Part shown: piece by piece, positions 1 to 64,000 of the stretch
Layout: every line of letters starts with the position of its first letter
How positions within the stretch are numbered: position 1 is the first letter of the stretch
Translations under genes and position numbers: made by a program
The notes under the pieces: generated by a model
Told to the model about the DNA's origin: nothing
Seen by the model: the letters and a program-made list of their open reading frames with translations, nothing else
Database searches by the model: none
Virus record (IMG/VR): IMGVR_UViG_3300020578_000006
Coordinates: 1-64,000 of that record
DNA: 64,000 bases
Strand: one strand, 5' to 3'

Positions 1-54
1 AAATCTGTGTACAGCTTATTCTCTTGTTCTGTTGTCATGATCTTAAAGCTTGTT

Positions 55-174
55 TCATTTGTTCTTTTTTATTATGTATGTTAAAAAACCAATAACTCCA
101 AACACCATAAATAAAAGAAATAATATGCTTGGATTGAATTCAGTTCCAATTAATAATTTACAGTTGGGACACAT
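55..174 (-). CDS. small membrane protein (39 aa, MCPNCKLLIG...)
   Basis: Hand translation, below ORF-track cutoff; hydrophobic C-half; overlaps neighbours on the dominant minus strand. Confidence 0.4.
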   Translation of the reverse strand: MCPNCKLLIGTEFNPSILFLLFMVFGVIGFLTYIIKKNK

Positions 175-334
175 TTTTATCTTTAAGAATATAATTTATA
201 TGATCAACAATAATATTTATTTCTTCTTTTTCAATGTATCCACAACTATGCTTGTAGCTATTAAGAGCAAAACGAATGCTTCTTAATTGATCTTCTGTAA
301 ACCAAATGTCAATTAAACTGTTTAATTTGCTCAA
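158..334 (-). CDS. hypothetical protein (58 aa, TTG start)
   Basis: Hand translation; start overlaps the stop of 331..792. Confidence 0.4.
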   Translation of the reverse strand: MSKLNSLIDIWFTEDQLRSIRFALNSYKHSCGYIEKEEINIIVDHINYILKDKNVSQL

Positions 335-792
335 TGTTCCATTCCTTGCTTATCATTTTCATACCAGCTTCTAGTATGCTGCAGGGCAAACTTTAAATCT
401 TTTTCTGGGTATCCTTTGCTACGTAAAAACTCTTCTAAGTTACCATCTTTGGTTTTATCATATACAGCAGGAAACCCATACTGCCAACCGCTAGGAGGGT
501 CAACATAAAACTTACCTTTAACTTCTAGATTGGCAGGAGCAGGAATATCTTTAGTATCTGTATCTGTTAAAGGCCATTCTTCCTTGTCTTCAACATCTTT
601 ATCAATTGGGTAATTGTCTACAAGATCTATATGACCATCAAAGTGAAACCCTGCACCTCTAAGAAAGTCTTCAAACTGCGTACAAACTTCTTCTATAGTA
701 TCAGCTTCAAATTCATGAGTAACCTTAATACCTTTATTGCTCCTATCAAGCTGATCAGGAACAAAGTCAGATGTAAATGTATACTTGCTCAC
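331..792 (-). CDS. hypothetical phage protein
   Basis: 153 aa ORF, tight operon packing. Confidence 0.8.
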   Translation of the reverse strand: MSKYTFTSDFVPDQLDRSNKGIKVTHEFEADTIEEVCTQFEDFLRGAGFHFDGHIDLVDNYPIDKDVEDKEEWPLTDTDTKDIPAPANLEVKGKFYVDPPSGWQYGFPAVYDKTKDGNLEEFLRSKGYPEKDLKFALQHTRSWYENDKQGMEH

Positions 793-1040
793 TTCTTTTT
801 CTTATTCTTCTTCAATGACTCAAGCTTAAATTCATTCTTTACTGCATTCTCAAGAACATGATTAACACCAATGTTACGGTATTGATCTTCCGTAATTACC
901 TCACGGCCGATATCTGCAAATGTTTGTAGCCAGCTATCTGGGCCTTCAATTTGAGCTTCATAATACTTGACAGCTTTAAAAGGACCAACATGAATGGTGT
1001 CGATATCTAGTTTTACATCTAATTTCTTACTTTTACTCAT
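789..1040 (-). CDS. hypothetical protein (start revised to MSKSKKLD)
   Basis: TTGATT..TATAAT promoter with ATG 6 nt after the -10; the longer ORF start lies in structured non-coding sequence. Confidence 0.75.
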   Translation of the reverse strand: MSKSKKLDVKLDIDTIHVGPFKAVKYYEAQIEGPDSWLQTFADIGREVITEDQYRNIGVNHVLENAVKNEFKLESLKKNKKKK

Positions 1041-1073
1041 ATTATTATTATACAGAAACTCAAAATAAATCAA

Positions 1074-1177
1074 GAGCGGAGGAACGATTAGAAACTTAGT
1101 CTCGCTTTCCAAGCTATGTGCTTGGTGCGCTGAGGTCTAACCTATTCAGCCACAGCTATAGTATCTGCCTCCTACTC
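1074..1177 (-). ncRNA. candidate structured RNA (multi-stem junction)
   Basis: GC-rich intergenic stretch; closing helix GAGUAGGAGG/CCUCCGCUC; inner hairpins CCAAGC/GCUUGG, GCUGA/UCAGC, GCAG/CUGU. Confidence 0.45.
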
Positions 1178-1402
1178 TCGAAGTCTTTTATAGTCTAAAT
1201 TCCATAGACTCATTTTGCGTTGAAAATCTCTTTCCTCATAATCTGCTCGAGCTTTGTAATAATTAGTCAACGCATTCTCTCCTTCAATATCTCGAAATGT
1301 ATCTACCCATCCTAAATCTTCTCCCATCCATGTAGAATATTCATACCTACATTTATTAAGTTTTTTGCCTTTGAACTTCTTCTTTTGATACATTTTAGGC
1401 AT
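1172..1402 (-). CDS. hypothetical protein
   Basis: 76 aa ORF in operon. Confidence 0.7.
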   Translation of the reverse strand: MPKMYQKKKFKGKKLNKCRYEYSTWMGEDLGWVDTFRDIEGENALTNYYKARADYEERDFQRKMSLWNLDYKRLRE

Positions 1403-1403
1403 A

Positions 1404-1889
1404 TTAAATAGGAACTCCTAGCTCTAGCAATCTAATAGCCTGCTCGTCTTTCTTCATATGTCTAATTTGAGCATTACTTAAAGGAAATGCTTTATGATAT
1501 TTTAAATTAAAATTCTCATCATTAATTGAAATTATATTTTCTAAGCTATTAACAGATAATCTCTCGCTTTTCATATCTACAACTTGATACACACCAAAGT
1601 ATTCCCCAGGAAGTGCATTAGGAGTACCGATACCTTTATCCCTATCTGATACAATAATACCATAATTAACCTTAATACCCTTAAAATCGTTACGTGTCTT
1701 AAGCTCTTGCTTAGTTAAAGCATCATAAACTTTACGGTATTCTTTAGAATCATAATCAGGAAGTGCTCTAGGTTTATACCAATATTTAAGATGAAATACT
1801 TTACTACAAATTGATTGTGTAGGGGAAATCTGAATATCCATCCAAGCAAACTTCTTGGGGCTAACTAATTTGTAAATGTATGCGCTCAT
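1404..1889 (-). CDS. hypothetical protein
   Basis: 161 aa ORF, ATGA overlap with upstream gene. Confidence 0.75.
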   Translation of the reverse strand: MSAYIYKLVSPKKFAWMDIQISPTQSICSKVFHLKYWYKPRALPDYDSKEYRKVYDALTKQELKTRNDFKGIKVNYGIIVSDRDKGIGTPNALPGEYFGVYQVVDMKSERLSVNSLENIISINDENFNLKYHKAFPLSNAQIRHMKKDEQAIRLLELGVPI

Positions 1890-2098
1890 CTGTTCCTTTC
1901 TAATGCTTTCTCTACCATTTTAACAAAATATAAATAGTCTTCTTTATCTTTTTTCTCTACATACCCGAGTAACTCGTTAATAATATTAGAGAACTCTGCA
2001 CCAATTTGGATATGCTTGTCAAGATTCTTACGAAGTTGGTCATTGCTTTCTCTAAGGTCCTTTAAAGCCTCTTCAAACATTTTCGTTGCTTCAGACAT
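1886..2098 (-). CDS. hypothetical coiled-coil protein
   Basis: 70 aa ORF in operon. Confidence 0.7.
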   Translation of the reverse strand: MSEATKMFEEALKDLRESNDQLRKNLDKHIQIGAEFSNIINELLGYVEKKDKEDYLYFVKMVEKALERNR

Positions 2099-2363
2099 TT
2101 TCTAGCTCCGTTAAACTATAATCTTTAAGAATACTTTCCCTTACAGTTGAGTAAGAAAGAAAAGTCTTAGCATCTTGCTTACTATTGAAGATAAATTGCT
2201 GATCTCGCTTACCGCTAGACAAATCTGTGCCCCCTCCAATATTTCGTCCTCCTAATTTATTAGCAAGAACTTCTAGTTTAGTCTCTTGATCGGAATACTT
2301 GTATTTGTTCTTGATAAAAACAAGTAGACTAACCTGTTGTTTAATTTTCGTAACTTTCATCAT
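2091..2363 (-). CDS. hypothetical protein
   Basis: 90 aa ORF directly behind a sigma70-like promoter. Confidence 0.75.
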   Translation of the reverse strand: MMKVTKIKQQVSLLVFIKNKYKYSDQETKLEVLANKLGGRNIGGGTDLSSGKRDQQFIFNSKQDAKTFLSYSTVRESILKDYSLTELENV

Positions 2364-2369
2364 ATCAAT

Positions 2370-2397
2370 ATTATGAATGAACCTAAGGTTTAGTCAA
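2370..2397 (-). promoter_or_regulatory. sigma70-like early promoter TTGACT-N16-CATAAT
   Basis: Consensus match; ATG 6 nt downstream of the -10. Confidence 0.7.
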
Positions 2398-2599
2398 GAT
2401 AAATTACATCAGCCTTGCAACTTCTTATGTCTAAACCAGTTACCTCTTTAATAGCTTTAGCTATCTTGGTATTTAGATTAAACGGACCAACCGGAATATC
2501 TTTACTCCATTCATAATCATCAAAATTTACAATAACTTCTGAAGGCCCGCTTTTGCTTCCCTCATAAACAATACTATAGATCTTCCAATACTTCTTCAT
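2390..2599 (-). CDS. hypothetical protein
   Basis: 69 aa ORF, ATGA overlap. Confidence 0.65.
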   Translation of the reverse strand: MKKYWKIYSIVYEGSKSGPSEVIVNFDDYEWSKDIPVGPFNLNTKIAKAIKEVTGLDIRSCKADVIYLD

Positions 2600-3291
2600 T
2601 TAAAAATACTTTTTGTTTCTGCTTCTTCTCTCCAGTGTATCTCATTCATGTGAAGAGCTCTATCAATTTCTGAAACTTTCCATGTACAAAAATCTTCGTA
2701 ATCATAGCCAAAAAACCGTACGCTGTTTTTACCTTTAATATTTGTTATTTTATTAACATCTTCATCTCTATCAAGATAGATATCTACGTCAGCAAAATGT
2801 TTTTTTAACACATTACTAAAAACAACAGGACCTGTTAACTCAACAACGCTGCTAGATGTTTGAAGATAAACATTTTCCAATGCTTTTTTAATTACTGCTT
2901 CTAAAATAGGGTGGTTTGCCTCAAACATTAAGCACCACTGAACAAACAAACCAGGATTTTTTTCTCTAGTTACTATTGCCCTATCTGAATCAACAATAAG
3001 TTCTCTTAATGAACGGTTAATAGATGAATCTATATCTAAATATATACCTCCATTTTTGTATAAAAACATATAACGCCATAAATCAGCTCTTGCTACTCTT
3101 AGTTGAAGGGAATCATATATATCAAATACCTGTTTGCTGTAGTTTTCTTTAACAAAAGAATCTATTTCTTCATCATTAAAAATGATATGCTTGTATTCGG
3201 GGTTTAGCTCTTTCATTTTATCGGTAAAAACTTTAGCAGCTAAAGGAAGCTCTTTAGTTTTCCATGTCTGATATATAAATTTGGGGATCAT
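2596..3291 (-). CDS. glycosyltransferase, DXD sugar-binding (GT32/OCH1-like)
   Basis: IPKFIYQTWK N-terminus, RADLWRYMFLYKNGGIYLDID motif. Confidence 0.9.
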   Translation of the reverse strand: MIPKFIYQTWKTKELPLAAKVFTDKMKELNPEYKHIIFNDEEIDSFVKENYSKQVFDIYDSLQLRVARADLWRYMFLYKNGGIYLDIDSSINRSLRELIVDSDRAIVTREKNPGLFVQWCLMFEANHPILEAVIKKALENVYLQTSSSVVELTGPVVFSNVLKKHFADVDIYLDRDEDVNKITNIKGKNSVRFFGYDYEDFCTWKVSEIDRALHMNEIHWREEAETKSIFK

Positions 3292-3313
3292 GTAAATATA
3301 TTACTTAATATGT

Positions 3314-3667
3314 TTAATATCTCAACAAGTAACTTTTTTGTTTTTCTTGACAAAGCTTAGCATTAGATAAAATATAAGAACTAATATTTTGACTGACACG
3401 ACTAATATAAGTAAGAATCAACAGCAATATAATATGAATATAATACTGCCAATGAAGAAGTGTATAGATTGTTTCATTTTTGGTAGGAAGAGAATTTCTT
3501 ATAAAAATGTACATGGTTATAATAGCCTCATATATTTTAGGAAATTTAAAAAATAAGAATTGAAGAGGGTGAAGAACAAATCGTAGGAATGTATATATTA
3601 TATCATAAAAAAATGACACCACAAAGTTTAGATAATTATTAAAGATCAGCTTTAGTTGATGGTTCAT
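3314..3667 (-). CDS. hypothetical membrane protein
   Basis: 117 aa hydrophobic ORF; start uncertain. Confidence 0.45.
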   Translation of the reverse strand: MNHQLKLIFNNYLNFVVSFFYDIIYTFLRFVLHPLQFLFFKFPKIYEAIITMYIFIRNSLPTKNETIYTLLHWQYYIHIILLLILTYISRVSQNISSYILSNAKLCQEKQKSYLLRY

Positions 3668-3914
3668 AATTAATATACCTATAAGGCTCTACTTCTTTTG
3701 TAGAATAAGAAAAGTTTACCCCTGGATAATATTTCATATATTTTGTACAATAGTTAGCAGCCGCACGAATAGCAGCGTGTGGGTTAGATGCTTTAAAAAC
3801 TCTTCTATATGACATTTCTGGTTTTATAGAAAAGCTACAATCTGGGTCATTAACCGTAATTTCAACCTTCCAATGCTGAATAGGCTGTCTACGTACAATA
3901 TTAATTTTTGCCAT
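3639..3914 (-). CDS. hypothetical protein (start likely MAKINIVR)
   Basis: ORF track 3639..3965; internal ATG fits operon packing better. Confidence 0.65.
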   Translation of the reverse strand: MAKINIVRRQPIQHWKVEITVNDPDCSFSIKPEMSYRRVFKASNPHAAIRAAANYCTKYMKYYPGVNFSYSTKEVEPYRYINYEPSTKADL

Positions 3915-4236
3915 ATGAACAATATATAATCTCAGGTCTAACAACACAAGGAACCCAATCGACAAATTTGTTCCCGTAATTATCTAACCAGATTTGAACC
4001 CCTTTAAATACCCTTGCAGGATCCATTTTTAACATATCTACCTCTAAAGCTGCTAATGTTTCTTTTACTTGATAGTCTCTAATTACATCAGCCTGTGTTT
4101 TAATCTTTACAGGAAGATCAAATTGAGTGAGCAATTCTTCAAATGTATTAGGACCAGAGAATATTTTATTTTCTTGATAAGGAACAGACGTCCAGGCTTT
4201 AAGTGTAGTTTTTAAAAAATTGTAAATGCTTTGCAT
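3901..4236 (-). CDS. hypothetical protein (start likely MQSIYNF)
   Basis: ORF track 3901..4311; the upstream part overlaps a separate 43 aa hydrophobic ORF (4212..4343). Confidence 0.6.
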   Translation of the reverse strand: MQSIYNFLKTTLKAWTSVPYQENKIFSGPNTFEELLTQFDLPVKIKTQADVIRDYQVKETLAALEVDMLKMDPARVFKGVQIWLDNYGNKFVDWVPCVVRPEIIYCSYGKN

Positions 4237-4339
4237 AAGATAGAAAATAACACACCCACAACAAAAGCAAAAATAAATAAAGCACCACAAAAGATTATTA
4301 AATCTAGACAAGAATTAAAAGCAGATATAAACCATTGCT

Positions 4340-4513
4340 TCATTCTTCAAAGTTAAAATATAATTGACAAAGTTGAATATTTTCTTTATCTTCTTCTTTT
4401 TCTAAAATAATTGACCGAGCTTCCTCTGGAGATGTGGCGGCAACAGTCTTAAACCCTTTAAATATTCTACCTCTAGAACTTACATTATAAATCTCAAACA
4501 AGTACCGGCTCAT
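4340..4513 (-). CDS. hypothetical protein (57 aa, MSRYLFEIY...)
   Basis: Hand translation; fills the gap between annotated ORFs. Confidence 0.55.
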   Translation of the reverse strand: MSRYLFEIYNVSSRGRIFKGFKTVAATSPEEARSIILEKEEDKENIQLCQLYFNFEE

Positions 4514-4679
4514 CTTTAACCTCCACTTCTACAACATTTAACATGGCGTGTAATTTTTGTTTATTAATTTTAGTTTTAAATCTACTTTCAACATCTTCCA
4601 CAACGCTATCAAATAAACTTTGATTATTGACTAAAGAGGTCAAAATCATATTTAACGTTAATTTCTGATTTTGCTTCAT
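4494..4679 (-). CDS. hypothetical protein
   Basis: 61 aa ORF; TTGCAA-N16-TATACT promoter at 4686..4713 with ATG 6 nt after the -10. Confidence 0.7.
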   Translation of the reverse strand: MKQNQKLTLNMILTSLVNNQSLFDSVVEDVESRFKTKINKQKLHAMLNVVEVEVKDEPVLV

Positions 4680-4703
4680 ATTATGAGTATAAAGGAATGT
4701 AGT

Positions 4704-4946
4704 TTAATTGCAAGGGTTTTCTTCACCACAAGATGTTGACTTATTATTAATATGTTCTGTTAAAAATCTTTCTGCTTCCTCATAAGAATCAAACCTCTTT
4801 AAAACTTCTTTATTCTTTGTCACATTAAAAATTGGTAATCTTCCATCATATTCTTCAATAATTTCATAATTATTCATTAATACCGGTCCTAAGATCTGTA
4901 GAATCAATAATGGCTTGATTAATGATGGTCTGCTCCTTTGCATCAA
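4704..4946 (-). CDS. hypothetical protein
   Basis: 80 aa ORF; true start possibly MNNYEII. Confidence 0.55.
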   Translation of the reverse strand: MMQRSRPSLIKPLLILQILGPVLMNNYEIIEEYDGRLPIFNVTKNKEVLKRFDSYEEAERFLTEHINNKSTSCGEENPCN

Positions 4947-5014
4947 TAACCTCTAAAGCTTTAAGGCGTCCATCTGGAAGACCTATGTTTAGAACCCAAA
5001 TACAAAAGAATATA

Positions 5015-5254
5015 CTAATAGGATCCCACATCTTTTTCTTTTTTCTTAGCTTCAGTATAATCTAAATGCTGTGATGAGTCAATAATAAAATCCAAAAATA
5101 GATCATACAAATTATTAAGCTGTTTATTATTACGAATAATATGTTTGGTTGAATCATCCAATCCGGCTAAATACCGATTAAATAATTCGCTATATCTGGA
5201 TATAAAAAGTCTACTTGAAGTGTTTTTTAATTCTTTTGCTAAATCTGAAGTCAT
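5015..5254 (-). CDS. hypothetical protein
   Basis: 79 aa ORF. Confidence 0.65.
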   Translation of the reverse strand: MTSDLAKELKNTSSRLFISRYSELFNRYLAGLDDSTKHIIRNNKQLNNLYDLFLDFIIDSSQHLDYTEAKKKEKDVGSY

Positions 5255-5343
5255 GATACTTGTTGTATATCTTTAACAAAACCACTAATGGGAGTAATAG
5301 AAATATTGATACTATTATCTCCGCTATCTTCCTCACATATTAT

Positions 5344-5724
5344 TTAGAAATTATAATCGTAGAAATAGGTAGCTTGTTCACCTTTCTGATGAAGGCCGAA
5401 CTTACTATAACGGGTCTGCTGCCCTACTTCACACCAGCGCTGGGCTTTACTTCTCCAGCTTAAGATCTTAATCTTGTTACTAGGGTTACTGGAGAGCTTA
5501 TATTCTTGATCATGATTATCTGCAAAATGCCCAGAGAAGCCGCCTGGATGAAAGTCCTTAGGCTTCTTGATACATTCTGCATCAAGCTCACGAATTTTAA
5601 TACGACGGGGGCTGATAATTTCAATGACTTCCCAAGCATCCCTATCAGTGTAATGAAATTCCGTTACATGTTGACCGACAAATGGTTTCACATCTGGTTT
5701 GTTATCTGTCTTTGTTTTCATCAT
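5344..5724 (-). CDS. hypothetical phage protein
   Basis: 126 aa ORF; TATAAT 6 nt upstream of ATG. Confidence 0.75.
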   Translation of the reverse strand: MMKTKTDNKPDVKPFVGQHVTEFHYTDRDAWEVIEIISPRRIKIRELDAECIKKPKDFHPGGFSGHFADNHDQEYKLSSNPSNKIKILSWRSKAQRWCEVGQQTRYSKFGLHQKGEQATYFYDYNF

Positions 5725-5750
5725 ACCTATATTATAAAAGAAATATTGAA

Positions 5751-6398
5751 TCAGGCAACACTATTTTCTAATTTCTTATCGTTATAAAGGTTTCTATAAT
5801 TCCTAAAACTATCTATCCATTCATCTCTATGGGCAAAAAATATCTGATTTTCACCAGTTTCACAACTAATAAGAATAGTAATATCTTGAATAGGAATACC
5901 TGTTCTATCCTCAAACATATAACTGTAAGCACTAGCTTGCATAAAATAATCCCAAATGTATTCTTTCTTCTTCGGCTTTGAGCTGGTCTTAAAGTCTATA
6001 ATTGATATACATCTATCAAACTCTGCAATACAATCAACCTGTCCGGCTACCTTTAATTCATCTGAATAAAGATGTTGCTCCATACATCTAATGTTCTTAA
6101 TTCTATCTAGGATGGGTTTAAATTGATTAAACATACCACCAACATTGTCTTCTGTATGCTCTTTATTTAGATATGATTCGCAAAGTGTATGGAATTGAGT
6201 ACCTCTTCTAGCTGCAAATTGTTTTATTCTATCCGCCTCTTCATCCCCTACCCGAGCTCTCCACTTAGCTAACTCTTTCTTCTTCCATTCAGATAGTACT
6301 GTTGTAACTGAAGGATATTTGTTTCCCTCAGGAGTAACATAGTGTCTTTCACCAGATTCCTTAGTTACTCTTTGTAACTTAGGCAATTCTATTTTCAT
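5751..6398 (-). CDS. PD-(D/E)XK exonuclease (Cas4/lambda-exo-like, T4-like phage exonuclease)
   Basis: YPSVTTVLS, RGTQFHTLCE, EQHLYS, AGQVDCI, IIDFKTS, QASAY motifs. Confidence 0.9.
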   Translation of the reverse strand: MKIELPKLQRVTKESGERHYVTPEGNKYPSVTTVLSEWKKKELAKWRARVGDEEADRIKQFAARRGTQFHTLCESYLNKEHTEDNVGGMFNQFKPILDRIKNIRCMEQHLYSDELKVAGQVDCIAEFDRCISIIDFKTSSKPKKKEYIWDYFMQASAYSYMFEDRTGIPIQDITILISCETGENQIFFAHRDEWIDSFRNYRNLYNDKKLENSVA

Positions 6399-6404
6399 GC
6401 CTAT

Positions 6405-6432
6405 ATTATGAATGGATTTGGAAGAATGTCAA
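6405..6432 (-). promoter_or_regulatory. sigma70-like promoter TTGACA-N16-CATAAT
   Basis: Consensus match; ATG 6 nt downstream. Confidence 0.75.
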
Positions 6433-6454
6433 GAAAAATATACAAAAAAGAAAA

Positions 6455-6792
6455 CATTCTATCTGCCGCATCAATTACACCGGATTCGAATTTTAATGCT
6501 GTAACTACCAGCTAAGTTAAGTGTAATTAGCGTACGTAACTTTGTCCTTCTCAGGACTATGCTCTAAGATGCGTAATACTAGCCTGGAGCTTCGTTCAGT
6601 GAATGAACTTTATATTTTAATATGACTTCTAGTGAATATTATTCACAGTAGACTTATATCTCTTACCGAATGCTACCAATCATATACTCCTTCATATGTA
6701 AATGTATCCATCTACACTCGCCTGTGGGGCACGGCGTTGGACTATTCAGACTGCCTTCAGGGTCCCAACCCTTACTTGCTACAGATAAAATG
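6455..6792 (-). ncRNA. candidate large structured ncRNA (~340 nt)
   Basis: No ORF >=60 aa; own promoter; 15-bp closing helix CAUUUUAUCUGUAGC/GCGGCAGAUAGAAUG followed by a U-rich tract; inner helices AAUUACAC/GUGUAAUU, GUCCU-GAGA-AGGAC, GUUCA/UGAAC, GUGAA/UUCAC, CAUAU/AUAUG. Confidence 0.7.
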
Positions 6793-6808
6793 TCAATGAA
6801 CTGTTATT

Positions 6809-6836
6809 ATTATATGTACTTCTTAAGAAGATGCAA
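6809..6836 (-). promoter_or_regulatory. promoter TTGCAT-N16-TATAAT for the candidate ncRNA
   Basis: Perfect -10 and same 16-nt spacing as other promoters; spacer contains palindrome CTTCTTAAGAAG. Confidence 0.6.
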
Positions 6837-7163
6837 CTAGTTTTTTTTATTTTTTTTTAACCAATCATAACCTATTGATGCTCCAGTTTTTAGAGATTCA
6901 ACTTCCGGACTATTTTTGCCTTCCAGTAACATATATTCTGCACTTAAGGACTTTCGTATCGATATAAGCTCATCTCCCTTTATTCCTTTAAGCATTGTAA
7001 TATATCCGCCGGGCCATTTACCATAAAGCTCCTCTAAAGATTCACAGCTAGGTTCACTCCAAACTTCTATAAATTCATTGTAATATCCTGTTGATTCTAA
7101 ATATTTTTCAGTAGGAGTTTTTGCCCACTTAGACCACGATAATTCATTTTGTGAGTTGAACAT
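6837..7163 (-). CDS. hypothetical protein
   Basis: 108 aa ORF; TAAATA upstream of ATG. Confidence 0.7.
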   Translation of the reverse strand: MFNSQNELSWSKWAKTPTEKYLESTGYYNEFIEVWSEPSCESLEELYGKWPGGYITMLKGIKGDELISIRKSLSAEYMLLEGKNSPEVESLKTGASIGYDWLKKNKKN

Positions 7164-7194
7164 AATATATTTAAATTAATAATATCTAAATCAA

Positions 7195-7267
7195 TAGCGA
7201 GTATGGGATTCGAACCCATGTATCGGGAATGAAAGTCCCGAGTCCTAGACCCCTAGACGAACTCGCC
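7195..7267 (-). tRNA. trnE: tRNA-Glu(UUC)
   Basis: Cloverleaf; anticodon stem CGGGA/UCCCG, loop CUUUCAU; GGUUCGAAUCC T-arm. Confidence 0.92.
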
Positions 7268-7271
7268 GTAT

Positions 7272-7347
7272 TGGTGGGCGTACAAGGATTTGAACCTTGG
7301 ACCAAGGCATTATGAGTGCCCTGCTCTGACCGCTGAGCTATACGCCC
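7272..7347 (-). tRNA. tRNA with CAU anticodon (Ile2 or elongator Met), encoded CCA
   Basis: GGGCGUA acceptor; loop CUCAUAA; 3' ACCA. Confidence 0.9.
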
Positions 7348-7352
7348 ATCTT

Positions 7353-7425
7353 TGGCTCAGGAGGGACTTGAACCCACACTTGAGCGATTTTAAGTCGCTT
7401 GCCTCTGCCGTTGGGCTACTAAGCC
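7353..7425 (-). tRNA. trnL: tRNA-Leu(UAA) with short variable loop
   Basis: AGCGA-CUUAAAA-UCGCU anticodon arm; only 5-nt variable region; U.U mismatch in T-stem. Confidence 0.85.
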
Positions 7426-7469
7426 AACTTGAAATAATAGTATATTGGAATTTAGAATTTAGGCAACTT

Positions 7470-7841
7470 TTAAAAGAATCGTTTTGCTGCCCCGGGCATC
7501 TGGCCGGCCCGTCTCATATGTTCGATATCTTTTTCAGCTAAAATTAATGCTTCAAGAAAAGCTTTTAAAACACCGAACCGCTCGTACATTCTTTTGTAAA
7601 CGAATTCAGGTTCGTTTTGTTTTATTCTTTTAGCCAAATCCTCAAACTTACCTGCTAAATTTTCTTTGATTTGGGCAAGAGTAAAAATACCAACACCCTG
7701 AACCATTACGTGGGAATTTTCTATATTCTCTTTATCCCATTTTGCTATAACTTTAATCTTACTCTTAGGTGCTGGAAGCCCTTGAGTGTTCTTTATAACA
7801 TCTTCATATTGTTCAAAGATTGTATGTGTATCTTTGTTCAT
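7470..7841 (-). CDS. late protein with MNKDTHTIFEQY N-terminal motif (putative internal head protein)
   Basis: TAAATA 5 nt upstream; N-terminus shared with 8086, 17031 and 17430 ORFs. Confidence 0.7.
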   Translation of the reverse strand: MNKDTHTIFEQYEDVIKNTQGLPAPKSKIKVIAKWDKENIENSHVMVQGVGIFTLAQIKENLAGKFEDLAKRIKQNEPEFVYKRMYERFGVLKAFLEALILAEKDIEHMRRAGQMPGAAKRFF

Positions 7842-7849
7842 ATTATTAT

Positions 7850-8089
7850 TTAGTTACTATGAATATACATATCTGTCCTTATTGCATATTCTTTATAATC
7901 AGCATAGTAAAATCCTCTATCCCCCCCATCTAGTATAATTGTTGGTCTATTCTTTATAAAAAAACACCATTGATCGGTAAACTCTTTACCGTGAAAATTT
8001 AATACATCTTCCTGTAAAACATAATCAGATGTTGTTTCAACTCCACCAATTCCTTTATAGTTTAATGTTCTTTTAGGACAAAATTTCAC
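7850..8089 (-). CDS. hypothetical protein
   Basis: 79 aa ORF, GTGA overlap. Confidence 0.7.
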   Translation of the reverse strand: MKFCPKRTLNYKGIGGVETTSDYVLQEDVLNFHGKEFTDQWCFFIKNRPTIILDGGDRGFYYADYKEYAIRTDMYIHSN

Positions 8090-8949
8090 GAGTTTTTAAC
8101 ACAATTATTAACTCTTTTTCCACCCTTAATTTTAGTTCCTTGTTTATGATATCCCTTCCAACATTTAGGGTCTAATCGTCTCTCTTCACTTTCAGCTGAA
8201 GCACGTCTTTGTTCATTATCTGCATCTTTTTTATTCTTTAATTCATTTTTTACGCTAAGAAGATGATTGATATCAATCTTATCTTCAGGCTTTGATGCCC
8301 ATGTCTGATTGTACATTTCGGCAAATTTCTTTAAAACCCAATCTTCATAAAAAGGAGAATGTGTCTCAAAAAACTTTATATAAGGGTCGGAACCTTCTCG
8401 TTTATATTCACTTCTAAAAAACTTGCCCAATATACTCATCCATCTTGATTCATTTTCTTTTCTTCTCTTCACATCACCTGGACTCTCTTCACCTTCGCCT
8501 TTTAACTCCATTTCATGTGCATAGTCTTGTGCAGAATATTCCTCTTTACTATCAGGCATTTGTTCTCTAAATTCATCTTCAACATCAGGGAATCCATGCT
8601 CTTGGTACCAACCATATTGAGACACCACATCCATAGGAAAGTCTTCATCATACATAAATAGATTCATAGCGCGTTTTTCTGGATTTTTATCGTGTTTAAA
8701 GATCCTCTTTACAACTTCATCAAACGCCAATTCCAGCACTTTCCTTTGACCTTCTTTTGTATTTGTATCAATATCTCTAGGAAGAAAAGCGGCTGCTATC
8801 TCGTGAGTATATTTTAATTTCTCTTTTGGCTTATCTTCAGGAAGCTTGGAGGCTGCATGTTTTGAAAGCTTTGCAAATTCTGGATATGGCATACTTTCGG
8901 TTACTACGGTTTTATATGCTTCAAATATAAGATGACTGTCTTTATTCAT
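8086..8949 (-). CDS. late acidic protein with MNKDSHLIFEAY motif and C-terminal CWKGY...NCVK module (putative internal head protein)
   Basis: Late promoter 5 nt upstream; small C-terminal module recalled from T4-like aquatic phages. Confidence 0.75.
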   Translation of the reverse strand: MNKDSHLIFEAYKTVVTESMPYPEFAKLSKHAASKLPEDKPKEKLKYTHEIAAAFLPRDIDTNTKEGQRKVLELAFDEVVKRIFKHDKNPEKRAMNLFMYDEDFPMDVVSQYGWYQEHGFPDVEDEFREQMPDSKEEYSAQDYAHEMELKGEGEESPGDVKRRKENESRWMSILGKFFRSEYKREGSDPYIKFFETHSPFYEDWVLKKFAEMYNQTWASKPEDKIDINHLLSVKNELKNKKDADNEQRRASAESEERRLDPKCWKGYHKQGTKIKGGKRVNNCVKNS

Positions 8950-8963
8950 CTTATTATTTAGTC

Positions 8964-9533
8964 TTACAAATCAATAGGTTCGTATTTGTCCAATACGTTA
9001 GAAAGGTCCTTTTTAGGCGGAGTAAAGTTTTTAAGTTTAAATTTTCTAAAGTATTCAATATTATTGCCAAGATTATCTCTAGAAACATTAAACGAAACAT
9101 ATTTCTTACCATTTTTATCTATTTTATATTCGGGCGATATTCTATTAATAAAATCAATCATGCTTGCTCTATCATATTCAACCACTACTCCTTCGTCCAT
9201 ATCTACATGCATCATTCTATGATTCTTTTTTCGAGATATTTCATCAGGGTAAACAAATATAAAACCGTTCTTTAAATTGGCTTTCACATCTACACTATAA
9301 TAATTGGCCCAGGTATTCTTTTTAAATTCAAAATCTATGCCGGCAATCTGCTTCTCCTTATCATTCTCATACCATATTACGTCATGGTAAGTACTTTCTA
9401 AATATTCTAGAATTAACTTTTCTGCCCGTAATCCTTTATCAGTATATTCATTATCCCCGTATGCCTCTTTTGTGGTGTTTGTCCATTTCCTTGTAATTCT
9501 CTTACTCACGGTCAAATACCTCAAAACCTTCAT
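8964..9533 (-). CDS. PD-(D/E)XK endonuclease-like protein
   Basis: GLRAEKLI helix, GIDF...VDVK active-site-like pattern. Confidence 0.6.
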   Translation of the reverse strand: MKVLRYLTVSKRITRKWTNTTKEAYGDNEYTDKGLRAEKLILEYLESTYHDVIWYENDKEKQIAGIDFEFKKNTWANYYSVDVKANLKNGFIFVYPDEISRKKNHRMMHVDMDEGVVVEYDRASMIDFINRISPEYKIDKNGKKYVSFNVSRDNLGNNIEYFRKFKLKNFTPPKKDLSNVLDKYEPIDL

Positions 9534-9783
9534 CTTCTAGCATATCAGCTGCTGTATCGCTTGCAATATTATAAGCTGTTTCAAATTCACCCTCACGGAG
9601 AAAATCTTGAATTTCATCTACCCCACTTCCGAACGTAGCAGTATCAGGTAAATCAGAACTTGTAAAATAAGATCTAGTATACTTTTTTAAGTAACTATCA
9701 ATTAGTTTTATAGCCACAACTTGTTCCCCGGATTGGTTTATAAGTCTCTTAAGTTTATCTTTTTGTTTTTCGGTTAAATTCAT
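9502..9783 (-). CDS. hypothetical acidic protein (start likely MNLTEKQ)
   Basis: ORF track 9502..9801; ATG at 9783 overlaps the upstream stop. Confidence 0.65.
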   Translation of the reverse strand: MNLTEKQKDKLKRLINQSGEQVVAIKLIDSYLKKYTRSYFTSSDLPDTATFGSGVDEIQDFLREGEFETAYNIASDTAADMLEDEGFEVFDRE

Positions 9784-9977
9784 TAATATTTTGCTCCCCA
9801 AATTTTTATTCTAGCATTAGGATCGTTGCTTCCATCAGGAGTGTCAAGCATATTATATTTGTTATAATCCCAATCTATACTGTCTTCGGCCATGTTATTC
9901 CTAGTATATGGTCCTTGTTTAACGCTAGTACAAGAACACAAAACAATTCCTGCTAGTAGTAACAATATTAAATTCAT
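9783..9977 (-). CDS. small putative lipoprotein
   Basis: Signal-like LILLLLAGIVLCSC; TTGACA-N16-TATAAT promoter (9984..10011) with ATG 6 nt after the -10. Confidence 0.65.
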   Translation of the reverse strand: MNLILLLLAGIVLCSCTSVKQGPYTRNNMAEDSIDWDYNKYNMLDTPDGSNDPNARIKIWGAKY

Positions 9978-10012
9978 ACTATTATTATAAAGGTTATTAA
10001 AGTTATGTCAAG

Positions 10013-10039
10013 AAAAAAAAGCGGTTTCAACGATACCGC
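10013..10039 (-). terminator. rho-independent terminator
   Basis: GCGGU-AUCGUUGAA-ACCGC hairpin followed by U8. Confidence 0.8.
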
Positions 10040-10114
10040 AAAACGTGGATTAGGATTGGTATGGGCTAATCCTACTTTCCTCCATACATCCACCTAATCA
10101 TTTACGTAGGAACT
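10013..10114 (-). ncRNA. candidate ~100 nt small RNA
   Basis: Bounded by TTGATT-N16-TATACT promoter (10121..10148) and a terminator; only a 9-codon ORF; alternative helices; multiple GGA motifs. Confidence 0.55.
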
Positions 10115-10148
10115 ATTATTAGTATAAGATAGAAGAAATAATAATCAA

Positions 10149-10352
10149 CTACCAATGTCGAATTACATTAGCTATAATAAACCCGCATGTAATAAAATTA
10201 ATTAGAACTATGAGAGTACGAATAATTAAGCTAATATTTGCATCTCTTACTTTAAGTGTGGGGATCTCGGGTTTATCGCCATCTGTTAGGCCAATTCTAT
10301 GATCAATAGTTCTAGACCATATTAGCCAGATTTTAGTAAAAGCTTTTTTCAT
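10149..10352 (-). CDS. small membrane protein
   Basis: 67 aa with C-terminal TM-like segment. Confidence 0.7.
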   Translation of the reverse strand: MKKAFTKIWLIWSRTIDHRIGLTDGDKPEIPTLKVRDANISLIIRTLIVLINFITCGFIIANVIRHW

Positions 10353-10573
10353 TTTACAGTTTTGTTCAGTCTCTCAACTTCGTCCAAAAATGCTACTAAT
10401 GATTCCGATATTCTATATCTGTCTTGGTTCACAATGCCTTCAATTTTCACATAATCACCATTAACATACCTGTATGCTTGATCTCTACATATTCTACGAA
10501 ACTCTCCAACACATTGTTTAAGCTCAAAAAATTCTTCTTGAGTTAATTTTACATCTCTGAATGTGTACTTCAC
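10349..10573 (-). CDS. hypothetical protein
   Basis: 74 aa ORF, GTG start. Confidence 0.65.
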   Translation of the reverse strand: MKYTFRDVKLTQEEFFELKQCVGEFRRICRDQAYRYVNGDYVKIEGIVNQDRYRISESLVAFLDEVERLNKTVK

Positions 10574-10584
10574 TAAGTAATTAT

Positions 10585-10854
10585 ATGCTCGATAAAATTA
10601 AAAGCCATTTTAACAAAAGCTATAATTTAGTTTTTTGGGTATTGTTTGCCCCTGCTATGATTTGGACATTTTACAGTATACACGAATTATATACGGTATA
10701 TTTTGATCTGCTGACCAAACAAGATCACATGCAATTTTTTCTTAGAATTTTCTTTCCATTATCTGTAGCGTTATATGTTACATCATTAGAACGGGCAGCA
10801 CGAAAGAGACGAGAAAGGCTTAAACAGAATATTGAAAATTATCTAGATACTTAA
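10585..10854 (+). CDS. two-TM membrane protein with basic C-tail (holin-like candidate)
   Basis: Start revised to MLDKIK, 5 nt after TAAGTA late-like motif; two hydrophobic helices then RKRRERLK. Confidence 0.55.
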   Translation: MLDKIKSHFNKSYNLVFWVLFAPAMIWTFYSIHELYTVYFDLLTKQDHMQFFLRIFFPLSVALYVTSLERAARKRRERLKQNIENYLDT

Positions 10855-10924
10855 TCTTTAAATCTCTCCCGTAGGTAGAATACATATAACAATACGGCCA
10901 CACATATTAATAAAGATCCAATGC

Positions 10925-11179
10925 TCATATCTTAAATGATTTATTCCACATAATCTCAAATGTCCATCCAGCGTAATCAATTGACAGCTCCCAAAAAGTA
11001 GAGTGAAACACACCATAAAATTTTGGAAACCATCTAAATCTATAAGAGTTTAAAATATAAAAACCTAGACCGTCTTCAAATACTATTTTGTAGTGAGGTT
11101 GGCTCACAAATACGTTTTCACCGAAGTTATGCGGCTTTATATCCTTAGGAGTACCAAATATAATTTTCATTAATCCCAA
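10925..11179 (-). CDS. hypothetical protein
   Basis: 84 aa ORF. Confidence 0.6.
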   Translation of the reverse strand: MGLMKIIFGTPKDIKPHNFGENVFVSQPHYKIVFEDGLGFYILNSYRFRWFPKFYGVFHSTFWELSIDYAGWTFEIMWNKSFKI

Positions 11180-11709
11180 AGGTTCATATAATAAATGGAA
11201 AATAGCTTTAATCCACGTCTGTGTCTTTTATAATAATTATTATATTTCTCTTCATTAAACTCTGTTCTTTTATCTTCATCTAATGTAAATTGAAATGCAA
11301 AAATAATATCATCAAGTACGGCGCGCCACTCATCCTCTGTAAGCGATGTAGGTGGGTCTTGTGCAAATGCCTCATCACGAGTAAGTTCAATTATTTCTCC
11401 AAATCTATCCTCTATATGCCACCTGACACTGGTACCGTGAAATTGATTTCTCATTGCTTTTAAAACTGGAATAGATTTTCTAGCAATGTACCAAGCTGCA
11501 TTCCATTTATCTAAATCATCATACCCGCGAATATGGCGTTGAATAAAATATTTTATTTTAAAGTAAAGCCCAGAGGTTAGAGTATATTTCCATCTTGAAA
11601 CCCATATACAAAACTCTTCTATTAATCTATGTCTTGAGTATACTGGCTCTCCATCACCCCACAAAGATTTTATCTCAGCCAATCTTTTATTAATTTCGTT
11701 ATTTGACAC
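11170..11709 (-). CDS. conserved hypothetical phage protein
   Basis: 179 aa ORF; W..VLDDIIFAF and G..LF..YYMNLWD C-terminus. Confidence 0.75.
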   Translation of the reverse strand: MSNNEINKRLAEIKSLWGDGEPVYSRHRLIEEFCIWVSRWKYTLTSGLYFKIKYFIQRHIRGYDDLDKWNAAWYIARKSIPVLKAMRNQFHGTSVRWHIEDRFGEIIELTRDEAFAQDPPTSLTEDEWRAVLDDIIFAFQFTLDEDKRTEFNEEKYNNYYKRHRRGLKLFSIYYMNLWD

Positions 11710-11710
11710 A

Positions 11711-11860
11711 CTAAACCTTCTTTAAAGTCCAGCTGTTATCTTTGTTGTCTTGCCATTCAATTTTATCACCAACAGACCACCCTAGATTAGCCAACAAATC
11801 ATCAGGAAGCTCAATATACAACTCGTCTGTTTTAAGGTCTTTTTTAATTTCTATTTTCAC
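11711..11860 (-). CDS. AbrB/MazE/SpoVT-like small DNA-binding protein (49 aa)
   Basis: Hand translation VKIEIKKDLKTDELYIELPDDLLANLGWSVGDKIEW; typical swapped-hairpin pattern. Confidence 0.65.
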   Translation of the reverse strand: MKIEIKKDLKTDELYIELPDDLLANLGWSVGDKIEWQDNKDNSWTLKKV

Positions 11861-12546
11861 ACACCTGTCCAACGATAAGTCAGATTAGAAATTTTATGGC
11901 AAATCTTTTGAATTAGTTTAGAAGAGAAGAATACAAAAGGATTATAAATTTCCTTTACAATTGGATAATACCATTTTGCTCTAAAAACATTTCGCTTTGC
12001 AATTGATGTAGAGAGCTTTTGTTCAAATTCTTCGTTTTGCTTCTTTCTTGCTTTAGCAGTTTTCTCTGATTCAATCTCGGCTTTAATAAGATTTATCTTT
12101 TTTACCTTACCCTCAACAGCAATAACATTAAACTCAATATCTAGATATCTACCTCCTACTTCCTCATAGGTGTAAATACCAAAAGTACTAGTAGTCTTTA
12201 CTTTAACCTTAACTGGCTTCCTTTCATCTACAGTCTTTAGAGTAGGATGCTTTTTATTAATTTGTCTTTGAATAAATTTAAAATACAAACGCTCTAAAAA
12301 AGACCTATTATCTGTCCAACCGGAAAAAGGAGGGGTATAGGGTATCTTCTTACCGGTCGGTCTATACTCTGTAACAGATATTTGACCGGAAGAATCAATT
12401 GTAAAGGAAGATAATGTATTATCTAAATCTTTTGTCTGGAACTCGGAGGGTACTTGCTTATTATTATTCTTCAAAAAAGAAGATACTTCTTTTGGAAGAG
12501 AAGGAAGCTTTAAGTTTTCTATAACTACTGTGTCGAACATACCCAT
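11857..12546 (-). CDS. conserved hypothetical phage protein (MGMFD family)
   Basis: MGMFDTV...FQTKDLD; start revised from 12585. Confidence 0.75.
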   Translation of the reverse strand: MGMFDTVVIENLKLPSLPKEVSSFLKNNNKQVPSEFQTKDLDNTLSSFTIDSSGQISVTEYRPTGKKIPYTPPFSGWTDNRSFLERLYFKFIQRQINKKHPTLKTVDERKPVKVKVKTTSTFGIYTYEEVGGRYLDIEFNVIAVEGKVKKINLIKAEIESEKTAKARKKQNEEFEQKLSTSIAKRNVFRAKWYYPIVKEIYNPFVFFSSKLIQKICHKISNLTYRWTGV

Positions 12547-12601
12547 AATATATATTATAAGAAATATGTGGAATATCAATAACATTTTATAAATTATTGA
12601 T

Positions 12602-12883
12602 ATGAAAGTGACCTTTACTCAGCCTGACAAAAGAGATAATAAAATACCTTTTTCCGAATTAAAGGTAGGAGATGTTTTCACCATAGCTGACCCAAAAATG
12701 TCTAAGGTCACATGCTATATGAAGACGAAGGTTAGCAAATATTATACAGCTTCTAATCTAGATTGTATTAACCTAGAAACTGGAGAGATATCTATATTTT
12801 CAGATACTAAAAAAGAAGTTATATCTGTAGATCAGTTATTTGTTTACAAAGTAAATGCTGAGATTAATGTAAAGGTTGATTAA
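12602..12883 (+). CDS. hypothetical protein
   Basis: 93 aa ORF, divergent from 12546 gene. Confidence 0.7.
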   Translation: MKVTFTQPDKRDNKIPFSELKVGDVFTIADPKMSKVTCYMKTKVSKYYTASNLDCINLETGEISIFSDTKKEVISVDQLFVYKVNAEINVKVD

Positions 12884-13614
12884 GGTTCTAAGGGATACCA
12901 TTTCTTAGAATCGGTTAGTTCGTGATATTCTAGAATACTAACACTACCGTTTAAGAACGCAACAATAGCATTATCGTTATATCTGGCTGAAATATAGCCC
13001 GTACTCTTTGGGTTACTTCTTGGATCATATTTGGATTTACTTTTAGGTATATCAACATAATAAAACCCTTCAAACCTCTCCCCCACGGCCATACTTCTTG
13101 ATGAAACAAACGCTATCGTTTGAGAAGGCTTTGTAACCTGGACTAATGATGAAGCAATTCTATTCTGATATTGCTTACCTTCATAATCATTTCCACCTAG
13201 ATAGATATTAAGACCAAAAGAAGGAAGCACACTTACAAGGTATGTCTGTGTTAAGCCTCCTTGTTTTTTGATATATCTGGCCGCCTCATTCACTAAAGTA
13301 CATCCATAAAAATCGTAGTTAAAGTAAGGAGCAAGTCTCCAAGGCCATCGGTGTGATTCATGACTCTCTTCACCGCCAATTTGCTTACCATTTATATCAA
13401 ACGCGGTACCATTAAGATCATAACTCTTCATTAGTAAATTATTATTATCACTACTATAAAGATTGTATGCGGTTATTAAATTTTTTATAGCACTAACCTC
13501 TTTTGCCTTTTTACCGGTATCATGCGCTTTACTCAAAACTGGAAGCCCAACACCTAGTAATATACCTATTACGCAAACTACTACCAAGCTCTCAACAAGC
13601 GTGAAAGCTTTCAT
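12880..13614 (-). CDS. prepilin-type N-terminal cleavage/methylation domain protein (PVC-type, H-X9-DG-like C-terminus)
   Basis: MKAFTLVESLVVVCVIGILLGVGLPVLSKA; HRWPW..APY; ARYNDNAIVAFLNGSV. Confidence 0.85.
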   Translation of the reverse strand: MKAFTLVESLVVVCVIGILLGVGLPVLSKAHDTGKKAKEVSAIKNLITAYNLYSSDNNNLLMKSYDLNGTAFDINGKQIGGEESHESHRWPWRLAPYFNYDFYGCTLVNEAARYIKKQGGLTQTYLVSVLPSFGLNIYLGGNDYEGKQYQNRIASSLVQVTKPSQTIAFVSSRSMAVGERFEGFYYVDIPKSKSKYDPRSNPKSTGYISARYNDNAIVAFLNGSVSILEYHELTDSKKWYPLEP

Positions 13615-14327
13615 TTTCTATTTAAAAACCATGTAATAAAAACAACCCCCATAGCGGCTATTAAAAATTCAAATGTAGATGGCTCAGGTATAATTGATAC
13701 ATTAGGGTGAAGAATTGGATCAGAATATTCTAATGAATAAAATTGTGCCGTTGTACCTTCAACGCTAGAATATGTTCCAATAAGCCCTATACCAAAATTA
13801 GTAAGAGGATCTATTTTCCATTGATTAAGAGCCTGGGTAATATTAAAGGATATCTCTCCAGATTGAATAAAAGTTACACTATCTAGAGTAGGTCTGTTTA
13901 AGAGATTAGTATTATACCAACTAAGAGGATCAGAAGCAAATTCTATATTTGAAAAACTATCTCCTAAGGCCACAGCCTTAATTGTAAAGGTCACTCCCGA
14001 AGTCAAATAAGAATATGTTGGGGGGCCTTGATAACCTGGTACCACAGTTCCAGGTACTCTGAATCTTTGAAGATTGAGTTTAAGTAGACCGGTACTGCCT
14101 AGCTCATAATTTGTAATATCATTAACCTCAACACCTCCCACATTGAAATGATATTGATAAGGGCTGCCAGCCTGTTGATTGTTAACACCTACAAAGAGAG
14201 GGGTTCTGGTTGAATTAAATGTTCCGTAATAAAGATAGTAATCAGCATCAGTAGATACGGCCAAGTTAACAGCATGACAGGCTGCACTAAGAAGCAGTGA
14301 TAATATAATTGTAATTAGTTTGTTCAT
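13611..14327 (-). CDS. PEP-CTERM sorting-domain secreted protein
   Basis: N-terminal signal peptide; C-terminal IPEPSTFEFLIAAMGVVFITWFLNRK. Confidence 0.9.
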   Translation of the reverse strand: MNKLITIILSLLLSAACHAVNLAVSTDADYYLYYGTFNSTRTPLFVGVNNQQAGSPYQYHFNVGGVEVNDITNYELGSTGLLKLNLQRFRVPGTVVPGYQGPPTYSYLTSGVTFTIKAVALGDSFSNIEFASDPLSWYNTNLLNRPTLDSVTFIQSGEISFNITQALNQWKIDPLTNFGIGLIGTYSSVEGTTAQFYSLEYSDPILHPNVSIIPEPSTFEFLIAAMGVVFITWFLNRK

Positions 14328-14333
14328 AAGATT

Positions 14334-14405
14334 TCGCGGGGGTCGGATTTGAACCGACGATCTCCTGGTTATGAGCCAGACGAGTTACCACTTCTCCACC
14401 CCACA
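14334..14405 (-). tRNA. trnfM: initiator tRNA-fMet(CAU)
   Basis: Near-identical to bacterial fMet tRNA (GGGGUGGAG...CUCAUAA...GUCGGUUCAAAUCCG); U1.G72; anticodon stem UCUGG/CCAGG. Confidence 0.9.
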
Positions 14406-14436
14406 ATATATATATTAATATATATTAAATAATACA

Positions 14437-14904
14437 ATGAAAAGAATAGAAGATGTTATTTTGGAAGCATCTACAGAGACAAAAGCTAAGTTGTATGTAC
14501 CGGCAAAGAAAGCTTTCGAAGCCCCAGATACAGGAGTAACAATCAATAAGCCAGCCGCATATAGAGTAATTAAAGATTGTGCTGAAACAACATTGCTCTT
14601 TTTACCTATAGAAATCTTTCTTAAATTTAAATCTCCAACTCAAGCGTTAAAGGGAAAATTTTCTAGAGAGCAAGTAATTGATCTCTATAACAGAACAACA
14701 ACAGATTCTGTTGCTAAGATTCTCTTTCAAACAATACTAGATACTTGCCCTAAAGCTCCCCCGCAATTAACCCCTACAAAAGCTGCTATAATAACAGATG
14801 TTGATATAGATGATCCTTACGACACATATGGAGACAATACACCCGCTCAAAGTGCTGAGACATCTAAATCGTTAGTTGATATAATTGTTTCGGCTTACTC
14901 TTAA
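14437..14904 (+). CDS. late hypothetical protein (MKRIEDVILE)
   Basis: TAAATA 5 nt upstream; I-L-E motif near the N-terminus. Confidence 0.75.
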   Translation: MKRIEDVILEASTETKAKLYVPAKKAFEAPDTGVTINKPAAYRVIKDCAETTLLFLPIEIFLKFKSPTQALKGKFSREQVIDLYNRTTTDSVAKILFQTILDTCPKAPPQLTPTKAAIITDVDIDDPYDTYGDNTPAQSAETSKSLVDIIVSAYS

Positions 14905-15590
14905 AGAGTAAAAGATGCTATCTGTGTATTAGTAGAGGAATTCACTGAAGGCCATCCAGCGGCTTTTCTTTCGTTAAATAATTTTCCATCTTCTTTCTCT
15001 GTTCTTCTACCTTCCTTATAAACGTTATCATCTCTTTCTTGCCCATAAAAGTAGGCGTGATTATGAAATAAGATTGCCCAAGCATCTTTATAATAAACCT
15101 TATCTTCTATTGCTCTAGTACATAGCTCAGCATCACCAAAATTATGTTTATACCAAACTGGCCATCCCCCATATTTTGCTAATAAGTTTCTATGTATTAA
15201 TGAATGGCAGGAGTTTTCAAAACCATGACTATCACCGTTAAAACCAACCATACCAAAATTATTTCTTCCTATTTGTTTATCATATGCAATAAGACCTCTT
15301 CTCAACCAATCCTTTCCTGCAAGAATATCATTAGATAAATTTGCCAATATAGGAATATCCGTAAATGTATCTGTTGCATATTGTAATGCTTCCCAATAGG
15401 AGAGCTTAGGCTTATTACTTACAAGAGGGGTAGCTCCTAATTTTTCTGTAGAAAGTACTATATCTCTATCTTCTTGTCCTGAAACTGTTACCAATTTATA
15501 AGGAACGCTAGCTGTATAGTTTAGCCTTTTTACACATTCTAAAGTAATTTCCTTTCGTCCTCTACAAGGCATTATAGCTAATACTAACAT
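14901..15590 (-). CDS. glycosyltransferase family 2-like
   Basis: IMPCRGRKE, LSNDILAG, HNFGDAELC, FHNH motifs. Confidence 0.75.
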   Translation of the reverse strand: MLVLAIMPCRGRKEITLECVKRLNYTASVPYKLVTVSGQEDRDIVLSTEKLGATPLVSNKPKLSYWEALQYATDTFTDIPILANLSNDILAGKDWLRRGLIAYDKQIGRNNFGMVGFNGDSHGFENSCHSLIHRNLLAKYGGWPVWYKHNFGDAELCTRAIEDKVYYKDAWAILFHNHAYFYGQERDDNVYKEGRRTEKEDGKLFNERKAAGWPSVNSSTNTQIASFTL

Positions 15591-15635
15591 ATTGATTATG
15601 TTATAATATTAATAATAAAAAGCAATAAATAATTA

Positions 15636-16286
15636 ATGGTTTCTTACAGACAGTTTATTAAAGAGGCTAATTTCAATGTTAATACAGGACGGGGAATTGT
15701 AGGGCCTGGAACAAAGAGAGGTACAAATCAGCAGCAACCGTATTACCCAGTACAAACATCATCACAAATACAAAGAACACAGCAACCACGTGCTTACTCA
15801 CCTACACAACAAGTTGCTCCGTCAGTGACTCAGCGTAATATAGCAACGACATCTTATCCTGTTCAAACTACCGCACCAACACAGCCTCAACAAACCGCTA
15901 CTGGGAAGAATGGACAGCTAACACAAAAGGAATTAAAACTTGTAGGCAAGTATAACGCTGGTCCATCTGGTAAGAGGCAATGGTATACTAATAATGCATT
16001 TTTAAGTCCGAGAGCTGCAGATGCTTTTCTTGCCGCGCAACAAGCCTACGGAAGACCGTTTCCAATTAATAGTGCTTATAGAAATTTAGAACATCAAAGA
16101 GGTCTATCTGGTGAGGGGCATAAAGTAGTAGGAAGAGCTGGAACCTCTAGACATGGTTTAGGAATGGCAATAGATATTCAGCCTAATACACCTCATTATA
16201 ACTGGTTCAAACAGAATGGGCCGCAATTTGGATGGCATTTTGCCTCTATACCTGGTGATCCTTATCATTTTGAGTTTAGAGGTTGA
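15636..16286 (+). CDS. peptidase M15 (VanY-like) with capsid-targeting-like N-terminus
   Basis: SAYR, SRHGLGMAIDI, DPYHFEF zinc motifs; MVSYRQFIKEA start; Q/T/P-rich linker; late promoter. Confidence 0.85.
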   Translation: MVSYRQFIKEANFNVNTGRGIVGPGTKRGTNQQQPYYPVQTSSQIQRTQQPRAYSPTQQVAPSVTQRNIATTSYPVQTTAPTQPQQTATGKNGQLTQKELKLVGKYNAGPSGKRQWYTNNAFLSPRAADAFLAAQQAYGRPFPINSAYRNLEHQRGLSGEGHKVVGRAGTSRHGLGMAIDIQPNTPHYNWFKQNGPQFGWHFASIPGDPYHFEFRG

Positions 16287-16316
16287 TTTTTTTATAGCTT
16301 CCTGTATAAATAGTGA

Positions 16317-16622
16317 ATGAATAAACTACTTGCCTCACTTGTAGTTGGCCTTGCGCTAACTACTATCGCGTTGGCCGATTCTGGTACCTGTACTCCCTGT
16401 GATGACAGTGATTGGACAGTCGCGCGTGGCTTTGCCGCAGTGGGCGACCTTCTGGTAGTTAGACCTCTGGGAACCGCCGCGACAATAGGTGGTTTTGGTC
16501 TATTTGCAGTTGCGTCCCCATTTGCTGCTATGGCTGATGCAACAGATGAAGTATTTGATACGCTCGTTCAAGAGCCTGGCGAATATACGTTTGTTCGCGA
16601 TCTTGGCGATTTCAGTCGCTAA
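16317..16622 (+). CDS. secreted/membrane protein of bacterial type
   Basis: Signal peptide; DLLVVRPLG...P.EYTFVR.LG pattern; higher GC; TATAAATA 4 nt upstream. Confidence 0.75.
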   Translation: MNKLLASLVVGLALTTIALADSGTCTPCDDSDWTVARGFAAVGDLLVVRPLGTAATIGGFGLFAVASPFAAMADATDEVFDTLVQEPGEYTFVRDLGDFSR

Positions 16623-16649
16623 TAATAATAGACTAAGGGTTCTATTCCT

Positions 16650-16850
16650 TTAGTCTATTTTACCATATACTGTTTTATTAATCGCTTTATCGGTTCTTTT
16701 TACTAAGCGAAACGTACATTGATCACAAGTTTTTTCACTAACTGCAAGCGTTTCAATTGCTTCATCTAATGTATGTGATTCGCCTAGCACTACCCAATCT
16801 TCCCATTGTTCGTTGATTAATTTTTCCACAACGTAATAGGTTATACTCAT
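16650..16850 (-). CDS. hypothetical protein
   Basis: 66 aa; TAAATA 5 nt upstream. Confidence 0.7.
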   Translation of the reverse strand: MSITYYVVEKLINEQWEDWVVLGESHTLDEAIETLAVSEKTCDQCTFRLVKRTDKAINKTVYGKID

Positions 16851-17030
16851 ACTATTATTTAGTCTGATTTTGTAAAGATAATAATTCTTTTAAAGCATCT
16901 TCCAAGCTAACTTCTTTTAAATTATCCTTAATTTCTGGTTTAGGAGGTTCCACTATTTGACATAACTGCTGAAGCACTGAAGCTTCTAGGTTTTTAATTG
17001 TATTATCTTTTGTTATTGTAACGCCGGCTA

Positions 17031-17426
17031 TCACACACCGGCTACTGAAGGTACAATAGATTCAGCATTTTCATTACGACCGCGAGCGGAAAGATGGGTA
17101 TCTAATGCTTTACGGAGAATTTGTTCACACTCTTCAGTAGAATAAGATCTGTTTAAATCTCCTAGAAGCTTATTTGAAGCAACATCAATTCTTGTACCGC
17201 GAGCTTTTGATTCTTCTTGCTCGCTTTGCTGCTTCTTAGCAATTGCATCTGTTACTTTTCTATTTAAATTGGCTAGATATCTATCAGATGGTGTTCCTTT
17301 TTTACCATCGCGATCGATATCTTCTTTAGGGTTAGTAGACCTAGATCTCTTCTTCTCTTCTACTACTTCTGAGGAAGGTCTGCTCTTAACAAAATTTTCA
17401 AATATTAAGCGGCTATCGTTGTCCAT
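17031..17426 (-). CDS. late protein with MDNDSRLIFENF motif (putative internal head protein)
   Basis: Shared N-terminal motif; late promoter 6 nt upstream. Confidence 0.7.
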   Translation of the reverse strand: MDNDSRLIFENFVKSRPSSEVVEEKKRSRSTNPKEDIDRDGKKGTPSDRYLANLNRKVTDAIAKKQQSEQEESKARGTRIDVASNKLLGDLNRSYSTEECEQILRKALDTHLSARGRNENAESIVPSVAGV

Positions 17427-17429
17427 ATA

Positions 17430-18284
17430 TTATTTATTTGCCGATGGCTTATTTATTTGATAAGCCCCGGGGGTTCCTTTTGTGGTCAATCTAGGGCCTT
17501 TTGTTGTCATAACATAGTATGGGCCTTCGGATGGAGCCGGTGTTCCATCTGGTAGTGTTGCTTTTCTTACTGGCTCTTCTTTTGTTGGATCAACTCCCGG
17601 CGCAACAGTCTCGTCACCTGTAGCTGGGGCTGCTGGTGCAACAGTATCATCTTGAACTGGAGCACCCTTAATTGTAGCTCCATCCCCTGTATCAGATACC
17701 GCGCCTGTAACTGATGCCCCAGCAGGCGCAGCATCTGAGGTTTTGGGTATTGCTAATCTAGCTGGGGTATTGGGTATTGCTATTCTAGAATTGGTATCTG
17801 CAACCCCTCCTATAATACTAGCCGGGGTTTGTTCACCTCCACCAGAGGGGCCTAGATTTTTAATTACATTATTAACCATAGAAGCAATTTGTGGTGCTAA
17901 AGATAATGATTTAGATAGCATACTCAATTGTTGTGTTGTTGGTGATGCTAGTGAAATAATATTCAAAATGTAAGAAGGAAGGTTTTGTATTCCTGACTGT
18001 AAGGCTTGCAGCGAACCAGGTACATTATTTTTTTGTAAAATATCAGCTGTATCTTTAGCTTTAGTAAATGAATCGGAAATATTTTTTAATATTTTTTTTA
18101 CATCATCAATAGACAGACTCACGTTTTGTGGTGTTGTGACACCCGCAGCACCAGGCACTGCTTGAGGTAGAGGGGTACTAGATGTTGTAACGCTCTTATT
18201 AGGGCTTACAACAGCACCTGTCTCGTTAGCTTCTTTACAAACCTTTCTGTAGGCTTCAAATATTAAGCCAATATCATTTCTCAC
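17430..18284 (-). CDS. late Ala/Pro/Thr-rich protein with MRNDIGLIFEAY motif (putative internal/ejection protein)
   Basis: TATAAATA 4 nt upstream of GTG; shared N-terminal motif; low complexity. Confidence 0.75.
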   Translation of the reverse strand: MRNDIGLIFEAYRKVCKEANETGAVVSPNKSVTTSSTPLPQAVPGAAGVTTPQNVSLSIDDVKKILKNISDSFTKAKDTADILQKNNVPGSLQALQSGIQNLPSYILNIISLASPTTQQLSMLSKSLSLAPQIASMVNNVIKNLGPSGGGEQTPASIIGGVADTNSRIAIPNTPARLAIPKTSDAAPAGASVTGAVSDTGDGATIKGAPVQDDTVAPAAPATGDETVAPGVDPTKEEPVRKATLPDGTPAPSEGPYYVMTTKGPRLTTKGTPGAYQINKPSANK

Positions 18285-18306
18285 CTATTATTTATAGGCA
18301 AAAAAG

Positions 18307-18471
18307 TTATTTTTGAATTACAGCATCCTTTGGAAGATAAGCATTTAACTCTAGTTTAGAACCAATATACCCTGTTTGTACAAGGTTCTTAGACTTAATA
18401 TCAATAGTATAAACAGCATATCCACCACACGGGAGAGGCTTAACAATAGGTTTGTCTTTAGATTCGCTCAT
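18307..18471 (-). CDS. hypothetical protein (54 aa, MSESKDKPIV...)
   Basis: Hand translation. Confidence 0.55.
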   Translation of the reverse strand: MSESKDKPIVKPLPCGGYAVYTIDIKSKNLVQTGYIGSKLELNAYLPKDAVIQK

Positions 18472-18523
18472 TGATCTATTATATTGTTGACAACAAATAA
18501 TCTACAGAAGACTAAATAATAAT

Positions 18524-18847
18524 ATGAAGTCATTGAAACTAAGAGTTTCATCGTCTGACATCAAAAACGGAGAGAGATCTAACCCACAAAACTGCGCCAT
18601 TGCTCGTACACTTAAGAGAAATAATAGTATAAAAAAGCTTAAGAGTGTGAGTGTATTCCATAACGTTTGCATTATTAAAAAAGAAGAAAAAGGTAAAATT
18701 CAAAACTATCGTGCTGAAGTACCTTATGAAGCACAAAACTTCATAAGAAATTTCGATCATGGTGTTGCGGTTGTTCCTTTTAATCTATCTCTTAATTTTG
18801 AGAAGGTCAGCAACAGAACCGCCTTCCATAATCTCTACAACAGCTAA
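18524..18847 (+). CDS. conserved hypothetical phage protein
   Basis: DIKNGERSNPQNCAIAR motif; TAAATA 5 nt upstream. Confidence 0.75.
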   Translation: MKSLKLRVSSSDIKNGERSNPQNCAIARTLKRNNSIKKLKSVSVFHNVCIIKKEEKGKIQNYRAEVPYEAQNFIRNFDHGVAVVPFNLSLNFEKVSNRTAFHNLYNS

Positions 18848-18900
18848 ATGTTGTAGGGGGGTTGTTTTGTTATATTAAAGACCCTAGCCGTATGTAAACA

Positions 18901-18935
18901 CAAAAATAGGGCAAGGTTTTACCCTTACCCTATTT
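18901..18935 (-). terminator. rho-independent terminator (possibly bidirectional)
   Basis: AAATAGGG(C)AAGG...CCTT(A)CCCTATTT hairpin between convergent genes. Confidence 0.7.
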
Positions 18936-18953
18936 AAGGTACAGCAAGCAATA

Positions 18954-19259
18954 TTACTCAGAACGATGCTTGCCGTTCAAAGCGATGGCTCGCTTCAGCA
19001 CATCAGCGTTAATGGGCTTGTTATAGTCCGTAACGTTGAGGGCTTTGCGGGTCTCTTCCACCGACTGACCAGCACGCAGGAGCTTGAGAGCGCCGCGGCT
19101 GATGTAGTGGCTGAGATAAGCCTCGACGGAACCAGCGTTGATGGACTTACGTTCCAAATACGCACGATTCGTCAGACGGCTCTTGCCTGTGATCAAGCAA
19201 GTCAACCGAGGGGTCACCTCGCGCTCGCTCGACGTCCTAACCGTAGTAGCAGTAGTCAT
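18954..19259 (-). CDS. GC-rich early hypothetical protein (start MTTATT)
   Basis: Strong SD AAAGGAGGT before ATG; TTGACT-N16-TAGAAT promoter at 19289..19316; own terminator. Confidence 0.8.
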   Translation of the reverse strand: MTTATTVRTSSEREVTPRLTCLITGKSRLTNRAYLERKSINAGSVEAYLSHYISRGALKLLRAGQSVEETRKALNVTDYNKPINADVLKRAIALNGKHRSE

Positions 19260-19332
19260 TATATTACCTCCTTTCATCTTATTCATATATTCTATAGGAA
19301 GCTCAGTTCTAGTCAAGTAAAAATTAGTCAAT

Positions 19333-20169
19333 TTATTTAGTTGATTCTGAAGCGGTCAGCGACTCCATCTGTTTAAACTTGGAAAGGAGGTCCAGATCTT
19401 TATTAGAATTCTTCGGAGGAATAACTTTAATAAGATCGGTAATATGTGTTACTTCTTGAACCTCAGGCTTTTCCTCCTTAGTCCATTCATACCCCTTTTT
19501 ACCAATACTAATAATCATCTCCTTATCAGCTGGTCCGAACCTATTCTTACTCCAAGTAAATACCCTTAATGTATTATCTTCTTCATCTACATTAAGATTA
19601 ATACAAGCATCTACCCCGTGCAATACGGCCGTAGAGCCTTTGTACACACCTGCTTTAGTAAGATGACATAAAGCAATAACAGTACACTTTGTATCCTTAG
19701 CCCGAGCACAAAGACGTGCAATACAATGTTGTTCTTTTTTTCTCGGGGTCATCTGCTTTTTGGTAGATAGAGTTTGAAAGCTGTCAATTACGATAAATTC
19801 AAACTCTGACATCTTCTCACAAATAGCATCAATATCGGATTGAACTGCAATAGGAACATCTTTAACATTAAGACGCTTACAAGCAAATGCGAGTTGCTCG
19901 ATAGATTCCTCTCCAGAAGCATGAGCAACCTTTACACCTTTATCGTGAAGAGCCTGCGCAAGCTGAAGACAGAAAGTACTTTTACCAGTACCTGCACCTG
20001 CGGCTAATAGATAAACGCCCCCTCTAAGAAATCCACCAGTCTCGCTTTCAGCACCACCGAGAAACTCATCTACCTCAACAAGACCCGTCTTAAGCCTGTT
20101 AAAATAAATATCTGGAATTTTGACCTTATTTGCAGGTACAAAGTCCGTACTCTTTAATATCATTTTCAT
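19333..20169 (-). CDS. radA: RadA/Sms-like RecA-fold ATPase (core only)
   Basis: Walker A AGAGTGKST, SGEES, IVIDSFQ, KNRFG motif; no N-terminal Zn finger or Lon-like domain; TTGACT-N16-CATAAT promoter at 20177..20204. Confidence 0.85.
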   Translation of the reverse strand: MKMILKSTDFVPANKVKIPDIYFNRLKTGLVEVDEFLGGAESETGGFLRGGVYLLAAGAGTGKSTFCLQLAQALHDKGVKVAHASGEESIEQLAFACKRLNVKDVPIAVQSDIDAICEKMSEFEFIVIDSFQTLSTKKQMTPRKKEQHCIARLCARAKDTKCTVIALCHLTKAGVYKGSTAVLHGVDACINLNVDEEDNTLRVFTWSKNRFGPADKEMIISIGKKGYEWTKEEKPEVQEVTHITDLIKVIPPKNSNKDLDLLSKFKQMESLTASESTK

Positions 20170-20253
20170 TACCTATATTATGTATGAAATCGAGACTTAG
20201 TCAAGATAAAAAATAATATTGACATTCATAATCAGATATATTAAAATTGTATA

Positions 20254-20475
20254 ATGAACATTAAAAATAGTCCACCTTTTCCTATTAGTATGGTTAAACC
20301 TAAATTAAACCTGCCTCCAGAAAAAATGCGTAACCGTTATGGACGAATGGTTTATGGGCACAAAACCGCTGGTGCGATTGAGGTTATGACTAAAGAATGT
20401 TGGGATAGTAATAAGAAGTACTTCATTCCCAACGGTGCACGAAGTTGTGTTAAGAACTTTTCTAAAGTTACTTAG
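20254..20475 (+). CDS. hypothetical protein
   Basis: TTGACA-N17-TAAAAT promoter (20219..20247), ATG 6 nt after the -10. Confidence 0.65.
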   Translation: MNIKNSPPFPISMVKPKLNLPPEKMRNRYGRMVYGHKTAGAIEVMTKECWDSNKKYFIPNGARSCVKNFSKVT

Positions 20476-20487
20476 AATAAATAATAG

Positions 20488-20772
20488 ATGTTCGAACAAG
20501 TTTATGTTCAATTATTAACTGAAGAAATCTTGGAAGAAAAAAAAGGTTCTCGCTGTACTAAAGTTACAGGTCAACAATCTTCTACAAGATCAGATAAAAA
20601 GTATATGAGATGTACCCGCGTTGGGGGGAAGTTAAAACGTGTTCATTATGGAGATCCCAAAAGAAGAATTAAAAAATCTAATCCAAAAAAGCGCGCCTCG
20701 TTTAGGGCTAGACATAAATGTTCATCGGCAAAGCCTGGTACTGCTAAATACTTTAGCTGTAAGAACTGGTAA
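20488..20772 (+). CDS. conserved T4-like late basic protein
   Basis: RASFRARHKC...KYFSCKNW motif; TAAATA 4 nt upstream; acidic LTEEILEE N-terminus. Confidence 0.8.
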   Translation: MFEQVYVQLLTEEILEEKKGSRCTKVTGQQSSTRSDKKYMRCTRVGGKLKRVHYGDPKRRIKKSNPKKRASFRARHKCSSAKPGTAKYFSCKNW

Positions 20773-20816
20773 TAATAAATCTTGATATATATTAAAAATA
20801 CATCTATAATAGATGT

Positions 20817-21098
20817 ATGACTAAGAGAAAAGAGTATGATGCTGTTCTCAATAAAATTGTTAATACCTCTAAAGTGGTGTCTAGAGGACAAAGGGTACCA
20901 GTTATAGAACTTACTTTTAAGCCAGATGGTTATAGAAAAGATGGACACTTGGTTTATGTAGATTATAGGTGTGCTAAAGAGCTTATTGAGAAATTAAACG
21001 ATCAAGTAAGAGAGATAGAAACAACCTATTATCCCTATGAGCTGTTTAATAGAATAAATAATAGAGTCCATGAAGGACTCAAAGATCAAGAAGGGTAG
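20817..21098 (+). CDS. hypothetical protein
   Basis: TTGATA-N17-TATAAT promoter, ATG 6 nt after the -10. Confidence 0.7.
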   Translation: MTKRKEYDAVLNKIVNTSKVVSRGQRVPVIELTFKPDGYRKDGHLVYVDYRCAKELIEKLNDQVREIETTYYPYELFNRINNRVHEGLKDQEG

Positions 21099-21288
21099 CC
21101 TTGAAGAGCTATTCTATTTAATCTACGATAAAGAACCAGAACTATCGTCTGAGAGTAGTATTGCTTGTGAGAAGTTTAAGTCTACTATGGAGTTGGTTAA
21201 TTTTAATACTGATCTGTATGATGCACTTCATGGAAAGGATGGTTGGCATTATAACCTTTTGACTGGTAAATTAGAAAGAAGAGTTTAA
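21070..21288 (+). CDS. hypothetical protein
   Basis: 72 aa ORF. Confidence 0.6.
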   Translation: MKDSKIKKGSLEELFYLIYDKEPELSSESSIACEKFKSTMELVNFNTDLYDALHGKDGWHYNLLTGKLERRV

Positions 21289-21300
21289 CCTTAATCTGTT

Positions 21301-21374
21301 GCACCTGTAGCTCAGTTGGATAGAGCAGCAGATTTCTAATCTGCGGGTCACAGGTTCGAACCCTGTCAGGTGCG
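21301..21374 (+). tRNA. trnR: tRNA-Arg(UCU)
   Basis: GCACCUG/CAGGUGC acceptor; GCAGA-UUUCUAA-UCUGC. Confidence 0.93.
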
Positions 21375-21382
21375 AATAATTT

Positions 21383-21661
21383 ATGAAAGTAAAATATAAC
21401 AACAAAGATGTTGAATTTACCCCGCTATTACAAGTGTTGCAGGTAAAAAAAGATTTATTATTTGCAGTAGAACCTTTAAAGAAAAAGATTAGCGTCGACC
21501 CAACTACTACTGCTGCAATAATGTTTAATGTATTAGGGTTTTATGTTCAGTTATTACAAGATAATGAACAAATAGAATTTGTTGCAGATGTACAGAGGGA
21601 ATTAAAAGAAATGATTGAAACAGGTTTTGATAGATTTGATAGAGGTGAGAAGATAAAATAA
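21383..21661 (+). CDS. hypothetical protein
   Basis: 92 aa ORF inside the tRNA cluster. Confidence 0.7.
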   Translation: MKVKYNNKDVEFTPLLQVLQVKKDLLFAVEPLKKKISVDPTTTAAIMFNVLGFYVQLLQDNEQIEFVADVQRELKEMIETGFDRFDRGEKIK

Positions 21662-21662
21662 C

Positions 21663-21740
21663 ATGCTGGGTAGACCTTTTAGTGCTTTCGAGTCTTTGGG
21701 ATAATTAAAGGAAAAGTACGTCAAATTATCCACCAGCATT
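21663..21740 (+). ncRNA. candidate small structured RNA in tRNA cluster
   Basis: AUGCUGG/CCAGCAU closing stem, inner AGAC/GUCU and GGAUAAUU/AAUUAUCC arms; ends 2 nt before tRNA-Tyr. Confidence 0.45.
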
Positions 21741-21742
21741 AT

Positions 21743-21825
21743 GCCGGGGTGCCAGAGTGGTCAAATGGACCTGATTTGTAATCAGGCGCGAAAGCTACGC
21801 AGGTTCAAATCCTGTCCCCGGCCCA
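21743..21825 (+). tRNA. trnY: tRNA-Tyr(GUA)
   Basis: CUGA-UUGUAA-UCAG anticodon arm; long variable arm GC-GAAA-GC. Confidence 0.9.
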
Positions 21826-21827
21826 TT

Positions 21828-21900
21828 TGCCAGGTGGTGCAATTGGTAGCACAGCAGACTTTGGATCTGCATGTTCTAGGTTCGAGTCCTAGCCTGGCAG
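21828..21900 (+). tRNA. trnQ: tRNA-Gln(UUG)
   Basis: UGCCAGG/CCUGGCA acceptor; GCAGA-CUUUGGA-UCUGC. Confidence 0.93.
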
Positions 21901-21976
21901 TGCTATATGGCTCATTTATTATTTTTAGCAATAAATTACTTTAGAATTATTATATACTATTGACATAAATAATATT

Positions 21977-22195
21977 ATGCCCGTAACAGTCACAAAAGTA
22001 GACACATTTCAAGCAAAATTAAATAGTGCTTTATTCAATCTAACTCAAGCAGATCCAACAACATATCCTGCAGTAACGTCTATGAGAATTGATGGTCCAG
22101 ATACTTCTAATGCATTTACAGGTACAACATTTGAATCGATCACGGCTTACTATATCTTTGATCAGTACGCATTAAGAACTAGAAATTCTCCGTAA
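21977..22195 (+). CDS. late small protein (possible virion component)
   Basis: TAAATA 5 nt upstream; T/S-rich. Confidence 0.7.
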   Translation: MPVTVTKVDTFQAKLNSALFNLTQADPTTYPAVTSMRIDGPDTSNAFTGTTFESITAYYIFDQYALRTRNSP

Positions 22196-22223
22196 CGCCA
22201 TTTAAAAACGACTAAATATTCTT

Positions 22224-22895
22224 ATGTTTTCAATAGCCGACTTATGGGCTAATACAGAGACTACAAACCATATTGTAGCGTTAGCAATTGCTTTTATTAC
22301 GGGTGTATTAAGCCCGATTATAGCCTCCTGGGCTAAGGCAAGATTTTCTTTTAAGAAGGTAGAAATAGAAGAAGAAGAAACAGATGAGATTTTAAAAATG
22401 TTAAACGCAAATGAATTAGTAGATGAAAGAATAGAAAATATAAGAGCAGATTATGATTTCGATAGAGTGTGGATTGCACAATTTCACAACGGTGGTTCTT
22501 TTTATCCTTCAGATAAAGTTTTAAATAAATTTCAAAAGTTTAGCTTAACTTATGAGGCATGTAAAAATAATATTTCAAGTGAGTTAAGTACAGTGCAAAA
22601 TGTACCGGTAACTGTCTTTACCTCTATATTAAGAAAAGTTAAAGAAGATGGCTATTTTGGAATTGATAATGTATCTGATGCAGTAGATACGAGTATGTCA
22701 TTAAAGCCGTTTTGGTGTGAACGGGGTGTGAAGAGTTTTGTGATAGTTGCAATAAAAAGTTTAGATAAGAAGTTTTTAGGAATTATGGTCGTAGATATGG
22801 TAACACAGGTTAGACCGTTTTCTGAAGAAATTATTAAAAATCTTATTGTCGAATCCAAAATACTTGGAGGATACTTGGTACGAGAAAATACGTAG
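22224..22895 (+). CDS. single-TM protein with GAF-like domain (T4 holin T-like candidate)
   Basis: N-terminal TM, then DRVWIAQFHNGG...FSLTYE...LGIMVVD; late promoter 5 nt upstream. Confidence 0.55.
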   Translation: MFSIADLWANTETTNHIVALAIAFITGVLSPIIASWAKARFSFKKVEIEEEETDEILKMLNANELVDERIENIRADYDFDRVWIAQFHNGGSFYPSDKVLNKFQKFSLTYEACKNNISSELSTVQNVPVTVFTSILRKVKEDGYFGIDNVSDAVDTSMSLKPFWCERGVKSFVIVAIKSLDKKFLGIMVVDMVTQVRPFSEEIIKNLIVESKILGGYLVRENT

Positions 22896-22915
22896 ATATA
22901 GTTTATAATAAAAGA

Positions 22916-23104
22916 ATGAGGCGTCGTAATTATTTTTACCGAACGCATGAAGAGGATTATAATTCATTGGCCCGGGATGCAGCCGAGCTTTATGTTTTTA
23001 GAAAAAGTTTACTTGAAGCACAATTATGTTCTAAGAGATTAATTTTATTTCTTGTAACCAGTGGGCTAATTAGTATCTCACTTCTACTTACATTAATGTT
23101 TTAA
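22916..23104 (+). CDS. small membrane-anchored protein
   Basis: TATAAT 6 nt upstream; C-terminal hydrophobic stretch. Confidence 0.6.
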   Translation: MRRRNYFYRTHEEDYNSLARDAAELYVFRKSLLEAQLCSKRLILFLVTSGLISISLLLTLMF

Positions 23105-23373
23105 TGCATGTTTTACTTCGTCTAAAAATTGAGGAGAAAAGTAACAATTGCCCCTATACTCCTCAATCGGTGAGTGATATCACTGAATCTATTAAAGAGG
23201 CCGTATTAAGACTTAAGATTAAAAACCCTCTTTTTGAGACGCTAGTCAAATTAGAAAAAAATAAAGTCACATATTGTCAGTTTAAAATGTCACCGACTGT
23301 GTGGAGATTTTTTCTCGCAGCCTTCGGTTCAGTTGAGACTATTGAAAGAGACTACGAAATATATTTAGTTTAA
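23104..23373 (+). CDS. hypothetical protein
   Basis: 89 aa, TAATG overlap. Confidence 0.6.
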   Translation: MHVLLRLKIEEKSNNCPYTPQSVSDITESIKEAVLRLKIKNPLFETLVKLEKNKVTYCQFKMSPTVWRFFLAAFGSVETIERDYEIYLV

Positions 23374-23410
23374 CCTTGCTTTTTCGTTTCATAACTTATA
23401 ATATAACCAG

Positions 23411-23569
23411 ATGAGAGAGCTAATTGTACAAATCTTTTTTCTTGGAATTGCGATTGGTTTTTCTTTATATTTTTATTATGCTTGGCAAATTTCTAAAAAA
23501 GACGATCTTTCTTCTACCCGTAGTAGGAAAAGTGGTGGAGGCGCTAAAAAGCGTTCCAACAAAAAGTGA
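23411..23569 (+). CDS. small membrane protein (52 aa, MRELIVQIFF...KKRSNKK)
   Basis: Hand translation: TM followed by a basic tail; replaces the spurious 23424..23732 ORF. Confidence 0.65.
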   Translation: MRELIVQIFFLGIAIGFSLYFYYAWQISKKDDLSSTRSRKSGGGAKKRSNKK

Positions 23570-23640
23570 GGTTTGGGGTTATCCTTTTTTCTTTTATGAA
23601 AGAAAACCCCGCTTATTTTCGAATATGATACCGGGCATTT

Positions 23641-23731
23641 GGCCCGGTAGTTTAATGGTAAAACAGCAGACTTATACTCTGTATTATCGCCAGATTAGCG
23701 TAAAATGTAGGTTCGACTCCTACCCGGGCTA
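23641..23731 (+). tRNA. trnI: tRNA-Ile(UAU) with long variable arm
   Basis: GGCCCGG/CCGGGCU acceptor, GCAGA-CUUAUAC-UCUGU, 24-nt variable region with CGC/GCG stem, GUAGG-UUCGACU-CCUAC T-arm. Confidence 0.85.
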
Positions 23732-23735
23732 GTGT

Positions 23736-24530
23736 ATGATTATAGATTGCTTTACATACAATAATGAAGAGGAGATGCTCAATTTTAGACTTCATGAATT
23801 AAATCACGTAGTAGACAAATTTGTTTTATTGGAAAGCCCTTACTACCATCAAGGCGGTTTAAAACAGAATACCTTTGAAAAGCATAAAGTGAAGTTTATA
23901 CAATTTAAAAATAAGATTGTACATATCGTTCATACTGCCAAGCCTCATCCCAATCCCTGGATTAATGAAAAGAATTTAAGAAATGTTGCTACAACCGGTT
24001 TAAAGTATATTAAACCGAGTTCTACTGATTATGTAGGTATATCAGATATTGATGAGATACCTGACCCTCTTGCTCTTGAAAAGTTAAAAGAGATAAAGCC
24101 TAAGATTTTACTTGGTTTTATGCATAATTTTTATTACTATAATATTAATTGTAGGAAGAGAAATAAGTGGTTTGGTTCTGTATTTGGAGATTTAGATAGT
24201 ATATATTACCATTTTAATAATGATTTTAATGAGCTAAGACATGCATTAAAACGGGGAGATTCAAATTTAAAAGTGGCGGGGCTCAAAACATTTTCTGCAG
24301 GGGGTTGGCATTTTTCTTATTTTGGTACTTTAGATAAAATAATAGAGAAATTAGAAAGCTTTACTCATTCTGAATATAATAAATCTGAGTATAAGAACAA
24401 AGACAATATTATAAAGGCTATTAGAGAAGGTAAAGATTTGTTTAACCGGGGTGGAAATGAAGATTTGAATATAATAACAGAAACTTACCTTCCAAAGTAC
24501 ACTAATTTGTTGCCAAATATATTTGTATAA
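23736..24530 (+). CDS. glycosyltransferase family 17 (beta-1,4-GlcNAc-transferase III-like)
   Basis: MIIDCFTYNNE...LNHVVDKFVLLES, ISDIDEIP, GGWHFSY motifs. Confidence 0.88.
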   Translation: MIIDCFTYNNEEEMLNFRLHELNHVVDKFVLLESPYYHQGGLKQNTFEKHKVKFIQFKNKIVHIVHTAKPHPNPWINEKNLRNVATTGLKYIKPSSTDYVGISDIDEIPDPLALEKLKEIKPKILLGFMHNFYYYNINCRKRNKWFGSVFGDLDSIYYHFNNDFNELRHALKRGDSNLKVAGLKTFSAGGWHFSYFGTLDKIIEKLESFTHSEYNKSEYKNKDNIIKAIREGKDLFNRGGNEDLNIITETYLPKYTNLLPNIFV

Positions 24531-24567
24531 ACAGTTGATAACTGAATTTTTATTATAAAATTAAACT

Positions 24568-24714
24568 ATGGCCGGTAAAGGAAGTAAGCCAAGAAATTGT
24601 TTTAGCAAGGAGTTTAAAAGAAACTTCGACGATATAAACTGGGTAACTAAAGAAGGTAAAGAGATTAGAAACTATAAAGAAAAGAAAGGGAAGAAAATTT
24701 ACAAATACCCATGA
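24568..24714 (+). CDS. small basic protein (48 aa, MAGKGSKPR...)
   Basis: Hand translation; ATGA overlap with the next gene. Confidence 0.65.
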   Translation: MAGKGSKPRNCFSKEFKRNFDDINWVTKEGKEIRNYKEKKGKKIYKYP

Positions 24715-25001
24715 AATTTGACGTTGAAGAGCTTATTGGAAAATTGGAGGTGTTAAATAATACCTACCTTTGGTCAATTCAAGAGGCTAAAAAAATTGTT
24801 GAGGAGACGGAGAAGCTTATTAGCTCTAAAGACCCTAACAGATTTTCTAAAATAGATAAGCTTAGAAATAAATTTTTAGAGCTTCAAACCCGTCATATTA
24901 ACGATAAAACATATTACAATAAGCTTATAGCACAATCTCGGTCTTACTTCCTGAAGAAGTATAATACTGACATAATTAAACTACTAGGAGATGAGGAATG
25001 A
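24711..25001 (+). CDS. hypothetical coiled-coil protein
   Basis: 96 aa in operon. Confidence 0.7.
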   Translation: MKFDVEELIGKLEVLNNTYLWSIQEAKKIVEETEKLISSKDPNRFSKIDKLRNKFLELQTRHINDKTYYNKLIAQSRSYFLKKYNTDIIKLLGDEE

Positions 25002-25180
25002 GAAAGCTGAGTAAAAAAGAAATTAGAAGATTAGAAGAAGAAGGTAGATTGCGTGATTTAGTAGAGATTTGGGTTGACCGTCACAATCATAAACTCGAAC
25101 TTCTTCGTACTTTTACCAGTCTTGTTGCAGCTATAGCATCTTCTGTTGTCCTATTAAAATTACTTCATATTATAAATTGA
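24998..25180 (+). CDS. small membrane protein
   Basis: 60 aa with C-terminal TM. Confidence 0.65.
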   Translation: MRKLSKKEIRRLEEEGRLRDLVEIWVDRHNHKLELLRTFTSLVAAIASSVVLLKLLHIIN

Positions 25181-25578
25181 AAGTCTTCAATAAGATTAAA
25201 GAAGTAAGTTATGCTCTTTTAAATGAGCATCCTAGTTCTCATAGATGTCGTCATTTTAGTTTTATATTGGATGGTAATAAGATACTAAAAATAGGGTTTA
25301 ATAGAAGCAAAACCCATCCTAGGAACCTTCTTTATAATTATAAAAATAGACGAGGTGAATTTATGGCCGATCAAATTGGTATACATAGTGAGATGGATGC
25401 GGTTATTAAGTTAGGGGCGACTGATTGTTCTGGATTATCAATTGTTAATACTAGAATTAATAGAAATAATGAGCTAGATATGAGCAAACCTTGTAGCGGT
25501 TGTTTACATATGTTAAGAAGTTTAAATTTTAACAATATCTATTATTTTGATTATAGTAAGCTTTTCAAAAAACTTTAA
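25177..25578 (+). CDS. zinc-dependent cytidine/dCMP deaminase-superfamily protein
   Basis: HSE and PCSGC zinc motifs. Confidence 0.8.
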   Translation: MKVFNKIKEVSYALLNEHPSSHRCRHFSFILDGNKILKIGFNRSKTHPRNLLYNYKNRRGEFMADQIGIHSEMDAVIKLGATDCSGLSIVNTRINRNNELDMSKPCSGCLHMLRSLNFNNIYYFDYSKLFKKL

Positions 25579-25581
25579 TAG

Positions 25582-26052
25582 TTAATCTTCGCCAGTAATT
25601 AAAGGTGCCGGCTTTACATTTGGATCTATGGGTGCGGCTGTTTTATGTGATAATGATTCGTCACTGTTTTCTTGTGCTCCTGTTACTGATGTTTCTTGCA
25701 AGTCCCATTTAAGTGTATTAGAGTTCCATGAATAATGACTAACGTCATCTGGTATAGGTAATATATGTTCCCACTTACATGTTTCTTTATTTAAAACTAA
25801 ATCTCGATGAGGTTTAGGAGGTATAAATGCATCCAAAGATTCATCATATGAATCTCCAATAGCAGCAAATTTTTTTCTAATAATATTATTATAGCTAGTT
25901 TTAATCCATTTTTCCCCGCCAAAATTATCTCTACAGAATTTTTTACCTATTTCTTCATTTTCTTTATTTGTATTATCTATAGTATCTTTATCGGCTATAG
26001 CCAAAACTCTAACTACAATATTTTCTTTATTAATTTCTGCGTAGTGTGCCAT
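25582..26052 (-). CDS. tail-fibre-associated hypothetical protein
   Basis: MAHYAEIN...WIKTSYN...DAFIPPKP pattern; follows the Gly-rich fibre gene. Confidence 0.7.
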   Translation of the reverse strand: MAHYAEINKENIVVRVLAIADKDTIDNTNKENEEIGKKFCRDNFGGEKWIKTSYNNIIRKKFAAIGDSYDESLDAFIPPKPHRDLVLNKETCKWEHILPIPDDVSHYSWNSNTLKWDLQETSVTGAQENSDESLSHKTAAPIDPNVKPAPLITGED

Positions 26053-26053
26053 A

Positions 26054-29000
26054 TTATCTCACAAATATATTTACAAATTGTATAGCATGACATTCAGTGC
26101 CTGCCTGAAACCCGGGGCCACATATAGATGCACCAGTACTAAACCCTGTCCAACCTTGATGACCACTCCAATTCCACGTAAACATTCTGTTTGAGTCATT
26201 ACTTAATCCGTTAGTTTGGGTATCTGGCCAAAGTGCATTATTATAGGTATAGATTGGCGATCCACCTGCCCATAAATTTGGGTATCTAGAATATGTTAGT
26301 GGTAAGATAGCTATTGTTGTTGAGTCTGGAGCACGACCAACTGGATTATTAAAACTAAATCCACAGTTATTTGGATTGTTTAGTACAGATTGATCTTTTT
26401 CCGATAAAATTGGACAAAAATCAGCCCATCCAAATACGTATCTACTCCCCGGACTTCTTAGATAAAAACTATCATTAAGCTGTACTCGGTTAATAATCAT
26501 TTCCATATTATTCCAAGTATCTTCACCTTTAATACCGTGAATTACACCCGAAGGTAAATAACGAGGAACAAAATTACTAGTTACAGCAGCAAGGTTGGCT
26601 TGTCTCAAGCCTTCTTTATAGTTTCCGCCCCCAGCATTTGCAAACCATTGTGTGTGCCATTTTACTGTAACGCTGCTCCCGGCGCCCTCTCTTCCAACAG
26701 CAACTAACACCCATCCACCTCCAAAACTTGTCATGTCACAATAAATTGACGTGGGCTCTCCGTCAACCCATAAGAAATAATCTCCACTTGGAGCCCCTGG
26801 TCTAGCTGCTAAAATTTCCCTTGCATTATTTGCAGGATTTTCAATAGTACCAAGAAGTCCTCTGCTCTTATTATTAGTATACTTATACCTTACAATCACT
26901 ATACCCTTTCCACCGTTTCCACCCGTACTATAAGCGTGCGTCCCTCCACCGCCACCACCGCCTGTATTTGCTGCACCATTTCCCCCCCGTATACTAGATC
27001 CACTGTACCCGGCCTCACCAGAACTATCCCACATCCACCTCCAGTTAGAGTTAGGGCTTGAGTAATTTATCTGACTGCTTCCGCTTTGTCCACCTGCTCC
27101 ACCCTGGCTACCATAACTATCATCATACCTACTCCCTCCACCGCCTCCGCCCATTCCTGCAGGCCCAGATCCCGGTCCAGTATAGTTTGCCGCTCCTCCT
27201 CCACCTCCAAAACATTTCTCAATTCCTAGAATATAAGAATAATACCCATCCCCCCCTATACCAGACTGAATACTCGCTCGACCATTTGCAAGTGAATTTC
27301 CATCAGTGGTAGGAGAATTAAAAGATGCTCCCCCACCAGAACCTCCATAATAATCTACTGTACCTGCAGAAGCCCCTCCAGAAGTACCCTGACCGGCAAT
27401 ATTTTTACCCCCATATCTTATACCCACTACATTATGGGTGGCAGAGGCCCCTCCCCCGGAACCACCTCTAGTTGGATTTGGACCAATATATCTTTCCCCG
27501 CTTGTCCCGGTAGATCTATAATGCCCGCTTTGAGCGCCGCCACCCCCTCTTGCCTGTATAATTTGTTGATTAGAATTTATAAATTGCCATGTACCAGGGG
27601 TTAGAAACTCGTGAATTGTATATTGAACACCCCCTATAACTCTTTGATATATCCTATCACCACCGTGTGCACGCTGTACACCCTGATATCTCACTACAAC
27701 AATACCAGAACCACCAAATCCTCCTCTATTATTTGAGTTATAATGTGCACTTCCTCCACCACCACCTCCGGTGTTTTCCCCTGCATCACCTCCGGGTGTA
27801 TTACCACCATCTCCCCCACCTGGACTACCAACATTATATGCAGAGCCACCACCCTGGCCGCGCAAACCGCCCCCAGAGCCCCCACCTCCTCCGCCTATAC
27901 CACCGTTTCCTGATTCTCTTGAATGTCCAGCGCCGCCTCCTCCTCCGGCCCAATAATAATTATCACCTGTTATGTTATTTAAGATGCCAGGGCCCCCATC
28001 TGATCTAGCTGTGGAATCAACGCCTTGACCGCCTGCACCTCCTCCTCCACCAGAATAATACTGAGGTCCACCACGACCACCTCTAAATCCTTGACCTGCG
28101 GTCCCAGCGCCTCCATCTCTAAAAGAAGCACTACCATCACTGTACCCAGAAGCCCCTCCACCAGATCCTCCGGCACATCCTGCTGGGCCAGGATTATACT
28201 GGTAATATGAACTACCTCCCCGGCCACCCCCTATAGCAGTAAAAGTAGCAAATTGTGAGTTGCCCCCGTTACCAGCGGCAATATTAAACTGATGGGTAGA
28301 ACTTTGTTGGAATGTACCGCCTGCAGGTGCACCAGCACCCCCTGCTCCTACTACAACAGTATACGATTGACCAGCTATAATCGGTAATGTACCAGATAAT
28401 ACTCCACCGCCTCCGCCTCCACCACCCATATCCATACCTCCACCGCCACCACCTGCTACAACCAGATAGTCTACGCTAGTTACATTAGTTTGACCAGCAG
28501 ACAGAGGGGTTGTAAGATAGAGAAAAGAATCACCCCCAACACTACCTGTAGGAGGAGGGCCGTTATAAGGGCCAGGTGAACCGGCTCCACCGGCTCCTAC
28601 AACTACTGTACAATTACCTGTTAAAACAGTAGCACATTGATTTTCAATAACTCCACCGCCTCCGCCTCCACCACCCATATCCATACCTCCACCACCTCCA
28701 CCTGCTACCACTGTATACCAAATTTTATTTCCTCTAGAAGGATCAGTACCTAATTGTGTGATATTAAAAGTACCTGAATTTTCAAATACATGTACTCTAT
28801 TATCTCCAATATCATATATAACATCACCCCCGGTGGCAATCATTCCTTGAGGGAAAGTAATTCCTGATGTTATTGTCAATCTACTTCTATTAGGTAGTTC
28901 TTCTACTGTACACTCCCCTTGAATGGTTCTATTTCTAGCTGTTGCTCCATCTAAATTATCTCCATAACCATTTACCCACCAATTAGTTGTCATAAATTGA

Positions 29001-29566
29001 TGTTGATTACTACCACCATACCTTCTCGCCTGAAGACCTATTCTACCATTTGTAGTTCCCCAGCTTGGTACTATTCTTTCAAAATGCCAGGTTTTTTCAT
29101 CATACAAATCAGAGTTTGAAAACTTACAAATTTCAGTATTATTAGCATAAAATATCCAATGAGAGATAGTATGGGAGTTATAATAACCGTGTCCTATTTT
29201 TGCAGTAAATCTTAAATAACTATTCACAGAGGTAGGTGTAAAATCTACATACGCACCTGCAAACCAATCAAAACTATTTGTTAGATAGTAAGCACCGCCT
29301 GTATAATAAGAAATGACTCTATTATTACAGAAATTTAAATCTTCAGAGATGGCCAAGCTTCCAGTACTATCATAAATTAAAGGTCTGATATTGCCTTGTG
29401 TATCTAAATTTTGTACTGATTGTGGGTTAATACTTAAATTTGCAAATTTACTATTTGTTAGCGCTTTGTCCGCAATTTTTAACCCAGTAACAGATAGATT
29501 AGTAAATGCATTATTTGCAATAGCATTCACATCAACATTAGAATTTACTATTTTTGTTAATGGCAT
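26054..29566 (-). CDS. glycine-rich tail fibre/adhesin with C-terminal fibrinogen-like domain
   Basis: 1170 aa; repeated VVAGGGGGG...G.GG.GIVVVRY modules; SGDYFL...IYCDMTSFGGGWVLVA. Confidence 0.85.
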   Translation of the reverse strand: MPLTKIVNSNVDVNAIANNAFTNLSVTGLKIADKALTNSKFANLSINPQSVQNLDTQGNIRPLIYDSTGSLAISEDLNFCNNRVISYYTGGAYYLTNSFDWFAGAYVDFTPTSVNSYLRFTAKIGHGYYNSHTISHWIFYANNTEICKFSNSDLYDEKTWHFERIVPSWGTTNGRIGLQARRYGGSNQHQFMTTNWWVNGYGDNLDGATARNRTIQGECTVEELPNRSRLTITSGITFPQGMIATGGDVIYDIGDNRVHVFENSGTFNITQLGTDPSRGNKIWYTVVAGGGGGGMDMGGGGGGGGVIENQCATVLTGNCTVVVGAGGAGSPGPYNGPPPTGSVGGDSFLYLTTPLSAGQTNVTSVDYLVVAGGGGGGMDMGGGGGGGGVLSGTLPIIAGQSYTVVVGAGGAGAPAGGTFQQSSTHQFNIAAGNGGNSQFATFTAIGGGRGGSSYYQYNPGPAGCAGGSGGGASGYSDGSASFRDGGAGTAGQGFRGGRGGPQYYSGGGGGAGGQGVDSTARSDGGPGILNNITGDNYYWAGGGGGAGHSRESGNGGIGGGGGGSGGGLRGQGGGSAYNVGSPGGGDGGNTPGGDAGENTGGGGGGSAHYNSNNRGGFGGSGIVVVRYQGVQRAHGGDRIYQRVIGGVQYTIHEFLTPGTWQFINSNQQIIQARGGGGAQSGHYRSTGTSGERYIGPNPTRGGSGGGASATHNVVGIRYGGKNIAGQGTSGGASAGTVDYYGGSGGGASFNSPTTDGNSLANGRASIQSGIGGDGYYSYILGIEKCFGGGGGAANYTGPGSGPAGMGGGGGGSRYDDSYGSQGGAGGQSGSSQINYSSPNSNWRWMWDSSGEAGYSGSSIRGGNGAANTGGGGGGGTHAYSTGGNGGKGIVIVRYKYTNNKSRGLLGTIENPANNAREILAARPGAPSGDYFLWVDGEPTSIYCDMTSFGGGWVLVAVGREGAGSSVTVKWHTQWFANAGGGNYKEGLRQANLAAVTSNFVPRYLPSGVIHGIKGEDTWNNMEMIINRVQLNDSFYLRSPGSRYVFGWADFCPILSEKDQSVLNNPNNCGFSFNNPVGRAPDSTTIAILPLTYSRYPNLWAGGSPIYTYNNALWPDTQTNGLSNDSNRMFTWNWSGHQGWTGFSTGASICGPGFQAGTECHAIQFVNIFVR
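28401..28693. repeat. 44-nt exact direct repeat (28401..28444 and 28650..28693)
   Basis: ACTCCACCGCCTCCGCCTCCACCACCCATATCCATACCTCCACC occurs twice; encodes GGGMDMGGGGGGGGV. Confidence 0.9.
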
Positions 29567-29567
29567 A

Positions 29568-30224
29568 TTAGTTATTTAGAAACTCCTCTAACACTAATTG
29601 TGTTACAGTGTTTCCTGAAGTCCCTCCATCGCCATTCCAATATCTAGTCCCGTGAAACGCTCCATAATAATTTCCAGAATAATATCTGCACTGAATACCT
29701 ATTCTTCCTGATGTAGTTCCCCAGCTCGGATACATACGTTCATAATGAAGTCTTTTTTCTCCATATTGCGCCCCAAGTGTCCATTGATCTCTTAATTGAT
29801 TATTCCAATAAAATAGTTGATGTTGAATTCCGTAACTACCATCATTCCAATACCAACTATAATTTGCTGCCCACCTAATTATACTATCCGCTCTAAGGGG
29901 GGTATAATCAATAAATAAACCAGGTACCCAGGTAAAAGAAGCAGGGGCCCCAAACGGTATATTATAGGTTTGTATGACTCTATTAATACAGTAGGCCTTA
30001 TTATTGCTATACTGAAGAGTTCCTGTAGAACTAAATACTAATTGCTGAAAAGAAGATGTAGAGGATAATATCTTTCCTAATGTTAGAGTATTATCTGCGA
30101 TTAAATTACCAGTAATACTATTAAGAGATAGCTTACTTGTAGTTATCGATAAATTATTAACCTGACTATCGTTAAAAGTATTTGCAGTTATTAACGAGGG
30201 GGATGATATTCTAGTTAATGCCAT
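29568..30224 (-). CDS. short tail-fibre paralog (shares N-terminal ~220 aa layout with 26054 gene)
   Basis: MALTRI; INRVI..WVPGLFIDYTP..PSWGTTSGRIGIQ. Confidence 0.8.
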   Translation of the reverse strand: MALTRISSPSLITANTFNDSQVNNLSITTSKLSLNSITGNLIADNTLTLGKILSSTSSFQQLVFSSTGTLQYSNNKAYCINRVIQTYNIPFGAPASFTWVPGLFIDYTPLRADSIIRWAANYSWYWNDGSYGIQHQLFYWNNQLRDQWTLGAQYGEKRLHYERMYPSWGTTSGRIGIQCRYYSGNYYGAFHGTRYWNGDGGTSGNTVTQLVLEEFLNN

Positions 30225-30907
30225 TAGCTTGATAACTCCTCTATTACTAATTGAGGTCTAACAAAGTAATTTCCGCCCCCTCCATTCCAATAATAAGTAC
30301 TATGGACTGCAAGGCGATATCTATTAGAAGAATAATCTCTATATTGCATACCTATTCTTGAGCGAAATCTTCCCCAAGAATTTACAAAAAATTGAAAGTA
30401 ATTCATGGATTCTGGATAATAACCAGAGTCATTATACCTGCAAGTATCTACATTATTTGCAAAGAAAATGTAGTGACTAATTTGATGGGCATTTCCGGTC
30501 CACCCTGTACCCCAACTACAAGAAAATTTTAATTTGCTACTTGATGATAAAGGGGTATAATCGTAATACAAACCTGGTACCCAATTATAGGTACTATTAG
30601 ATGTTGCAATATATCTACCTGCTTGAGAATTAACATCGGAATTACCTCCTAGGTAGTTATATACAACTCTATTAATACAGTGATTAAAATTAACTGCAGT
30701 AGTAGGAGTACCATTAATATCTGTATATATACTTCTATTTGGTGTACTAGTTGCAAACGTACAAAGCGGTATTGTATTAGATGTTATTTGACCGGTACCA
30801 ATACTAAGGTCACTTATCTTATTAGTAGAAACTGTTTTATTAGTTATAAATGACGAAGTTACGGTAGAATCATTAAACAACCCAGATTTAATACGAGTTA
30901 AAGGCAT
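30224..30907 (-). CDS. short tail-fibre paralog
   Basis: MPLTRI; INRVV..WVPGLYYDYTP..SWG..RIGMQYR. Confidence 0.8.
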   Translation of the reverse strand: MPLTRIKSGLFNDSTVTSSFITNKTVSTNKISDLSIGTGQITSNTIPLCTFATSTPNRSIYTDINGTPTTAVNFNHCINRVVYNYLGGNSDVNSQAGRYIATSNSTYNWVPGLYYDYTPLSSSSKLKFSCSWGTGWTGNAHQISHYIFFANNVDTCRYNDSGYYPESMNYFQFFVNSWGRFRSRIGMQYRDYSSNRYRLAVHSTYYWNGGGGNYFVRPQLVIEELSS

Positions 30908-30913
30908 ACATAT

Positions 30914-30934
30914 TATTTAATGTTTTTATAAATA
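30914..30934. promoter_or_regulatory. back-to-back T4-type late promoters
   Basis: TAAATA on minus (30914..30919, 6 nt to ATG) and TATAAATA on plus (30927..30934, 5 nt to ATG). Confidence 0.75.
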
Positions 30935-30939
30935 ATAGT

Positions 30940-31458
30940 ATGCCTATTTTCGGTATTAATAACAATAATATATATGCAGACAATACATCTCAAGAGTTTA
31001 GAATATCTGTAAACAATGTAGATGCATGGCGTTATAATATTAATAACAGTACTATACGGCAAATTTATCGTCCGATTTTACAGATAAATAGTACACTTGC
31101 AGGCGATACAAACCCTGGTCAGAATTATTTACACACTTGGACGCCACAAAGTTATCAAGGACCTGCTTCAACTGTAGCAACAGCTAATTACTTTACTGCA
31201 CCTCAAACCGGGATATATAAAGCAAATATTACAGCATTATGTCGGCACAATCATCATCATTGGATTATGAGAAATGGATCTGCACCAGCTAGTTTTTCAC
31301 ATTATGTCTATCAAGGGACCGGTAACTATATGTCTATTGGCGCAAGTATGATTTTTTCTTTAAATGCAGGAGATACAATATCGTTTGGTGGTAATAGAAA
31401 TGATGGTAATATTTGGGGAGGTGGATGGACAATAGGCTCAATAGAAAGGATGGGATAA
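30940..31458 (+). CDS. C1q/TNF-like jelly-roll fibre-tip protein
   Basis: FTAPQTGIYKAN...FSLNAGDTI pattern. Confidence 0.65.
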   Translation: MPIFGINNNNIYADNTSQEFRISVNNVDAWRYNINNSTIRQIYRPILQINSTLAGDTNPGQNYLHTWTPQSYQGPASTVATANYFTAPQTGIYKANITALCRHNHHHWIMRNGSAPASFSHYVYQGTGNYMSIGASMIFSLNAGDTISFGGNRNDGNIWGGGWTIGSIERMG

Positions 31459-31459
31459 T

Positions 31460-32122
31460 ATGGGGGTAAATTTTAGATTTGGTACTACCGGTAACACAAT
31501 AGAATTGGCTTCTGGTGTAGATGACTGTTTTATTGGAAGAGATTTTGCTAATTTTACTACTTTACCGGATGGTCTAGACGCCGTACAAAGACAACCTGTA
31601 TTAAGACTTAATAATACAACTACTGGTCAAGAATTATATAGATGGTCTAATAATTCCTTAGTAGCAGGACCGGGAGTTAACAGGATAACACCAAGCCTAT
31701 TTGTTGGTAAAAACGCAAATGAAGCCAACGGAAATCAAAACCCTGTTCCTTTTGGCTTAGTACTTAGAGATACAGCTGGGGGGTGGGTAGCAGCTAGCAA
31801 TCGGTATGTAATTCCTGTTGCTGGATGGTATAGGGTGAGTGTCACAGGATTAATTAGAAACAATGCGGTTTTAAATCCAAGGGTAAACGGGAGTCGTTGG
31901 TTTAACGGTGTACATACAGTACAGAGCTGCTACACAACATGCACTGTAGAATTTGTAAGAAACTGTGTGGCGGGAGACTTTATAGATGTCGAATCATGGA
32001 ATGGAGGAAATGTAGATGGAGGTACAGATTTAGGCCCTTCAGATAGAAATGAAGCACAATATTCCCCTTTAGGGGTAACCGGTATACCATGGACTTACAT
32101 GTGTATTGATTATATTTCATAA
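31460..32122 (+). CDS. C1q/TNF-like jelly-roll fibre-tip protein
   Basis: YVIPVAGWYRVS...CVAGDFIDV pattern. Confidence 0.65.
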   Translation: MGVNFRFGTTGNTIELASGVDDCFIGRDFANFTTLPDGLDAVQRQPVLRLNNTTTGQELYRWSNNSLVAGPGVNRITPSLFVGKNANEANGNQNPVPFGLVLRDTAGGWVAASNRYVIPVAGWYRVSVTGLIRNNAVLNPRVNGSRWFNGVHTVQSCYTTCTVEFVRNCVAGDFIDVESWNGGNVDGGTDLGPSDRNEAQYSPLGVTGIPWTYMCIDYIS

Positions 32123-32126
32123 TTTT

Positions 32127-32696
32127 ATGGCTATTTCATTTTCTAACGGTATGTCAATAAATACTTCTTTATCGGAAGTATTTTTTAATAATAATGCAAA
32201 TCAAGAGATTTCAAGAATTGGAATAACAGGTACTTCACAACCTCAATTGCCTTTTGCTTCTGTTCGCTATAACGCATCAACTACTTCAATGTCATATTAT
32301 CCACAAAATAACTATCCCAACTCTCCTTTTGGTCAATCCTATTTTCCAGTACAGGTACCTGCTAATGAACCTTACTATTGGAATCCGAGATATTTTAATA
32401 GAAGAACCAGTGAATTTGTGTGCCCGGTATATGGAAAATATAGAATGACAATGAATGTTTTGACTACAGGTAATAGCTATAATAGAGATGGGATGCAGTG
32501 TTACCCGGTAAGGAACGGTATCTCTATCGGGGTAAATGGTGCAATAGTACTTGGTGGTGCAAGCTACGCCACCGTACAAAGTGTGGTTGTAGTGGTTGCA
32601 AATGGAGGGGATAGACTGTGTTGGTATGCAAATGAAGGAATGAGAAGAGGTTATAGTGATACTTGGTCAACATTTACATATTGTTTATTAGCATAA
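32127..32696 (+). CDS. C1q/TNF-like jelly-roll fibre-tip protein (start MAISF)
   Basis: FVCPVYGKYRMT...ANGGDRL pattern. Confidence 0.65.
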   Translation: MAISFSNGMSINTSLSEVFFNNNANQEISRIGITGTSQPQLPFASVRYNASTTSMSYYPQNNYPNSPFGQSYFPVQVPANEPYYWNPRYFNRRTSEFVCPVYGKYRMTMNVLTTGNSYNRDGMQCYPVRNGISIGVNGAIVLGGASYATVQSVVVVVANGGDRLCWYANEGMRRGYSDTWSTFTYCLLA

Positions 32697-32712
32697 TTAA
32701 AATAAATATATT

Positions 32713-32985
32713 ATGGCAAAAACATTTAAAGTCGAAATTTCTGATTTAAGCGATAAAATTCTAAGATGGGGAGAATGTGATCCACAGAAATGGTTTGAAA
32801 TTGTAGTAAAAAATAGGGCTAATGCTGCTATTGAGGAGCTTTACGCATTAGAGTTAAGAAAAGCAATAAAAAATAAAACTAATATAAGCGGGGATAAGAA
32901 AAAAGTAGTTTTAGAAAGTACAGAATTAAACGCAAAAGAAAGACATTTAAAGGTAAGCAATGAGCTTCCATCAACTAGTATATAA
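32713..32985 (+). CDS. tail-fibre-associated small protein
   Basis: Late promoter 4 nt upstream; paralog of the next gene. Confidence 0.7.
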   Translation: MAKTFKVEISDLSDKILRWGECDPQKWFEIVVKNRANAAIEELYALELRKAIKNKTNISGDKKKVVLESTELNAKERHLKVSNELPSTSI

Positions 32986-32996
32986 AGGGTAACCAC

Positions 32997-33287
32997 ATGG
33001 CTGAATATTATGTAACTTTAGACGACGCTGAAATAAAAGCAATGGAATATGTTGCTGCTGATGTTCAAGACTGGATAGATAATTTAATTAATTTTAAGAT
33101 TCAGACATGTACAGATGAGTTTCTCAAGAGATATATAGAAATTCAGCAAGCTAAAAACGAAGAAATTATAACTAACACTGATTTATTAATTCAAGAAAGT
33201 ACAGAATTGCCTGCGTCACAGAGAATGGAAGAAAAAAATTATAAGATATTTCCTGACGATCCGTTTAATCCTTCTCTGATACCTTAG
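32997..33287 (+). CDS. tail-fibre-associated small protein
   Basis: EIKAMEYVAADVQDWIDN motif. Confidence 0.7.
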   Translation: MAEYYVTLDDAEIKAMEYVAADVQDWIDNLINFKIQTCTDEFLKRYIEIQQAKNEEIITNTDLLIQESTELPASQRMEEKNYKIFPDDPFNPSLIP

Positions 33288-35964
33288 GAACTTCTGCCGG
33301 GTCTACTTCTATTAACGCAAACTTGTATGTTTTCTTTCTTTTATTATTTATAATATATAGATTATCTTCACCTTCAACAATAGTATAATCACCTATTGAA
33401 TTGCTCAGATGTAAATCTTGTGTAAAGATATTTCTCCATCTTAACGCAGGGCTTCCTAGATCCCACGTATTATTAGCCCGAGGAAAGATGTTATTACTGC
33501 TTATATTGCCGGCTATTGTAACATTTGAAGCTATATCCCAAGAAGGAGCCCCTGTAGAAAGCTTTATTGGAGTAACATTACCATCAGCAATTTTTACTGT
33601 TGTTACAGAATTACTGGTTAGCTTATTAGCCCCTATAGTATTATCATCAACCGATACAATTGTATTTCTAATGGGTAAAGGTGAAGCGTTCACATATTGC
33701 ACTTCTAAAACATCAGTCCCTGCTGGTACCGCTTCCGACATTAATAATGTAAATGGAGAAGGGAGAGAATAAGCAGATTTATTTTGATAGACACCGGAAA
33801 CAAATACCATTATTTCATTGGGTGAGTACGCGGCACTTACCAACGTAAATGTTGTTGTTGTTCCTGTTGAATTGAACGATTGACTATGATAAACATATCG
33901 TACCCCTTCAATACCATCGTACGCGGTAATAGGTTTTGTAGCGAGTAATCTATCTACAAAAATATTATTAGCAGTAAGAGAGGGAACTGATAGAGATTTA
34001 GTAATAGTAACATCACCGAAGAATAAAGTTCCTGCTGCTGTAGTTATATTTCCAATAGTAAGATTACCTATAATATTAACATCCTTAATAAAAGTAGCAT
34101 TTTCTCTAAATAAACTAGAATTTACAGCTGTAAACGCTGCTACTCTCGTATCGCTTGCACTAAGTGTACCATCAATTTTTATGTCTCCAAAAAATACACT
34201 TTCTAAATATCTATAATTTGGAGACCCCAATATAAATTGTTGATTTCTTGTTGCTTGAGCTTCTCGACCTACTAATATAGTATTATCAAGTGTTGTTAAT
34301 GAACCTAAAGTATTATTTACACTGGTACCGATATGAATATTATAGCTTCCTGCTTGTACAAGTCCGCCTGCATCAGTTCCAATAGAAATATTAAAACTAC
34401 CAAAATTATAATTATCACCTGCACTATGACCTACAGCTACATTACCAACTCCATCACCTTGTAGAGTTAATGCTCTAAAACCAACTACAACGTTGGAATT
34501 AGCATTACTAAAATTTGTACCAGCATTAGAACCAATAAAAACATTTTCGCTTCCGTCAACAATATCTCTACCTGCCCTATAACCTATTTGCACAGAATCT
34601 ATACTAAAACCTATATTTGTTGCAACTTCTTCCCCAATAAGTACATTGCTAAATCCACCAATTTTGCCTAATGTAGGTACATTTCTACCTATAACAACAC
34701 TGCTTCTTTCACCAAATATAATTAAATCATTATAGGTGCTAGTTGTACTAAGTGTACCAGCAATAGTTAAAGTTCTATTTGGTATCCCGGTTCTAATTCC
34801 AATAACCCCTTGGGGTTGGGTACCATCAGTATTTTGAGCATTACCTATTAGAAGAACAGGATTATCGAACTCTGCATCATAAAATTCAGCTAATACTTGA
34901 CCGGTACCTCCCTGTCTTAAGTAAAGTGCAGGTCCTTTATCTTCATTAATAACGCTAAGTGCACTAGTAGTTGTAATAATAGTATTTGCTAGGAATGAAC
35001 TACCTGAGGCAAATAAATTACCAAAAATTCGAACATCCCCTCTAAAAGTTGCACCTGATAAGATAAAATTAGAACTAGATAAATCTGCTTTGGTTGCATA
35101 TTGACTGCTTGTAGAGAACCATGAACTGTACACTGACTCCCAGCTGGCACTATTAGCAGTCATTGTTGCATATGTTGACTGAAGAATAGGGGGTATAGCT
35201 TCGTAAATAACGTAATCTAGCGTTTTATTACCACTAAAATATTGTGTAGTTACATATAAATTTCCTGTAGCGCTAATAGAGCCTGCTACTGTTAATTCAT
35301 GGTTAGGGTATTCTGTATTAATACCAATAATACCGGTGTTCATTCCTGGAACCCAAGGTGTAATGTTTCCTATATGTAAAGCAACGCCTCCTTCAGTATC
35401 AACAAATTGTGCTATATCGTCAAAACCGGTTTGCTCTACATAGAGAGCAGGTCCTTGACCTATATTAACAATTCTTAATGCAGTTGTTTCAACAACCTTT
35501 GTATCTGTAGTAGCTATACCTCCAAGAGCTGAAAGTACTCCGACAACTACAAGATCGCCTTCAACGCGTACATCACCAAAAATAGAGCCACCGGTTAACT
35601 TAAAGAACAATGCGCTAGCAGAAGGTTCTGTTAGCCAGGTTGCACTATTAAGTCTTAATGTTGTATAAGTAGAATTCCAATTACCGCTATTTGCCCTTAC
35701 CCCGACATAAGTATTTTGCCAAAATGCACTATTAGCAACAAATTGATTTCTAACTGCATCATAATTTACAGTAGAAGCAAAACTCCTTACCCCGGCTGGT
35801 GTTGATACTAAGACGAATGCTGCACTAAGAGCTGGCGATAAACCGATAGGTGCACCTAAATTGGGCTCTGCATCTTTAAGAGTAAAAAATTCGTAACGTT
35901 CAGGATTAGGGTTAGTTGGTGGTGTTGGATGTTCTTTACCACTTATTAAAAAAGGTGTGTTCAT
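33265..35964 (-). CDS. large tail fibre/structural protein
   Basis: 899 aa; duplicated GPALYV..Q..A.F.D module; trimeric-adhesin-like G.N(V/I)..G repeats; WDLGSPALRWRNIFTQDL C-terminus. Confidence 0.8.
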   Translation of the reverse strand: MNTPFLISGKEHPTPPTNPNPERYEFFTLKDAEPNLGAPIGLSPALSAAFVLVSTPAGVRSFASTVNYDAVRNQFVANSAFWQNTYVGVRANSGNWNSTYTTLRLNSATWLTEPSASALFFKLTGGSIFGDVRVEGDLVVVGVLSALGGIATTDTKVVETTALRIVNIGQGPALYVEQTGFDDIAQFVDTEGGVALHIGNITPWVPGMNTGIIGINTEYPNHELTVAGSISATGNLYVTTQYFSGNKTLDYVIYEAIPPILQSTYATMTANSASWESVYSSWFSTSSQYATKADLSSSNFILSGATFRGDVRIFGNLFASGSSFLANTIITTTSALSVINEDKGPALYLRQGGTGQVLAEFYDAEFDNPVLLIGNAQNTDGTQPQGVIGIRTGIPNRTLTIAGTLSTTSTYNDLIIFGERSSVVIGRNVPTLGKIGGFSNVLIGEEVATNIGFSIDSVQIGYRAGRDIVDGSENVFIGSNAGTNFSNANSNVVVGFRALTLQGDGVGNVAVGHSAGDNYNFGSFNISIGTDAGGLVQAGSYNIHIGTSVNNTLGSLTTLDNTILVGREAQATRNQQFILGSPNYRYLESVFFGDIKIDGTLSASDTRVAAFTAVNSSLFRENATFIKDVNIIGNLTIGNITTAAGTLFFGDVTITKSLSVPSLTANNIFVDRLLATKPITAYDGIEGVRYVYHSQSFNSTGTTTTFTLVSAAYSPNEIMVFVSGVYQNKSAYSLPSPFTLLMSEAVPAGTDVLEVQYVNASPLPIRNTIVSVDDNTIGANKLTSNSVTTVKIADGNVTPIKLSTGAPSWDIASNVTIAGNISSNNIFPRANNTWDLGSPALRWRNIFTQDLHLSNSIGDYTIVEGEDNLYIINNKRKKTYKFALIEVDPAEVPKVSEKD

Positions 35965-36323
35965 TATGTATCATTGAATGCTTCTAGAAGTGAAAATGAG
36001 ACGTGTACACCGCTTGCTGTATCTGTATCAGTATAAGCGAGAATTGCGTCTCCGTCTATTATTAATACTTTACCTAAAATTACATTTGCTGAATCGTTTC
36101 TTGGTACCGTAAATCCAGATACTAGGTAATATAAAGTTTTATCGGCTGCGCTAGATATACCTACAGATACCGTAGCTGTTTTGTTAGTCATGTTTGCTGC
36201 TTGAACTGTAAGAATAATTGTAGCTCGTTGAGAGGGACAGATATAGAAAGGAGTAAAATCAGTATTTATATCGGTTAGCAATCTAAACCGTCTAACAAAT
36301 TTATTTAAAGGAATCTGAGCCAT
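35964..36323 (-). CDS. virion structural protein (beta-sandwich-like)
   Basis: Late promoter 6 nt upstream; between structural genes. Confidence 0.7.
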   Translation of the reverse strand: MAQIPLNKFVRRFRLLTDINTDFTPFYICPSQRATIILTVQAANMTNKTATVSVGISSAADKTLYYLVSGFTVPRNDSANVILGKVLIIDGDAILAYTDTDTASGVHVSFSLLEAFNDT

Positions 36324-36332
36324 ATATTTTAT

Positions 36333-37820
36333 TTATTCCAAAGATAGTACAAATGGAGTTATAAGTGAGAATATTGATCTATTAAAGGTTCTTCCTTCAA
36401 TAGTACCTGTGGCTTGTCTAATAGTAAAGTCAGACCCTACTTTAAAATCACCTTTCTCATTGGTTAAAGTTACAAATATTCTTGCACCGTCGGTTGCTCT
36501 GACCTCGTTTTCCGGCTTGGCTACACCACCTAAAACAGGCAAAGCAGTCGCCAAAGTAGACCCAGCACCAACATATTCCATAGTATATGCACTAGCTAAA
36601 ATTTGACTTCTGAAGTACAAGTACACAGCATTCTCCGTTCCATCTTCATTTGGATCAGGAATAAGTGGGCCGCTAGAAATATAGGACTGAACTGTATCTT
36701 CAGCAATTAATTCATATGTATAAGCAGGGTACCCATTACCACCGACACTAAGAGCAGATACTAATGTATGTAATGTTTTTTGTTGCTCCCCTGCGCAGTC
36801 AAATACCATTAATTCTGCAGGATATCTTGCCAATAATGTGGGAAATATATCTTTAACTAAAAAGCTACCTTCACCTGCAGAAACGTCTCTTATTAAAGTA
36901 CCAGTCAACATTGGTGCGTTAGATTTTCCAAAAGCAACAAGACCAGATAAACCAAATGATGCATTAGAGGTATTAATATCGCATTGACCCCCTGCACTCA
37001 CCATAACAGCCGTTGTACCGCCAATAGTGAAGATACTAACAAGCTGCGCATAACCATTGTTCAGTATTATAATACCATCTCCACCCTCATTAAACTGGGT
37101 ATAGGAATCAAGAACCATACTTCTCAAGAATCCTCCTACTCTGTCCCCGTCGATTCTCATACCGGCTCCGGCATCATCTCTACCCGGGGCAGTTGATTGT
37201 GTAATAGAACTACACCCCTGTACATAAGGACTAGTAAAGATATAAAGGGGATGTCCAGGAACGTGTTTGTTACCGGTAGGTGGAGACACAATATAGCCTG
37301 GAGTTTGAAAGGCTACTTGGTAGTCTTGTTCAGCAGTGTTTAAGTGAGGAAACGCTATAGCTGCCCCCGGGCGTTTATGACCTCTGAATGTAAATCCCCA
37401 GATATAATCTGCATTAGTAACCCAAAATAAATCTAATGCAGAGTTTCTAGGAAATACACTTGTACGTCTTAAATTATCACCAATAATGGAAGTGCGTTGT
37501 GGTACAAACACTGGGTTTAATTCATGATATTCACCGGTCTTTACAAAAATAGTCCATTGCCTTTGGGGGTTTTGTGCCGCAAACTGACAAGCTCTTTTAA
37601 TAGTTTTAAAAGGATAATTTTCTGCTGTACCTACATTACCATCAGATCCACTTACTGTTACATACAAAACATTTGGTGTGCTCCATAACCCACCACTAAG
37701 AAGATTAGATATAGCGTAAAAATCTACTTGAAACTCACCTTGAAACGGTCTGTAACCTACTAGATAATCTGAAGGAAGCGGACTAGTCCGTGAAAAATCG
37801 GCAAATGAACGGTAGGCCAT
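36333..37820 (-). CDS. virion structural protein with pectin-lyase-like beta-helix
   Basis: LYVTVSGSD..G.....PFKTIKRA, IFVKTGEY.E, SPYVQGCS, DSYTQFN.GG motifs. Confidence 0.75.
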   Translation of the reverse strand: MAYRSFADFSRTSPLPSDYLVGYRPFQGEFQVDFYAISNLLSGGLWSTPNVLYVTVSGSDGNVGTAENYPFKTIKRACQFAAQNPQRQWTIFVKTGEYHELNPVFVPQRTSIIGDNLRRTSVFPRNSALDLFWVTNADYIWGFTFRGHKRPGAAIAFPHLNTAEQDYQVAFQTPGYIVSPPTGNKHVPGHPLYIFTSPYVQGCSSITQSTAPGRDDAGAGMRIDGDRVGGFLRSMVLDSYTQFNEGGDGIIILNNGYAQLVSIFTIGGTTAVMVSAGGQCDINTSNASFGLSGLVAFGKSNAPMLTGTLIRDVSAGEGSFLVKDIFPTLLARYPAELMVFDCAGEQQKTLHTLVSALSVGGNGYPAYTYELIAEDTVQSYISSGPLIPDPNEDGTENAVYLYFRSQILASAYTMEYVGAGSTLATALPVLGGVAKPENEVRATDGARIFVTLTNEKGDFKVGSDFTIRQATGTIEGRTFNRSIFSLITPFVLSLE

Positions 37821-37877
37821 AGAATTATTTAGTTTATTTTACCGTAAAAGAAGGTATTAAACTAAATAATTCTTTAA

Positions 37878-38069
37878 TTACGACTCTGAAGAATTATTTT
37901 CAACCGCTTCATTAGGAACAATATCAACACGGCTGAGAATACGTGTACCACTAATTAATGTTACAGGTACTAAGGCGGCCTTGTATTGATTAAGAAGCTC
38001 TTCAATTTTGCTCTTAGCTTCTACTAGTTCCTTTTCACGCGGAGTCAAATTTTTGTTAGTATCTGTCAT
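37878..38069 (-). CDS. hypothetical protein
   Basis: TAAGTA 5 nt upstream. Confidence 0.65.
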   Translation of the reverse strand: MTDTNKNLTPREKELVEAKSKIEELLNQYKAALVPVTLISGTRILSRVDIVPNEAVENNSSES

Positions 38070-38107
38070 ACTACTACTTATATATCTACAAGTTTATTTC
38101 CACTATT

Positions 38108-38455
38108 TTATTCTACTATTTCTATATAGTCAAATCTTTTTGCCTCAGATGCTTTTTGGTAACCTGCATCATTTGCAAAGATAATTTCTAATTTCTGCGG
38201 TGTATAAAAAGTAGGAAGCGTAAAAGACATAGCATTATTAGTATGTGTTACATAATCAAAAATAGGATAAGCACTAAAAGGCGGATTACCTGCACTTGTA
38301 CTTTTTACCCCGGTATAAAAATTATATGATTTTTGCTTACCATCAAATTTATTAGAACTTAAATATAAGCCAGCATCAGTTTTGTAGCTAAACATATCAC
38401 CATAAAGATAGATTTGTTTTCCAGAGGTACCTACTTTTACTGTAATATTAGGCAT
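38108..38455 (-). CDS. hypothetical structural protein
   Basis: TAATG overlap with gp15-like gene. Confidence 0.7.
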   Translation of the reverse strand: MPNITVKVGTSGKQIYLYGDMFSYKTDAGLYLSSNKFDGKQKSYNFYTGVKSTSAGNPPFSAYPIFDYVTHTNNAMSFTLPTFYTPQKLEIIFANDAGYQKASEAKRFDYIEIVE

Positions 38456-39282
38456 TATGGTTCTCCCAGAGGGGTATATAACTTTACTTCTGATATTTGA
38501 GGTCGCCCTGAAACTGTAACAGTTTCTGTATTAGAAAATGCAGAAAGTGCAGGGTCAGTATTGGATATAACTTGTGTCCTAAGAAATGTGTAGCTACCAT
38601 AATCAAGAGATACCCCAGTGCTAACAGCTGTAAGCTGGGTATCAATTTTAAATATATTTTTGACCGGGGCCTGAGGATCAGGAAACATCCAGCCTTTAAT
38701 AGTAAATGCAGTATCTGCAATTATTTGAGCTTTTTGATTACCATTAATATCAGTAGGGTAATTTAAGTTTATAGATCCATTCCATAAAACTTCGCTGCGA
38801 ATTTCTTGAGTATATGGAAGATTAAATTCTTTTGGAACTGTCCAGCTTAATATAATATAAGGATTATTAAAAGGAACAAAATTACTTAAAATTTGATCCA
38901 TGTCTGATTGATATCTAGTAATAATACTCATCTTTACATCAATGTTAATTGGGACAGGGGCCTTATAGAAAAACGTTACATTCCCCGGACTATCTTCAAC
39001 TGGATTGCTTGGAGCAAAGAACCCGGCATTTTTGTTAAAAACTCTATTATTATCTCGGGAAATACTACCTATTGTTACACTAACGACAGGTAGAGATAAA
39101 TTTTGACCAGGGTTAATTAAATCGTGAAGTACTCTCTGTTTTGGTGCATAAATGTATCTTACCTGTTGAGAGGCCTCAGCCACTCTATTCTTATTATATC
39201 TTTTAATAACAACATCATCAAATGCTGCTAAAAACTGAATTAATAGATCCTTGATCTCAAAATAATGAGTAGGAAGCTTCAT
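38455..39282 (-). CDS. gp15: T4 gp15-like tail sheath stabiliser/tail completion protein
   Basis: QFLAAFDDVVIKR...YAPKQR...LPVVSV...RDNNR...P.NI...MSI; late promoter. Confidence 0.75.
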   Translation of the reverse strand: MKLPTHYFEIKDLLIQFLAAFDDVVIKRYNKNRVAEASQQVRYIYAPKQRVLHDLINPGQNLSLPVVSVTIGSISRDNNRVFNKNAGFFAPSNPVEDSPGNVTFFYKAPVPINIDVKMSIITRYQSDMDQILSNFVPFNNPYIILSWTVPKEFNLPYTQEIRSEVLWNGSINLNYPTDINGNQKAQIIADTAFTIKGWMFPDPQAPVKNIFKIDTQLTAVSTGVSLDYGSYTFLRTQVISNTDPALSAFSNTETVTVSGRPQISEVKLYTPLGEP

Positions 39283-39316
39283 ATATCTTATTTAGTAGTG
39301 AATCCGACCAACTACT

Positions 39317-39520
39317 TCAATAATACTTCCACTTATTATGACTAATCTTTGATGCTAACTTTCTTTTGGCTGATGGTTTTAAATAAGATCTTAAAAGCTT
39401 TACTTCTTCAAGAATACCACATCTTTTTACGGCATTACTAAACTGTTTTAGTTTTTTGTCAAAATATAACTTATTGGAAGACTTCTTCTTATCGAGAACG
39501 ACTTCACAGTTAATGATCAT
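39317..39520 (-). CDS. rpsU: ribosomal protein bS21 homologue
   Basis: KLKQFSNAVKRCGILEEVKLLRSYLKPSAKRK matches the bS21 core; TAAATA 4 nt upstream. Confidence 0.8.
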   Translation of the reverse strand: MIINCEVVLDKKKSSNKLYFDKKLKQFSNAVKRCGILEEVKLLRSYLKPSAKRKLASKISHNKWKYY

Positions 39521-39534
39521 AATCTATTTACTTA

Positions 39535-39903
39535 TTAAATCTGATCTTCAACTACTACTATCTCTGCTTTAGTATTAAAGTATTTTCCAGGCTTTTTGGG
39601 TATAAGAAACTTTGCATACTCTAAAATTTTTCTATCTTCATTACACAAGCTGTCAACAGAATAATCAAAAATTATTTTTTTTGTACCTATACAAAAATTG
39701 TATGGATAAGGAACTTCAAAAACTTTCTTAGTTTGATTAACCATTATGGTAAAAATTAAGTAAAAGTCTTTTATACAAAAAAGTATAAGTCTACCAGTCT
39801 TTATAGATTTACCGTTTACAGAAAAAGATATCTTCTGTTGTAACAAAGTGTTGATGCTTTTCTCTAATTTCTCTACGTACATATTAAGAATCCATATAAG
39901 CAA
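39535..39903 (-). CDS. hypothetical protein
   Basis: 122 aa; start may be MYVEK. Confidence 0.7.
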   Translation of the reverse strand: MLIWILNMYVEKLEKSINTLLQQKISFSVNGKSIKTGRLILFCIKDFYLIFTIMVNQTKKVFEVPYPYNFCIGTKKIIFDYSVDSLCNEDRKILEYAKFLIPKKPGKYFNTKAEIVVVEDQI

Positions 39904-40303
39904 TCTTTTGAGGAGTTGTCATTCTTGCTAAATTTTCTCTAAAGTATTTCCAAAATGCTGGACCTGCAGGTATACTGGTAATTAAATCACAACTATCGCA
40001 ATTTACACACCTATAATCCTGCATAAAAAGATCCCACACAATGACAAGATTTTTCTGATCTGGACTATATCTTGTACCTTTAACTGCAGGTTTATAATTA
40101 AGAGTTACTCTTCCATCTACACTGTTAAGAACAGCCTGTGCATTAGTACATAACATTCTTCTTGTCATAGGTTTACCAGGCCGGGGGCGCCTGCGGGCAA
40201 ACTTTATCTCACAGACGTTGTTTTGAAGTACGCTTTTCAGGCTTGCTAGAGATACTAACATCTTCTTTTCTGGGTTGTACGACACCGAATATTCTTTGTT
40301 CAT
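39884..40303 (-). CDS. SH3-fold/WYL-like phage protein (DUF2693-like)
   Basis: CEIKF.R....TRRMLCT...VWDL...YR pattern. Confidence 0.6.
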   Translation of the reverse strand: MNKEYSVSYNPEKKMLVSLASLKSVLQNNVCEIKFARRRPRPGKPMTRRMLCTNAQAVLNSVDGRVTLNYKPAVKGTRYSPDQKNLVIVWDLFMQDYRCVNCDSCDLITSIPAGPAFWKYFRENLARMTTPQKIAYMDS

Positions 40304-40664
40304 TAAGAAATATCCCGTGGCTTAGTTTTCCATAATTTACTACTTCAATATTAGCAATAGGAACTCCCATATTATTGGGAAAACATACATAATCACCTTC
40401 CTTTACTAACTTACAACTATCACCCCTCAATATAACCTTACCAATGCGCCAGGCATTTGTATCTGCATTAACAGGAACAACTATACCATTTCTTACAATA
40501 GTGTTCGATGTACCGCCTTCATCAACAAATTCTACTAGTAAAATATCATCTAGTAGTTTTGAAAGATTATAACCTACGAAAACACTATTAAGTGAATTTC
40601 TTGAATGTGAGCTAAGATCTATTAAACTTTTCTGTACTGGTCCAAGTTGATCTACGTTTGCCAT
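40209..40664 (-). CDS. groES: GroES-like co-chaperonin
   Basis: LLDDILLVE...GIVVP...GKVILRG...VKEGDYVCF...FLNEQRIFG. Confidence 0.8.
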   Translation of the reverse strand: MANVDQLGPVQKSLIDLSSHSRNSLNSVFVGYNLSKLLDDILLVEFVDEGGTSNTIVRNGIVVPVNADTNAWRIGKVILRGDSCKLVKEGDYVCFPNNMGVPIANIEVVNYGKLSHGIFLNEQRIFGVVQPRKEDVSISSKPEKRTSKQRL

Positions 40665-40696
40665 ATATAGTCACTTATGTACAAACTACCTTAAAA

Positions 40697-40978
40697 TCAA
40701 GAGTCTTTAATTGTTTTTGGCTTTTTTATATAGTTAATTCTCTGCCTTTTAAATCTCGGCAAAACATTAACCAAGAGTTTGTATTGATCTTGTACCGTTG
40801 TAAACTGTCTTAAATTTCTATTGGATGTTAAATTTACTACTTTAGCCGCAAGCGGGTCAAGCATAGATAACCACCGATTGACAAGATATAGTGAAAACTC
40901 TTTTTCTGATTCTGGAGAATCTATTAAATTATTTTTTTTACTAAAAGCGATGCCATCAATAATATCAAATATATTCAT
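40697..40978 (-). CDS. gp62: T4 gp62-like clamp loader small subunit
   Basis: EFSLYLVNRWLSM...QYKLLVNVLPR.KR..I.YIK. Confidence 0.7.
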   Translation of the reverse strand: MNIFDIIDGIAFSKKNNLIDSPESEKEFSLYLVNRWLSMLDPLAAKVVNLTSNRNLRQFTTVQDQYKLLVNVLPRFKRQRINYIKKPKTIKDS

Positions 40979-41583
40979 GCGTTATTATGCTTATACAGTA
41001 AATGGGAATCAGTAAATTTATGAAATAAAGTATAATTCCGTATTGTAAAAAAATTAATATAGTTTTCACTGTAATACTTACCGGTACCATCATGATTATT
41101 GCCCCAGTGTTCTTCAAATAAAATATATTTTGGACTATAACGATTAAAGTCTAAACCTTTAAGAACTTCTATTTCAAACCCTTCTACATCAAGAGAGAAA
41201 AAATCGATTTCATTAATATTATGTTTTTTCAAAAGAGAAGTCAAAGTCTTTGCTGGTACCTCAATAGTTGTGTTGTGTGATTCTGTACAACCACCGGATG
41301 GGTCATCATTAAAAAAACTACCTTTAATTGTGGCTTCCTTATAATCAAAAGAAACTAAGGCGCACTCTTCAATAATAGAACCCGGTCTTGTTAATTTAAG
41401 ATTATCTCTAAAAATAGGATTTGGTTCAACTAATAACCCTTTCCATCCTTTTTGTTCTAGGGGGTAGGTATTACTTTGAAATACACCGTTATGGGCACCG
41501 GCCTCAATAAAAAAACCTACTCTATCTTTATAGATATCTAAGATAAATCTATCTTGACCATATTGTGACGTATGGTCAGACAT
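40975..41583 (-). CDS. FkbM family methyltransferase
   Basis: SQYGQD, FIEAGAHNG, LLVEPNP, FSLDVEGFE motifs. Confidence 0.9.
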   Translation of the reverse strand: MSDHTSQYGQDRFILDIYKDRVGFFIEAGAHNGVFQSNTYPLEQKGWKGLLVEPNPIFRDNLKLTRPGSIIEECALVSFDYKEATIKGSFFNDDPSGGCTESHNTTIEVPAKTLTSLLKKHNINEIDFFSLDVEGFEIEVLKGLDFNRYSPKYILFEEHWGNNHDGTGKYYSENYINFFTIRNYTLFHKFTDSHLLYKHNNA

Positions 41584-41584
41584 A

Positions 41585-42175
41585 TTAATGTGAAATAATC
41601 TTTGTAGATGCTATAAAAATATCGTCGTTGGTTTGGTAAAAGAAATTAACTACATCCTTCATAAAGGATACAGCCTGGTCATTATCAAGATTAGTACTAA
41701 ACGCAAATGCAGGTGCGCGTTTACCAGCAACCACATTGATACCAGTATGACCGAGCGCGGCCCCATCTTTTACGTGTACAATACTAACACTACATTTACC
41801 CTTTTGTTGAGTGACACCACCCTGGGTAAACTCCTTCGTGACCATAAGATCATCCCCATCTACTTCAATTGGTGCTTGAATATACTTGTAGAGTATATTT
41901 GCAATATTTGCATTAAACATTCTCTGATAACAAATGGCACCAAAACTTTCTGTAATTAGAGGTATCTCATACAAAAAATGAATCATGTCTTCGCTGTAGA
42001 TAAAGTCTTTATTTAAGGAATCTTCTTGATCTATTAATCCTTCTGTCTCCACATTGGCAGGAGCTCTAAAAGCAATTATATTACCAATTGGAAGGCACTT
42101 ATCTCTAAAATACCGGTAAGCAAATCTCTTATGTAATAACACCCCATCGTAAACTTTAATATCATTTAAAATCAT
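41585..42175 (-). CDS. DUF366-like protein (BPL/LplA/LipB fold)
   Basis: YDGVLLH..FAY...GNIIAFRAP...DQED...IYSEDMIHF...GDDL...KCSVSI...HTGINV; TATAAT 6 nt upstream. Confidence 0.75.
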   Translation of the reverse strand: MILNDIKVYDGVLLHKRFAYRYFRDKCLPIGNIIAFRAPANVETEGLIDQEDSLNKDFIYSEDMIHFLYEIPLITESFGAICYQRMFNANIANILYKYIQAPIEVDGDDLMVTKEFTQGGVTQQKGKCSVSIVHVKDGAALGHTGINVVAGKRAPAFAFSTNLDNDQAVSFMKDVVNFFYQTNDDIFIASTKIISH

Positions 42176-42194
42176 AGAACAATTATAATATGTA

Positions 42195-42410
42195 TTATAG
42201 ATTAGTCCACACTATGTTCACACCAAAGCCAAGAATAGAAATTTGAAAGATATAACCGTAATCGTATCTGCTATAAAAAATACCGGTATCTAATTTGGTA
42301 ATAAAAGGACCGCACTCTATACCATCATCAGTTTTGCGATGAAATAGTATATGAGGATATATAAATCTAATTATTGGTATCATAATATTGTAACGTTTGC
42401 GCGCGCGCAA
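42195..42410 (-). CDS. hypothetical protein (start likely MIPII at 42383)
   Basis: 71 aa ORF whose GTG start falls inside the (GC)5 palindrome. Confidence 0.5.
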   Translation of the reverse strand: MRARKRYNIMIPIIRFIYPHILFHRKTDDGIECGPFITKLDTGIFYSRYDYGYIFQISILGFGVNIVWTNL

Positions 42411-42411
42411 A
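42396..42411. repeat. perfect 16-bp palindrome TTTGCGCGCGCGCAAA
   Basis: Read directly; (GC)5 run in an AT-rich genome near the coding-strand switch. Confidence 0.9.
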
Positions 42412-42651
42412 AAGATAAGGTACTAGTAAATTGATGATTCTCATATCCTATATAAAAGACAAAGTCATTAGATGGGGATAAACAATTTTCAAAACGCGTG
42501 AGCAAAAAAAGCTTTTTCCCGGAATTTTTTTCTTTCATATTAAAGGGTTTGTCTTAATAACCCACAATACATTTTATAGCGTATAAACACAAAAATCAAC
42601 TGGTAAATTTCATTTGAATATATTTTTTAACGTATAAATAAGATATCTATT

Positions 42652-44466
42652 ATGCCTGAGTACGGAAATTCTGATTCTGGACGTGAATCGACATTTGGTC
42701 GTTCGTTAATGAGTTATATTAACTCTAAGCTTCCTTATCAGAGCTATACATCTATTGATACTATAAGTAAACTAAATCCCAAATTTAAAGTATTTCAAGA
42801 TACAGGCAGTAAGAGAACAGAAGCACTAGCCAGACAAAGCATTAGCAGTAATACTGAATATAATAGCTTAGACCCATCCGGCATTATTGGTCTAGATAAC
42901 AATTTCACCCAATACATGTATGCAAATGTGCAACATGACAAAGTATCTAGATTAAGAGACTACAGAACAATGGCATCTTTTTCTGAAGTAGCCGATGCGC
43001 TAGATGAAATATGTGATGATGCAATAAACAAAGATTCAAAAGGCAAAGTAGTTCATGCTAAGTTTCTAGATCTAGATTTAAATGACAAAGACACTACAGT
43101 TCTAGAAGAAGAGTTTCAAAAATATATTCAACATTTTGATTTGTCCCATAAAGGGTGGGAATATTTTAGAACACTACTAGTTGATGGTGAGTTATACTTT
43201 GAACATATTATCCACAAGCAATACGAGGATGAAGGAATATTAGGAGTTATAACTGTACCTAACGAATTTGTTGATCCTATTTTTGGCAATGTACAGAATA
43301 TGATGATTAAGGGCTTCTTGTTAAGAAAGCCAGTTTTTGACAAAAACAACCCTACCAAGATATTGGAATATAAGCTTGTTCCAATGGACAAAAATCAAAT
43401 AACTTATATTAACTCTGGTATATGGAATGAGAACAAGACAATAAGACTTCCGTTCATAGAGAACGCAAGAAGAGCATATAGGCAGATTAGTCTATTAGAA
43501 GATGCGGTCGTAATTTATAGGTTGGCACGAGCACCTGCGCGTTTAATCTTCAATGTAGATGTTGGCAATATGCCTGCACCAAAAGCAGAAGCGTATATGC
43601 GTAAATTAATGAACCAATATTGGTCATCTAAGAGTTTTGATGCGCAGCAAGGCGGAGGGGCTCTTAAAAAATATAACCCACAAAGTATTTTAGATAATTT
43701 CTGGTTTGCAAAGCGCGCTGGTTCTGAAGGTACAGATGTAAGACAATTAGAAGGTGCAAATCAAGCTTGGGGGCTAGAGGAAATGAACTATTTCTTAAAG
43801 AAACTTTATAAGAGCTTAAAGGTACCAGTATCCAGACTTAATGCTGAAACTGGCTACAAAGATGATATGAACATTCTTCGTGAGGAATTAAAATTTGCTA
43901 AATTTATTGTTAGAATGCAGCAGCAATTTGCTGAAGGCTTAAAGAATGGTTTTGTAACGCATTTAAAGCTTAGAAAGCTTTGGGAAAAATTTGATCTTAA
44001 GGAAACTAACATTGATATTGAGTTTAATGTACCAATTAACTTCTTTGAGATGAGAGAGGCACAAAAACAGGAGATCAAATCAAAGACATTCGGTGACATA
44101 ATTCAATCAGCTGATAATATTAGTAAGACATATGCATTAAAGAAATACATGGATTGGACAGATGTAGAAATTCTTGCAAATAGAGAATTTATGAGAAAAG
44201 ATATGGCATTTAGCTGGGAATTAGAGCAAATTAAAGCTGGAGGCCCTAATTGGAAAGAAAATGCTTTAGCGGGTGTTGCTCCAGCAGAAGGTGGTGAAGT
44301 TGGTGGTGCAAGTGTTGGTGGTGGAGCCGCAAGTACATTACCGCCTGCTTTTGGACCTACCCCGGCTGGTGGACCAGAAGGTGGAGTTCCTGCTGAAGGC
44401 GGGCCTGCTCCAGCAGAGGGTGCACCGGGCCCTGCGGCCGGTGGGGCACCACCCCCTACCGGTTAA
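42652..44466 (+). CDS. gp20: T4-like portal vertex protein
   Basis: YRTMA...EVADALDEIC, FRTLLVDGELYF, LLEDAVVIYRLARAPARLIFNVDVGNMP, SILDNFWFAKR, EELKFAKFI; TATAAATA upstream. Confidence 0.97.
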   Translation: MPEYGNSDSGRESTFGRSLMSYINSKLPYQSYTSIDTISKLNPKFKVFQDTGSKRTEALARQSISSNTEYNSLDPSGIIGLDNNFTQYMYANVQHDKVSRLRDYRTMASFSEVADALDEICDDAINKDSKGKVVHAKFLDLDLNDKDTTVLEEEFQKYIQHFDLSHKGWEYFRTLLVDGELYFEHIIHKQYEDEGILGVITVPNEFVDPIFGNVQNMMIKGFLLRKPVFDKNNPTKILEYKLVPMDKNQITYINSGIWNENKTIRLPFIENARRAYRQISLLEDAVVIYRLARAPARLIFNVDVGNMPAPKAEAYMRKLMNQYWSSKSFDAQQGGGALKKYNPQSILDNFWFAKRAGSEGTDVRQLEGANQAWGLEEMNYFLKKLYKSLKVPVSRLNAETGYKDDMNILREELKFAKFIVRMQQQFAEGLKNGFVTHLKLRKLWEKFDLKETNIDIEFNVPINFFEMREAQKQEIKSKTFGDIIQSADNISKTYALKKYMDWTDVEILANREFMRKDMAFSWELEQIKAGGPNWKENALAGVAPAEGGEVGGASVGGGAASTLPPAFGPTPAGGPEGGVPAEGGPAPAEGAPGPAAGGAPPPTG

Positions 44467-44902
44467 GTTTTTTTAACCGTTTAACAACAAAATCTAATTT
44501 TTGAATTTCGTATCTACGAGCATCTATTTCTTCTGGCGCATACCAATATTTGTCTGATACATTGATCATATCTTTATATGAATATTCAAAACTAACTGGC
44601 TTGTGTTGAATTTTATATTGGATAAAATGTCTTAATTCATGCAGTAAGTTTCTTATCATTCTTCTAACTCTTAGTTTTTTATTAAAAGACTTACAGTCTA
44701 TTCCAATGTTAATTTCGTTCCTGCTTATATCAAAATCACTGTACCCTTTACTTCTAATATGAATGTGAAGGGTCTTGTTAGAGGGATAGCCTTCCTTGTA
44801 GCATAGATAGGAAACTACATCTTTAAGTGATCTGTAACAAATATTAAAACGCTTTAACCACTTATGGGAATTTCTTGAAAAAATAATTTTCATTTCAACC
44901 AA
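44456..44902 (-). CDS. HExxH zinc metalloprotease-like protein
   Basis: LLHELRHFIQ...PEEIDAR. Confidence 0.65.
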   Translation of the reverse strand: MVEMKIIFSRNSHKWLKRFNICYRSLKDVVSYLCYKEGYPSNKTLHIHIRSKGYSDFDISRNEINIGIDCKSFNKKLRVRRMIRNLLHELRHFIQYKIQHKPVSFEYSYKDMINVSDKYWYAPEEIDARRYEIQKLDFVVKRLKKLNR

Positions 44903-45492
44903 ACAGTTGTCGGGTCGAATGCGGTTGTATTCAAGAAATCCCAGACTTCATAATCTGGTTTTATTTCTATTGTTGCAGCTTTTAATAGGTTTGCTAACAA
45001 CGATTCTAAATCTTGAATATGCCACACATCATCTAAAAGTCTTCTACCGGATGTACGTGTTTTATGGGCAACGTGATCGGCATAGGAATATGCAAAACCT
45101 GCAAAAGGGGGAATCATACAACCCAAACTAACTAAATTTCCTAGAATTCTTGAACAAACTTCTTTACCACCAACGGAGTGCATTGTAACTATTGCACAAG
45201 CCGGTTTACCGACAAGATATTTAGATCCTTCTAATACAGTCATCTTTTCAAATAATTGCTGCATACTTGACCCCCAACTATCCCAATATGTACCTGTTGA
45301 AAAAATTAATGCGTCTGCTTTTTTAATAGCACGTTTAACGCTATTCCAACAAAATGAAGGAGATAAATGAATAATTCTAACACGAACAGAATCATTTTTT
45401 TTGAGAAGCATTCGCTTAATTTTTCTTAACAACATTGAAGTATTGCCAGTTCGCCCACCTATGGCACCATTGATTATTAGGACGTTCTTCAT
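44890..45492 (-). CDS. NAD(P)H-dependent FMN reductase/flavodoxin-like protein
   Basis: LIINGA....GNT, ADALIFSTGTYW, GKPACAI. Confidence 0.8.
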   Translation of the reverse strand: MKNVLIINGAIGGRTGNTSMLLRKIKRMLLKKNDSVRVRIIHLSPSFCWNSVKRAIKKADALIFSTGTYWDSWGSSMQQLFEKMTVLEGSKYLVGKPACAIVTMHSVGGKEVCSRILGNLVSLGCMIPPFAGFAYSYADHVAHKTRTSGRRLLDDVWHIQDLESLLANLLKAATIEIKPDYEVWDFLNTTAFDPTTVWLK

Positions 45493-45571
45493 TTATAGAG
45501 TATAAAAGAAAATATATGTAAAATCAAATTATTTATATTGATTTTTTTAGAATACCTCTTATTATATGGAT

Positions 45572-45775
45572 ATGGAAAAGTTTACAGTAGTTATTAAAAA
45601 CGTATATAGTTCAGATAAAAGCAGATCTGTAACTATTAAAGCGGAAGACAGTTGGTTGGCCCATAAAGAGGCAAATAACTATTATAATCAGCTTAGGGAA
45701 GATGTTGTCTCCATTAAAGACAGCAAAAACAATGAAGTCTACAATCTAGAAAAAGGCTTTATTTTTGAATCCTAA
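45572..45775 (+). CDS. hypothetical protein (start likely second ATG)
   Basis: TTGATT-N16-TATTAT at 45538..45565; ATG 6 nt downstream is at 45572. Confidence 0.65.
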   Translation: MEKFTVVIKNVYSSDKSRSVTIKAEDSWLAHKEANNYYNQLREDVVSIKDSKNNEVYNLEKGFIFES

Positions 45776-46094
45776 TTTAGAAACTTTTAAGAAATATAAC
45801 CAGCTTGGGGTTAGACGCAGCTACAAGCCCACTAAAAACCGGATAGAAAAATTTAAATATAATAGCGAATGGGAATCTGATCCTGACCAAAATGTATTTA
45901 CACTTAGAGACTATAAATGTTGTTATATAACAATAATGAAAAATAAGCAAGGCAAATACCGCCCAACAGTTAATGGTGCCTTCCTCTGTGACCATTTAGA
46001 TGTCATTGAATTACCAAAAGAATATGATACTTTAGAAGATGCCCAAAATAATGCATTTCTATTTGTAGACACAGTAACTGGAAAGAATAAATAA
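45765..46094 (+). CDS. hypothetical protein
   Basis: 109 aa ORF. Confidence 0.6.
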   Translation: MNPNLETFKKYNQLGVRRSYKPTKNRIEKFKYNSEWESDPDQNVFTLRDYKCCYITIMKNKQGKYRPTVNGAFLCDHLDVIELPKEYDTLEDAQNNAFLFVDTVTGKNK

Positions 46095-46114
46095 TAAATA
46101 CATGAGCGTGATTA

Positions 46115-46348
46115 ATGAATAGTTTTCATCTACAAGTTGTAGATCAAAGCGCCAGCGGATCACTTCATGTAAAGTTGATTATAGACTCTAAAGAGTCTGG
46201 CATTCTTTATTTGTCTCAAGAACAGTTAGATGCTATCAGTAGCGGTCTCAAATCATATTGCTATGAAAATGACCTTTCTTTTTCTACAGAAAATCCTTTC
46301 GATATTTCTTCCCTCGACGATCTTGAGGACGACGACGAACTAGAATAA
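46115..46348 (+). CDS. hypothetical acidic protein
   Basis: 77 aa ORF. Confidence 0.65.
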   Translation: MNSFHLQVVDQSASGSLHVKLIIDSKESGILYLSQEQLDAISSGLKSYCYENDLSFSTENPFDISSLDDLEDDDELE

Positions 46349-46356
46349 ATATATGT

Positions 46357-46563
46357 GTGAAAAAAACACATTCATCTGTTCGAGGATTCTGTGAAGAATT
46401 TTCTTCACACGTATACGAAGACACGGCCCATCATAGCATTCTTGTGAATGTAGAGCATGATTGGTTTAGTATTATGGATGGTGGGTTAAAAAAGCTCGGA
46501 TATAAATTAGTTCACATGACGGAAATGCCAAAAACACTTACCTGTGTGTATTATAAGGCTTGA
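46357..46563 (+). CDS. hypothetical protein
   Basis: 68 aa, TAAATA upstream. Confidence 0.6.
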   Translation: MKKTHSSVRGFCEEFSSHVYEDTAHHSILVNVEHDWFSIMDGGLKKLGYKLVHMTEMPKTLTCVYYKA

Positions 46564-46591
46564 TATTTCTTTTTTTTGTTTATAATTAGTT

Positions 46592-47335
46592 GTGCCTAAA
46601 ATACTGCTAGCGGACAAACCTGTTTTTGATGCAAAAGAACATACATATACTGACCCTAAGGATAAATTTCAGTATACTAGTGTAACAAGATGGGTAGAAA
46701 AATTCAAATATCCTTTTGATGAAATGGATATTGCTTATAGGGTAGCCAGAAGTCAAGATGTAACAGTTCAAACCGTTTTAGATCTATGGAAGAGGAAGAG
46801 GGATGATAGTGCAAATTTTGGAACAAAAGTACATAAAGTTTTAGAGGTATTTCTTAGTAAAAACAAAATTATTGACTCTCATTACAAGGAAATAATTAAC
46901 GGTTTTAAAGCGTTAAATATTTCCCTTGATACAAAGAGAAGTATGTTTGAAAACTTGGTATATAACAGGAAGTATGGTATTGCTGGAACCTCTGATATTA
47001 TTGTTCAAAACAAAGATAAAAAAACGTTTAATGTCTATGATTTTAAAACCAACAAGCAATTTAGATATACTTCTCCGTTTGGGCATCGAATGTTAAAGCC
47101 GCTAGAGCATTTTCCGTGCTCAGAGTACCATACATACTCCTTACAGCTAAGCATGTACGCATTTCTCTATAAGCTAATGTCTGGTCTAGAACCGTTAAGA
47201 TTAAAGATTTTTTGGTATGAACGCAAGGAGCCAGAAAATTATGAAAAAGTAGCCGGAAAATGGCATATTATCAATATTCCTTACATGGAAGAAGAAATAT
47301 TAAAATGCTTACACCATGAAGATGCTGAAGAATAG
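46592..47335 (+). CDS. PD-(D/E)XK exonuclease (Cas4-like)
   Basis: YTSVTR, FGTKVHKVLE, AGTSDII, VYDFKTN, QLSMYA. Confidence 0.88.
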   Translation: MPKILLADKPVFDAKEHTYTDPKDKFQYTSVTRWVEKFKYPFDEMDIAYRVARSQDVTVQTVLDLWKRKRDDSANFGTKVHKVLEVFLSKNKIIDSHYKEIINGFKALNISLDTKRSMFENLVYNRKYGIAGTSDIIVQNKDKKTFNVYDFKTNKQFRYTSPFGHRMLKPLEHFPCSEYHTYSLQLSMYAFLYKLMSGLEPLRLKIFWYERKEPENYEKVAGKWHIINIPYMEEEILKCLHHEDAEE

Positions 47336-47750
47336 AATTTCGTGGGAAGAGTATGCATTATTGTTAGCTCGTGAGGCTTCTAAGAGAAGTGAAGATCCTT
47401 TTAAAAAAGTTGGTGCATGTGCCCTTGGCTATAATAATAGGGTTTTAGGTATTGCTTATAATGGTCTTGTATCCGGTAAAAAAGTAAGCAATTCCTTTTG
47501 GCGCAATAGAGATAAAAGGCTACCTTATATTATTCATGCTGAACAGAATCTATTGAGTTTATTTAAAAGAGGCGAGGCAAGAATGATAGCTTGTACATTA
47601 TTACCGTGCTCTGATTGTGCACGACTAATATGTAGTTGGGAAATACCATTAGTATGTTATTTGGACGATTATAATAGAGATAGTGGTGCTATTGAAATAT
47701 TTAAATTTTACAATACGAGACTAAAAAAACTTAGTTTAACTGGAAAATAG
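47316..47750 (+). CDS. dCMP deaminase
   Basis: W..Y...LA.EASKRS.DP..KVGAC, HAEQN, PCSDC. Confidence 0.9.
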   Translation: MKMLKNRISWEEYALLLAREASKRSEDPFKKVGACALGYNNRVLGIAYNGLVSGKKVSNSFWRNRDKRLPYIIHAEQNLLSLFKRGEARMIACTLLPCSDCARLICSWEIPLVCYLDDYNRDSGAIEIFKFYNTRLKKLSLTGK

Positions 47751-47773
47751 TTTTCTAGACATAAATATGGTAT

Positions 47774-48517
47774 ATGGCCGTAGCAACAATTTCTGTTAAT
47801 TTCGCAACTTTATCTGACGCACGCGCTGGTACTAGTACAGTAACAAGTATCAATCCCAAGCAGTTAAAAGATTTATTTAATAGCGCCAATAACATGTACG
47901 ATATTAGCGTTAAGAGCATTACAACAAACGGTAACGTTACAATTAATGGCACGGTAAATGCCTCTGCAGGATATGCAGGTAATTTTGTTGCTTCTGGAAC
48001 AATATCAGGCACAGGCTGGGCTGGTAATCTTGGAGTTACCGGTAATATTTCTGCTACTCAAGGGTGGAACGGTAATTTAACGGTCACAGGTAGTATTTTT
48101 GCTTCTAACGGATATGCTGGTACCCTCTCGGTAACAGGTAATATTCAAGCCACCCAAGATATCATTGCATATTATTCTGATAAAAGATTAAAAAACATTA
48201 GCGGTAATATTTCTGGTGCTCTAGAAAAAGTAAACAAGCTAAACGGCATATATTATACTAATAATGATGTGGCAAACTCTTTTGGCTATAATGATACAGA
48301 AAACAAAGTCGGTTTAATAGCTCAAGAGGTGAAAGAAGTTTTACCAGAATCCGTAAAACTAGCTCCGTTTGATTCAGACGGAAATAGTAAGAGTATTTCC
48401 GGTCAAAATTATTTAACTGTTCAGTATGATAAGATTGTTCCTTTACTTGTTGAAGCAATAAAAGAGCTTACAGCAAAAGTTAAAGATTTAGAAGCATCTA
48501 AGACGTTGGAGAAGTAA
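47774..48517 (+). CDS. tail fibre with C-terminal intramolecular chaperone (peptidase S74-like)
   Basis: G.L.VTG.I.A repeats; SDKRLKNI...GLIAQEVKEVLPE...V.YDKIVPLLVEAIKEL; late promoter. Confidence 0.88.
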   Translation: MAVATISVNFATLSDARAGTSTVTSINPKQLKDLFNSANNMYDISVKSITTNGNVTINGTVNASAGYAGNFVASGTISGTGWAGNLGVTGNISATQGWNGNLTVTGSIFASNGYAGTLSVTGNIQATQDIIAYYSDKRLKNISGNISGALEKVNKLNGIYYTNNDVANSFGYNDTENKVGLIAQEVKEVLPESVKLAPFDSDGNSKSISGQNYLTVQYDKIVPLLVEAIKELTAKVKDLEASKTLEK

Positions 48518-48518
48518 C

Positions 48519-49280
48519 ATGCCGACAACCGGCAATAATCTGTCATTAAATCAGCTAGCAGCTGCTACAGGGCAAGCGGTTAAAGGTCTTTCTAATGCCG
48601 CTGGTGGAACAGGCCCAAATATAAATATATCACATTTTACGATCACCGGTGTTACAACCCCTACCTGGAATGTAGCTACTGTAGCTTATGGCGGCAATTT
48701 TACCGCGTCCGGTAATTTTTCAGGAGCAGGATCAAGATTTGGTAGAATAAGTTCAAGAGATGCAAATTTTACCTGGGGAACTACACCTGCAGGATCATCA
48801 GTGGTTTCAACAGCAGGCTTTCAAAGAACGTTTAACAACGCTTATAACCCAGGCGGCACATCATGTTCTTCCTCAGCGGTAAGAACTGTTACATTAAGAT
48901 TTAATGATGGGTTTAATGATGATGCAACAAATTATAATGCTACATTAGTAACCGGTAACATAACACTTTATTCGCCCCCAGCACCTTCTTTCTCTGTTAC
49001 AGGGAAAACACAACCCCCTCGACCTTGTAACACAGGCGGCGGTTGTGGAGGCTTATGTCGAGGAGCATCTATTTCTGTTAGTAGTACAGCAGGTAATTGG
49101 CAAGGTGTTGCCGGTGGTTCTGTAAACTACTATATTAATGGTGGGTTTGCCGGGTCTAACGGAGGAGGTGGGTTCACCTATACCAATCTTTGCGGTAACA
49201 CGTTATATTCGCTGTACGTGCAAAACTCTTATAGCTGTAATAGCAGTACACAAAACGTCACCACCCCAGCATACATTTAA
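48519..49280 (+). CDS. Gly/Ser/Thr/Cys-rich virion protein (fibre tip/adhesin candidate)
   Basis: MPTTGNNLSLNQL start typical of fibre-adjacent proteins; CNTGGGCGGLC cluster; almost no acidic residues. Confidence 0.65.
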   Translation: MPTTGNNLSLNQLAAATGQAVKGLSNAAGGTGPNINISHFTITGVTTPTWNVATVAYGGNFTASGNFSGAGSRFGRISSRDANFTWGTTPAGSSVVSTAGFQRTFNNAYNPGGTSCSSSAVRTVTLRFNDGFNDDATNYNATLVTGNITLYSPPAPSFSVTGKTQPPRPCNTGGGCGGLCRGASISVSSTAGNWQGVAGGSVNYYINGGFAGSNGGGGFTYTNLCGNTLYSLYVQNSYSCNSSTQNVTTPAYI

Positions 49281-49314
49281 TCTGGATTATTTTGTTATTA
49301 AGCTAATATAATAT

Positions 49315-50253
49315 ATGAGCGTAGACTTAACCTTTTTTAAGTCAAATCCAAACAATATCTTAAGAGTCAAAAGAACAGGTTCATCAAGATCGCATGTAAT
49401 TATTGACTTTGTTAAGAATAACAAAAGCCTTCTTTCCGGAAAAGAATACAACGTTAAAGATTATGAAAGTATAATGTGTTATAGTGTAAGCCCTAATATA
49501 GATGAATTAAAATATTATTTAAAAAATAAAAAAAAGAACGACTATCTCGAACTTAATGATAAGCTCGATCACTTTTATATTGCACGTGCATTAAAACTAC
49601 CAATAGCAAAAATCTTGGAAAAAGATAAGGATAAAATAGTAAAAAGCTTTTATAAAATATACATTTCGTTTTTGAAGCAGTATTATGTAGAAGAGCAAGA
49701 TTTAAAGAGAATTAAAAAGACTGTTAGTAATATTAGTGATTTTTCCATATTACTTCAATATCTTCCGTATGACAGTGAATATAAGAATGGTAAGAAAAGA
49801 GTTATTGTATTAGACAGAATTCGCAAATGGCTTTATTCCTATTTTTACCCCGGTTGTCTTCCTTTTATTGAATTATATGATAAAGAGCTTATATGGGCGC
49901 AAAATATTATGCAAACACTTTTACCTTTAAATTTAGAGTATGCCTATCTTAATATAGGTAGTGGTATTAAATTTGATGAGGCTAAAGATATATGGAGAGG
50001 TCTTATTAGAAGCAAATACGAAACAGCTATTAAGCTTTTATCTGAAGAGGAAGCAGAAGCCAAGGAAATTGACGACCAGGAAACGATTTTAGAAATAAAT
50101 TTATTAAGAGAGAAGCTTAAGACTGTTGTTGAGGCTTTAAGGTTTGATTCAGTAAAAAGTATTCAAGAATTAATTATGTTTTGGCCAGAAGAGCTTTCAC
50201 CCGGGCCTCAAATTACTATTGACCCAGTTGGCCGGTCTTTAGTCTTTAGATAA
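49315..50253 (+). CDS. hypothetical helical protein, paralog of 61444..62313
   Basis: Shared C-terminus W..LI......L...E...I.E.I..WP..L.P. Confidence 0.75.
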   Translation: MSVDLTFFKSNPNNILRVKRTGSSRSHVIIDFVKNNKSLLSGKEYNVKDYESIMCYSVSPNIDELKYYLKNKKKNDYLELNDKLDHFYIARALKLPIAKILEKDKDKIVKSFYKIYISFLKQYYVEEQDLKRIKKTVSNISDFSILLQYLPYDSEYKNGKKRVIVLDRIRKWLYSYFYPGCLPFIELYDKELIWAQNIMQTLLPLNLEYAYLNIGSGIKFDEAKDIWRGLIRSKYETAIKLLSEEEAEAKEIDDQETILEINLLREKLKTVVEALRFDSVKSIQELIMFWPEELSPGPQITIDPVGRSLVFR

Positions 50254-51618
50254 ATAGCCCTTAATTATATTAATTAATCCTTCCAGCATAGTTTTATAAG
50301 GCTCAGGGTAAAACAATAAACACTTTAAATATTCGATAATTTTCTTTAATTCTTGCTTTGATAATGTTTCTATACAAAACTCAGGTATGAGTACATCATT
50401 AGTATGATTAATTTTTTCCATTGATAGACCATTCCATACATATTCTTCTTTACCGTTTTCATGAATCCCTTTAATTCGACTCCCCAGGGGGCCATGTACA
50501 GTATTAATATATAAACGTAATTTGTTTTTAACACAAAAATCGACTATTCTATGGGTTTCATAAATATTTTGAATTAGCGGGCAAAACAGAAGCGAATATA
50601 ATCTATTAAGCGAAAGCAATTTTTCTATATTTTTTTGTACCATGTTAAAATTACCATTTTTTCTAATAAAATTATAATTAGATTCTGTTAAAGAATCTAT
50701 AGATAGCAATATACCCATATTGGGAAGTTTTGCAAATAAATCTTCTATTCTTTTGTTTAAAATAGAACCATTTGTAGTTACAAGAACAGATATATTTGGA
50801 TTAATTTCTGCTATACTATCCCATATTTTATAATATAAAGGTGTTAAAAACGGCTCACCGCCTAGAAAATTTGTCGTTGTTAAATGAGGTATAAATTCTT
50901 TAAGTTGATTGACAAAAGCATCATCATAGGGTGATATTAGTTGTGGTAGTTTTTCCCTATTTTTTCTTATAGAAGATGACCACTTTCCACCACACATAAT
51001 GCATTCGTAATTACAAACTGTTCCAAATTCAAAATCCATATTTACCGGCATATCATTGTATATACTAGAACGCCATGAATTAAACTTCTTAATTAATATA
51101 TTTTTGTTTAATGCAAGAATGCCTTTATAACACAAATCACAGCCTTTTGTAAAATCTAACTTAGATAATGCAGCTATTAAATCTTTTCTCTCTGTGCTAT
51201 TCCACATTTCTTTTATAGTTTTGTTGGGGTAGCTACCTAAGACATGCTGTCTATTATAACAGCATACATTGACATTTCCTGTAGAATCAAAATTAAGCGA
51301 TGTATATGGTGCACAGCAAATAGGAGGCTCTCTATGTATAATGTTTTCTTCTTTTAACACTTGTATGTTGGTTAGTAGTTTTTCCCTTTCAGATTCTCTA
51401 TAGAGATTATCTATTGCTGTATCTACAAACTCCTTATAGCCATAAGTGTCACACAACCACACAACAGTCTCAATAGGATTATCCACCTCATCAAGACTAC
51501 CGTCGTGCGGGTTAATTCTTACCGACATTGCTTTAAATTGCTCTGTAGAAAAAGGTGCTTGTCTTTCTTGTTTTATTGCTAAAAACAAATCAATTATTTT
51601 TTCTGGAAATTTAGACAT
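50239..51618 (-). CDS. radical SAM protein with N-terminal SPASM/twitch-like domain
   Basis: CCAPY...GNVNVCC; CNYECIMC; GGEPFL; TTNG; SIDS. Confidence 0.9.
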   Translation of the reverse strand: MSKFPEKIIDLFLAIKQERQAPFSTEQFKAMSVRINPHDGSLDEVDNPIETVVWLCDTYGYKEFVDTAIDNLYRESEREKLLTNIQVLKEENIIHREPPICCAPYTSLNFDSTGNVNVCCYNRQHVLGSYPNKTIKEMWNSTERKDLIAALSKLDFTKGCDLCYKGILALNKNILIKKFNSWRSSIYNDMPVNMDFEFGTVCNYECIMCGGKWSSSIRKNREKLPQLISPYDDAFVNQLKEFIPHLTTTNFLGGEPFLTPLYYKIWDSIAEINPNISVLVTTNGSILNKRIEDLFAKLPNMGILLSIDSLTESNYNFIRKNGNFNMVQKNIEKLLSLNRLYSLLFCPLIQNIYETHRIVDFCVKNKLRLYINTVHGPLGSRIKGIHENGKEEYVWNGLSMEKINHTNDVLIPEFCIETLSKQELKKIIEYLKCLLFYPEPYKTMLEGLINIIKGYLSKD

Positions 51619-52432
51619 ATATCTTACTTTTTTCTACGTAACTATCAAAAATGTATTTTAGCTTGTTAATTATTAGTTTACTAGATGTTGCATTTTTTGT
51701 TATTTCATCCTTTACAAATTCTTCAAAACACTCTTCTGCTTTATCTGAATGCCACGGCTTAACAAAACCATGATATTGAATAATATGTGCATCTTTTAAG
51801 GATTGTACAGAGGCTATAGATGAAACCACATTATATTTTTGCGGAAGGTAGAATACATCACCGGCGAAACACACATTAAATACAGGCTGATCACTCGACC
51901 ATGATTTTTCGGATGCTAATTTTATTAAAGATTGCTTGTACTTAGGCTTTAAGAATTTTTTAGAAAATGACATTAAACCACAATTAAATCTTTTGCGATT
52001 TTGTTCTATTGGGCTGTTTGGCTCAATCTCAGGAATGCCTAAATATTTTTCACACGCAGAAAACAAATGTTTATCTTCCCATAGCTCCTTAATATCATTA
52101 AGAAATACCATATCACTATCAAATATAATAATACGATCATACCCTAAATTCCCCATCTCAAATACATCAAATCTGTAGTATAAATTATATCCCCATTTTT
52201 GGGTAGTAGGTAGGCACCCACTATAATCATTATTCTTAGCATTAATAACAATAATGTTTTTATAAATTTTTTTAAGTGTTAAAATATTTTTTTCTGATAA
52301 ACTACCATCTGATAACAATATTATATCACCATCGAACCATGGATTACTTTCTTTTAAACTAATCAAAAAAACTTTCATACTAAGCACAAAACTATCGTTA
52401 AGAGCCAATAACATAGCAATCTTTTTATTCAT
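51611..52432 (-). CDS. glycosyltransferase family 8
   Basis: YYRFDVF, DRIIIFDSDM, FNCGLM, DQPVFN, YNV, IIQYHG.VKPW. Confidence 0.9.
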   Translation of the reverse strand: MNKKIAMLLALNDSFVLSMKVFLISLKESNPWFDGDIILLSDGSLSEKNILTLKKIYKNIIVINAKNNDYSGCLPTTQKWGYNLYYRFDVFEMGNLGYDRIIIFDSDMVFLNDIKELWEDKHLFSACEKYLGIPEIEPNSPIEQNRKRFNCGLMSFSKKFLKPKYKQSLIKLASEKSWSSDQPVFNVCFAGDVFYLPQKYNVVSSIASVQSLKDAHIIQYHGFVKPWHSDKAEECFEEFVKDEITKNATSSKLIINKLKYIFDSYVEKSKIYV

Positions 52433-52471
52433 TAATAAATAATTTAGTCAAAAACAATTTTATTTCAATGT

Positions 52472-53356
52472 ATGCCTAAAATATCTATAGTAATGCCAGT
52501 TCGCAATAACGAACAGTATTTAGATGAATCAATACAGAGTATTCTAAATCAGACAGAAAAGGACTATGAATTTTTAATATTTGCCGATAGATGTAATGAA
52601 GTAACACTATTTAAACTCTCTCAATACAAAGACAGTAGAGTTAAAATCATTTCTAACCCTAGCATAAAGGGCATTACAGACTCGTTAAACTTTCTTATAT
52701 CTAATGCATCGTCTAATATAATAGCCAGACAGGATGCAGATGACATTTCTTCTTTAGATAGACTAAAAATATTTTTTGACGAAAATCAAAAAACTCATCT
52801 TACTACTAGTAATTTTTTTATTAAAGTAGACAATCAATTAACTTTACAAAAAAAATCTAATCTTCACGTTGTAAATTTGTTTAATTTTTTATTTTTCTAT
52901 AATTTTGGAGCCCATGGGCAGTTATTCTTTAATAAACAGTTTTATAATTCACAATTTAAATATTGTCAAGATTATGAACTCTGTAGTAGTATTTTAAGAG
53001 AGAATTTTAAAGATTTTTATTTGATTGAAAAACCGATCTATACGTATAGAAAGCATAACAATTCTATTTTTAATAATCACCGGTCAAAACAAGTTTATTT
53101 CTCTCTTTTAACATCTCAAGAAAATATTAGGCATTTTTTAGGCCTTAATCCACCTCTCTGTAAAGTAAAAGATATGCGTAACTTTTTCTTAGAACATAAG
53201 AAGCCTGTACATACTAGCGAGACACTCTTTTTATCGATGACAAAGACTATACTTGAAAGATTTAAAAGTCTTTTTTGTTCTTCTGATATAGAGAAAAATG
53301 CAGTAGACGAAACATATTACAAAGCCTATAATTCTACTTTTATTAAATCACAATAA
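52472..53356 (+). CDS. glycosyltransferase family 2
   Basis: ISIVMPVRN.EQYL.ESIQSIL.Q, IARQDADDIS, QDYEL. Confidence 0.9.
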   Translation: MPKISIVMPVRNNEQYLDESIQSILNQTEKDYEFLIFADRCNEVTLFKLSQYKDSRVKIISNPSIKGITDSLNFLISNASSNIIARQDADDISSLDRLKIFFDENQKTHLTTSNFFIKVDNQLTLQKKSNLHVVNLFNFLFFYNFGAHGQLFFNKQFYNSQFKYCQDYELCSSILRENFKDFYLIEKPIYTYRKHNNSIFNNHRSKQVYFSLLTSQENIRHFLGLNPPLCKVKDMRNFFLEHKKPVHTSETLFLSMTKTILERFKSLFCSSDIEKNAVDETYYKAYNSTFIKSQ

Positions 53357-54015
53357 ATCTTTTGCAATTTTGAAAATATAAATTCTTTATCTCTTTCGGA
53401 AAAAACTACAGTCTTATGTTTTAAATTGATGCTAACTAACCATTTTCTAACCGTAGACTGAATATTTAGATCTGCAGGAAGATCGACCTCAAATACATTC
53501 TTCTGTCTGGTTTTTGTAATTATTTTATATTTTGCTATAGCAAGCAGTTTACCCTCTTCATTTAATATTGTTAACTCTTTATCAAATATAAGATTATAAT
53601 GGGAATAAAAATTATAATGATTGTTATTAAATTTATAATTTCTTATAATTTTATTTGCATATATGGAGGGAATATAATCTAGATTATTAGTTAGAAAACC
53701 TCTTTCGTAACTTCTTATTATCTTAAAGAACTTTCCACTATTTTCCAAGCAGTCTTTGTGTGACTTACCGCACGTTATATAAATTTTATTATTTTTATTA
53801 AATCTTATAGCAGCACACTTGATGTAAATTTTTTCATTATTCATTTTTTCATAATCTGGATCTGAAAAGTTTGGCATTAGAATAATGCCGTGCTTGGTTT
53901 TATAGGGTTCGTCCCATATTTTGGTCGAACGTAAAGGCTTAGGGTCTATACTATTGAGTAATTCATAGTAATCACCACTCTTTATTGCGTTTTGTCTTTT
54001 AATTAATAAATTCAT
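53326..54015 (-). CDS. hypothetical phage protein
   Basis: CAAI...GKSHKDC...GFLTN motif. Confidence 0.6.
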   Translation of the reverse strand: MNLLIKRQNAIKSGDYYELLNSIDPKPLRSTKIWDEPYKTKHGIILMPNFSDPDYEKMNNEKIYIKCAAIRFNKNNKIYITCGKSHKDCLENSGKFFKIIRSYERGFLTNNLDYIPSIYANKIIRNYKFNNNHYNFYSHYNLIFDKELTILNEEGKLLAIAKYKIITKTRQKNVFEVDLPADLNIQSTVRKWLVSINLKHKTVVFSERDKEFIFSKLQKIYCDLIKVEL

Positions 54016-54016
54016 T

Positions 54017-54772
54017 ATGAGACCGCTAGTATTGATATTTACCTGTAAAAAATATATTTATAGGTGTAAAGATATACAAGAAACTTGGGGCCATGACCTT
54101 AAAAAAAATAATATAGATTACTTTTTTGTTAGTGGTGACAATCTCGATATAGAGCCATATCTAAATATAGATTTTAAAGAAAGCTATGAACAACTTCCAC
54201 AAAAAACATATATTACTTTTAATAGAGTAAAAGATTTAAATTATACCCACTTTATTAAGACAGATGACGATACATTTTTTAACGTTATTTCGTTTTTAAA
54301 AGAGCTAAACAGCTTATCAAATTTTGACTACATAGGTAAGTTTAACAAGCAAACTTCAGCTTCTTCAAAAATTCATTATTTTAAATGTAATGATTCTTTT
54401 AAAATTCCCAAACGTATATCTAAATTTTCTTATGCAGAGGGGGGTTTTTATATTTTAAGCAAAAAAGCACTAAACTATATTTGTGCTCAAAAAGAAAGTA
54501 CATTCGTCAATAAACCTACATCCTATAAGGGGGAGGATGTTTTAGTGGGTAGCATACTAAAGAATAAAGTAAAATCATTAGACATTAAAAATAACAACTC
54601 AGAAAAATTTAATATGGATCTAACTTTGTTCTCTCTTCACCCTGTAGATACTAGCATATTCAAACAGCTATACAAAAAAACCTTTAATTCTCAATTAAAA
54701 ATCTTACAACAAAATCAACTTCTAAACGAATATAATATTAGAGATAAATTCTTGGCAAATCTTAAACCTTGA
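54017..54772 (+). CDS. galactosyltransferase/fringe-like glycosyltransferase (GT31-like)
   Basis: ESYEQLPQKT, FIKTDDDTF, YAEGGFYILS, EDVLVG. Confidence 0.85.
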   Translation: MRPLVLIFTCKKYIYRCKDIQETWGHDLKKNNIDYFFVSGDNLDIEPYLNIDFKESYEQLPQKTYITFNRVKDLNYTHFIKTDDDTFFNVISFLKELNSLSNFDYIGKFNKQTSASSKIHYFKCNDSFKIPKRISKFSYAEGGFYILSKKALNYICAQKESTFVNKPTSYKGEDVLVGSILKNKVKSLDIKNNNSEKFNMDLTLFSLHPVDTSIFKQLYKKTFNSQLKILQQNQLLNEYNIRDKFLANLKP

Positions 54773-56150
54773 AAAAATCTTCCGGTAGCTTCTTACAAAA
54801 GCCTACTTTTTCATAAATTTCTTTACCCGCCGTATCCACGTCCACAAAAGGAAATTGCCGCTCTAACATATATTGTCTTTGAGGCTCTTTAAAATTATTG
54901 TATTTTGATTTATCTAGCCAAAGCGTTTCCTGCCATAACTTTTTATCGAGATAGGGATATCTTACCTCTATACCATGGACTCCACAGCAATACTCACAAG
55001 AATAAGGATTATTATCATCATAATCTATAACACCATTAATATCCTTAAGCCTTTTAAATAGCTTATTAATACCCTTAAAGCCAATGGCATCTCCACCTAA
55101 GCCGGATAAACAAATCTTATATCCTTCTTTTTTTGCTTTTAAAAAAATAAGACCGGCCCCTATAAACCCATAAGTCTCTCTACATACATATCCTACAAAT
55201 TTATTTTTATAAAAATCAAAGTGAGTATAGGCATAGTCCTCGACATTTTTAAAAATTTCATCTCGAGTAATCTCATGCATACTATCTGTAGGGTCGATAA
55301 GCTCTTTATTGACAATATTAGGTATTAAAATCTGTTTTCCTTCTATGATAGGTGGATTTTTAGTACTCAATCCATGGCGCCATAATAAAACATTAGACGG
55401 CTTTTCTAATACATTGACGGAATAAGCTTTAAAAGGAAGGTTATACTTTAACAGGGCGCTGCAAATAGCTCCGCTATCATACCCCTCACTAACACCCATA
55501 AAAATTTTTTTAGAAGCAGCAACAGTTCTTTTCAATATACTTTCATCAAACGCCATTTTCCAATCATCTAAATTAACTTTGTGTTCATTATCTAAATCAA
55601 AAGCTGTTATTTTATTTAATTTTATATTATCATTGCTTATATCGTATGTGTAATAATAATTTCCATATACGTGAAAAATTTCTTTATACCCTAATACAGA
55701 CAGTGCGCTCTTATATGAAGCTATACCTATTGTATTATTATGAATACTAAAAAATATAGGCTTAGTACCGAAAGTGTCAGAGCCAAAAATTAATTTCTTT
55801 TTTTTCTTATCTAACAAAACGATAGTAAATTCACCATCAAGATATTTAAAAAATTCTGCTCCATACTCTTCATATGCTTTGATTATACTTTCTCCATCTG
55901 ATAGACTATCAGGGGTAATGTCTTTATAATTATATATTTCACCATTGAAAACCATTATGATGTCACCACATTTAGAAATAAGTGGTTGAGGGGTCAAGTC
56001 TCCGGTAATACTTAGTAAATTATGTATAAAGTGAAAGCCGCTTTCGTTTTTATAAGAAGTTAAATCTGGTCCTCTAAATTTTTGATAGAAATTGGCGGCA
56101 TTTAAAACTTCTTCGGATGTATCTTTATTTGTGACCAAAAAACTACACAT
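54762..56150 (-). CDS. asparagine synthetase (glutamine-hydrolysing)-like amidotransferase
   Basis: N-terminal Cys2, RGPD, FNGEIYN, degenerate PP-loop SEGYDS, SGLGGD, EVRYPYLD; TATAAATA 4 nt upstream. Confidence 0.88.
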   Translation of the reverse strand: MCSFLVTNKDTSEEVLNAANFYQKFRGPDLTSYKNESGFHFIHNLLSITGDLTPQPLISKCGDIIMVFNGEIYNYKDITPDSLSDGESIIKAYEEYGAEFFKYLDGEFTIVLLDKKKKKLIFGSDTFGTKPIFFSIHNNTIGIASYKSALSVLGYKEIFHVYGNYYYTYDISNDNIKLNKITAFDLDNEHKVNLDDWKMAFDESILKRTVAASKKIFMGVSEGYDSGAICSALLKYNLPFKAYSVNVLEKPSNVLLWRHGLSTKNPPIIEGKQILIPNIVNKELIDPTDSMHEITRDEIFKNVEDYAYTHFDFYKNKFVGYVCRETYGFIGAGLIFLKAKKEGYKICLSGLGGDAIGFKGINKLFKRLKDINGVIDYDDNNPYSCEYCCGVHGIEVRYPYLDKKLWQETLWLDKSKYNNFKEPQRQYMLERQFPFVDVDTAGKEIYEKVGFCKKLPEDFFKV

Positions 56151-56200
56151 AAAATATTTATACAGTAGTATAAAAAATAAAAACTACAGGTAAATAAAGC

Positions 56201-57355
56201 ATGCTTGATAAAAATTTATGTATTTTGCCATGGATTTCGCTTTATATAAGAGCGGACGGCAATATTTATCCCTGTGAAAGTGTAGCCTGGCAAGGAGACG
56301 ACTACTTACTTGGTAATCTAAACACAACAACACTAGAGGAAGCTTGGAACCACGATATGATGAAGAAGCTTCGGCTTAAAGTTATTACCAATTCTACATG
56401 CGAACTGTCTAATGAAGAGAAAAATTCTTGCATGTACCTTATAAATCATTCTCTTTATGAAGACGTATATAAAAATTACAAAAACGAAACAAAGTCAGAC
56501 GGAAGTTATAAAGTTGATATAAAAGCATTATTTTTAGAAAGATCCAATCTTTGTAATCTTCAATGTTTATATTGTTGTGATGTTAGTAGCTCTAGCTGGG
56601 AGCGAAAAAATAAAACCAATATAATGAAAATTAGTGATACTGTTTATGATTTAAAAGTGCTACCTATAACAAACAATCTTAGAGAATTATTTTTATCTGG
56701 CGGTGAACCGGTTATTAACAAATACAATAAAAAACTCTTACAACATTTAATTAACCATAATCCAAATATAGAATTAGGAATGGCAACGAATTTAACTTAT
56801 AATTTTGAACTATATGAAGAGTTTTTTAGTTTATTAGAAAAATTTAATAATACTAAAGTTTTTTGTAGTGTAGACAGCTCAGAAACTCGACACGATTTTA
56901 TTAGAATCAACTCAAATTGGAATACCGTAAAAACCAATTTAAATAAACTTAAAAACTATAAAGTAAGAATATATTTTAATAGTGTTATATCTTTATTAAG
57001 TGCTTTCTACTTAAAAGAATTTCACGAAACTTTAATTAATATGAAGATAATAGGCATTGACGGTATTCGATATATTAATTTGACTGGTCCAGAAGAACTT
57101 TGTATACAGTCGCTTTCGTTTAATAAGAAAAAAGAACTTAAAGAGTATCTTATTAGCTACATTAATTTTTTAAAAGAAAATGAAAATTTATCTAATAATA
57201 TAGATTTATATCCAAACAATAACAAGCCTTCTCAGGCTGCAGACAATATAATAAAATTTTTATTTAAAAAACTAGGTAATAATAATTATATAGACAATTT
57301 GTCTAAATTTGTATCTATAGATACTATTAAAAAACACTTTGACAGATTACTCTAA
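56201..57355 (+). CDS. radical SAM protein with N-terminal SPASM/twitch-like domain
   Basis: CILPW...GNIYPC; CNLQCLYC; GGEP; late promoter. Confidence 0.9.
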   Translation: MLDKNLCILPWISLYIRADGNIYPCESVAWQGDDYLLGNLNTTTLEEAWNHDMMKKLRLKVITNSTCELSNEEKNSCMYLINHSLYEDVYKNYKNETKSDGSYKVDIKALFLERSNLCNLQCLYCCDVSSSSWERKNKTNIMKISDTVYDLKVLPITNNLRELFLSGGEPVINKYNKKLLQHLINHNPNIELGMATNLTYNFELYEEFFSLLEKFNNTKVFCSVDSSETRHDFIRINSNWNTVKTNLNKLKNYKVRIYFNSVISLLSAFYLKEFHETLINMKIIGIDGIRYINLTGPEELCIQSLSFNKKKELKEYLISYINFLKENENLSNNIDLYPNNNKPSQAADNIIKFLFKKLGNNNYIDNLSKFVSIDTIKKHFDRLL

Positions 57356-57592
57356 AATATCGCCATAATTTTTGGAATAAGAAAAAATACTTCCAAAAAA
57401 CTTTTTTTGATTAAAATTATAATAGGCTATAAATTCTTTATCTTCAGTGGTGTAATTAATTGCAAAGATATTTTTACCTAGAACACTTTTGTAGAAATTG
57501 CCGCTAATTTTTTGTTTTGTGCTTATTTGTTCGGCTAAAAAAGTACCATTATCATTTAAATTTATTATCTCATCTCTTGTCTTAAATACCAT
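57347..57592 (-). CDS. hypothetical protein
   Basis: 81 aa ORF. Confidence 0.5.
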   Translation of the reverse strand: MVFKTRDEIINLNDNGTFLAEQISTKQKISGNFYKSVLGKNIFAINYTTEDKEFIAYYNFNQKKFFGSIFSYSKNYGDILE

Positions 57593-57648
57593 AAACGTAT
57601 TTAGATGTATATCATTGATTACAACTAGGTTTATATTATAATTAATTT

Positions 57649-58317
57649 ATGGTCAAAACTATGGTTATAGTTCCTCATGGAGATGATGAAATATTAGGCT
57701 TTTATGGGGCTATAAAAAGAAATTTAGAGCAGAACAATCATGTTAGTGTTGCGTTTATTATGGGGCCTAAGAACCTAACTAACGAAAGGAACACTCATCA
57801 ATTTCACACTATAGAAAAAGTTAAAGATAAGTTAGGTTATAACGAGGTGTTTTATCTAGATATTTTTAACGAACACAATATTCATTCAAATAAGCTCGAG
57901 CTCATCACAAGAATAGAAGAACTTGTATCTAATAATCATATAGATATCGTTTACACCACCCACTGGGGTGACAACCATCAAACACATAAATTATGCTATG
58001 AAGCGGTTGTTGCAGCCATAAGACCTATAGGGCCATGTAAAGCATCGAGACTAATTACAGGGGAGATTATATCCTCTACAGATCAAGCCCCGCAAACAGA
58101 AGCACATAGCTTTATCCCTAATATATTTTTGGAATTGTCCGAACAAGAAATAGAGGAAAAGATTAATCTTTTGAAAATGTATGAATATGAATATATGCAA
58201 ACCCCTCACCCTAGATCTGAGTGGGGGCTAAAAGCGGTAGCTAGCTTTAGAGGTATACAAGCAGGTGTTAAATACGCTGAAGGATATTTTTGTGCAAGAG
58301 AAATCATTAAAAAATAA
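57649..58317 (+). CDS. PIG-L/LmbE family N-acetyl-sugar deacetylase
   Basis: PHGDDEILG, DNHQTH, KINLLKMY..E...PHPRS...LA.FRG...G..YAE.F. Confidence 0.9.
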   Translation: MVKTMVIVPHGDDEILGFYGAIKRNLEQNNHVSVAFIMGPKNLTNERNTHQFHTIEKVKDKLGYNEVFYLDIFNEHNIHSNKLELITRIEELVSNNHIDIVYTTHWGDNHQTHKLCYEAVVAAIRPIGPCKASRLITGEIISSTDQAPQTEAHSFIPNIFLELSEQEIEEKINLLKMYEYEYMQTPHPRSEWGLKAVASFRGIQAGVKYAEGYFCAREIIKK

Positions 58318-59527
58318 CATAGAACAAATTGTAAATCAAAAGCATTTTTGTATTTTACCGTGGGTACATTTATATCATTTTACTGATAAAAAAGTATATC
58401 CATGCCCTGTTATGGGTGCATGGGGAGTCAACTCATTAGGCAACACTTCTGATGATATAGAAAAATTATGGAATAGTGAGCATCTTAAAGAGATAAGACG
58501 CAAGATGCTTAACAACGAAGCAATACCTTTTTGTAATAGAAACTGTAATGATTCTATAAACTCGTGCAAAAGACATTTTGGATTAGAGCTCATAGACAAG
58601 GCATCCTCAGCCATTCTAAATACCAAGCCTGATGGAAGTGTCGACCCTATAAACTTTATTGCGTGGAATATTATAGAATCAAACAAATGCAATTTTAAAT
58701 GTAGTTATTGCAATGTAAAATACTCTAATCGATTTGGTGAAAAATTAGAGACGTTCTCAGATACAGAGGCCATGAAGGATAAGATATTTCCATATCTTGA
58801 TAATATAGAAGAACTTTGGCTAGCATCTGGGGAGTCAGCCATACAAGACAGCTATTATGATATTCTAGAAGAACTTATTACAAGAAACCGTACAGATATA
58901 AGATTGTTTTTTATCACTAATATGAGTGTTGTAAATTATAAAGGTAGAAATATTTTTGAAATACTGAGCAAATTTAAAAATGCAGTAATATTTGGAAGTA
59001 TAGATGATAGGGAATCTAGACTTGAATACATAAGGTTTGGAAGTTCTTACAGTAAGATATTAGAAAATAGAATAGAGCTTTTAAAATATCCTAGTATTAA
59101 GTTTTACTTGCAACCTGTAATTAGTATATTTAATATTTTCTCTTTTCCAGATTTTCATAGAGATTGGTATAATCGAGGTCTTATAGGGGCTGACGAAGTA
59201 AGATATTATGTATTAGATTCTCCTTCATATCTTCAAGCCAACATTTTGCCTTTAAAATATAAAAACAAACTTTTAGAAAAATGGCGCGGCTATCAACAAT
59301 GGATAAAGGACAACTTAACTGATAAGGTAGATACATACCCTAACAGATGTAACCCCGTTAACTTTATTGACACACTTATAAACCATATAAGCGTACCAAA
59401 AGATAATTTAGAGCTACAGCATTTTTTTACTTTTATAGATGAAAATGATAAAAAGACCGGGCTTGCTTTTAATAATGTTTTTAATGAATATGGAGATATC
59501 AAATGCATTTCAAAGAAATATTTTTAA
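58265..59527 (+). CDS. radical SAM protein with N-terminal SPASM/twitch-like domain
   Basis: FCILPWVH...VYPC; CNFKCSYC; start uncertain. Confidence 0.88.
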   Translation: MLNTLKDIFVQEKSLKNNIEQIVNQKHFCILPWVHLYHFTDKKVYPCPVMGAWGVNSLGNTSDDIEKLWNSEHLKEIRRKMLNNEAIPFCNRNCNDSINSCKRHFGLELIDKASSAILNTKPDGSVDPINFIAWNIIESNKCNFKCSYCNVKYSNRFGEKLETFSDTEAMKDKIFPYLDNIEELWLASGESAIQDSYYDILEELITRNRTDIRLFFITNMSVVNYKGRNIFEILSKFKNAVIFGSIDDRESRLEYIRFGSSYSKILENRIELLKYPSIKFYLQPVISIFNIFSFPDFHRDWYNRGLIGADEVRYYVLDSPSYLQANILPLKYKNKLLEKWRGYQQWIKDNLTDKVDTYPNRCNPVNFIDTLINHISVPKDNLELQHFFTFIDENDKKTGLAFNNVFNEYGDIKCISKKYF

Positions 59528-60345
59528 ATTTTTATAATTCTTTACCCATACAAAAGTTTATTAAGAATATTAATAATATTGGTAGGGGGGTTAAAGATAT
59601 TAATCAAACAGGGTTTCCCTCTAAGCTTTCTACACTAATATCTTTTAACTTTAAAGAAAATAAATTACTAAATTTTAAGATCTATTGTGAAATATTTAGA
59701 AAATTTAAAAAGTACGAAATCTTAAAGTTCTTACCAACAGACAAAGACTTTAACTACTATTTTAGTTATTGGGACAACACCCTTTCATCTAGCCTTTGCT
59801 TTGGTATAAAAGTAGACAAAGACCATCTACCCACTCAATATTTTCATATTAAATTAAACCGTGTAATAAAAGAATTTACAGAGTGTAAAATTTATAAGGA
59901 AAGGCCAACTTTTAAGAGAACGGGCATTTCATTTGAGTATACTGGTTCTTCTGTTAAAAAGAAATACTATTTTTACTTTACGGAAAGTGATGACATAGAG
60001 TATTTTAAGCAAAAATATAATCTAACATTAGACGGGGGGTGTATTGATCATATAGAATTTACAGAATTTGATAACGGTGATCAAAAAATAATAGTAGTAT
60101 ATTCATATAAAAACGAGGCTGCTTACTCTAATATTCAAAAAACTTTTTTTCATCATACTTTAATTAAAGACTGTGTAGAATACTTTACCCAAGACCACGA
60201 CCTCTTACCTTGTTACTTCGGTGTCTATAAAAACAATACAATTGCACTGTATTGGAGCGTTACAGAAAAAGAATTAAAAAATGTAGTAAATATAGATCCG
60301 CTAGCCTTTAAAAATAAATTAGAAAAATTACTCGATAAAGTATGA
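59503..60345 (+). CDS. hypothetical protein in the rSAM-amidinotransferase operon
   Basis: 280 aa, aromatic beta-strand-rich, translationally coupled to both neighbours. Confidence 0.75.
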   Translation: MHFKEIFLNFYNSLPIQKFIKNINNIGRGVKDINQTGFPSKLSTLISFNFKENKLLNFKIYCEIFRKFKKYEILKFLPTDKDFNYYFSYWDNTLSSSLCFGIKVDKDHLPTQYFHIKLNRVIKEFTECKIYKERPTFKRTGISFEYTGSSVKKKYYFYFTESDDIEYFKQKYNLTLDGGCIDHIEFTEFDNGDQKIIVVYSYKNEAAYSNIQKTFFHHTLIKDCVEYFTQDHDLLPCYFGVYKNNTIALYWSVTEKELKNVVNIDPLAFKNKLEKLLDKV

Positions 60346-61436
60346 AATGTGTTAATAGCTATAATGAATGGGATCCTTTAGAGGAGATTATTGTTGGTAA
60401 TGGATTTCCAGCAGATCTTCCTTCAGATGATCTGGGGTTTAAATTCTTTTTTCATGATAATCTTTTAGGACCAGATGGCGCATTATATGCAGGAAGATGG
60501 TATTTAGAAAAGAGATATATTGAAGAATTAAGAGAGGATTTAGAGTCATTTGTCAATATTTTAAAACAAAGAAATATTACTGTAAGAAGGCCTAAGGAAC
60601 CTGCAGGACCTCATGAAGTGAAAACGCTTTGTTGGTCATCAAGCAACTATCCTGCTCTCAATGTTCGAGATCTTACACTAGTAGTAGGTAATGAAATAAT
60701 AGAAACATCTGTATTGGCACGGTGGCGTCAATTTGAAAACGATTATCTTAAGCATTTATTCTTAGACTACTTTAAGAGAGGGGCTAAATGGACGGCTGCC
60801 CCAAGGCCCTTAAGTACTGATAAGTCTATAGATTATTCTAGAGTAGAGCAAACACCAGAAATAAAAAAGTATTATGATACTCTTAAACAACAAGAACATA
60901 GTAATCTAGATTGTGGGGTAGAGATAATGTTTGATGCAGCAAATTGTATTAGAATGGGCAACACAATAATGTTTAACGCGCCAACTGAACATGAGAGATT
61001 GGGCGCAGAGTGGCTACAGAGACATCTAGGTAAAAAATATAAAGTATGGACCGTTAATATATTTGATAACCATATAGATTCTTTATTTCTTCCTATTCGC
61101 CCGGGGTTAGCAATCTTAACCCTCCCCATAAAGCACAAATTGCCTGAGCCACTAAGAAAATGGGATATTGTCTATGTTCCTTCTTTACTAGAGCCGCACA
61201 AAACCCCTGATTATATGCCTATTGCATCAGAGAAAATATTTTGTAACCTGCTCTCTCTTTCACCGAACGAAGTCATATGTCAGCCAGAATATTATGATAT
61301 TTTATCTAAAAGGCTAAAACCATTTAAAGTAGAGGTAACACCAAACAGATTAAGACATAGTCGATTATTTGGTGGAGGACATCATTGTCTCACACTGGAT
61401 ATAAGAAGAAAGGGCAAATTAGAAAATTATTTCTAA
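60342..61436 (+). CDS. L-arginine-dependent amidinotransferase (AGAT/StrB1 family)
   Basis: NSYNEWDPLEEIIVG, NVRDL, MFDAAN (Asp), NHIDS (His), GGGHHCLTLDIRR (Cys) catalytic triad. Confidence 0.92.
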   Translation: MKCVNSYNEWDPLEEIIVGNGFPADLPSDDLGFKFFFHDNLLGPDGALYAGRWYLEKRYIEELREDLESFVNILKQRNITVRRPKEPAGPHEVKTLCWSSSNYPALNVRDLTLVVGNEIIETSVLARWRQFENDYLKHLFLDYFKRGAKWTAAPRPLSTDKSIDYSRVEQTPEIKKYYDTLKQQEHSNLDCGVEIMFDAANCIRMGNTIMFNAPTEHERLGAEWLQRHLGKKYKVWTVNIFDNHIDSLFLPIRPGLAILTLPIKHKLPEPLRKWDIVYVPSLLEPHKTPDYMPIASEKIFCNLLSLSPNEVICQPEYYDILSKRLKPFKVEVTPNRLRHSRLFGGGHHCLTLDIRRKGKLENYF

Positions 61437-61443
61437 TTAATAT

Positions 61444-62313
61444 ATGCTCTACAAGTTGGCACAAAAACTATCCTTAAGGGGAATTATTATAAAAATTAGT
61501 TTTATTAATAATGGTATTGCTATCTTTAGAACTGTTTGTAATAGTAAGCATGCAGACTTATTTGGGTTGAAAGGTTCAGATTCTGAATTTACAGATATTA
61601 TTACAGAGCAGCCCGTAGAGTTCGATGAAAACTCTGTTACATGTCTAGAGTATCTTTATGTTCCTAAGCATATTTTTTTAGATGATTTTGAAAAAAATAC
61701 CGAATATACAAATTTATTTGGGGAAGATTTTCTTATAAAGAGTAAACATTATATCGAAACTACAACTAAAAAAATTCAAGAAGAGCGGGCCAGATTTATA
61801 ATGTACTCTTCCGAACAACTAGAACCTTGCAACCGATTTTCTAATGATTTGCTAGATGATTATTATTATATGAAGTTTTACCCTGAAAAGCGAGATAATA
61901 TTTCAAGAGAAATTGTTTATGATAAAATTAAAGAAGATATTATTAAAAAGTACTTTCTTATTAAGGATTCTGATAATAGAAAAATAAAAGGAGCTTTTAG
62001 AAGGCTTGGTATTACAAACGCTGCAGAGCAAATAAACGATCCAGATTATATTAATGCGTTTAAGAATATATGGTATAGCCTTATAGAAGAACAAAAAGAA
62101 GAGCAACTCTTACAGTTGGATACGGCCAAACAAAATATTCTAAAAGCCGAGGGTGTTGATAAAGAGGATTTTTTACAGCAATGTGATATACTTGAATTAA
62201 TGATCAAACAAATAGATAAAACTGTTCTATTAGGTTGTAATTCTATCAGTGAAATTATTAAAACCTGGCCCAGCTATCTTCAACCTGAACCATATTACAT
62301 AGACAATGAGTGA
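61444..62313 (+). CDS. hypothetical helical protein, paralog of 49315..50253
   Basis: Shared C-terminal WP..L.P region. Confidence 0.75.
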   Translation: MLYKLAQKLSLRGIIIKISFINNGIAIFRTVCNSKHADLFGLKGSDSEFTDIITEQPVEFDENSVTCLEYLYVPKHIFLDDFEKNTEYTNLFGEDFLIKSKHYIETTTKKIQEERARFIMYSSEQLEPCNRFSNDLLDDYYYMKFYPEKRDNISREIVYDKIKEDIIKKYFLIKDSDNRKIKGAFRRLGITNAAEQINDPDYINAFKNIWYSLIEEQKEEQLLQLDTAKQNILKAEGVDKEDFLQQCDILELMIKQIDKTVLLGCNSISEIIKTWPSYLQPEPYYIDNE

Positions 62314-63052
62314 AACAATTAACTTCTTCTGGTTAGGAGACAAGCTTGGATTATTAGAGCAGCTATCATTGAAGTCATTTTTAGACCATGGACATAAAAC
62401 AATTCTATGGGCTTACAATATCAAATGCCACGGGGTGCCTTCAGGTGTCATTGTTAATAATGCTAATGAAATACTTTCCGAAGATCGAATATTTAAATAT
62501 ACCGGTAACGGCGATTGTCGTGTAAATAGTATCGGTGGGTTTTCTGACTTATTTAGATATTATCTTTTGAATAAAGTTGGCGGGTGGTATTGTGATATGG
62601 ATGTTACCTGTCTAGCCCCTTTCAATAATATTAATCAGGAGTATGTTATAAGACCTCATAAAAATACTAAAATTGTTGGTAATATCCTTAAGACCCCTAA
62701 CAATAATAGTTTTCTAGAAGATTGTATAGCTGAAACCGAAAGACTTGTCGATAAGGATAACGATAGATGGATTAAACCATTAGAGATATTAAGAGATTGC
62801 GTATACAAGCACGGTATTGATAAGTTTATTGTTCAAAAAGATTGGTTTGGTAATGATGATATTGAGGAGATAAGAAAAATGTTAAACATAGGAGTATTCA
62901 CCAAATATATTAATTTACCTAAGTATGCTATTCATTGGTGTAATGAGGCAATTTCTACTGGTCGCTGGGACTATTCTATAAAGCGAGATTTTAATAAACC
63001 ATTGCCTACTACTCTATTTTATAACCTATTAAAAAAACATGAACTCTTGTAA
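62306..63052 (+). CDS. glycosyltransferase, GT32 alpha-1,4-transferase-like
   Basis: FFWLG..L..LEQLSLKSF, FSDLFRY, GGWYCDMDV. Confidence 0.88.
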   Translation: MSETINFFWLGDKLGLLEQLSLKSFLDHGHKTILWAYNIKCHGVPSGVIVNNANEILSEDRIFKYTGNGDCRVNSIGGFSDLFRYYLLNKVGGWYCDMDVTCLAPFNNINQEYVIRPHKNTKIVGNILKTPNNNSFLEDCIAETERLVDKDNDRWIKPLEILRDCVYKHGIDKFIVQKDWFGNDDIEEIRKMLNIGVFTKYINLPKYAIHWCNEAISTGRWDYSIKRDFNKPLPTTLFYNLLKKHELL

Positions 63053-63839
63053 TATAGCGTTTGTAACTACGTTAAGCGATGATTTTTTGCCTGGAGCGGT
63101 TGCAGCAATTAAAAGCCTCATTAAAAATACCCCTACATTTAGCTACCCTATAATAATCTTAGAGTGGGGAGGCTTATCTGATTATAATAAAAGCTTACTT
63201 AAGAAAATATATAAAAATATTTCTTTTAAACATGTAGACTCTAATAACTACCCTGAGTATCAATCCGGTGAAAATAGAGTTTGGAATTATAATTTTAACT
63301 ATAGATATGATATATTTTTACTCGATAAATTTGATAGGATAATTTTCTTTGATTCTGATATAATTTTTAATATAGATATATCCAAATTGGCTAAGATAAA
63401 ATGTAATTTTGGTGCTGTTCCAAGGTCTAGAGGGACTAATGTTCAGATAGGAAAAAGACCGGGGTTTAATGCCGGCTTAATGATTATTGGGAAGAAGTTT
63501 TTAAATAAAGAAACCCGGGATAGTTTAATAAAGCTTTCTAAGCAGCCAGCTATTTTGGATATCCGTGTAAAAAAACAATTATGGATAGGAAATGAGCCCA
63601 TTCTAAACAATTTCTTTAAAACATTTACCAAATTACCAAAAAAATATAACTTGTGTATAGATGATATAAAGCCAAAAATTAATTTACTAGACTATAATAT
63701 ACATTATATTGGTAAACGTAAGCCGTGGAATAATTCTATAGATAGTTACGCCACTAACAAATTAGCATCAAAATACGGACAGTTCTTTGCAGTTCTTACG
63801 TCTAAAAAGCTTGTTAATTTATATAAAAAGTATACTTAA
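63039..63839 (+). CDS. glycosyltransferase family 8
   Basis: YRYDIF, DRIIFFDSDI, FNAGLM, YNL, IHYIGKRKPW. Confidence 0.88.
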   Translation: MNSCNIAFVTTLSDDFLPGAVAAIKSLIKNTPTFSYPIIILEWGGLSDYNKSLLKKIYKNISFKHVDSNNYPEYQSGENRVWNYNFNYRYDIFLLDKFDRIIFFDSDIIFNIDISKLAKIKCNFGAVPRSRGTNVQIGKRPGFNAGLMIIGKKFLNKETRDSLIKLSKQPAILDIRVKKQLWIGNEPILNNFFKTFTKLPKKYNLCIDDIKPKINLLDYNIHYIGKRKPWNNSIDSYATNKLASKYGQFFAVLTSKKLVNLYKKYT

Positions 63840-63842
63840 TAT

Positions 63843-64000
63843 ATGGAACTAGATGATATATTAGCGTTTTTTAATGAAGATGCTTTATGCCCAGAAAACA
63901 TTAAAAATTGTAGATCTCTTAGAGATGCTTACTTTAAAGAGTACAATGGCCTTTTAAACAAAAAATGTGAACATTGTACTTTAGTATCCTTGAGAGACAA
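63843..64000 (+). CDS. hypothetical protein, truncated by window edge (MELDDILAFF...CEHC)
   Basis: Hand translation; open to the end of the window. Confidence 0.6.
   Translation, partial: MELDDILAFFNEDALCPENIKNCRSLRDAYFKEYNGLLNKKCEHCTLVSLRD

What the first reader, a model, noticed from the sequence alone, without database searches (positions are those of the whole stretch)
23628..23731. tRNA with UAU anticodon and a long variable arm
Seen: a perfect cloverleaf with UAU, Ile-type elements (A73, C4-G69, U12-A23) and a 24-nt stem-forming variable region. The 5' leader UACCGGGC can pair with the acceptor 5' strand (GCCCGGUA) and so competes with folding. A CAU tRNA is also encoded. Known: bacteria usually read AUA with lysidine-modified CAU (TilS), and Ile tRNAs are short-armed. 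Inference: TilS-independent AUA decoding for an AT-rich genome, a removable insertion, or mischarging by a V-arm-reading synthetase (Ser/Leu/Tyr) that would recode AUA.
Basis: partly seen in the sequence, partly recalled or inferred. Interest (0 to 1): 0.62.

Follow-up and report, generated by a model that had tools for sequence, protein, structure and literature searches.

The report
Phage isoleucine tRNA with decoy anticodon arm
This lake-water jumbo phage carries a real AUA-reading isoleucine tRNA from a widespread, apparently undescribed phage family whose extra hairpin copies the anticodon arm of the ordinary isoleucine tRNA, probably so the host's charging enzyme accepts it.

Summary
The tRNA is real. 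It lies at window 23641-23731 (+), is 91 nt long, has anticodon UAU and a 24-nt variable region, and scores 66 bits against the Rfam tRNA model.

It is not a one-off. I collected 103 distinct 88-96-nt tRNA(UAU) genes with very different bodies. Nearly all come from viral contigs, a few from bacterial tRNA arrays. Cultured carriers include Lactobacillus, Synechococcus and Sinorhizobium phages.

All share an extra hairpin with a 4-bp covarying stem and a 7-nt loop (consensus YAGAUWA, usually CAGAUUA), followed by a 5-6-nt linker. That is anticodon-arm geometry, not Leu/Ser/Tyr-type V-arm geometry.

Numbered as an anticodon arm, the hairpin carries G34-A35-U36, A38 and C29-G41. These are the bacterial IleRS determinants of the anticodon branch. 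It lacks U33 and A37, which decoding needs.

Recoding is rejected. ATA exchanges with ATT/ATC at a synonymous-like rate in related phages (59% ATT/ATC against 5% Leu codons).

The phage has no IleRS or TilS gene, and E. coli IleRS charges a UAU anticodon at about 1% efficiency. My best, untested explanation is that the hairpin is an IleRS recognition mimic.

The leader hairpin exists and is kept by compensatory changes in two orthologues, but it is specific to this phage lineage.

The parts
23641..23731 (+). tRNA(UAU) gene, 91 nt, CCA not encoded. It has five arms: acceptor, D, anticodon, extra hairpin and T.
   Evidence: ARAGORN; Rfam RF00005 at 66.2 bits; an unsupervised RNAalifold fold of 103 family members returns the same five-arm structure.
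23666..23682 (+). True anticodon arm: stem GCAGA/UCUGU and loop CUUAUAC, with anticodon UAU at 23673-23675. U33 and A37 are present. Position 29:41 is A-U and position 38 is C, so two minor Ile determinants are missing here.
   Evidence: Sequence. Across the family U33 is 103/103 and A37 is 99/103, while C29-G41 is only 32/103 and A38 is 46/103.
23687..23701 (+). Extra hairpin in the variable region: stem 23687-90 with 23698-701 (three Watson-Crick pairs plus a U.U) and 7-nt loop CAGAUUA at 23691-97, with GAU at 23693-95. Numbered as an anticodon arm it carries C32, A33, G34, A35, U36, U37, A38 and C29-G41.
   Evidence: Four stem pairs covary and the loop is 90-100% conserved. In the unbiased subset of 26: G34 26, A35 25, U36 23, A38 21, C-G at 29:41 23. 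The motif AGAT occurs in 22/26 long tRNA(UAU) against 2/68 other long tRNAs.
23702..23706 (+). 5-nt linker between the hairpin and the T-stem. This is the length of a normal class I variable loop.
   Evidence: The 3' linker is 5-6 nt in 102/103 members. In 201 Leu/Ser/Tyr tRNAs from the same loci it is mostly 1-2 nt.
23629..23649 (+). Leader hairpin: leader 23629-36 pairs with tRNA positions 2-9 (23642-49), with loop 23637-41. It cannot coexist with the acceptor stem.
   Evidence: Sequence; the precursor's lowest-energy fold forms it; it is kept by compensatory changes in orthologues L388 and L389; it is not a family-wide trait.
23618..23630 (+). Conserved upstream block TTCGAATATGATA. It is T-loop-like and contains a -10-like TATGAT. 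Its role is unknown.
   Evidence: It is nearly identical in the three orthologous loci while the flanks diverge. The simple sigma-70 scan called no promoter here.
7275..7347 (-). tRNA(CAU) with a G27.U43 pair and encoded CCA; probably a lysidine-dependent tRNA-Ile2. This would be a second AUA decoder in the same phage.
   Evidence: ARAGORN and Rfam; sequence; its only E. coli matches are genes annotated tRNA-Ile.

Best explanation
**Shown.** This is a working-type phage tRNA that reads AUA as isoleucine. It belongs to a large, mostly phage-borne family of tRNA(UAU) genes that carry a second, anticodon-arm-like hairpin between the real anticodon arm and a normal-length variable loop.

**Inferred mechanism.** A U34 anticodon is a poor substrate for ordinary bacterial IleRS. 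The phage brings no IleRS or TilS of its own. The extra hairpin presents the features IleRS reads on the major tRNA-Ile: G34, A35, U36, A38 and a C-G pair at 29:41. This would restore charging with isoleucine by the host enzyme.

The hairpin lacks U33 and A37, so it cannot decode. The UAU arm, with U33 and A37, does the decoding on the ribosome, where the hairpin is tolerated like a class II V-arm.

Both hairpins start at the same junction and have similar dimensions. One is tied to the D-stem, the other to the T-stem through a 5-6-nt linker. Either could in principle occupy the anticodon-arm position when IleRS binds.

**Not shown.** Charging, modification and the three-dimensional arrangement are all untested.
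For: - **Real tRNA.**
- **A family, found two independent ways.** A scan for a UAU loop, a long spacer and a T-arm gave 26 long tRNA(UAU) genes, 22 of them with AGAT in the V region; only 2 of 68 other long tRNAs have it. The reverse scan, for the V-loop motif plus a T-arm with no anticodon specified, gave 87 tRNA(UAU) among 121 viral hits and no genuine other anticodon.
- **Structure.** Four V-stem pairs covary. Overall, 89.7% of cells are paired against 56% in shuffles. RNAalifold finds the hairpin unaided.
- **Mimicry.** One search gives the numbers. The determinant list comes from PMC9976931 Table 1.
- **Geometry.** A 7-nt loop occurs in 2/201 class II controls. The 3' linker is 5-6 nt in 102/103 members.
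- **Need.** E. coli IleRS charges UAU at 1.1% of LAU efficiency (PMC3575796). The phage genome has no PF00133 or PF01171 match.
- **ATA means Ile.**
- **Ile-type body.** A73 in 82/83 members; the window tRNA has C4-G69 and U12-A23.
- **No linked partner protein.** The commonest neighbour cluster is in 13/101 loci and is an HNH endonuclease. This points to a host factor.
- **Precedent.** Engineered tRNAs tolerate hairpin aptamers in the V-arm (abstract of PMC7590224).
Against: - No aminoacylation, expression or structural data exist. No RNA run holds the locus.
- From my own knowledge of class Ia synthetase-tRNA complexes, the V-arm of tRNA-Leu points away from LeuRS. A cis contact with IleRS would therefore need an unusual arrangement.
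- The hairpin has U, not A, at position 37, so it lacks t6A37, a strong determinant for bacterial IleRS.
- C29-G41 is only a minor E. coli determinant. It is present in just 46% of phage tRNA-Ile(GAU) anticodon arms, so that match may be over-read.
- The predicted relaxation of the true anticodon arm, compared with short phage tRNA(UAU), was not significant (p = 0.13 and 0.06).
- Semele's loop has GAA, not GAU.
- Short phage tRNA(UAU) genes without the hairpin are common (89 found), so the hairpin is not obligatory.
- Most of the 103 sequences came from a scan that required CAGATTA. Loop statistics should therefore be taken from the unbiased 26.
Confidence: 0.4

Rival explanations
1. The hairpin is a handle for a different host factor, for example an enzyme that modifies U34 or its neighbours so that UAU reads AUA but not AUG. 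This would be analogous to the intron-dependent pseudouridylation of eukaryotic tRNA-Ile(UAU).
For: Unmodified UAU cannot distinguish AUA from AUG on E. coli ribosomes (PMC3575796). Eukaryotic tRNA-Ile(UAU) needs extra RNA, its intron, for modification (PMC9602550 and PMC11912914, listed). The conserved loop and the near-invariant C-G pair show sequence-specific recognition by something. No linked phage protein was found.
Against: No candidate enzyme is known. This idea does not explain why the loop centre is precisely the Ile anticodon GAU with A38 and C32.
Confidence: 0.2
2. The hairpin is a counter-defence feature. It either shields the tRNA from host tRNA-cleaving defence nucleases or acts as a decoy for a factor that targets the tRNA-Ile(GAU) anticodon loop.
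For: Phage tRNAs are known to counter tRNA-targeting defences (my own knowledge; bacterial Schlafen paper PMC13056530, listed). The family is overwhelmingly phage-borne. The hairpin looks like a tRNA-Ile anticodon arm that cannot decode.
Against: I know of no defence nuclease specific for tRNA-Ile. A decoy would not need to be tied exclusively to the UAU anticodon, yet no other anticodon carries the module.
Confidence: 0.12
3. The long arm makes LeuRS, SerRS or TyrRS charge the tRNA, so that AUA is recoded or made ambiguous, as with nematode nev-tRNA-Ile(UAU), which is charged with Leu.
For: It has A73 and a long variable region. nev-tRNA (PMC3333845) and allo-tRNA(UAU) (PMC5389517) are precedents.
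Against: ATA sites exchange with ATT/ATC at 59% and 49% in the two middle identity bins. Leu codons are about 5%, Ser at most 0.5% and Tyr at most 0.3%, the same as at ATT and ATC sites. TTA and CTA sites stay 72-90% Leu. The D-arm is class I. The loop is 7 nt and the 3' linker 5-6 nt, unlike class II tRNAs. The acceptor/T configuration is 7/5, not 8/4. A35 excludes TyrRS anticodon recognition.
Confidence: 0.03
4. The 24-nt region is a removable insertion (intron-like) or a neutral expansion with no function in the mature tRNA.
For: It interrupts an otherwise class I tRNA-Ile-like body. Homing endonuclease genes are frequent neighbours.
Against: The loop is conserved and the stem covaries across about 100 tRNAs whose bodies have diverged almost completely. 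It is far too small for a group I intron, and bacteria lack the archaeal splicing endonuclease (my own knowledge). The linker lengths are also constrained.
Confidence: 0.05
5. Both hairpins decode: one tRNA reads AUA through UAU and AUC/AUU through GAU.
For: The second hairpin has the dimensions of an anticodon arm and carries GAU at loop positions 3-5.
Against: It has A, not the universal U, at position 33 (23/26), and usually U, not a purine, at position 37. Its stem is only 4 conserved base pairs.
Confidence: 0.02

Closest known systems
Bacterial tRNA-Ile(UAU) of TilS-less species (Mycoplasma mobile and others; PMC3575796, PMC3919564)
   Same: It has the same unmodifiable-C-free strategy: a UAU anticodon reads AUA, with an Ile-type body and A73.
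   Different: Those are ordinary 76-nt class I tRNAs. There the enzyme adapted (Arg865 in M. mobile IleRS) and the ribosome avoids AUG misreading. Here the tRNA itself carries an extra hairpin and works in TilS-containing hosts, alongside a probable tRNA-Ile2(CAU).
Nematode nev-tRNA-Ile(UAU) (PMC3333845, PMC4300185)
   Same: It combines a UAU anticodon with a long extra arm and A73.
   Different: nev-tRNAs derive from tRNA-Leu, have class II architecture and are charged with Leu. Here the body is Ile-like and class I, the arm has a 7-nt GAU loop, and ATA behaves as Ile.
allo-tRNAs with UAU anticodon (PMC5389517)
   Same: They have a long variable arm, UAU is a predominant anticodon, and they occur in metagenomes, including Acidobacteria and phages.
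   Different: allo-tRNAs have 8/4 or 9/3 acceptor/T-stem configurations and serine-type identity. This family has 7/5 with A73-CCA.
Class II tRNAs (Leu, Ser, Tyr)
   Same: A stem-loop sits between the anticodon arm and the T-arm, and the ribosome tolerates it.
   Different: Class II V-arms mostly have 3-5-nt loops (4 nt in 132/201 controls), 1-2-nt 3' linkers and a 3-bp D-stem. Here the loop is 7 nt, the linker 5-6 nt and the D-stem 4 bp.
tRNA-Ile2 with lysidine (TilS system)
   Same: It does the same job of reading AUA. The window tRNA shares G27.U43, C4-G69 and C5-G68. From my own knowledge these are TilS recognition elements of E. coli tRNA-Ile2, which suggests the body descends from a tRNA-Ile2.
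   Different: It has U34, so it needs no TilS, and it has the extra hairpin.
Engineered aptamer-tagged tRNAs (PMC7590224)
   Same: A protein-binding hairpin sits in the V-arm of a translationally active tRNA.
   Different: Those are synthetic. This would be a natural counterpart whose 'aptamer' resembles an anticodon arm.

Membership tests
tRNA (Rfam RF00005) | Full-length match to the covariance model above the gathering score | tested here: met
   66.2 bits against a cut-off of 29, covering model positions 1-71, with the 21-nt insert placed in the variable region.
Bacterial tRNA-Ile (identity set of PMC9976931 Table 1) | Acceptor and core determinants: A73, C4-G69, U12-A23 | tested here: met
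   All three are present in the window tRNA. Across the family: A73 82/83, C4-G69 49/83, U12-A23 59/103.
Bacterial tRNA-Ile (identity set of PMC9976931 Table 1) | Anticodon-branch determinants on the true anticodon arm: G34 or lysidine-34, A35, U36, A37, A38, C29-G41 | tested here: not met
   The true arm has U34, C38 and A29-U41. Only A35, U36 and A37 are present. On the extra hairpin, G34, A35, U36, A38 and C29-G41 are present but A37 is not.
Bacterial tRNA-Ile (identity set of PMC9976931 Table 1) | Charged with isoleucine by IleRS | not testable with these tools
   Indirect evidence only: ATA behaves as an Ile codon.
Class II tRNA (Leu/Ser/Tyr type) | Long V-arm with a short loop and a 1-2-nt 3' linker, plus a class II D-arm | tested here: not met
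   The variable region is long (24 nt), but the loop is 7 nt, the 3' linker is 5 nt and the D-stem is 4 bp with a 7-nt loop. Controls: a 7-nt loop in 2/201 and a linker of 5 nt or more in 4/201.
allo-tRNA | 8/4 or 9/3 acceptor/T-stem configuration | tested here: not met
   It has a 7-bp acceptor and a 5-bp T-stem. Members with encoded CCA fix the register as 7 bp + A73 + CCA.
nev-tRNA-like recoding tRNA (AUA read as Leu) | ATA codons sit at positions that are Leu (or otherwise non-Ile) in homologues | tested here: not met
   ATA sites are 81% Ile-box codons (59% ATT/ATC plus 23% ATA) and 5% Leu in 80-95%-identical relatives. This profile matches that of ATT sites.
Intron-containing tRNA | The insert is a group I intron or a bulge-helix-bulge intron and is absent from the mature RNA | tested here: inconclusive
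   At 24 nt it is too small for a group I intron, and Rfam finds no intron family here. Conservation of the loop and stem argues for a mature function. The mature RNA was not observed, because no RNA runs hold the locus.

The most novel reading that the evidence does not exclude
This is a natural 'two-headed' tRNA in which charging and decoding are split between two anticodon-like arms. The host IleRS reads a non-decoding GAU decoy arm to attach isoleucine, and the ribosome reads the UAU arm. Phages would thereby smuggle in an AUA decoder that bypasses both TilS and the synthetase's rejection of U34. The module has spread among phages of Firmicutes, Cyanobacteria, Proteobacteria and into acidobacterial tRNA arrays.
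Probability: 0.3. Interest if true: 0.9.

Novelty: new variant of a known kind. Interest (0 to 1): 0.68.

Why it matters
- **tRNA identity.** tRNA identity is normally written on the same anticodon the ribosome reads. A tRNA that carries a separate, non-decoding copy of the identity signal would be a new solution to the AUA/AUG problem. It would also be a new way for viruses to supply a decoder that the host synthetase would otherwise reject.
- **A design principle.** An identity 'tag' in the variable arm would be useful for engineering orthogonal or reassigned tRNAs.
- **Annotation.** Some genomes already label these genes plain 'tRNA-Ile'. Others leave them unannotated (LpeD, Lpa804, DSL-LC02). 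ARAGORN mis-called one as tRNA-Gly (L063) and a degenerate Semele paralogue as tRNA-Tyr. Recognising the family will improve phage tRNA annotation.
- **Testability.** Members exist in cultured phage-host pairs, so the hypothesis can be tested directly.
- **What is settled.** The more dramatic reading, a recoded AUA, is ruled out for this phage.

Tried and rejected
- **Recoding of AUA to Leu, Ser or Tyr.** Rejected by the codon-substitution analysis against 44 related loci.
- **Phage-encoded IleRS or TilS.** None found in the 229.7-kb genome.
- **A dedicated partner protein encoded nearby.** ORFs of 101 family loci were clustered. The commonest clusters are HNH endonucleases (13 and 10 loci) and an RNase H-like protein (12 loci). 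None is a tRNA enzyme.
- **Leader-acceptor pairing as a family trait.** Rejected: the mean best helix is 4.49 for the family against 4.52 for 1,366 control tRNAs.
- **The tRNA replaces TilS in the bacteria that carry it.** Rejected: all four genomes tested have TilS above the cut-off.
- **Other anticodons with the same hairpin.** The apparent cases were chance placements of the motif inside anticodon arms, or an ARAGORN mis-call (L063 is a UAU member).
- **E. coli phage ESCO49 as a member.** Rejected: its tRNA-Ile is 76 nt, and the BLAST hit covered only the T-arm.
- **Identity elements relaxed on the true arm relative to short phage tRNA(UAU).** Only a weak, non-significant trend.
- **Expression evidence.** No RNA run holds the locus.
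- **Plasmid collection.** No match.
- **Literature.** Five full-text searches found no description of this family or its loop motif. The library covers open-access papers only.
- **Sigma-70 promoter and terminator scan around the gene.** Nothing called at the leader.
- **Not used.** The large protein searches, structure prediction and complex prediction were not needed.

Full report
**The object**

The window is the first 64 kb of a complete 229,717-bp IMG/VR virus record. It is a T4-like jumbo phage with a Gp20-type portal protein at 42652-44466. Its G+C content is about 34%. It recurs in more than 20 lake-water DNA metagenomes.

ARAGORN and Rfam both find eight tRNAs, all inside the window. 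They are Glu(UUC), Leu(UAA), Arg(UCU), Thr(UGU), Gln(UUG), two CAU tRNAs and the one in question, so the set reads A-ending codons or AUG.

The flagged gene lies at 23641-23731 (+). It matches the full tRNA model at 66.2 bits, and the aligner places a 21-nt insert in the variable region. Read directly, it has these features:
- a 7-bp acceptor stem with a G1.U72 wobble, then A73
- C4-G69 and U12-A23
- a class I D-arm (4-bp stem, 7-nt loop)
- an anticodon arm with loop CUUAUAC
- a 24-nt variable region at 23683-23706
- a standard T-arm

The stated start, 23628, belongs to the leader.

**It belongs to a family**

BLAST against cultured phages found one full-length relative. This is the annotated 91-nt tRNA-Ile of Lactobacillus phage Semele, which has a compensatory change in the extra stem.

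I then scanned IMG/VR with a pattern that specified only a UAU loop, a long spacer and a T-arm. ARAGORN found 26 tRNA(UAU) genes of 88-95 nt among the loci returned. Their acceptor stems, D-arms and anticodon stems differ widely. Even so, 22 of the 26 have AGAT in the variable region, against 2 of 68 other long-armed tRNAs from the same loci. One of those two exceptions turned out to be a mis-called family member.

The reverse scan specified the loop motif plus a T-arm and left the anticodon free.
- In viral contigs it returned 121 hits. Of these, 87 were tRNA(UAU). The rest were not called as tRNAs or were chance placements of the motif inside anticodon arms.
- In 596 Gb of bacterial and archaeal genomes, 93 of 120 hits were not tRNAs. 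Only 7 were long tRNA(UAU) genes.

The cellular copies lie in four Pyrinomonadaceae assemblies, a Ruegeria isolate and two other metagenome-assembled genomes. The acidobacterial copies and the one in an unclassified metagenome-assembled genome (L326) sit in dense tRNA arrays of 14-21 tRNAs, while the Ruegeria locus holds only two tRNAs. The four genomes tested all have TilS.

Cultured carriers that I confirmed by sequence:
- Synechococcus phage SynMITS9220M01
- Sinorhizobium phage Phosso
- Lactobacillus phages Semele, LpeD and Lpa804
- Levilactobacillus phage ENFP1

**Anatomy of the extra arm**

I aligned 103 distinct members (A3). An unsupervised RNAalifold fold returns five arms, including a 4-bp stem around a 7-nt loop in the variable region.

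Explicit pair counting shows that the four stem pairs covary. One pair, for example, is G-C in 53 sequences, U-A in 20, A-U in 15 and C-G in 10. Across the whole structure 89.7% of cells are paired, against 56% in shuffles and 35-48% when the pairing partners are slid.

The loop is CAGAUUA in most members. Most rows came from the scan that required that motif, so I rely on the 26 sequences found without it. Numbering the hairpin like an anticodon arm gives:

| Position | Count in the unbiased 26 |
|---|---|
| 32 | C 20, U 6 |
| 33 | A 23 |
| 34 | G 26 |
| 35 | A 25 |
| 36 | U 23 |
| 37 | U 16, A 6 |
| 38 | A 21 |
| pair 29:41 | C-G 23 |

The bacterial Ile determinants in the anticodon branch are C29-G41, G34 (or modified C34), A35, U36, t6A37 and A38 (PMC9976931 Table 1). 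The hairpin therefore carries all of them except A37. It also lacks U33. Those two missing positions are the ones a loop needs in order to decode.

The real anticodon arm shows the opposite pattern. U33 and A37 are invariant or nearly so, while C29-G41 occurs in only 7/26 and A38 in 10/26.

The geometry is also unlike a Leu/Ser/Tyr V-arm. A 7-nt loop occurs in 2 of 201 class II controls. The 3' linker is 5-6 nt in 102/103 members, against mostly 1-2 nt in controls. A 5-6-nt linker is the length of an ordinary variable loop.

The layout is therefore: D-arm, UAU arm, 2-4 nt, GAU arm, a normal variable loop, then the T-arm.

**What AUA means in this phage**

ATA is used 1,867 times and makes up 39% of Ile-box codons.

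I aligned the structural-module proteins of this phage to 44 related loci with 51-100% portal identity. For each codon I tabulated what the relatives have at the aligned position.

| Codon here | Identity bin | ATT/ATC | ATA | Leu | Ser | Tyr |
|---|---|---|---|---|---|---|
| ATA | 80-95% | 59% | 23% | 4.9% | 0.5% | 0% |
| ATT | 80-95% | 71% | 17% | 2.0% | 0.2% | 0% |
| TTA / CTA | 80-95% | 4.3% / 0.9% | 1.5% / 1.4% | 90% | 0% / 0.9% | 0.2% / 0% |

The 60-80% bin and the bin below 60% show the same picture. ATA is therefore synonymous with ATT and ATC in this lineage. At least two of the relatives also carry the long tRNA. Recoding by a V-arm-reading synthetase is rejected.

The caveats are that rows from related contigs are not independent, and that a low level of ambiguous decoding cannot be excluded this way.

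**Why a hairpin might be needed**

The phage has no IleRS-family gene and no TilS-type gene. The tRNA must therefore be charged by the host IleRS.

E. coli IleRS charges a UAU version of tRNA-Ile2 at 1.1% of the native efficiency, which is 360-fold below the synthetic LAU form. That tRNA also cannot tell AUA from AUG on E. coli ribosomes. M. mobile solved the first problem by changing its IleRS (PMC3575796).

A phage cannot change the host enzyme, but it can change its tRNA. The extra arm is a non-decoding copy of the arm that IleRS normally reads. The most economical reading is that it restores recognition by IleRS.

No protein family recurs next to these genes except homing endonucleases. 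It also suggests how the gene spreads between phages.

**Limits of that inference**

Nothing here shows charging, expression or a contact with IleRS. The specific weaknesses are:
- The hairpin lacks t6A37.
- C29-G41 is a minor determinant known from E. coli and is present in only 46% of phage tRNA-Ile(GAU) anticodon arms. The hairpin's C-G is more conserved than that (p = 0.0004). This shows specific recognition, but not necessarily by IleRS.
- I predicted that the true arm would be more relaxed than in short phage tRNA(UAU). The data show only a non-significant trend (40% against 29%, and 57% against 42%; p = 0.13 and 0.06).
- Class Ia synthetases approach the tRNA from the side away from the V-arm (my own knowledge). 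The model therefore needs either an alternative stacking of the two arms or an unusual contact.
- Semele has GAA in place of GAU.

I put the mechanism at about 0.35-0.4. The main rivals are a handle for a modification or fidelity factor, and a counter-defence role.

**The leader**

Leader bases 23629-36 pair with tRNA bases 23642-49 over 8 bp, and the modelled precursor prefers this hairpin to the acceptor stem.

In orthologous loci of relatives with 74% and 78% portal identity, the acceptor stem has changed, and the leader has changed with it so that 6 bp are kept. The block TTCGAATAYGATA just upstream is conserved.

Among 1,366 control tRNAs, a leader-acceptor helix of at least 8 bp occurs in 1.5% and one of at least 6 bp in 16%. 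The tRNA(UAU) family as a whole is no different from the controls.

The hairpin is therefore a lineage-specific feature and probably under selection. Possible roles are timing of precursor processing or promoter-proximal structure. It is separate from the V-arm story and its role remains open.

**Other points**

- The CAU tRNA at 7275-7347 has a G27.U43 pair and encoded CCA. It matches only E. coli genes annotated tRNA-Ile. The phage probably carries both a lysidine-type and a UAU-type AUA decoder.
- The CAU tRNA at 14333-14406 looks like an initiator tRNA.

**Novelty**

Individual genes are already annotated 'tRNA-Ile' in a few phage records. I found no paper describing the family, its loop motif or the mimicry, but the library holds open-access papers only.

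The closest described entities differ in defining features:
- nev-tRNA-Ile(UAU): a Leu-type tRNA that is charged with Leu
- allo-tRNA(UAU): 8/4 or 9/3 structure
- class I tRNA-Ile(UAU) of TilS-less bacteria: no extra arm

I file it as a new variant of a known kind. There is a realistic chance that it embodies a new principle, the separation of the identity signal from the decoding anticodon.

Noticed in passing
window 21743-21823 (+): A second oversized tRNA: tRNA(UGU), 81 nt. It has a class-II-like D-arm (3-bp stem, 11-nt loop), a 12-nt variable region with a GAAA-capped mini-stem, and discriminator C. Genes about 77% similar are annotated tRNA-Thr in T5-like Salmonella and Escherichia phages. 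ACA codons behave as Thr.
   Followed up: partly
window 7275-7347 (-) and 14333-14406 (-): Two CAU tRNAs. The first looks like a lysidine-dependent tRNA-Ile2: it has G27.U43 and encoded CCA, and its only E. coli matches are annotated tRNA-Ile. The second is initiator-like, with a U1.G72 pair and an fMet-like body.
   Followed up: partly
window 23618-23630 (+); L388 and L389: The block TTCGAATAYGATA upstream of the tRNA is conserved in three orthologous loci. It resembles a T-loop followed by the 3' strands of a tRNA, and it contains a -10-like TATGAT. It could be a remnant of a tRNA 3' half or a promoter element.
   Followed up: partly
L001:1383-1473 (Lactobacillus phage Semele): This neighbouring 91-nt gene is annotated tRNA-Tyr, and ARAGORN calls it Tyr(ata). 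It has the same anticodon stem as the adjacent long tRNA(UAU) but a 5-nt loop, AAUAC, and a different long arm. It is probably a degenerate paralogue with a 2-nt loop deletion.
   Followed up: partly
L001:1628-2272; L397:614-672; L398:550-690; family loci: HNH homing endonuclease genes lie just downstream of the long tRNA(UAU) in Semele, Phosso and LpeD. HNH proteins are also the commonest neighbour clusters across 101 family loci (13 and 10 loci). This suggests endonuclease-assisted spread of the gene.
   Followed up: partly
L283, L342, L329, L224, L229 (Acidobacteriota assemblies): Four Pyrinomonadaceae species share one long tRNA(UAU) with a C1-G72 pair and no encoded CCA. In L283 and L342 it lies in arrays of 19-21 tRNA genes within 8 kb, on 511-kb and 396-kb contigs. 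These genomes also have TilS.
   Followed up: partly
family alignment A3, columns 2 and 97: The first acceptor pair is a G1.U72 wobble in 50 of 83 members, including the window tRNA, and A1-U72 in 10 more. This is an unusual, recurrent feature that I cannot explain.
   Followed up: no
window 23736-24530 (+): The gene that starts 5 nt after the tRNA encodes a family 17 glycosyltransferase (PF04724, E = 3e-27), which is uncommon in phages.
   Followed up: no
L063:2319-2418 (-): ARAGORN calls a 100-nt tRNA-Gly(ccc) here. The real anticodon loop is CUUAUAC, and the variable region holds a 5-bp stem with loop UAGAUAA. It is a mis-called member of the same family, with an even longer arm.
   Followed up: yes

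What the first reader, a model, noticed from the sequence alone, without database searches (positions are those of the whole stretch)
49315..64000. Phage-encoded amidino/amino-sugar-type biosynthetic cluster
Seen: within 15 kb, 3 rSAM/SPASM enzymes, an amidinotransferase, a PIG-L deacetylase, an Asn-synthetase-like amidotransferase and 5 glycosyltransferases. Several have late promoters (56150, 56201), and the block lies directly behind tail-fibre genes. Known: this enzyme set parallels aminoglycoside and unusual-sugar pathways: StrB1 amidinotransferase (streptomycin), BtrD/NeoD PIG-L deacetylases, BtrN/NeoN radical SAMs, and WbpS-type uronamide-forming Asn synthetases. Inference: deacetylate a HexNAc, amidinate the freed amine, amidate a carboxyl and oxidise/epimerise by rSAM, producing a cationic guanidinylated glycan on virion fibres (or a secreted small molecule). 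I know of no characterised phage pathway like this; no NDP-sugar synthesis genes are visible in the window.
Basis: partly seen in the sequence, partly recalled or inferred. Interest (0 to 1): 0.87.

Follow-up and report, generated by a model that had tools for sequence, protein, structure and literature searches.

The report
Phage sugar-tailoring island with amidinotransferase
An uncultured T4-like phage carries, next to its tail-fibre genes, a 15-kb block of soluble sugar-building enzymes centred on an arginine-dependent amidinotransferase; hundreds of environmental phages keep the same core, which probably makes an unusual positively charged (guanidino) sugar whose target is still unknown.

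Summary
Window 49315-64000 encodes three radical-SAM enzymes, a StrB1/AGAT-family amidinotransferase with an intact Asp-His-Cys triad, a PIG-L deacetylase, an AsnB-like amidotransferase and five GT-A glycosyltransferases (GT8 x2, GT2, GT31, GT32), directly behind a tail-fibre gene.

New points:
- The window is bases 1-64000 of IMGVR_UViG_3300020578_000006 (229.7 kb).
- The block continues past the window into a truncated UDP-sugar 6-dehydrogenase-like gene.
- All three radical-SAM enzymes carry their auxiliary-cluster (twitch) domain at the N-terminus (NCBIfam NF033640).
- The unannotated gene that overlaps the amidinotransferase start has a prenyltransferase-type (ABBA) barrel fold.
- No cluster protein has a membrane segment.

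Relatives of the amidinotransferase occur on 488 IMG/VR contigs. In 24 of 25 non-redundant close loci it sits with PIG-L. It is often part of the cassette dehydratase - PIG-L - DegT aminotransferase - reductase - amidinotransferase - GT8 - GT32.

Best reading: a cytoplasmic pathway that turns a sugar amine into a guanidino group and builds a short glycan. The glycan most likely goes on virion fibres; the target is inferred, not shown.

Similar modules were noted, uncharacterised, in Campylobacter phages (2010) and a cyanophage (2025).

The parts
47774..48517 (+). Short tail-fibre protein with an S74-type C-terminal chaperone region; upstream boundary of the island
   Evidence: PHROG tail-fibre families, best E 1.4e-28; translation
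48519..49280 (+). 253-aa Gly/Ser/Thr/Asn-rich protein of unknown family. Possibly a fibre tip and a candidate acceptor.
   Evidence: No Pfam or PHROG hit; translation; N-X-S/T sequons not enriched over composition
49315..50253 (+). 312-aa protein of unknown function; its C-terminal ~80 residues resemble those of the 289-aa protein at 61444
   Evidence: No family hit; BLASTP E 3e-5 to 61444-62313
50239..51618 (-). Radical-SAM enzyme A, with the twitch/SPASM domain N-terminal to the core
   Evidence: Radical_SAM 53 bits at residues 197-338, SPASM at 101-163; NF033640 153.7 bits, below the 170 cut-off; CxxxCxxC present
51611..52432 (-). GT8 retaining glycosyltransferase
   Evidence: Glyco_transf_8, E 1.5e-18
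52472..53356 (+). GT2 glycosyltransferase
   Evidence: Glycos_transf_2, E 3.2e-17
53326..54015 (-). 229-aa protein of unknown function, conserved in the closest relative L004; TATAAATA at 54055-54062(-)
   Evidence: No family hit; homologue in L004; motif
54017..54772 (+). GT31-type (Galactosyl_T/Fringe) glycosyltransferase
   Evidence: Galactosyl_T, E 3.3e-13; Fringe, E 9.4e-7
54762..56150 (-). AsnB-like glutamine amidotransferase. Cys2 nucleophile present; divergent synthetase half with an SEGYDS variant of the PP-loop.
   Evidence: GATase_7 72.5 bits, Asn_synthase 24 bits; TIGR01536 121 bits, below cut-off; PDB AsnB, E 5e-12; sequence
56155..56162 (-). T4-late-type promoter motif TATAAATA, 4 nt upstream of the AsnB-like start
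   Evidence: positional enrichment 7 of 11 against 7.1%
56201..57355 (+). Radical-SAM enzyme B, N-terminal twitch family
   Evidence: NF033640 197.7 bits (cut-off 170); SPASM at residues 7-67, Radical_SAM at 115-262
57649..58317 (+). PIG-L/LmbE-family N-deacetylase; first gene of a seven-gene plus-strand run
   Evidence: PIG-L 52.4 bits; phrog_11796; PDB diacetylchitobiose deacetylase, E 1e-4; the PHxDD and HxxH motifs can be read in the sequence
58265..59527 (+). Radical-SAM enzyme C, N-terminal twitch family
   Evidence: NF033640 241 bits; invariant Cys29/47/90 (Cys94 nearly) and Cys142/146/149 in 32 homologues; AF2 model pLDDT 88, with only generic radical-SAM neighbours in the PDB
59503..60345 (+). 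280-aa protein with an ABBA (PT-barrel) prenyltransferase fold; overlaps the amidinotransferase start by 4 nt
   Evidence: AF2 pLDDT 87, five beta-beta/alpha-alpha repeats; Foldseek PDB hits DMATS1, PirF, KgpF, LimF, PatF, TM 0.46-0.58; no sequence-level family hit; homologue upstream of the amidinotransferase in L015, hhalign 97.8%
60342..61436 (+). L-arginine-type amidinotransferase (StrB1/AGAT/SxtG/HsvA family); signature enzyme of the island
   Evidence: PDB 1bwd, E 3.6e-47, full length, triad aligned; phrog_25854; 1683 homologues; 488 viral contigs
61444..62313 (+). 289-aa protein of unknown function; distant C-terminal paralogue of 49315-50253
62306..63052 (+). GT32-type (DXD) glycosyltransferase
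   Evidence: Gly_transf_sug, E 1.1e-9
63039..63839 (+). Second GT8 glycosyltransferase
   Evidence: Glyco_transf_8, E 3.2e-20
63843..64000 (+). Start of a 62-aa ORF that runs off the window. On the parent contig it is followed (window-equivalent 64024-64797) by a 257-aa UDP-sugar 6-dehydrogenase-like gene. That gene keeps the Rossmann motif and catalytic Cys but lacks the C-terminal UDP-binding domain.
   Evidence: L009 is identical to the window over their overlap; ORFs; Pfam; PDB UDP-glucose dehydrogenases, E 7e-14, GGxC motif aligned

Best explanation
The block is one functional unit: a phage-encoded, entirely soluble (cytoplasmic) pathway for tailoring sugars and attaching them to an acceptor.

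Shown:
- The enzyme families and their catalytic motifs.
- The co-conservation of the core (amidinotransferase, PIG-L, GT8-type transferases, a radical-SAM enzyme) across many phages.
- The absence of any membrane protein, flippase, polymerase or lipid-carrier transferase.

Inferred chemistry:
1. A HexNAc unit is N-deacetylated by the PIG-L enzyme. In many relatives the amine comes instead from a 4,6-dehydratase plus a DegT aminotransferase.
2. The freed sugar amine receives an amidino group from L-arginine through the Cys-His-Asp amidinotransferase. This gives a guanidino sugar.
3. The dehydrogenase-like enzyme just beyond the window and the AsnB-like amidotransferase make and amidate a uronic acid.
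4. The five GT-A transferases assemble a short oligosaccharide step by step.
5. The three N-terminal-twitch radical-SAM enzymes carry out C-H-level tailoring (oxidation, epimerisation or deoxygenation).
6. The prenyltransferase-fold protein, translationally coupled to the amidinotransferase, binds a diphosphate substrate and may add a prenyl group.

Inferred target: a cytoplasmic acceptor glycosylated directly, most likely virion proteins, with the neighbouring fibres as first candidates. The result would be a cationic glycan coat on the particle.
For: Enzyme identities and motifs.

The same gene order occurs on four IMG/VR contigs with a 100%-identical amidinotransferase.

Co-conservation:
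- The amidinotransferase family is on 488 IMG/VR contigs.
- Among 38 non-redundant loci, 27 have a radical-SAM gene, 26 a GT, 26 DegT, 24 PIG-L and 24 an SDR within 10 kb.
- Among the 25 loci with at least 45% identity, PIG-L is present in 24.
- The recurrent cassette SDR-PIG-L-DegT-RmlD-like-amidinotransferase-GT-GT32 was checked with Pfam.
- Independent contigs show the same core.

Cellular parallels:
- Pseudobdellovibrionaceae locus: GT2, GT2, DegT, SDR, UDP-Glc dehydrogenase, amidinotransferase, N-twitch radical SAM.
- Bacteroidota locus: GT2, AsnB, seven N-twitch radical-SAM genes, GT32.

No membrane machinery: no hydrophobic 19-mer reaches TM level in any cluster protein. No Wzx/Wzy-like ORF occurs among 1024 ORFs of the 38 loci.

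Link to the virion:
- Fibre genes flank the block, and fibre genes precede it in L004, L096, L097 and L013-15.
- A late-type motif lies before two cluster genes.
- In cyanophage S-SCSM2R an amidinotransferase-annotated protein and a prolyl hydroxylase were found in purified virions (PMC12801897).
Against: - No product, acceptor or modification has been observed for any member.
- The virion-proteome amidinotransferase of S-SCSM2R (ORF266) is not the orthologue of this gene. Only ORF309 matched.
- Fibre adjacency may simply reflect the usual hypervariable region of T4-like genomes. My fibre profile found fibres in only 7 of 38 loci.
- The long plus-strand run starting at PIG-L has only a sigma-70-like site, and that scan is at chance level. 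Late expression of the whole block is therefore not established.
- N-X-S/T sequons are not enriched in the neighbouring fibre proteins.
- In relatives, GT9 and Kdo-type genes (DAHP_synth_1, CTP_transf_3) point to LPS-like chemistry.
- The prenyltransferase fold, and the halogenase and dioxygenases seen in relatives, fit peptide or small-molecule chemistry as well as sugar chemistry.
- The window lacks DegT and SDR genes, so the amine source here rests on PIG-L alone.
Confidence: 0.4

Rival explanations
1. Remodelling of the host envelope. The soluble transferases act at the cytoplasmic face on host LPS core, lipid-linked O-antigen or capsule intermediates. Host transporters then export the altered glycan, which changes the cell surface to block superinfection or stop progeny re-adsorbing to debris (the 'lock-out' idea proposed for cyanophage LPS genes).
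For: - GT8, GT2 and GT32/Caps_synth are typical LPS and capsule families.
- Relatives carry a GT9 heptosyltransferase-type gene and Kdo-type genes, DAHP_synth_1 and CTP_transf_3.
- Bacterial homologous arrays look like polysaccharide loci.
- The lock-out hypothesis is summarised in PMC5332604.
- The phage also encodes a PEP-CTERM protein and a prepilin-type protein, so it does tamper with host envelope systems.
Against: - No initiating phosphoglycosyl transferase, flippase, polymerase or ligase occurs in any of the 38 loci.
- A late-type promoter precedes two genes, and the block sits inside the fibre module.
- Nothing in the window suggests a temperate lifestyle.
Confidence: 0.24
2. A diffusible small molecule. 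The enzymes would build a guanidinylated, possibly prenylated pseudo-oligosaccharide or glycoside, loosely aminoglycoside-like, that acts on the host or on competitors.
For: - Sequence parallels to StrB1, SxtG and HsvA.
- PIG-L and radical-SAM enzymes occur in aminoglycoside pathways (established knowledge).
- The prenyltransferase-fold protein, and the tryptophan halogenase and PhyH dioxygenase in relatives, are typical of natural-product pathways.
- The authors of the S-SCSM2R paper called their genes 'antibiotic synthesis genes'.
Against: - No cyclitol or 2-deoxy-inosose synthase, no scaffold-forming enzyme, no exporter and no self-resistance gene.
- Five GT-A transferases are many for a small molecule.
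- Gene content varies from phage to phage in the way glycan loci do.
Confidence: 0.12
3. Side-chain modification of a protein or peptide without a central role for sugars. The amidinotransferase, prenyltransferase-fold protein, radical-SAM/SPASM enzymes, AsnB-like enzyme and (in relatives) hydroxylases and a halogenase would modify residues of a fibre protein or a small peptide, for example Lys to homoarginine followed by guanidine prenylation.
For: - The closest structural neighbours of the 280-aa protein include the cyanobactin peptide prenyltransferases PatF, LimF, KgpF and PirF.
- SPASM/twitch radical-SAM enzymes often act on peptides (anSME and SkfB among the top fold hits).
- Asp/Arg hydroxylase, PhyH and halogenase genes occur in relatives.
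- An 81-aa aromatic-rich ORF lies in the only intergenic gap.
Against: - The amidinotransferase is most tightly linked to sugar-nucleotide genes (DegT, SDR, PIG-L), not to peptide-maturation genes.
- No precursor peptide, leader-recognition domain or protease was found.
- The prenyltransferase-fold gene is present in only 5 of 38 loci.
Confidence: 0.1
4. DNA hypermodification: the sugars and the amidino group decorate a modified base to evade restriction, as with the glucosylated hydroxymethylcytosine of T-even phages.
For: - It is a T4-like phage with a dCMP deaminase next to the block.
- Phage DNA glycosylation is well established (established knowledge).
- Radical-SAM enzymes take part in some thymidine hypermodifications (established knowledge).
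Against: - No hydroxymethylase, DNA kinase, transglycosylase or GT-B DNA glucosyltransferase was seen among the window genes scanned.
- In Campylobacter phage CP220, which carries a comparable module, the only reported DNA modification is 7-amido-7-deazaguanine, made by the 7-deazaguanine pathway.
- Cellular homologous loci look like glycan loci.
Confidence: 0.06
5. No common pathway: a hypervariable island of unrelated accessory genes that accumulated beside the fibre genes.
For: - GC is lower than in the rest of the window, 0.27-0.31 against about 0.34.
- Genes lie on both strands.
- Content varies between relatives.
Against: - The core is kept across amidinotransferase identities from 100% down to about 45%, and in different gene orders (24 of 25 with PIG-L).
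- The same associations recur in bacteria.
- Neighbouring genes overlap at their starts and stops.
Confidence: 0.06

Closest known systems
Radical-SAM plus 'glycine amidinotransferase' module of Campylobacter phages CP220 and CPt10 (Firehammervirus; PMC2853527)
   Same: - A T4-like phage with a cluster of several radical-SAM genes, one amidinotransferase (30% identical over 96% of the query, E 9e-41) and, in CP220, two GT-A-type genes, lying beside baseplate genes.
- Described in 2010 as an interchangeable module of unknown function.
   Different: - The Campylobacter radical-SAM genes are not of the N-terminal-twitch family; my searches found no hits to them.
- No PIG-L, AsnB-like, GT8/GT31/GT32 set or prenyltransferase-fold gene is annotated there.
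- A PAP2 phosphatase is present there and absent here.
'Antibiotic synthesis genes' cluster of Synechococcus phage S-SCSM2R (PMC12801897)
   Same: The amidinotransferase (ORF309, 29% identity) is embedded among five glycosyltransferases, a radical-SAM gene and a DegT-type (AHBA_syn) gene in a T4-like cyanophage. The function is stated as unclear.
   Different: It has 2OG-Fe(II) oxygenases and a GT25. No PIG-L, N-twitch radical SAM, AsnB-like or PT-barrel gene is annotated. It does not lie beside fibre genes.
LPS/capsule gene islands of marine T4-like phages (for example P-SSM2-type cyanophages; discussed in PMC5332604)
   Same: Lytic T4-like phages that carry glycosyltransferases and sugar-nucleotide genes. 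T4-like environmental genomes with up to 12 radical-SAM genes are also reported.
   Different: Those islands are defined by Gmd/WcaG/ManC/KdsA-type genes. The amidinotransferase, PIG-L and twitch radical-SAM core is not part of their description.
Aminoglycoside pathways: StrB1 (streptomycin), BtrD/NeoD PIG-L deacetylases, BtrN/NeoN radical-SAM enzymes
   Same: StrB1 is the best solved-structure match of the amidinotransferase. The combination of PIG-L deacetylation, amidination and radical-SAM oxidation on amino sugars or cyclitols is the nearest characterised chemistry (established knowledge).
   Different: No cyclitol-forming enzyme and no pathway aminotransferase in the window. The radical-SAM enzymes have no detectable sequence match to any solved structure, BtrN included. 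Identity to StrB1 is only about 30%, and similarity to AGAT, SxtG and HsvA is equal.
NCBIfam NF033640, the N-terminal twitch radical-SAM family in bacteria
   Same: Two of the three phage enzymes score above the family cut-off. Bacterial members form tandem arrays of up to seven paralogues, some with AsnB, GT2 and GT32 genes as here.
   Different: No member has a published function that I could find. Some Bdellovibrionota arrays have no glycosyltransferase nearby.
ABBA (PT-barrel) prenyltransferases: PatF, LimF, KgpF, PirF, DMATS1
   Same: Same ten-strand barrel of beta-beta/alpha-alpha repeats in a confident model, with Foldseek probability 1.0. Invariant Lys, Arg, Tyr and His residues on the strands.
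   Different: No sequence-level similarity to any Pfam, NCBIfam, PHROG or PDB entry. TM-scores are only 0.46-0.58. Prenyl transfer is not shown.
Virus-encoded virion glycosylation (mycobacteriophage capsid/tail glycosylation, cited in PMC11256854; chlorovirus and mimivirus capsid/fibril glycans, from established knowledge)
   Same: Virus-encoded soluble glycosyltransferases that decorate structural proteins in the cytoplasm, without lipid-carrier machinery.
   Different: Those systems have no amidinotransferase, PIG-L or radical-SAM components. Here glycosylation of virions is not demonstrated.

Membership tests
Amidinotransferase family (AGAT/StrB1, pentein fold) | Full-length homology to characterised members | tested here: met
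   StrB1 E 3.6e-47, AGAT 5.8e-46, SxtG 3.8e-45 and HsvA 5.1e-42, over residues 4-363
Amidinotransferase family (AGAT/StrB1, pentein fold) | Catalytic Asp-His-Cys triad | tested here: met
   The FDAAN Asp, the H-[IV]-D-S His and the GGG-x-H-C Cys align with StrB1. D198, H244 and C349 are invariant in 16 diverse homologues.
Amidinotransferase family (AGAT/StrB1, pentein fold) | Arginine-dependent amidino transfer to a defined acceptor | not testable with these tools
   Needs an enzyme assay
N-terminal twitch radical-SAM family (NCBIfam NF033640) | Score above the curated cut-off (170 bits) | tested here: met
   241 bits (58265-59527) and 197.7 bits (56201-57355). The third gene (50239-51618) scores 153.7, below the cut-off.
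N-terminal twitch radical-SAM family (NCBIfam NF033640) | CxxxCxxC cluster motif plus an N-terminal Cys set for an auxiliary cluster | tested here: met
   Cys142/146/149 and Cys29/47/90 are invariant, and Cys94 nearly so, in 32 sequences. SPASM lies N-terminal to the core in all three.
PIG-L/LmbE N-deacetylases | Pfam PF02585 above the gathering score, and the metal-binding motifs | tested here: met
   52.4 bits against a cut-off of 28.2. The P-H-G-D-D and H-x-x-H motifs can be read in the translation.
Class II (Ntn) glutamine amidotransferase / asparagine synthetase B-like | N-terminal Cys nucleophile and GATase domain | tested here: met
   The sequence starts M-C. GATase_7 72.5 bits.
Class II (Ntn) glutamine amidotransferase / asparagine synthetase B-like | Canonical SGGxDS PP-loop in the synthetase domain | tested here: inconclusive
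   The variant S-E-G-Y-D-S is present. Asn_synthase scores only 24 bits, and TIGR01536 121 bits against a cut-off of 267.
Aminoglycoside-type biosynthetic gene cluster | Cyclitol-forming enzyme (2-deoxy-scyllo-inosose synthase or inositol-phosphate synthase) and pathway aminotransferases | tested here: not met
   None of the 15 cluster ORFs, nor the next ORFs on the contig, match such families
Wzx/Wzy- or ABC-dependent O-antigen/capsule locus | Initiating polyprenyl-phosphate transferase, flippase, polymerase or transporter (polytopic membrane proteins) | tested here: not met
   Maximum 19-residue hydropathy is 1.71 in the cluster proteins. No Wzx/Wzy-like ORF among 1024 ORFs of 38 related loci.
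Campylobacter-phage radical-SAM/amidinotransferase module | Several radical-SAM genes clustered with one amidinotransferase in a T4-like phage | tested here: met
   Architecture is shared and the amidinotransferases are homologous. The radical-SAM genes are not orthologous.
ABBA aromatic/peptide prenyltransferases | PT-barrel fold | tested here: met
   AF2 pLDDT 87; the top 50 Foldseek hits listed are all ABBA prenyltransferases
ABBA aromatic/peptide prenyltransferases | Sequence membership in a known prenyltransferase family, and prenyl-diphosphate use | tested here: not met
   No Pfam, NCBIfam, PHROG or PDB sequence hit, even at E <= 10. Activity is not testable here.

The most novel reading that the evidence does not exclude
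Phages of many lineages make guanidino sugars, a glycan modification not known from any characterised polysaccharide or glycoprotein as far as I know. They would do so by arginine-dependent amidination of sugar amines, and display the sugars on tail fibres or capsids. On this reading the N-terminal-twitch radical-SAM family would be a new class of glycan-tailoring enzymes. The new PT-barrel family would couple diphosphate or prenyl chemistry to the guanidino group. It would also explain the radical-SAM/amidinotransferase module of Campylobacter phages, unexplained since 2010.
Probability: 0.25. Interest if true: 0.85.

Novelty: new variant of a known kind. Interest (0 to 1): 0.62.

Why it matters
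If the amidinotransferase acts on sugar amines, this would be a new sugar modification: a strongly basic guanidino group on a glycan. It would be encoded by hundreds of environmental phages, with consequences for how virions stick to anionic cell surfaces, resist enzymes or evade recognition.

It would also:
- give a function to three enzyme families that currently have none (the phage amidinotransferase clade, NF033640 radical-SAM enzymes and a new PT-barrel family);
- turn a 15-year-old puzzle in Campylobacter phage genomes into a testable hypothesis;
- provide cultured systems in which to test it (S-SCSM2R on Synechococcus WH7803; CP220).

If the cluster instead remodels the host envelope, it is a new toolkit for phage-driven changes to the cell surface.

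Tried and rejected
- Near-identity DNA search of the block against 50,697 phage records: no match.
- Single-sequence scan of 185,579 genomes for the radical-SAM enzyme: nothing. The alignment-based scan did work.
- N-X-S/T sequon enrichment in fibre and other proteins as a hint of N-glycosylation: none, all z <= 2.0.
- Sigma-70 promoter and terminator scans of 46-64 kb: at chance level, 108 against 100 and 10 against 7. I draw no timing conclusion from the site at 57615-57642.
- Rfam scan for riboswitches, for example guanidine-sensing ones: only the 8 tRNAs.
- Sequence-level identification of the 280-aa, 312-aa, 289-aa, 229-aa and 253-aa proteins with Pfam, PHROGs and NCBIfam, even at E <= 10: nothing usable. 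A profile against PDB sequences was run for the 280-aa protein only: nothing.
- Fold search of the radical-SAM model: only generic neighbours (anSME, MoaA, SkfB, viperin, BlsE), TM about 0.36-0.40. No functional call is possible.
- Literature searches for an N-terminal twitch or SPASM radical-SAM family: no paper.
- Filing as an aminoglycoside cluster or an O-antigen/capsule locus: rejected, because the defining genes are missing.
- The 301-aa ORF upstream of the amidinotransferase in L011 is not a PT-barrel homologue.

Full report
**What the window is.** The amidinotransferase scan of IMG/VR returned four contigs with a 100% identical protein. One of them, IMGVR_UViG_3300020578_000006 (229,717 bp), matches at contig position 60342, the same as the window coordinate. 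Its fetched stretch (L009, contig 50342-71433) is base-for-base identical to window 50342-64000. The window is therefore bases 1-64000 of that contig.

It is a distant T4-like myovirus:
- gp20-type portal at 42652-44466, tail-sheath stabiliser, tail-fibre proteins and dCMP deaminase;
- portal only 27-32% identical to cultured T4-like phages;
- eight tRNAs;
- GC about 0.33;
- no near-identical DNA among 50,697 phage records.

**The observation.**
- Three radical-SAM proteins: 50239-51618(-), 56201-57355(+) and 58265-59527(+).
- Five GT-A glycosyltransferases: GT8 at 51611-52432(-) and 63039-63839(+), GT2 at 52472-53356(+), Galactosyl_T/Fringe at 54017-54772(+) and Gly_transf_sug at 62306-63052(+).
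- An AsnB-like amidotransferase at 54762-56150(-).
- A PIG-L deacetylase at 57649-58317(+).
- An amidinotransferase at 60342-61436(+). Pfam did not detect it. It nevertheless matches StrB1 (E 3.6e-47), human AGAT, SxtG and HsvA over its full length, with the catalytic Asp, His and Cys aligned. These residues are invariant in 16 diverse homologues.

The block starts right after a tail-fibre gene (47774-48517).

The promoter claim is partly right:
- Exact TATAAATA motifs lie 4 nt before the AsnB-like start (56155-56162, minus strand) and before the 229-aa gene (54055-54062).
- The one claimed for 56201 is only a near-match.
- The motif is not more frequent than chance in this AT-rich window. However, 7 of its 11 copies lie within 50 nt upstream of a same-strand gene start, against 7.1% for the 55 other 8-mers of the same composition. 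It therefore behaves like a real late-promoter element.

*(i) The block runs on.* Twenty-four bases past the window end the contig encodes a 257-aa UDP-glucose/GDP-mannose dehydrogenase-like protein. It has the Rossmann motif and the catalytic GGxC cysteine but lacks the C-terminal UDP-binding domain. The same short form recurs in related phages. After it come a phosphoribosyltransferase, two cell-wall hydrolase-type genes and another tail-collar fibre. The island therefore lies inside the fibre region.

*(ii) The radical-SAM enzymes are an unusual family.* All three have the auxiliary-cluster (SPASM/twitch) domain N-terminal to the core. They belong to, or lie next to, NCBIfam NF033640 (241, 198 and 154 bits; cut-off 170). 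Conserved cysteines for both clusters are present. They have no sequence match to any solved structure. A confident model (pLDDT 88) finds only generic radical-SAM neighbours.

*(iii) A prenyltransferase-fold gene.* The unannotated 280-aa gene at 59503-60345 overlaps the amidinotransferase start by 4 nt. Its model (pLDDT 87) folds as a ten-strand ABBA/PT barrel. All top Foldseek hits are prenyltransferases: DMATS1, PirF, KgpF, LimF and PatF, with TM 0.46-0.58. No sequence-level relation to any known family is detectable. A homologue sits in the same position in L004 and L013-15.

*(iv) No membrane proteins.* None of the cluster proteins has a membrane-spanning segment.

**Is it one unit?** I tested this with related loci. 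The amidinotransferase family has 1683 hits in the large protein database and occurs on 488 IMG/VR contigs. I reduced 84 fetched viral loci to 38 clusters at 85% amidinotransferase identity. I then classified their ORFs with profiles seeded from Pfam-verified genes. Numbers of loci with each gene class within 10 kb:

| Gene class | Loci (of 38) |
|---|---|
| Any radical SAM | 27 |
| Any glycosyltransferase | 26 |
| DegT aminotransferase | 26 |
| PIG-L | 24 |
| SDR dehydratase/reductase | 24 |
| GT32 | 15 |
| Short dehydrogenase | 7 |
| PT-barrel gene | 5 |

- Among the 25 clusters with at least 45% identity to the window protein, PIG-L is present in 24. The exception is a locus cut by a contig end.
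- One order recurs in many loci: 4,6-dehydratase-type SDR, PIG-L, DegT, RmlD-like reductase, amidinotransferase, GT-A, GT32. I confirmed this cassette with Pfam.
- Independent metagenome contigs of 60-238 kb show the same core, often directly behind S74-type fibre genes.
- A more distant class has two N-twitch radical-SAM genes, DegT, the amidinotransferase, SDRs and a full-length UDP-glucose dehydrogenase.

The amidinotransferase is thus embedded in amino-sugar nucleotide metabolism across a wide range of phages.

**Cellular counterparts.** N-twitch radical-SAM genes are found mainly in Bdellovibrionota and Bacteroidota, usually as tandem arrays of paralogues.
- A Bacteroidota chromosome has GT2, AsnB, seven such genes, a GT-A-like gene and GT32 in a row.
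- A Pseudobdellovibrionaceae contig has GT2, GT2, DegT, SDR, UDP-glucose dehydrogenase, an amidinotransferase and an N-twitch radical SAM.
- Some arrays have no transferase nearby, so a sugar substrate for this family is likely but not certain.

**Mechanism.**

Shown: the enzyme families, their intact catalytic motifs, their co-conservation, and the lack of any lipid-carrier, flippase or polymerase gene. There is none in the window and no Wzx/Wzy-like ORF among 1024 ORFs of the 38 loci.

Inferred:
1. A HexNAc unit is deacetylated by PIG-L. In relatives the amine is instead installed by the dehydratase and DegT.
2. The amine is converted to a guanidino group with arginine as donor.
3. A hexose is oxidised to a uronic acid and amidated by the AsnB-like enzyme.
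4. The five transferases build a short glycan.
5. The radical-SAM enzymes tailor it.
6. The PT-barrel protein acts on, or together with, the guanidino product.

Because everything is soluble, the acceptor should be cytoplasmic. I favour virion proteins for three reasons:
- the island sits inside the fibre module;
- the late-type motif precedes two of its genes;
- in cyanophage S-SCSM2R an amidinotransferase-annotated protein was detected in purified virions (PMC12801897). That protein is not the orthologue of this gene.

I put this overall reading at about 0.4.

**Rivals.**
- *Host-envelope remodelling* is the main one. GT9 and Kdo-type genes occur in relatives. The 'lock-out' idea is summarised in PMC5332604. 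The phage also encodes a PEP-CTERM protein and a prepilin-type protein.
- *A diffusible guanidino glycoside* and *a peptide/protein side-chain pathway* are kept alive by the PT-barrel fold and by the halogenase and dioxygenases in relatives.
- *DNA modification* is unlikely. No matching genes were seen, and CP220, which has a comparable module, has only 7-amido-7-deazaguanine reported.

**Comparison with what is known.** The nearest described things are uncharacterised.
- The interchangeable module of five radical-SAM genes plus a 'glycine amidinotransferase' in Campylobacter phages CP220 and CPt10, noted in 2010 (PMC2853527).
- The 'antibiotic synthesis genes' of cyanophage S-SCSM2R, whose role the authors call unclear (PMC12801897).

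The aminoglycoside parallel (StrB1, BtrD, BtrN) is a chemical analogy, not membership, because the cyclitol and aminotransferase genes are absent. The block is also not an O-antigen or capsule locus in the defined sense.

**Verdict.** I rate it a new variant of a known but unexplained kind. It has new components: N-twitch radical-SAM enzymes, a new PT-barrel family, PIG-L, an AsnB-like enzyme and a truncated dehydrogenase. The comparative result makes the function testable.

Noticed in passing
window 13611-14327 (-) and 12880-13614 (-): The phage encodes a 238-aa secreted protein ending in a PEP-CTERM sorting motif (Pfam E 9e-5). Next to it is a 244-aa protein that starts with a prepilin-type methylation motif (M-K-A-F-T-L-V-E). 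Both hint at a Gram-negative host with exosortase and type II/IV pilin machinery, and at phage tampering with the host envelope.
   Followed up: partly
window 16305, 18289, 30927, 42633, 56155 (TATAAATA); many TAAATAAT sites, e.g. 7845, 8953, 15626, 18513, 37824: The T4-late-like motif sits only 2-11 nt from start codons, where a Shine-Dalgarno sequence would normally lie. The related 8-mer TAAATAAT lies upstream of genes in 12 of 27 copies. This suggests near-leaderless late mRNAs, or a combined promoter and translation-initiation element.
   Followed up: partly
window 2596-3291 (-) and 23736-24530 (+): Two further glycosyltransferases lie far from the island: a GT32/Caps_synth type and a Glyco_transf_17 (GnT-III-like) type. 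The phage's sugar toolkit is therefore larger than the flagged block.
   Followed up: no
window 26054-29566 (-): A 1170-aa glycine-rich fibre-like protein (long poly-Gly and GGxGG tracts) explains the local GC peak of 0.45 and the strong negative GC skew.
   Followed up: partly
window 49315-50253 and 61444-62313: Two unknown proteins at opposite ends of the island share a C-terminal ~80-residue region ending in a W-P-x-x-L-x-P-x-P motif (BLASTP E 3e-5). They are not conserved in the closest relative L004.
   Followed up: partly
window 57347-57592 (-): An 81-aa aromatic-rich ORF lies in the only sizeable intergenic gap of the island, between radical-SAM B and PIG-L, opposite a sigma-70-like site at 57615-57642. 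Whether it is a real gene is unknown.
   Followed up: no
L015 13283-14701, L015 12507-13286, L004 11763-12545: Related islands carry a flavin-dependent tryptophan halogenase (Pfam E 8.6e-84), a PhyH dioxygenase and an Asp/Arg hydroxylase next to the amidinotransferase/PIG-L core.
   Followed up: no
L095 4384-15689 (Bacteroidota chromosome); L099 8698-13336 (Bacteriovoracaceae): Bacterial N-terminal-twitch radical-SAM genes form tandem arrays of four to seven paralogues. This is an unexplained gene amplification in Bacteroidota and Bdellovibrionota.
   Followed up: partly
L117 8585-9205, L096 3806-4432, L005 9378-10004: The DegT-type aminotransferases in these phage cassettes are only about 205-215 aa, roughly half the usual length. 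It is unclear whether they are functional alone.
   Followed up: no
window 23640-23732 (+): A tRNA-Ile with anticodon TAT, 93 nt long by ARAGORN, is unusually long for a tRNA-Ile.
   Followed up: no
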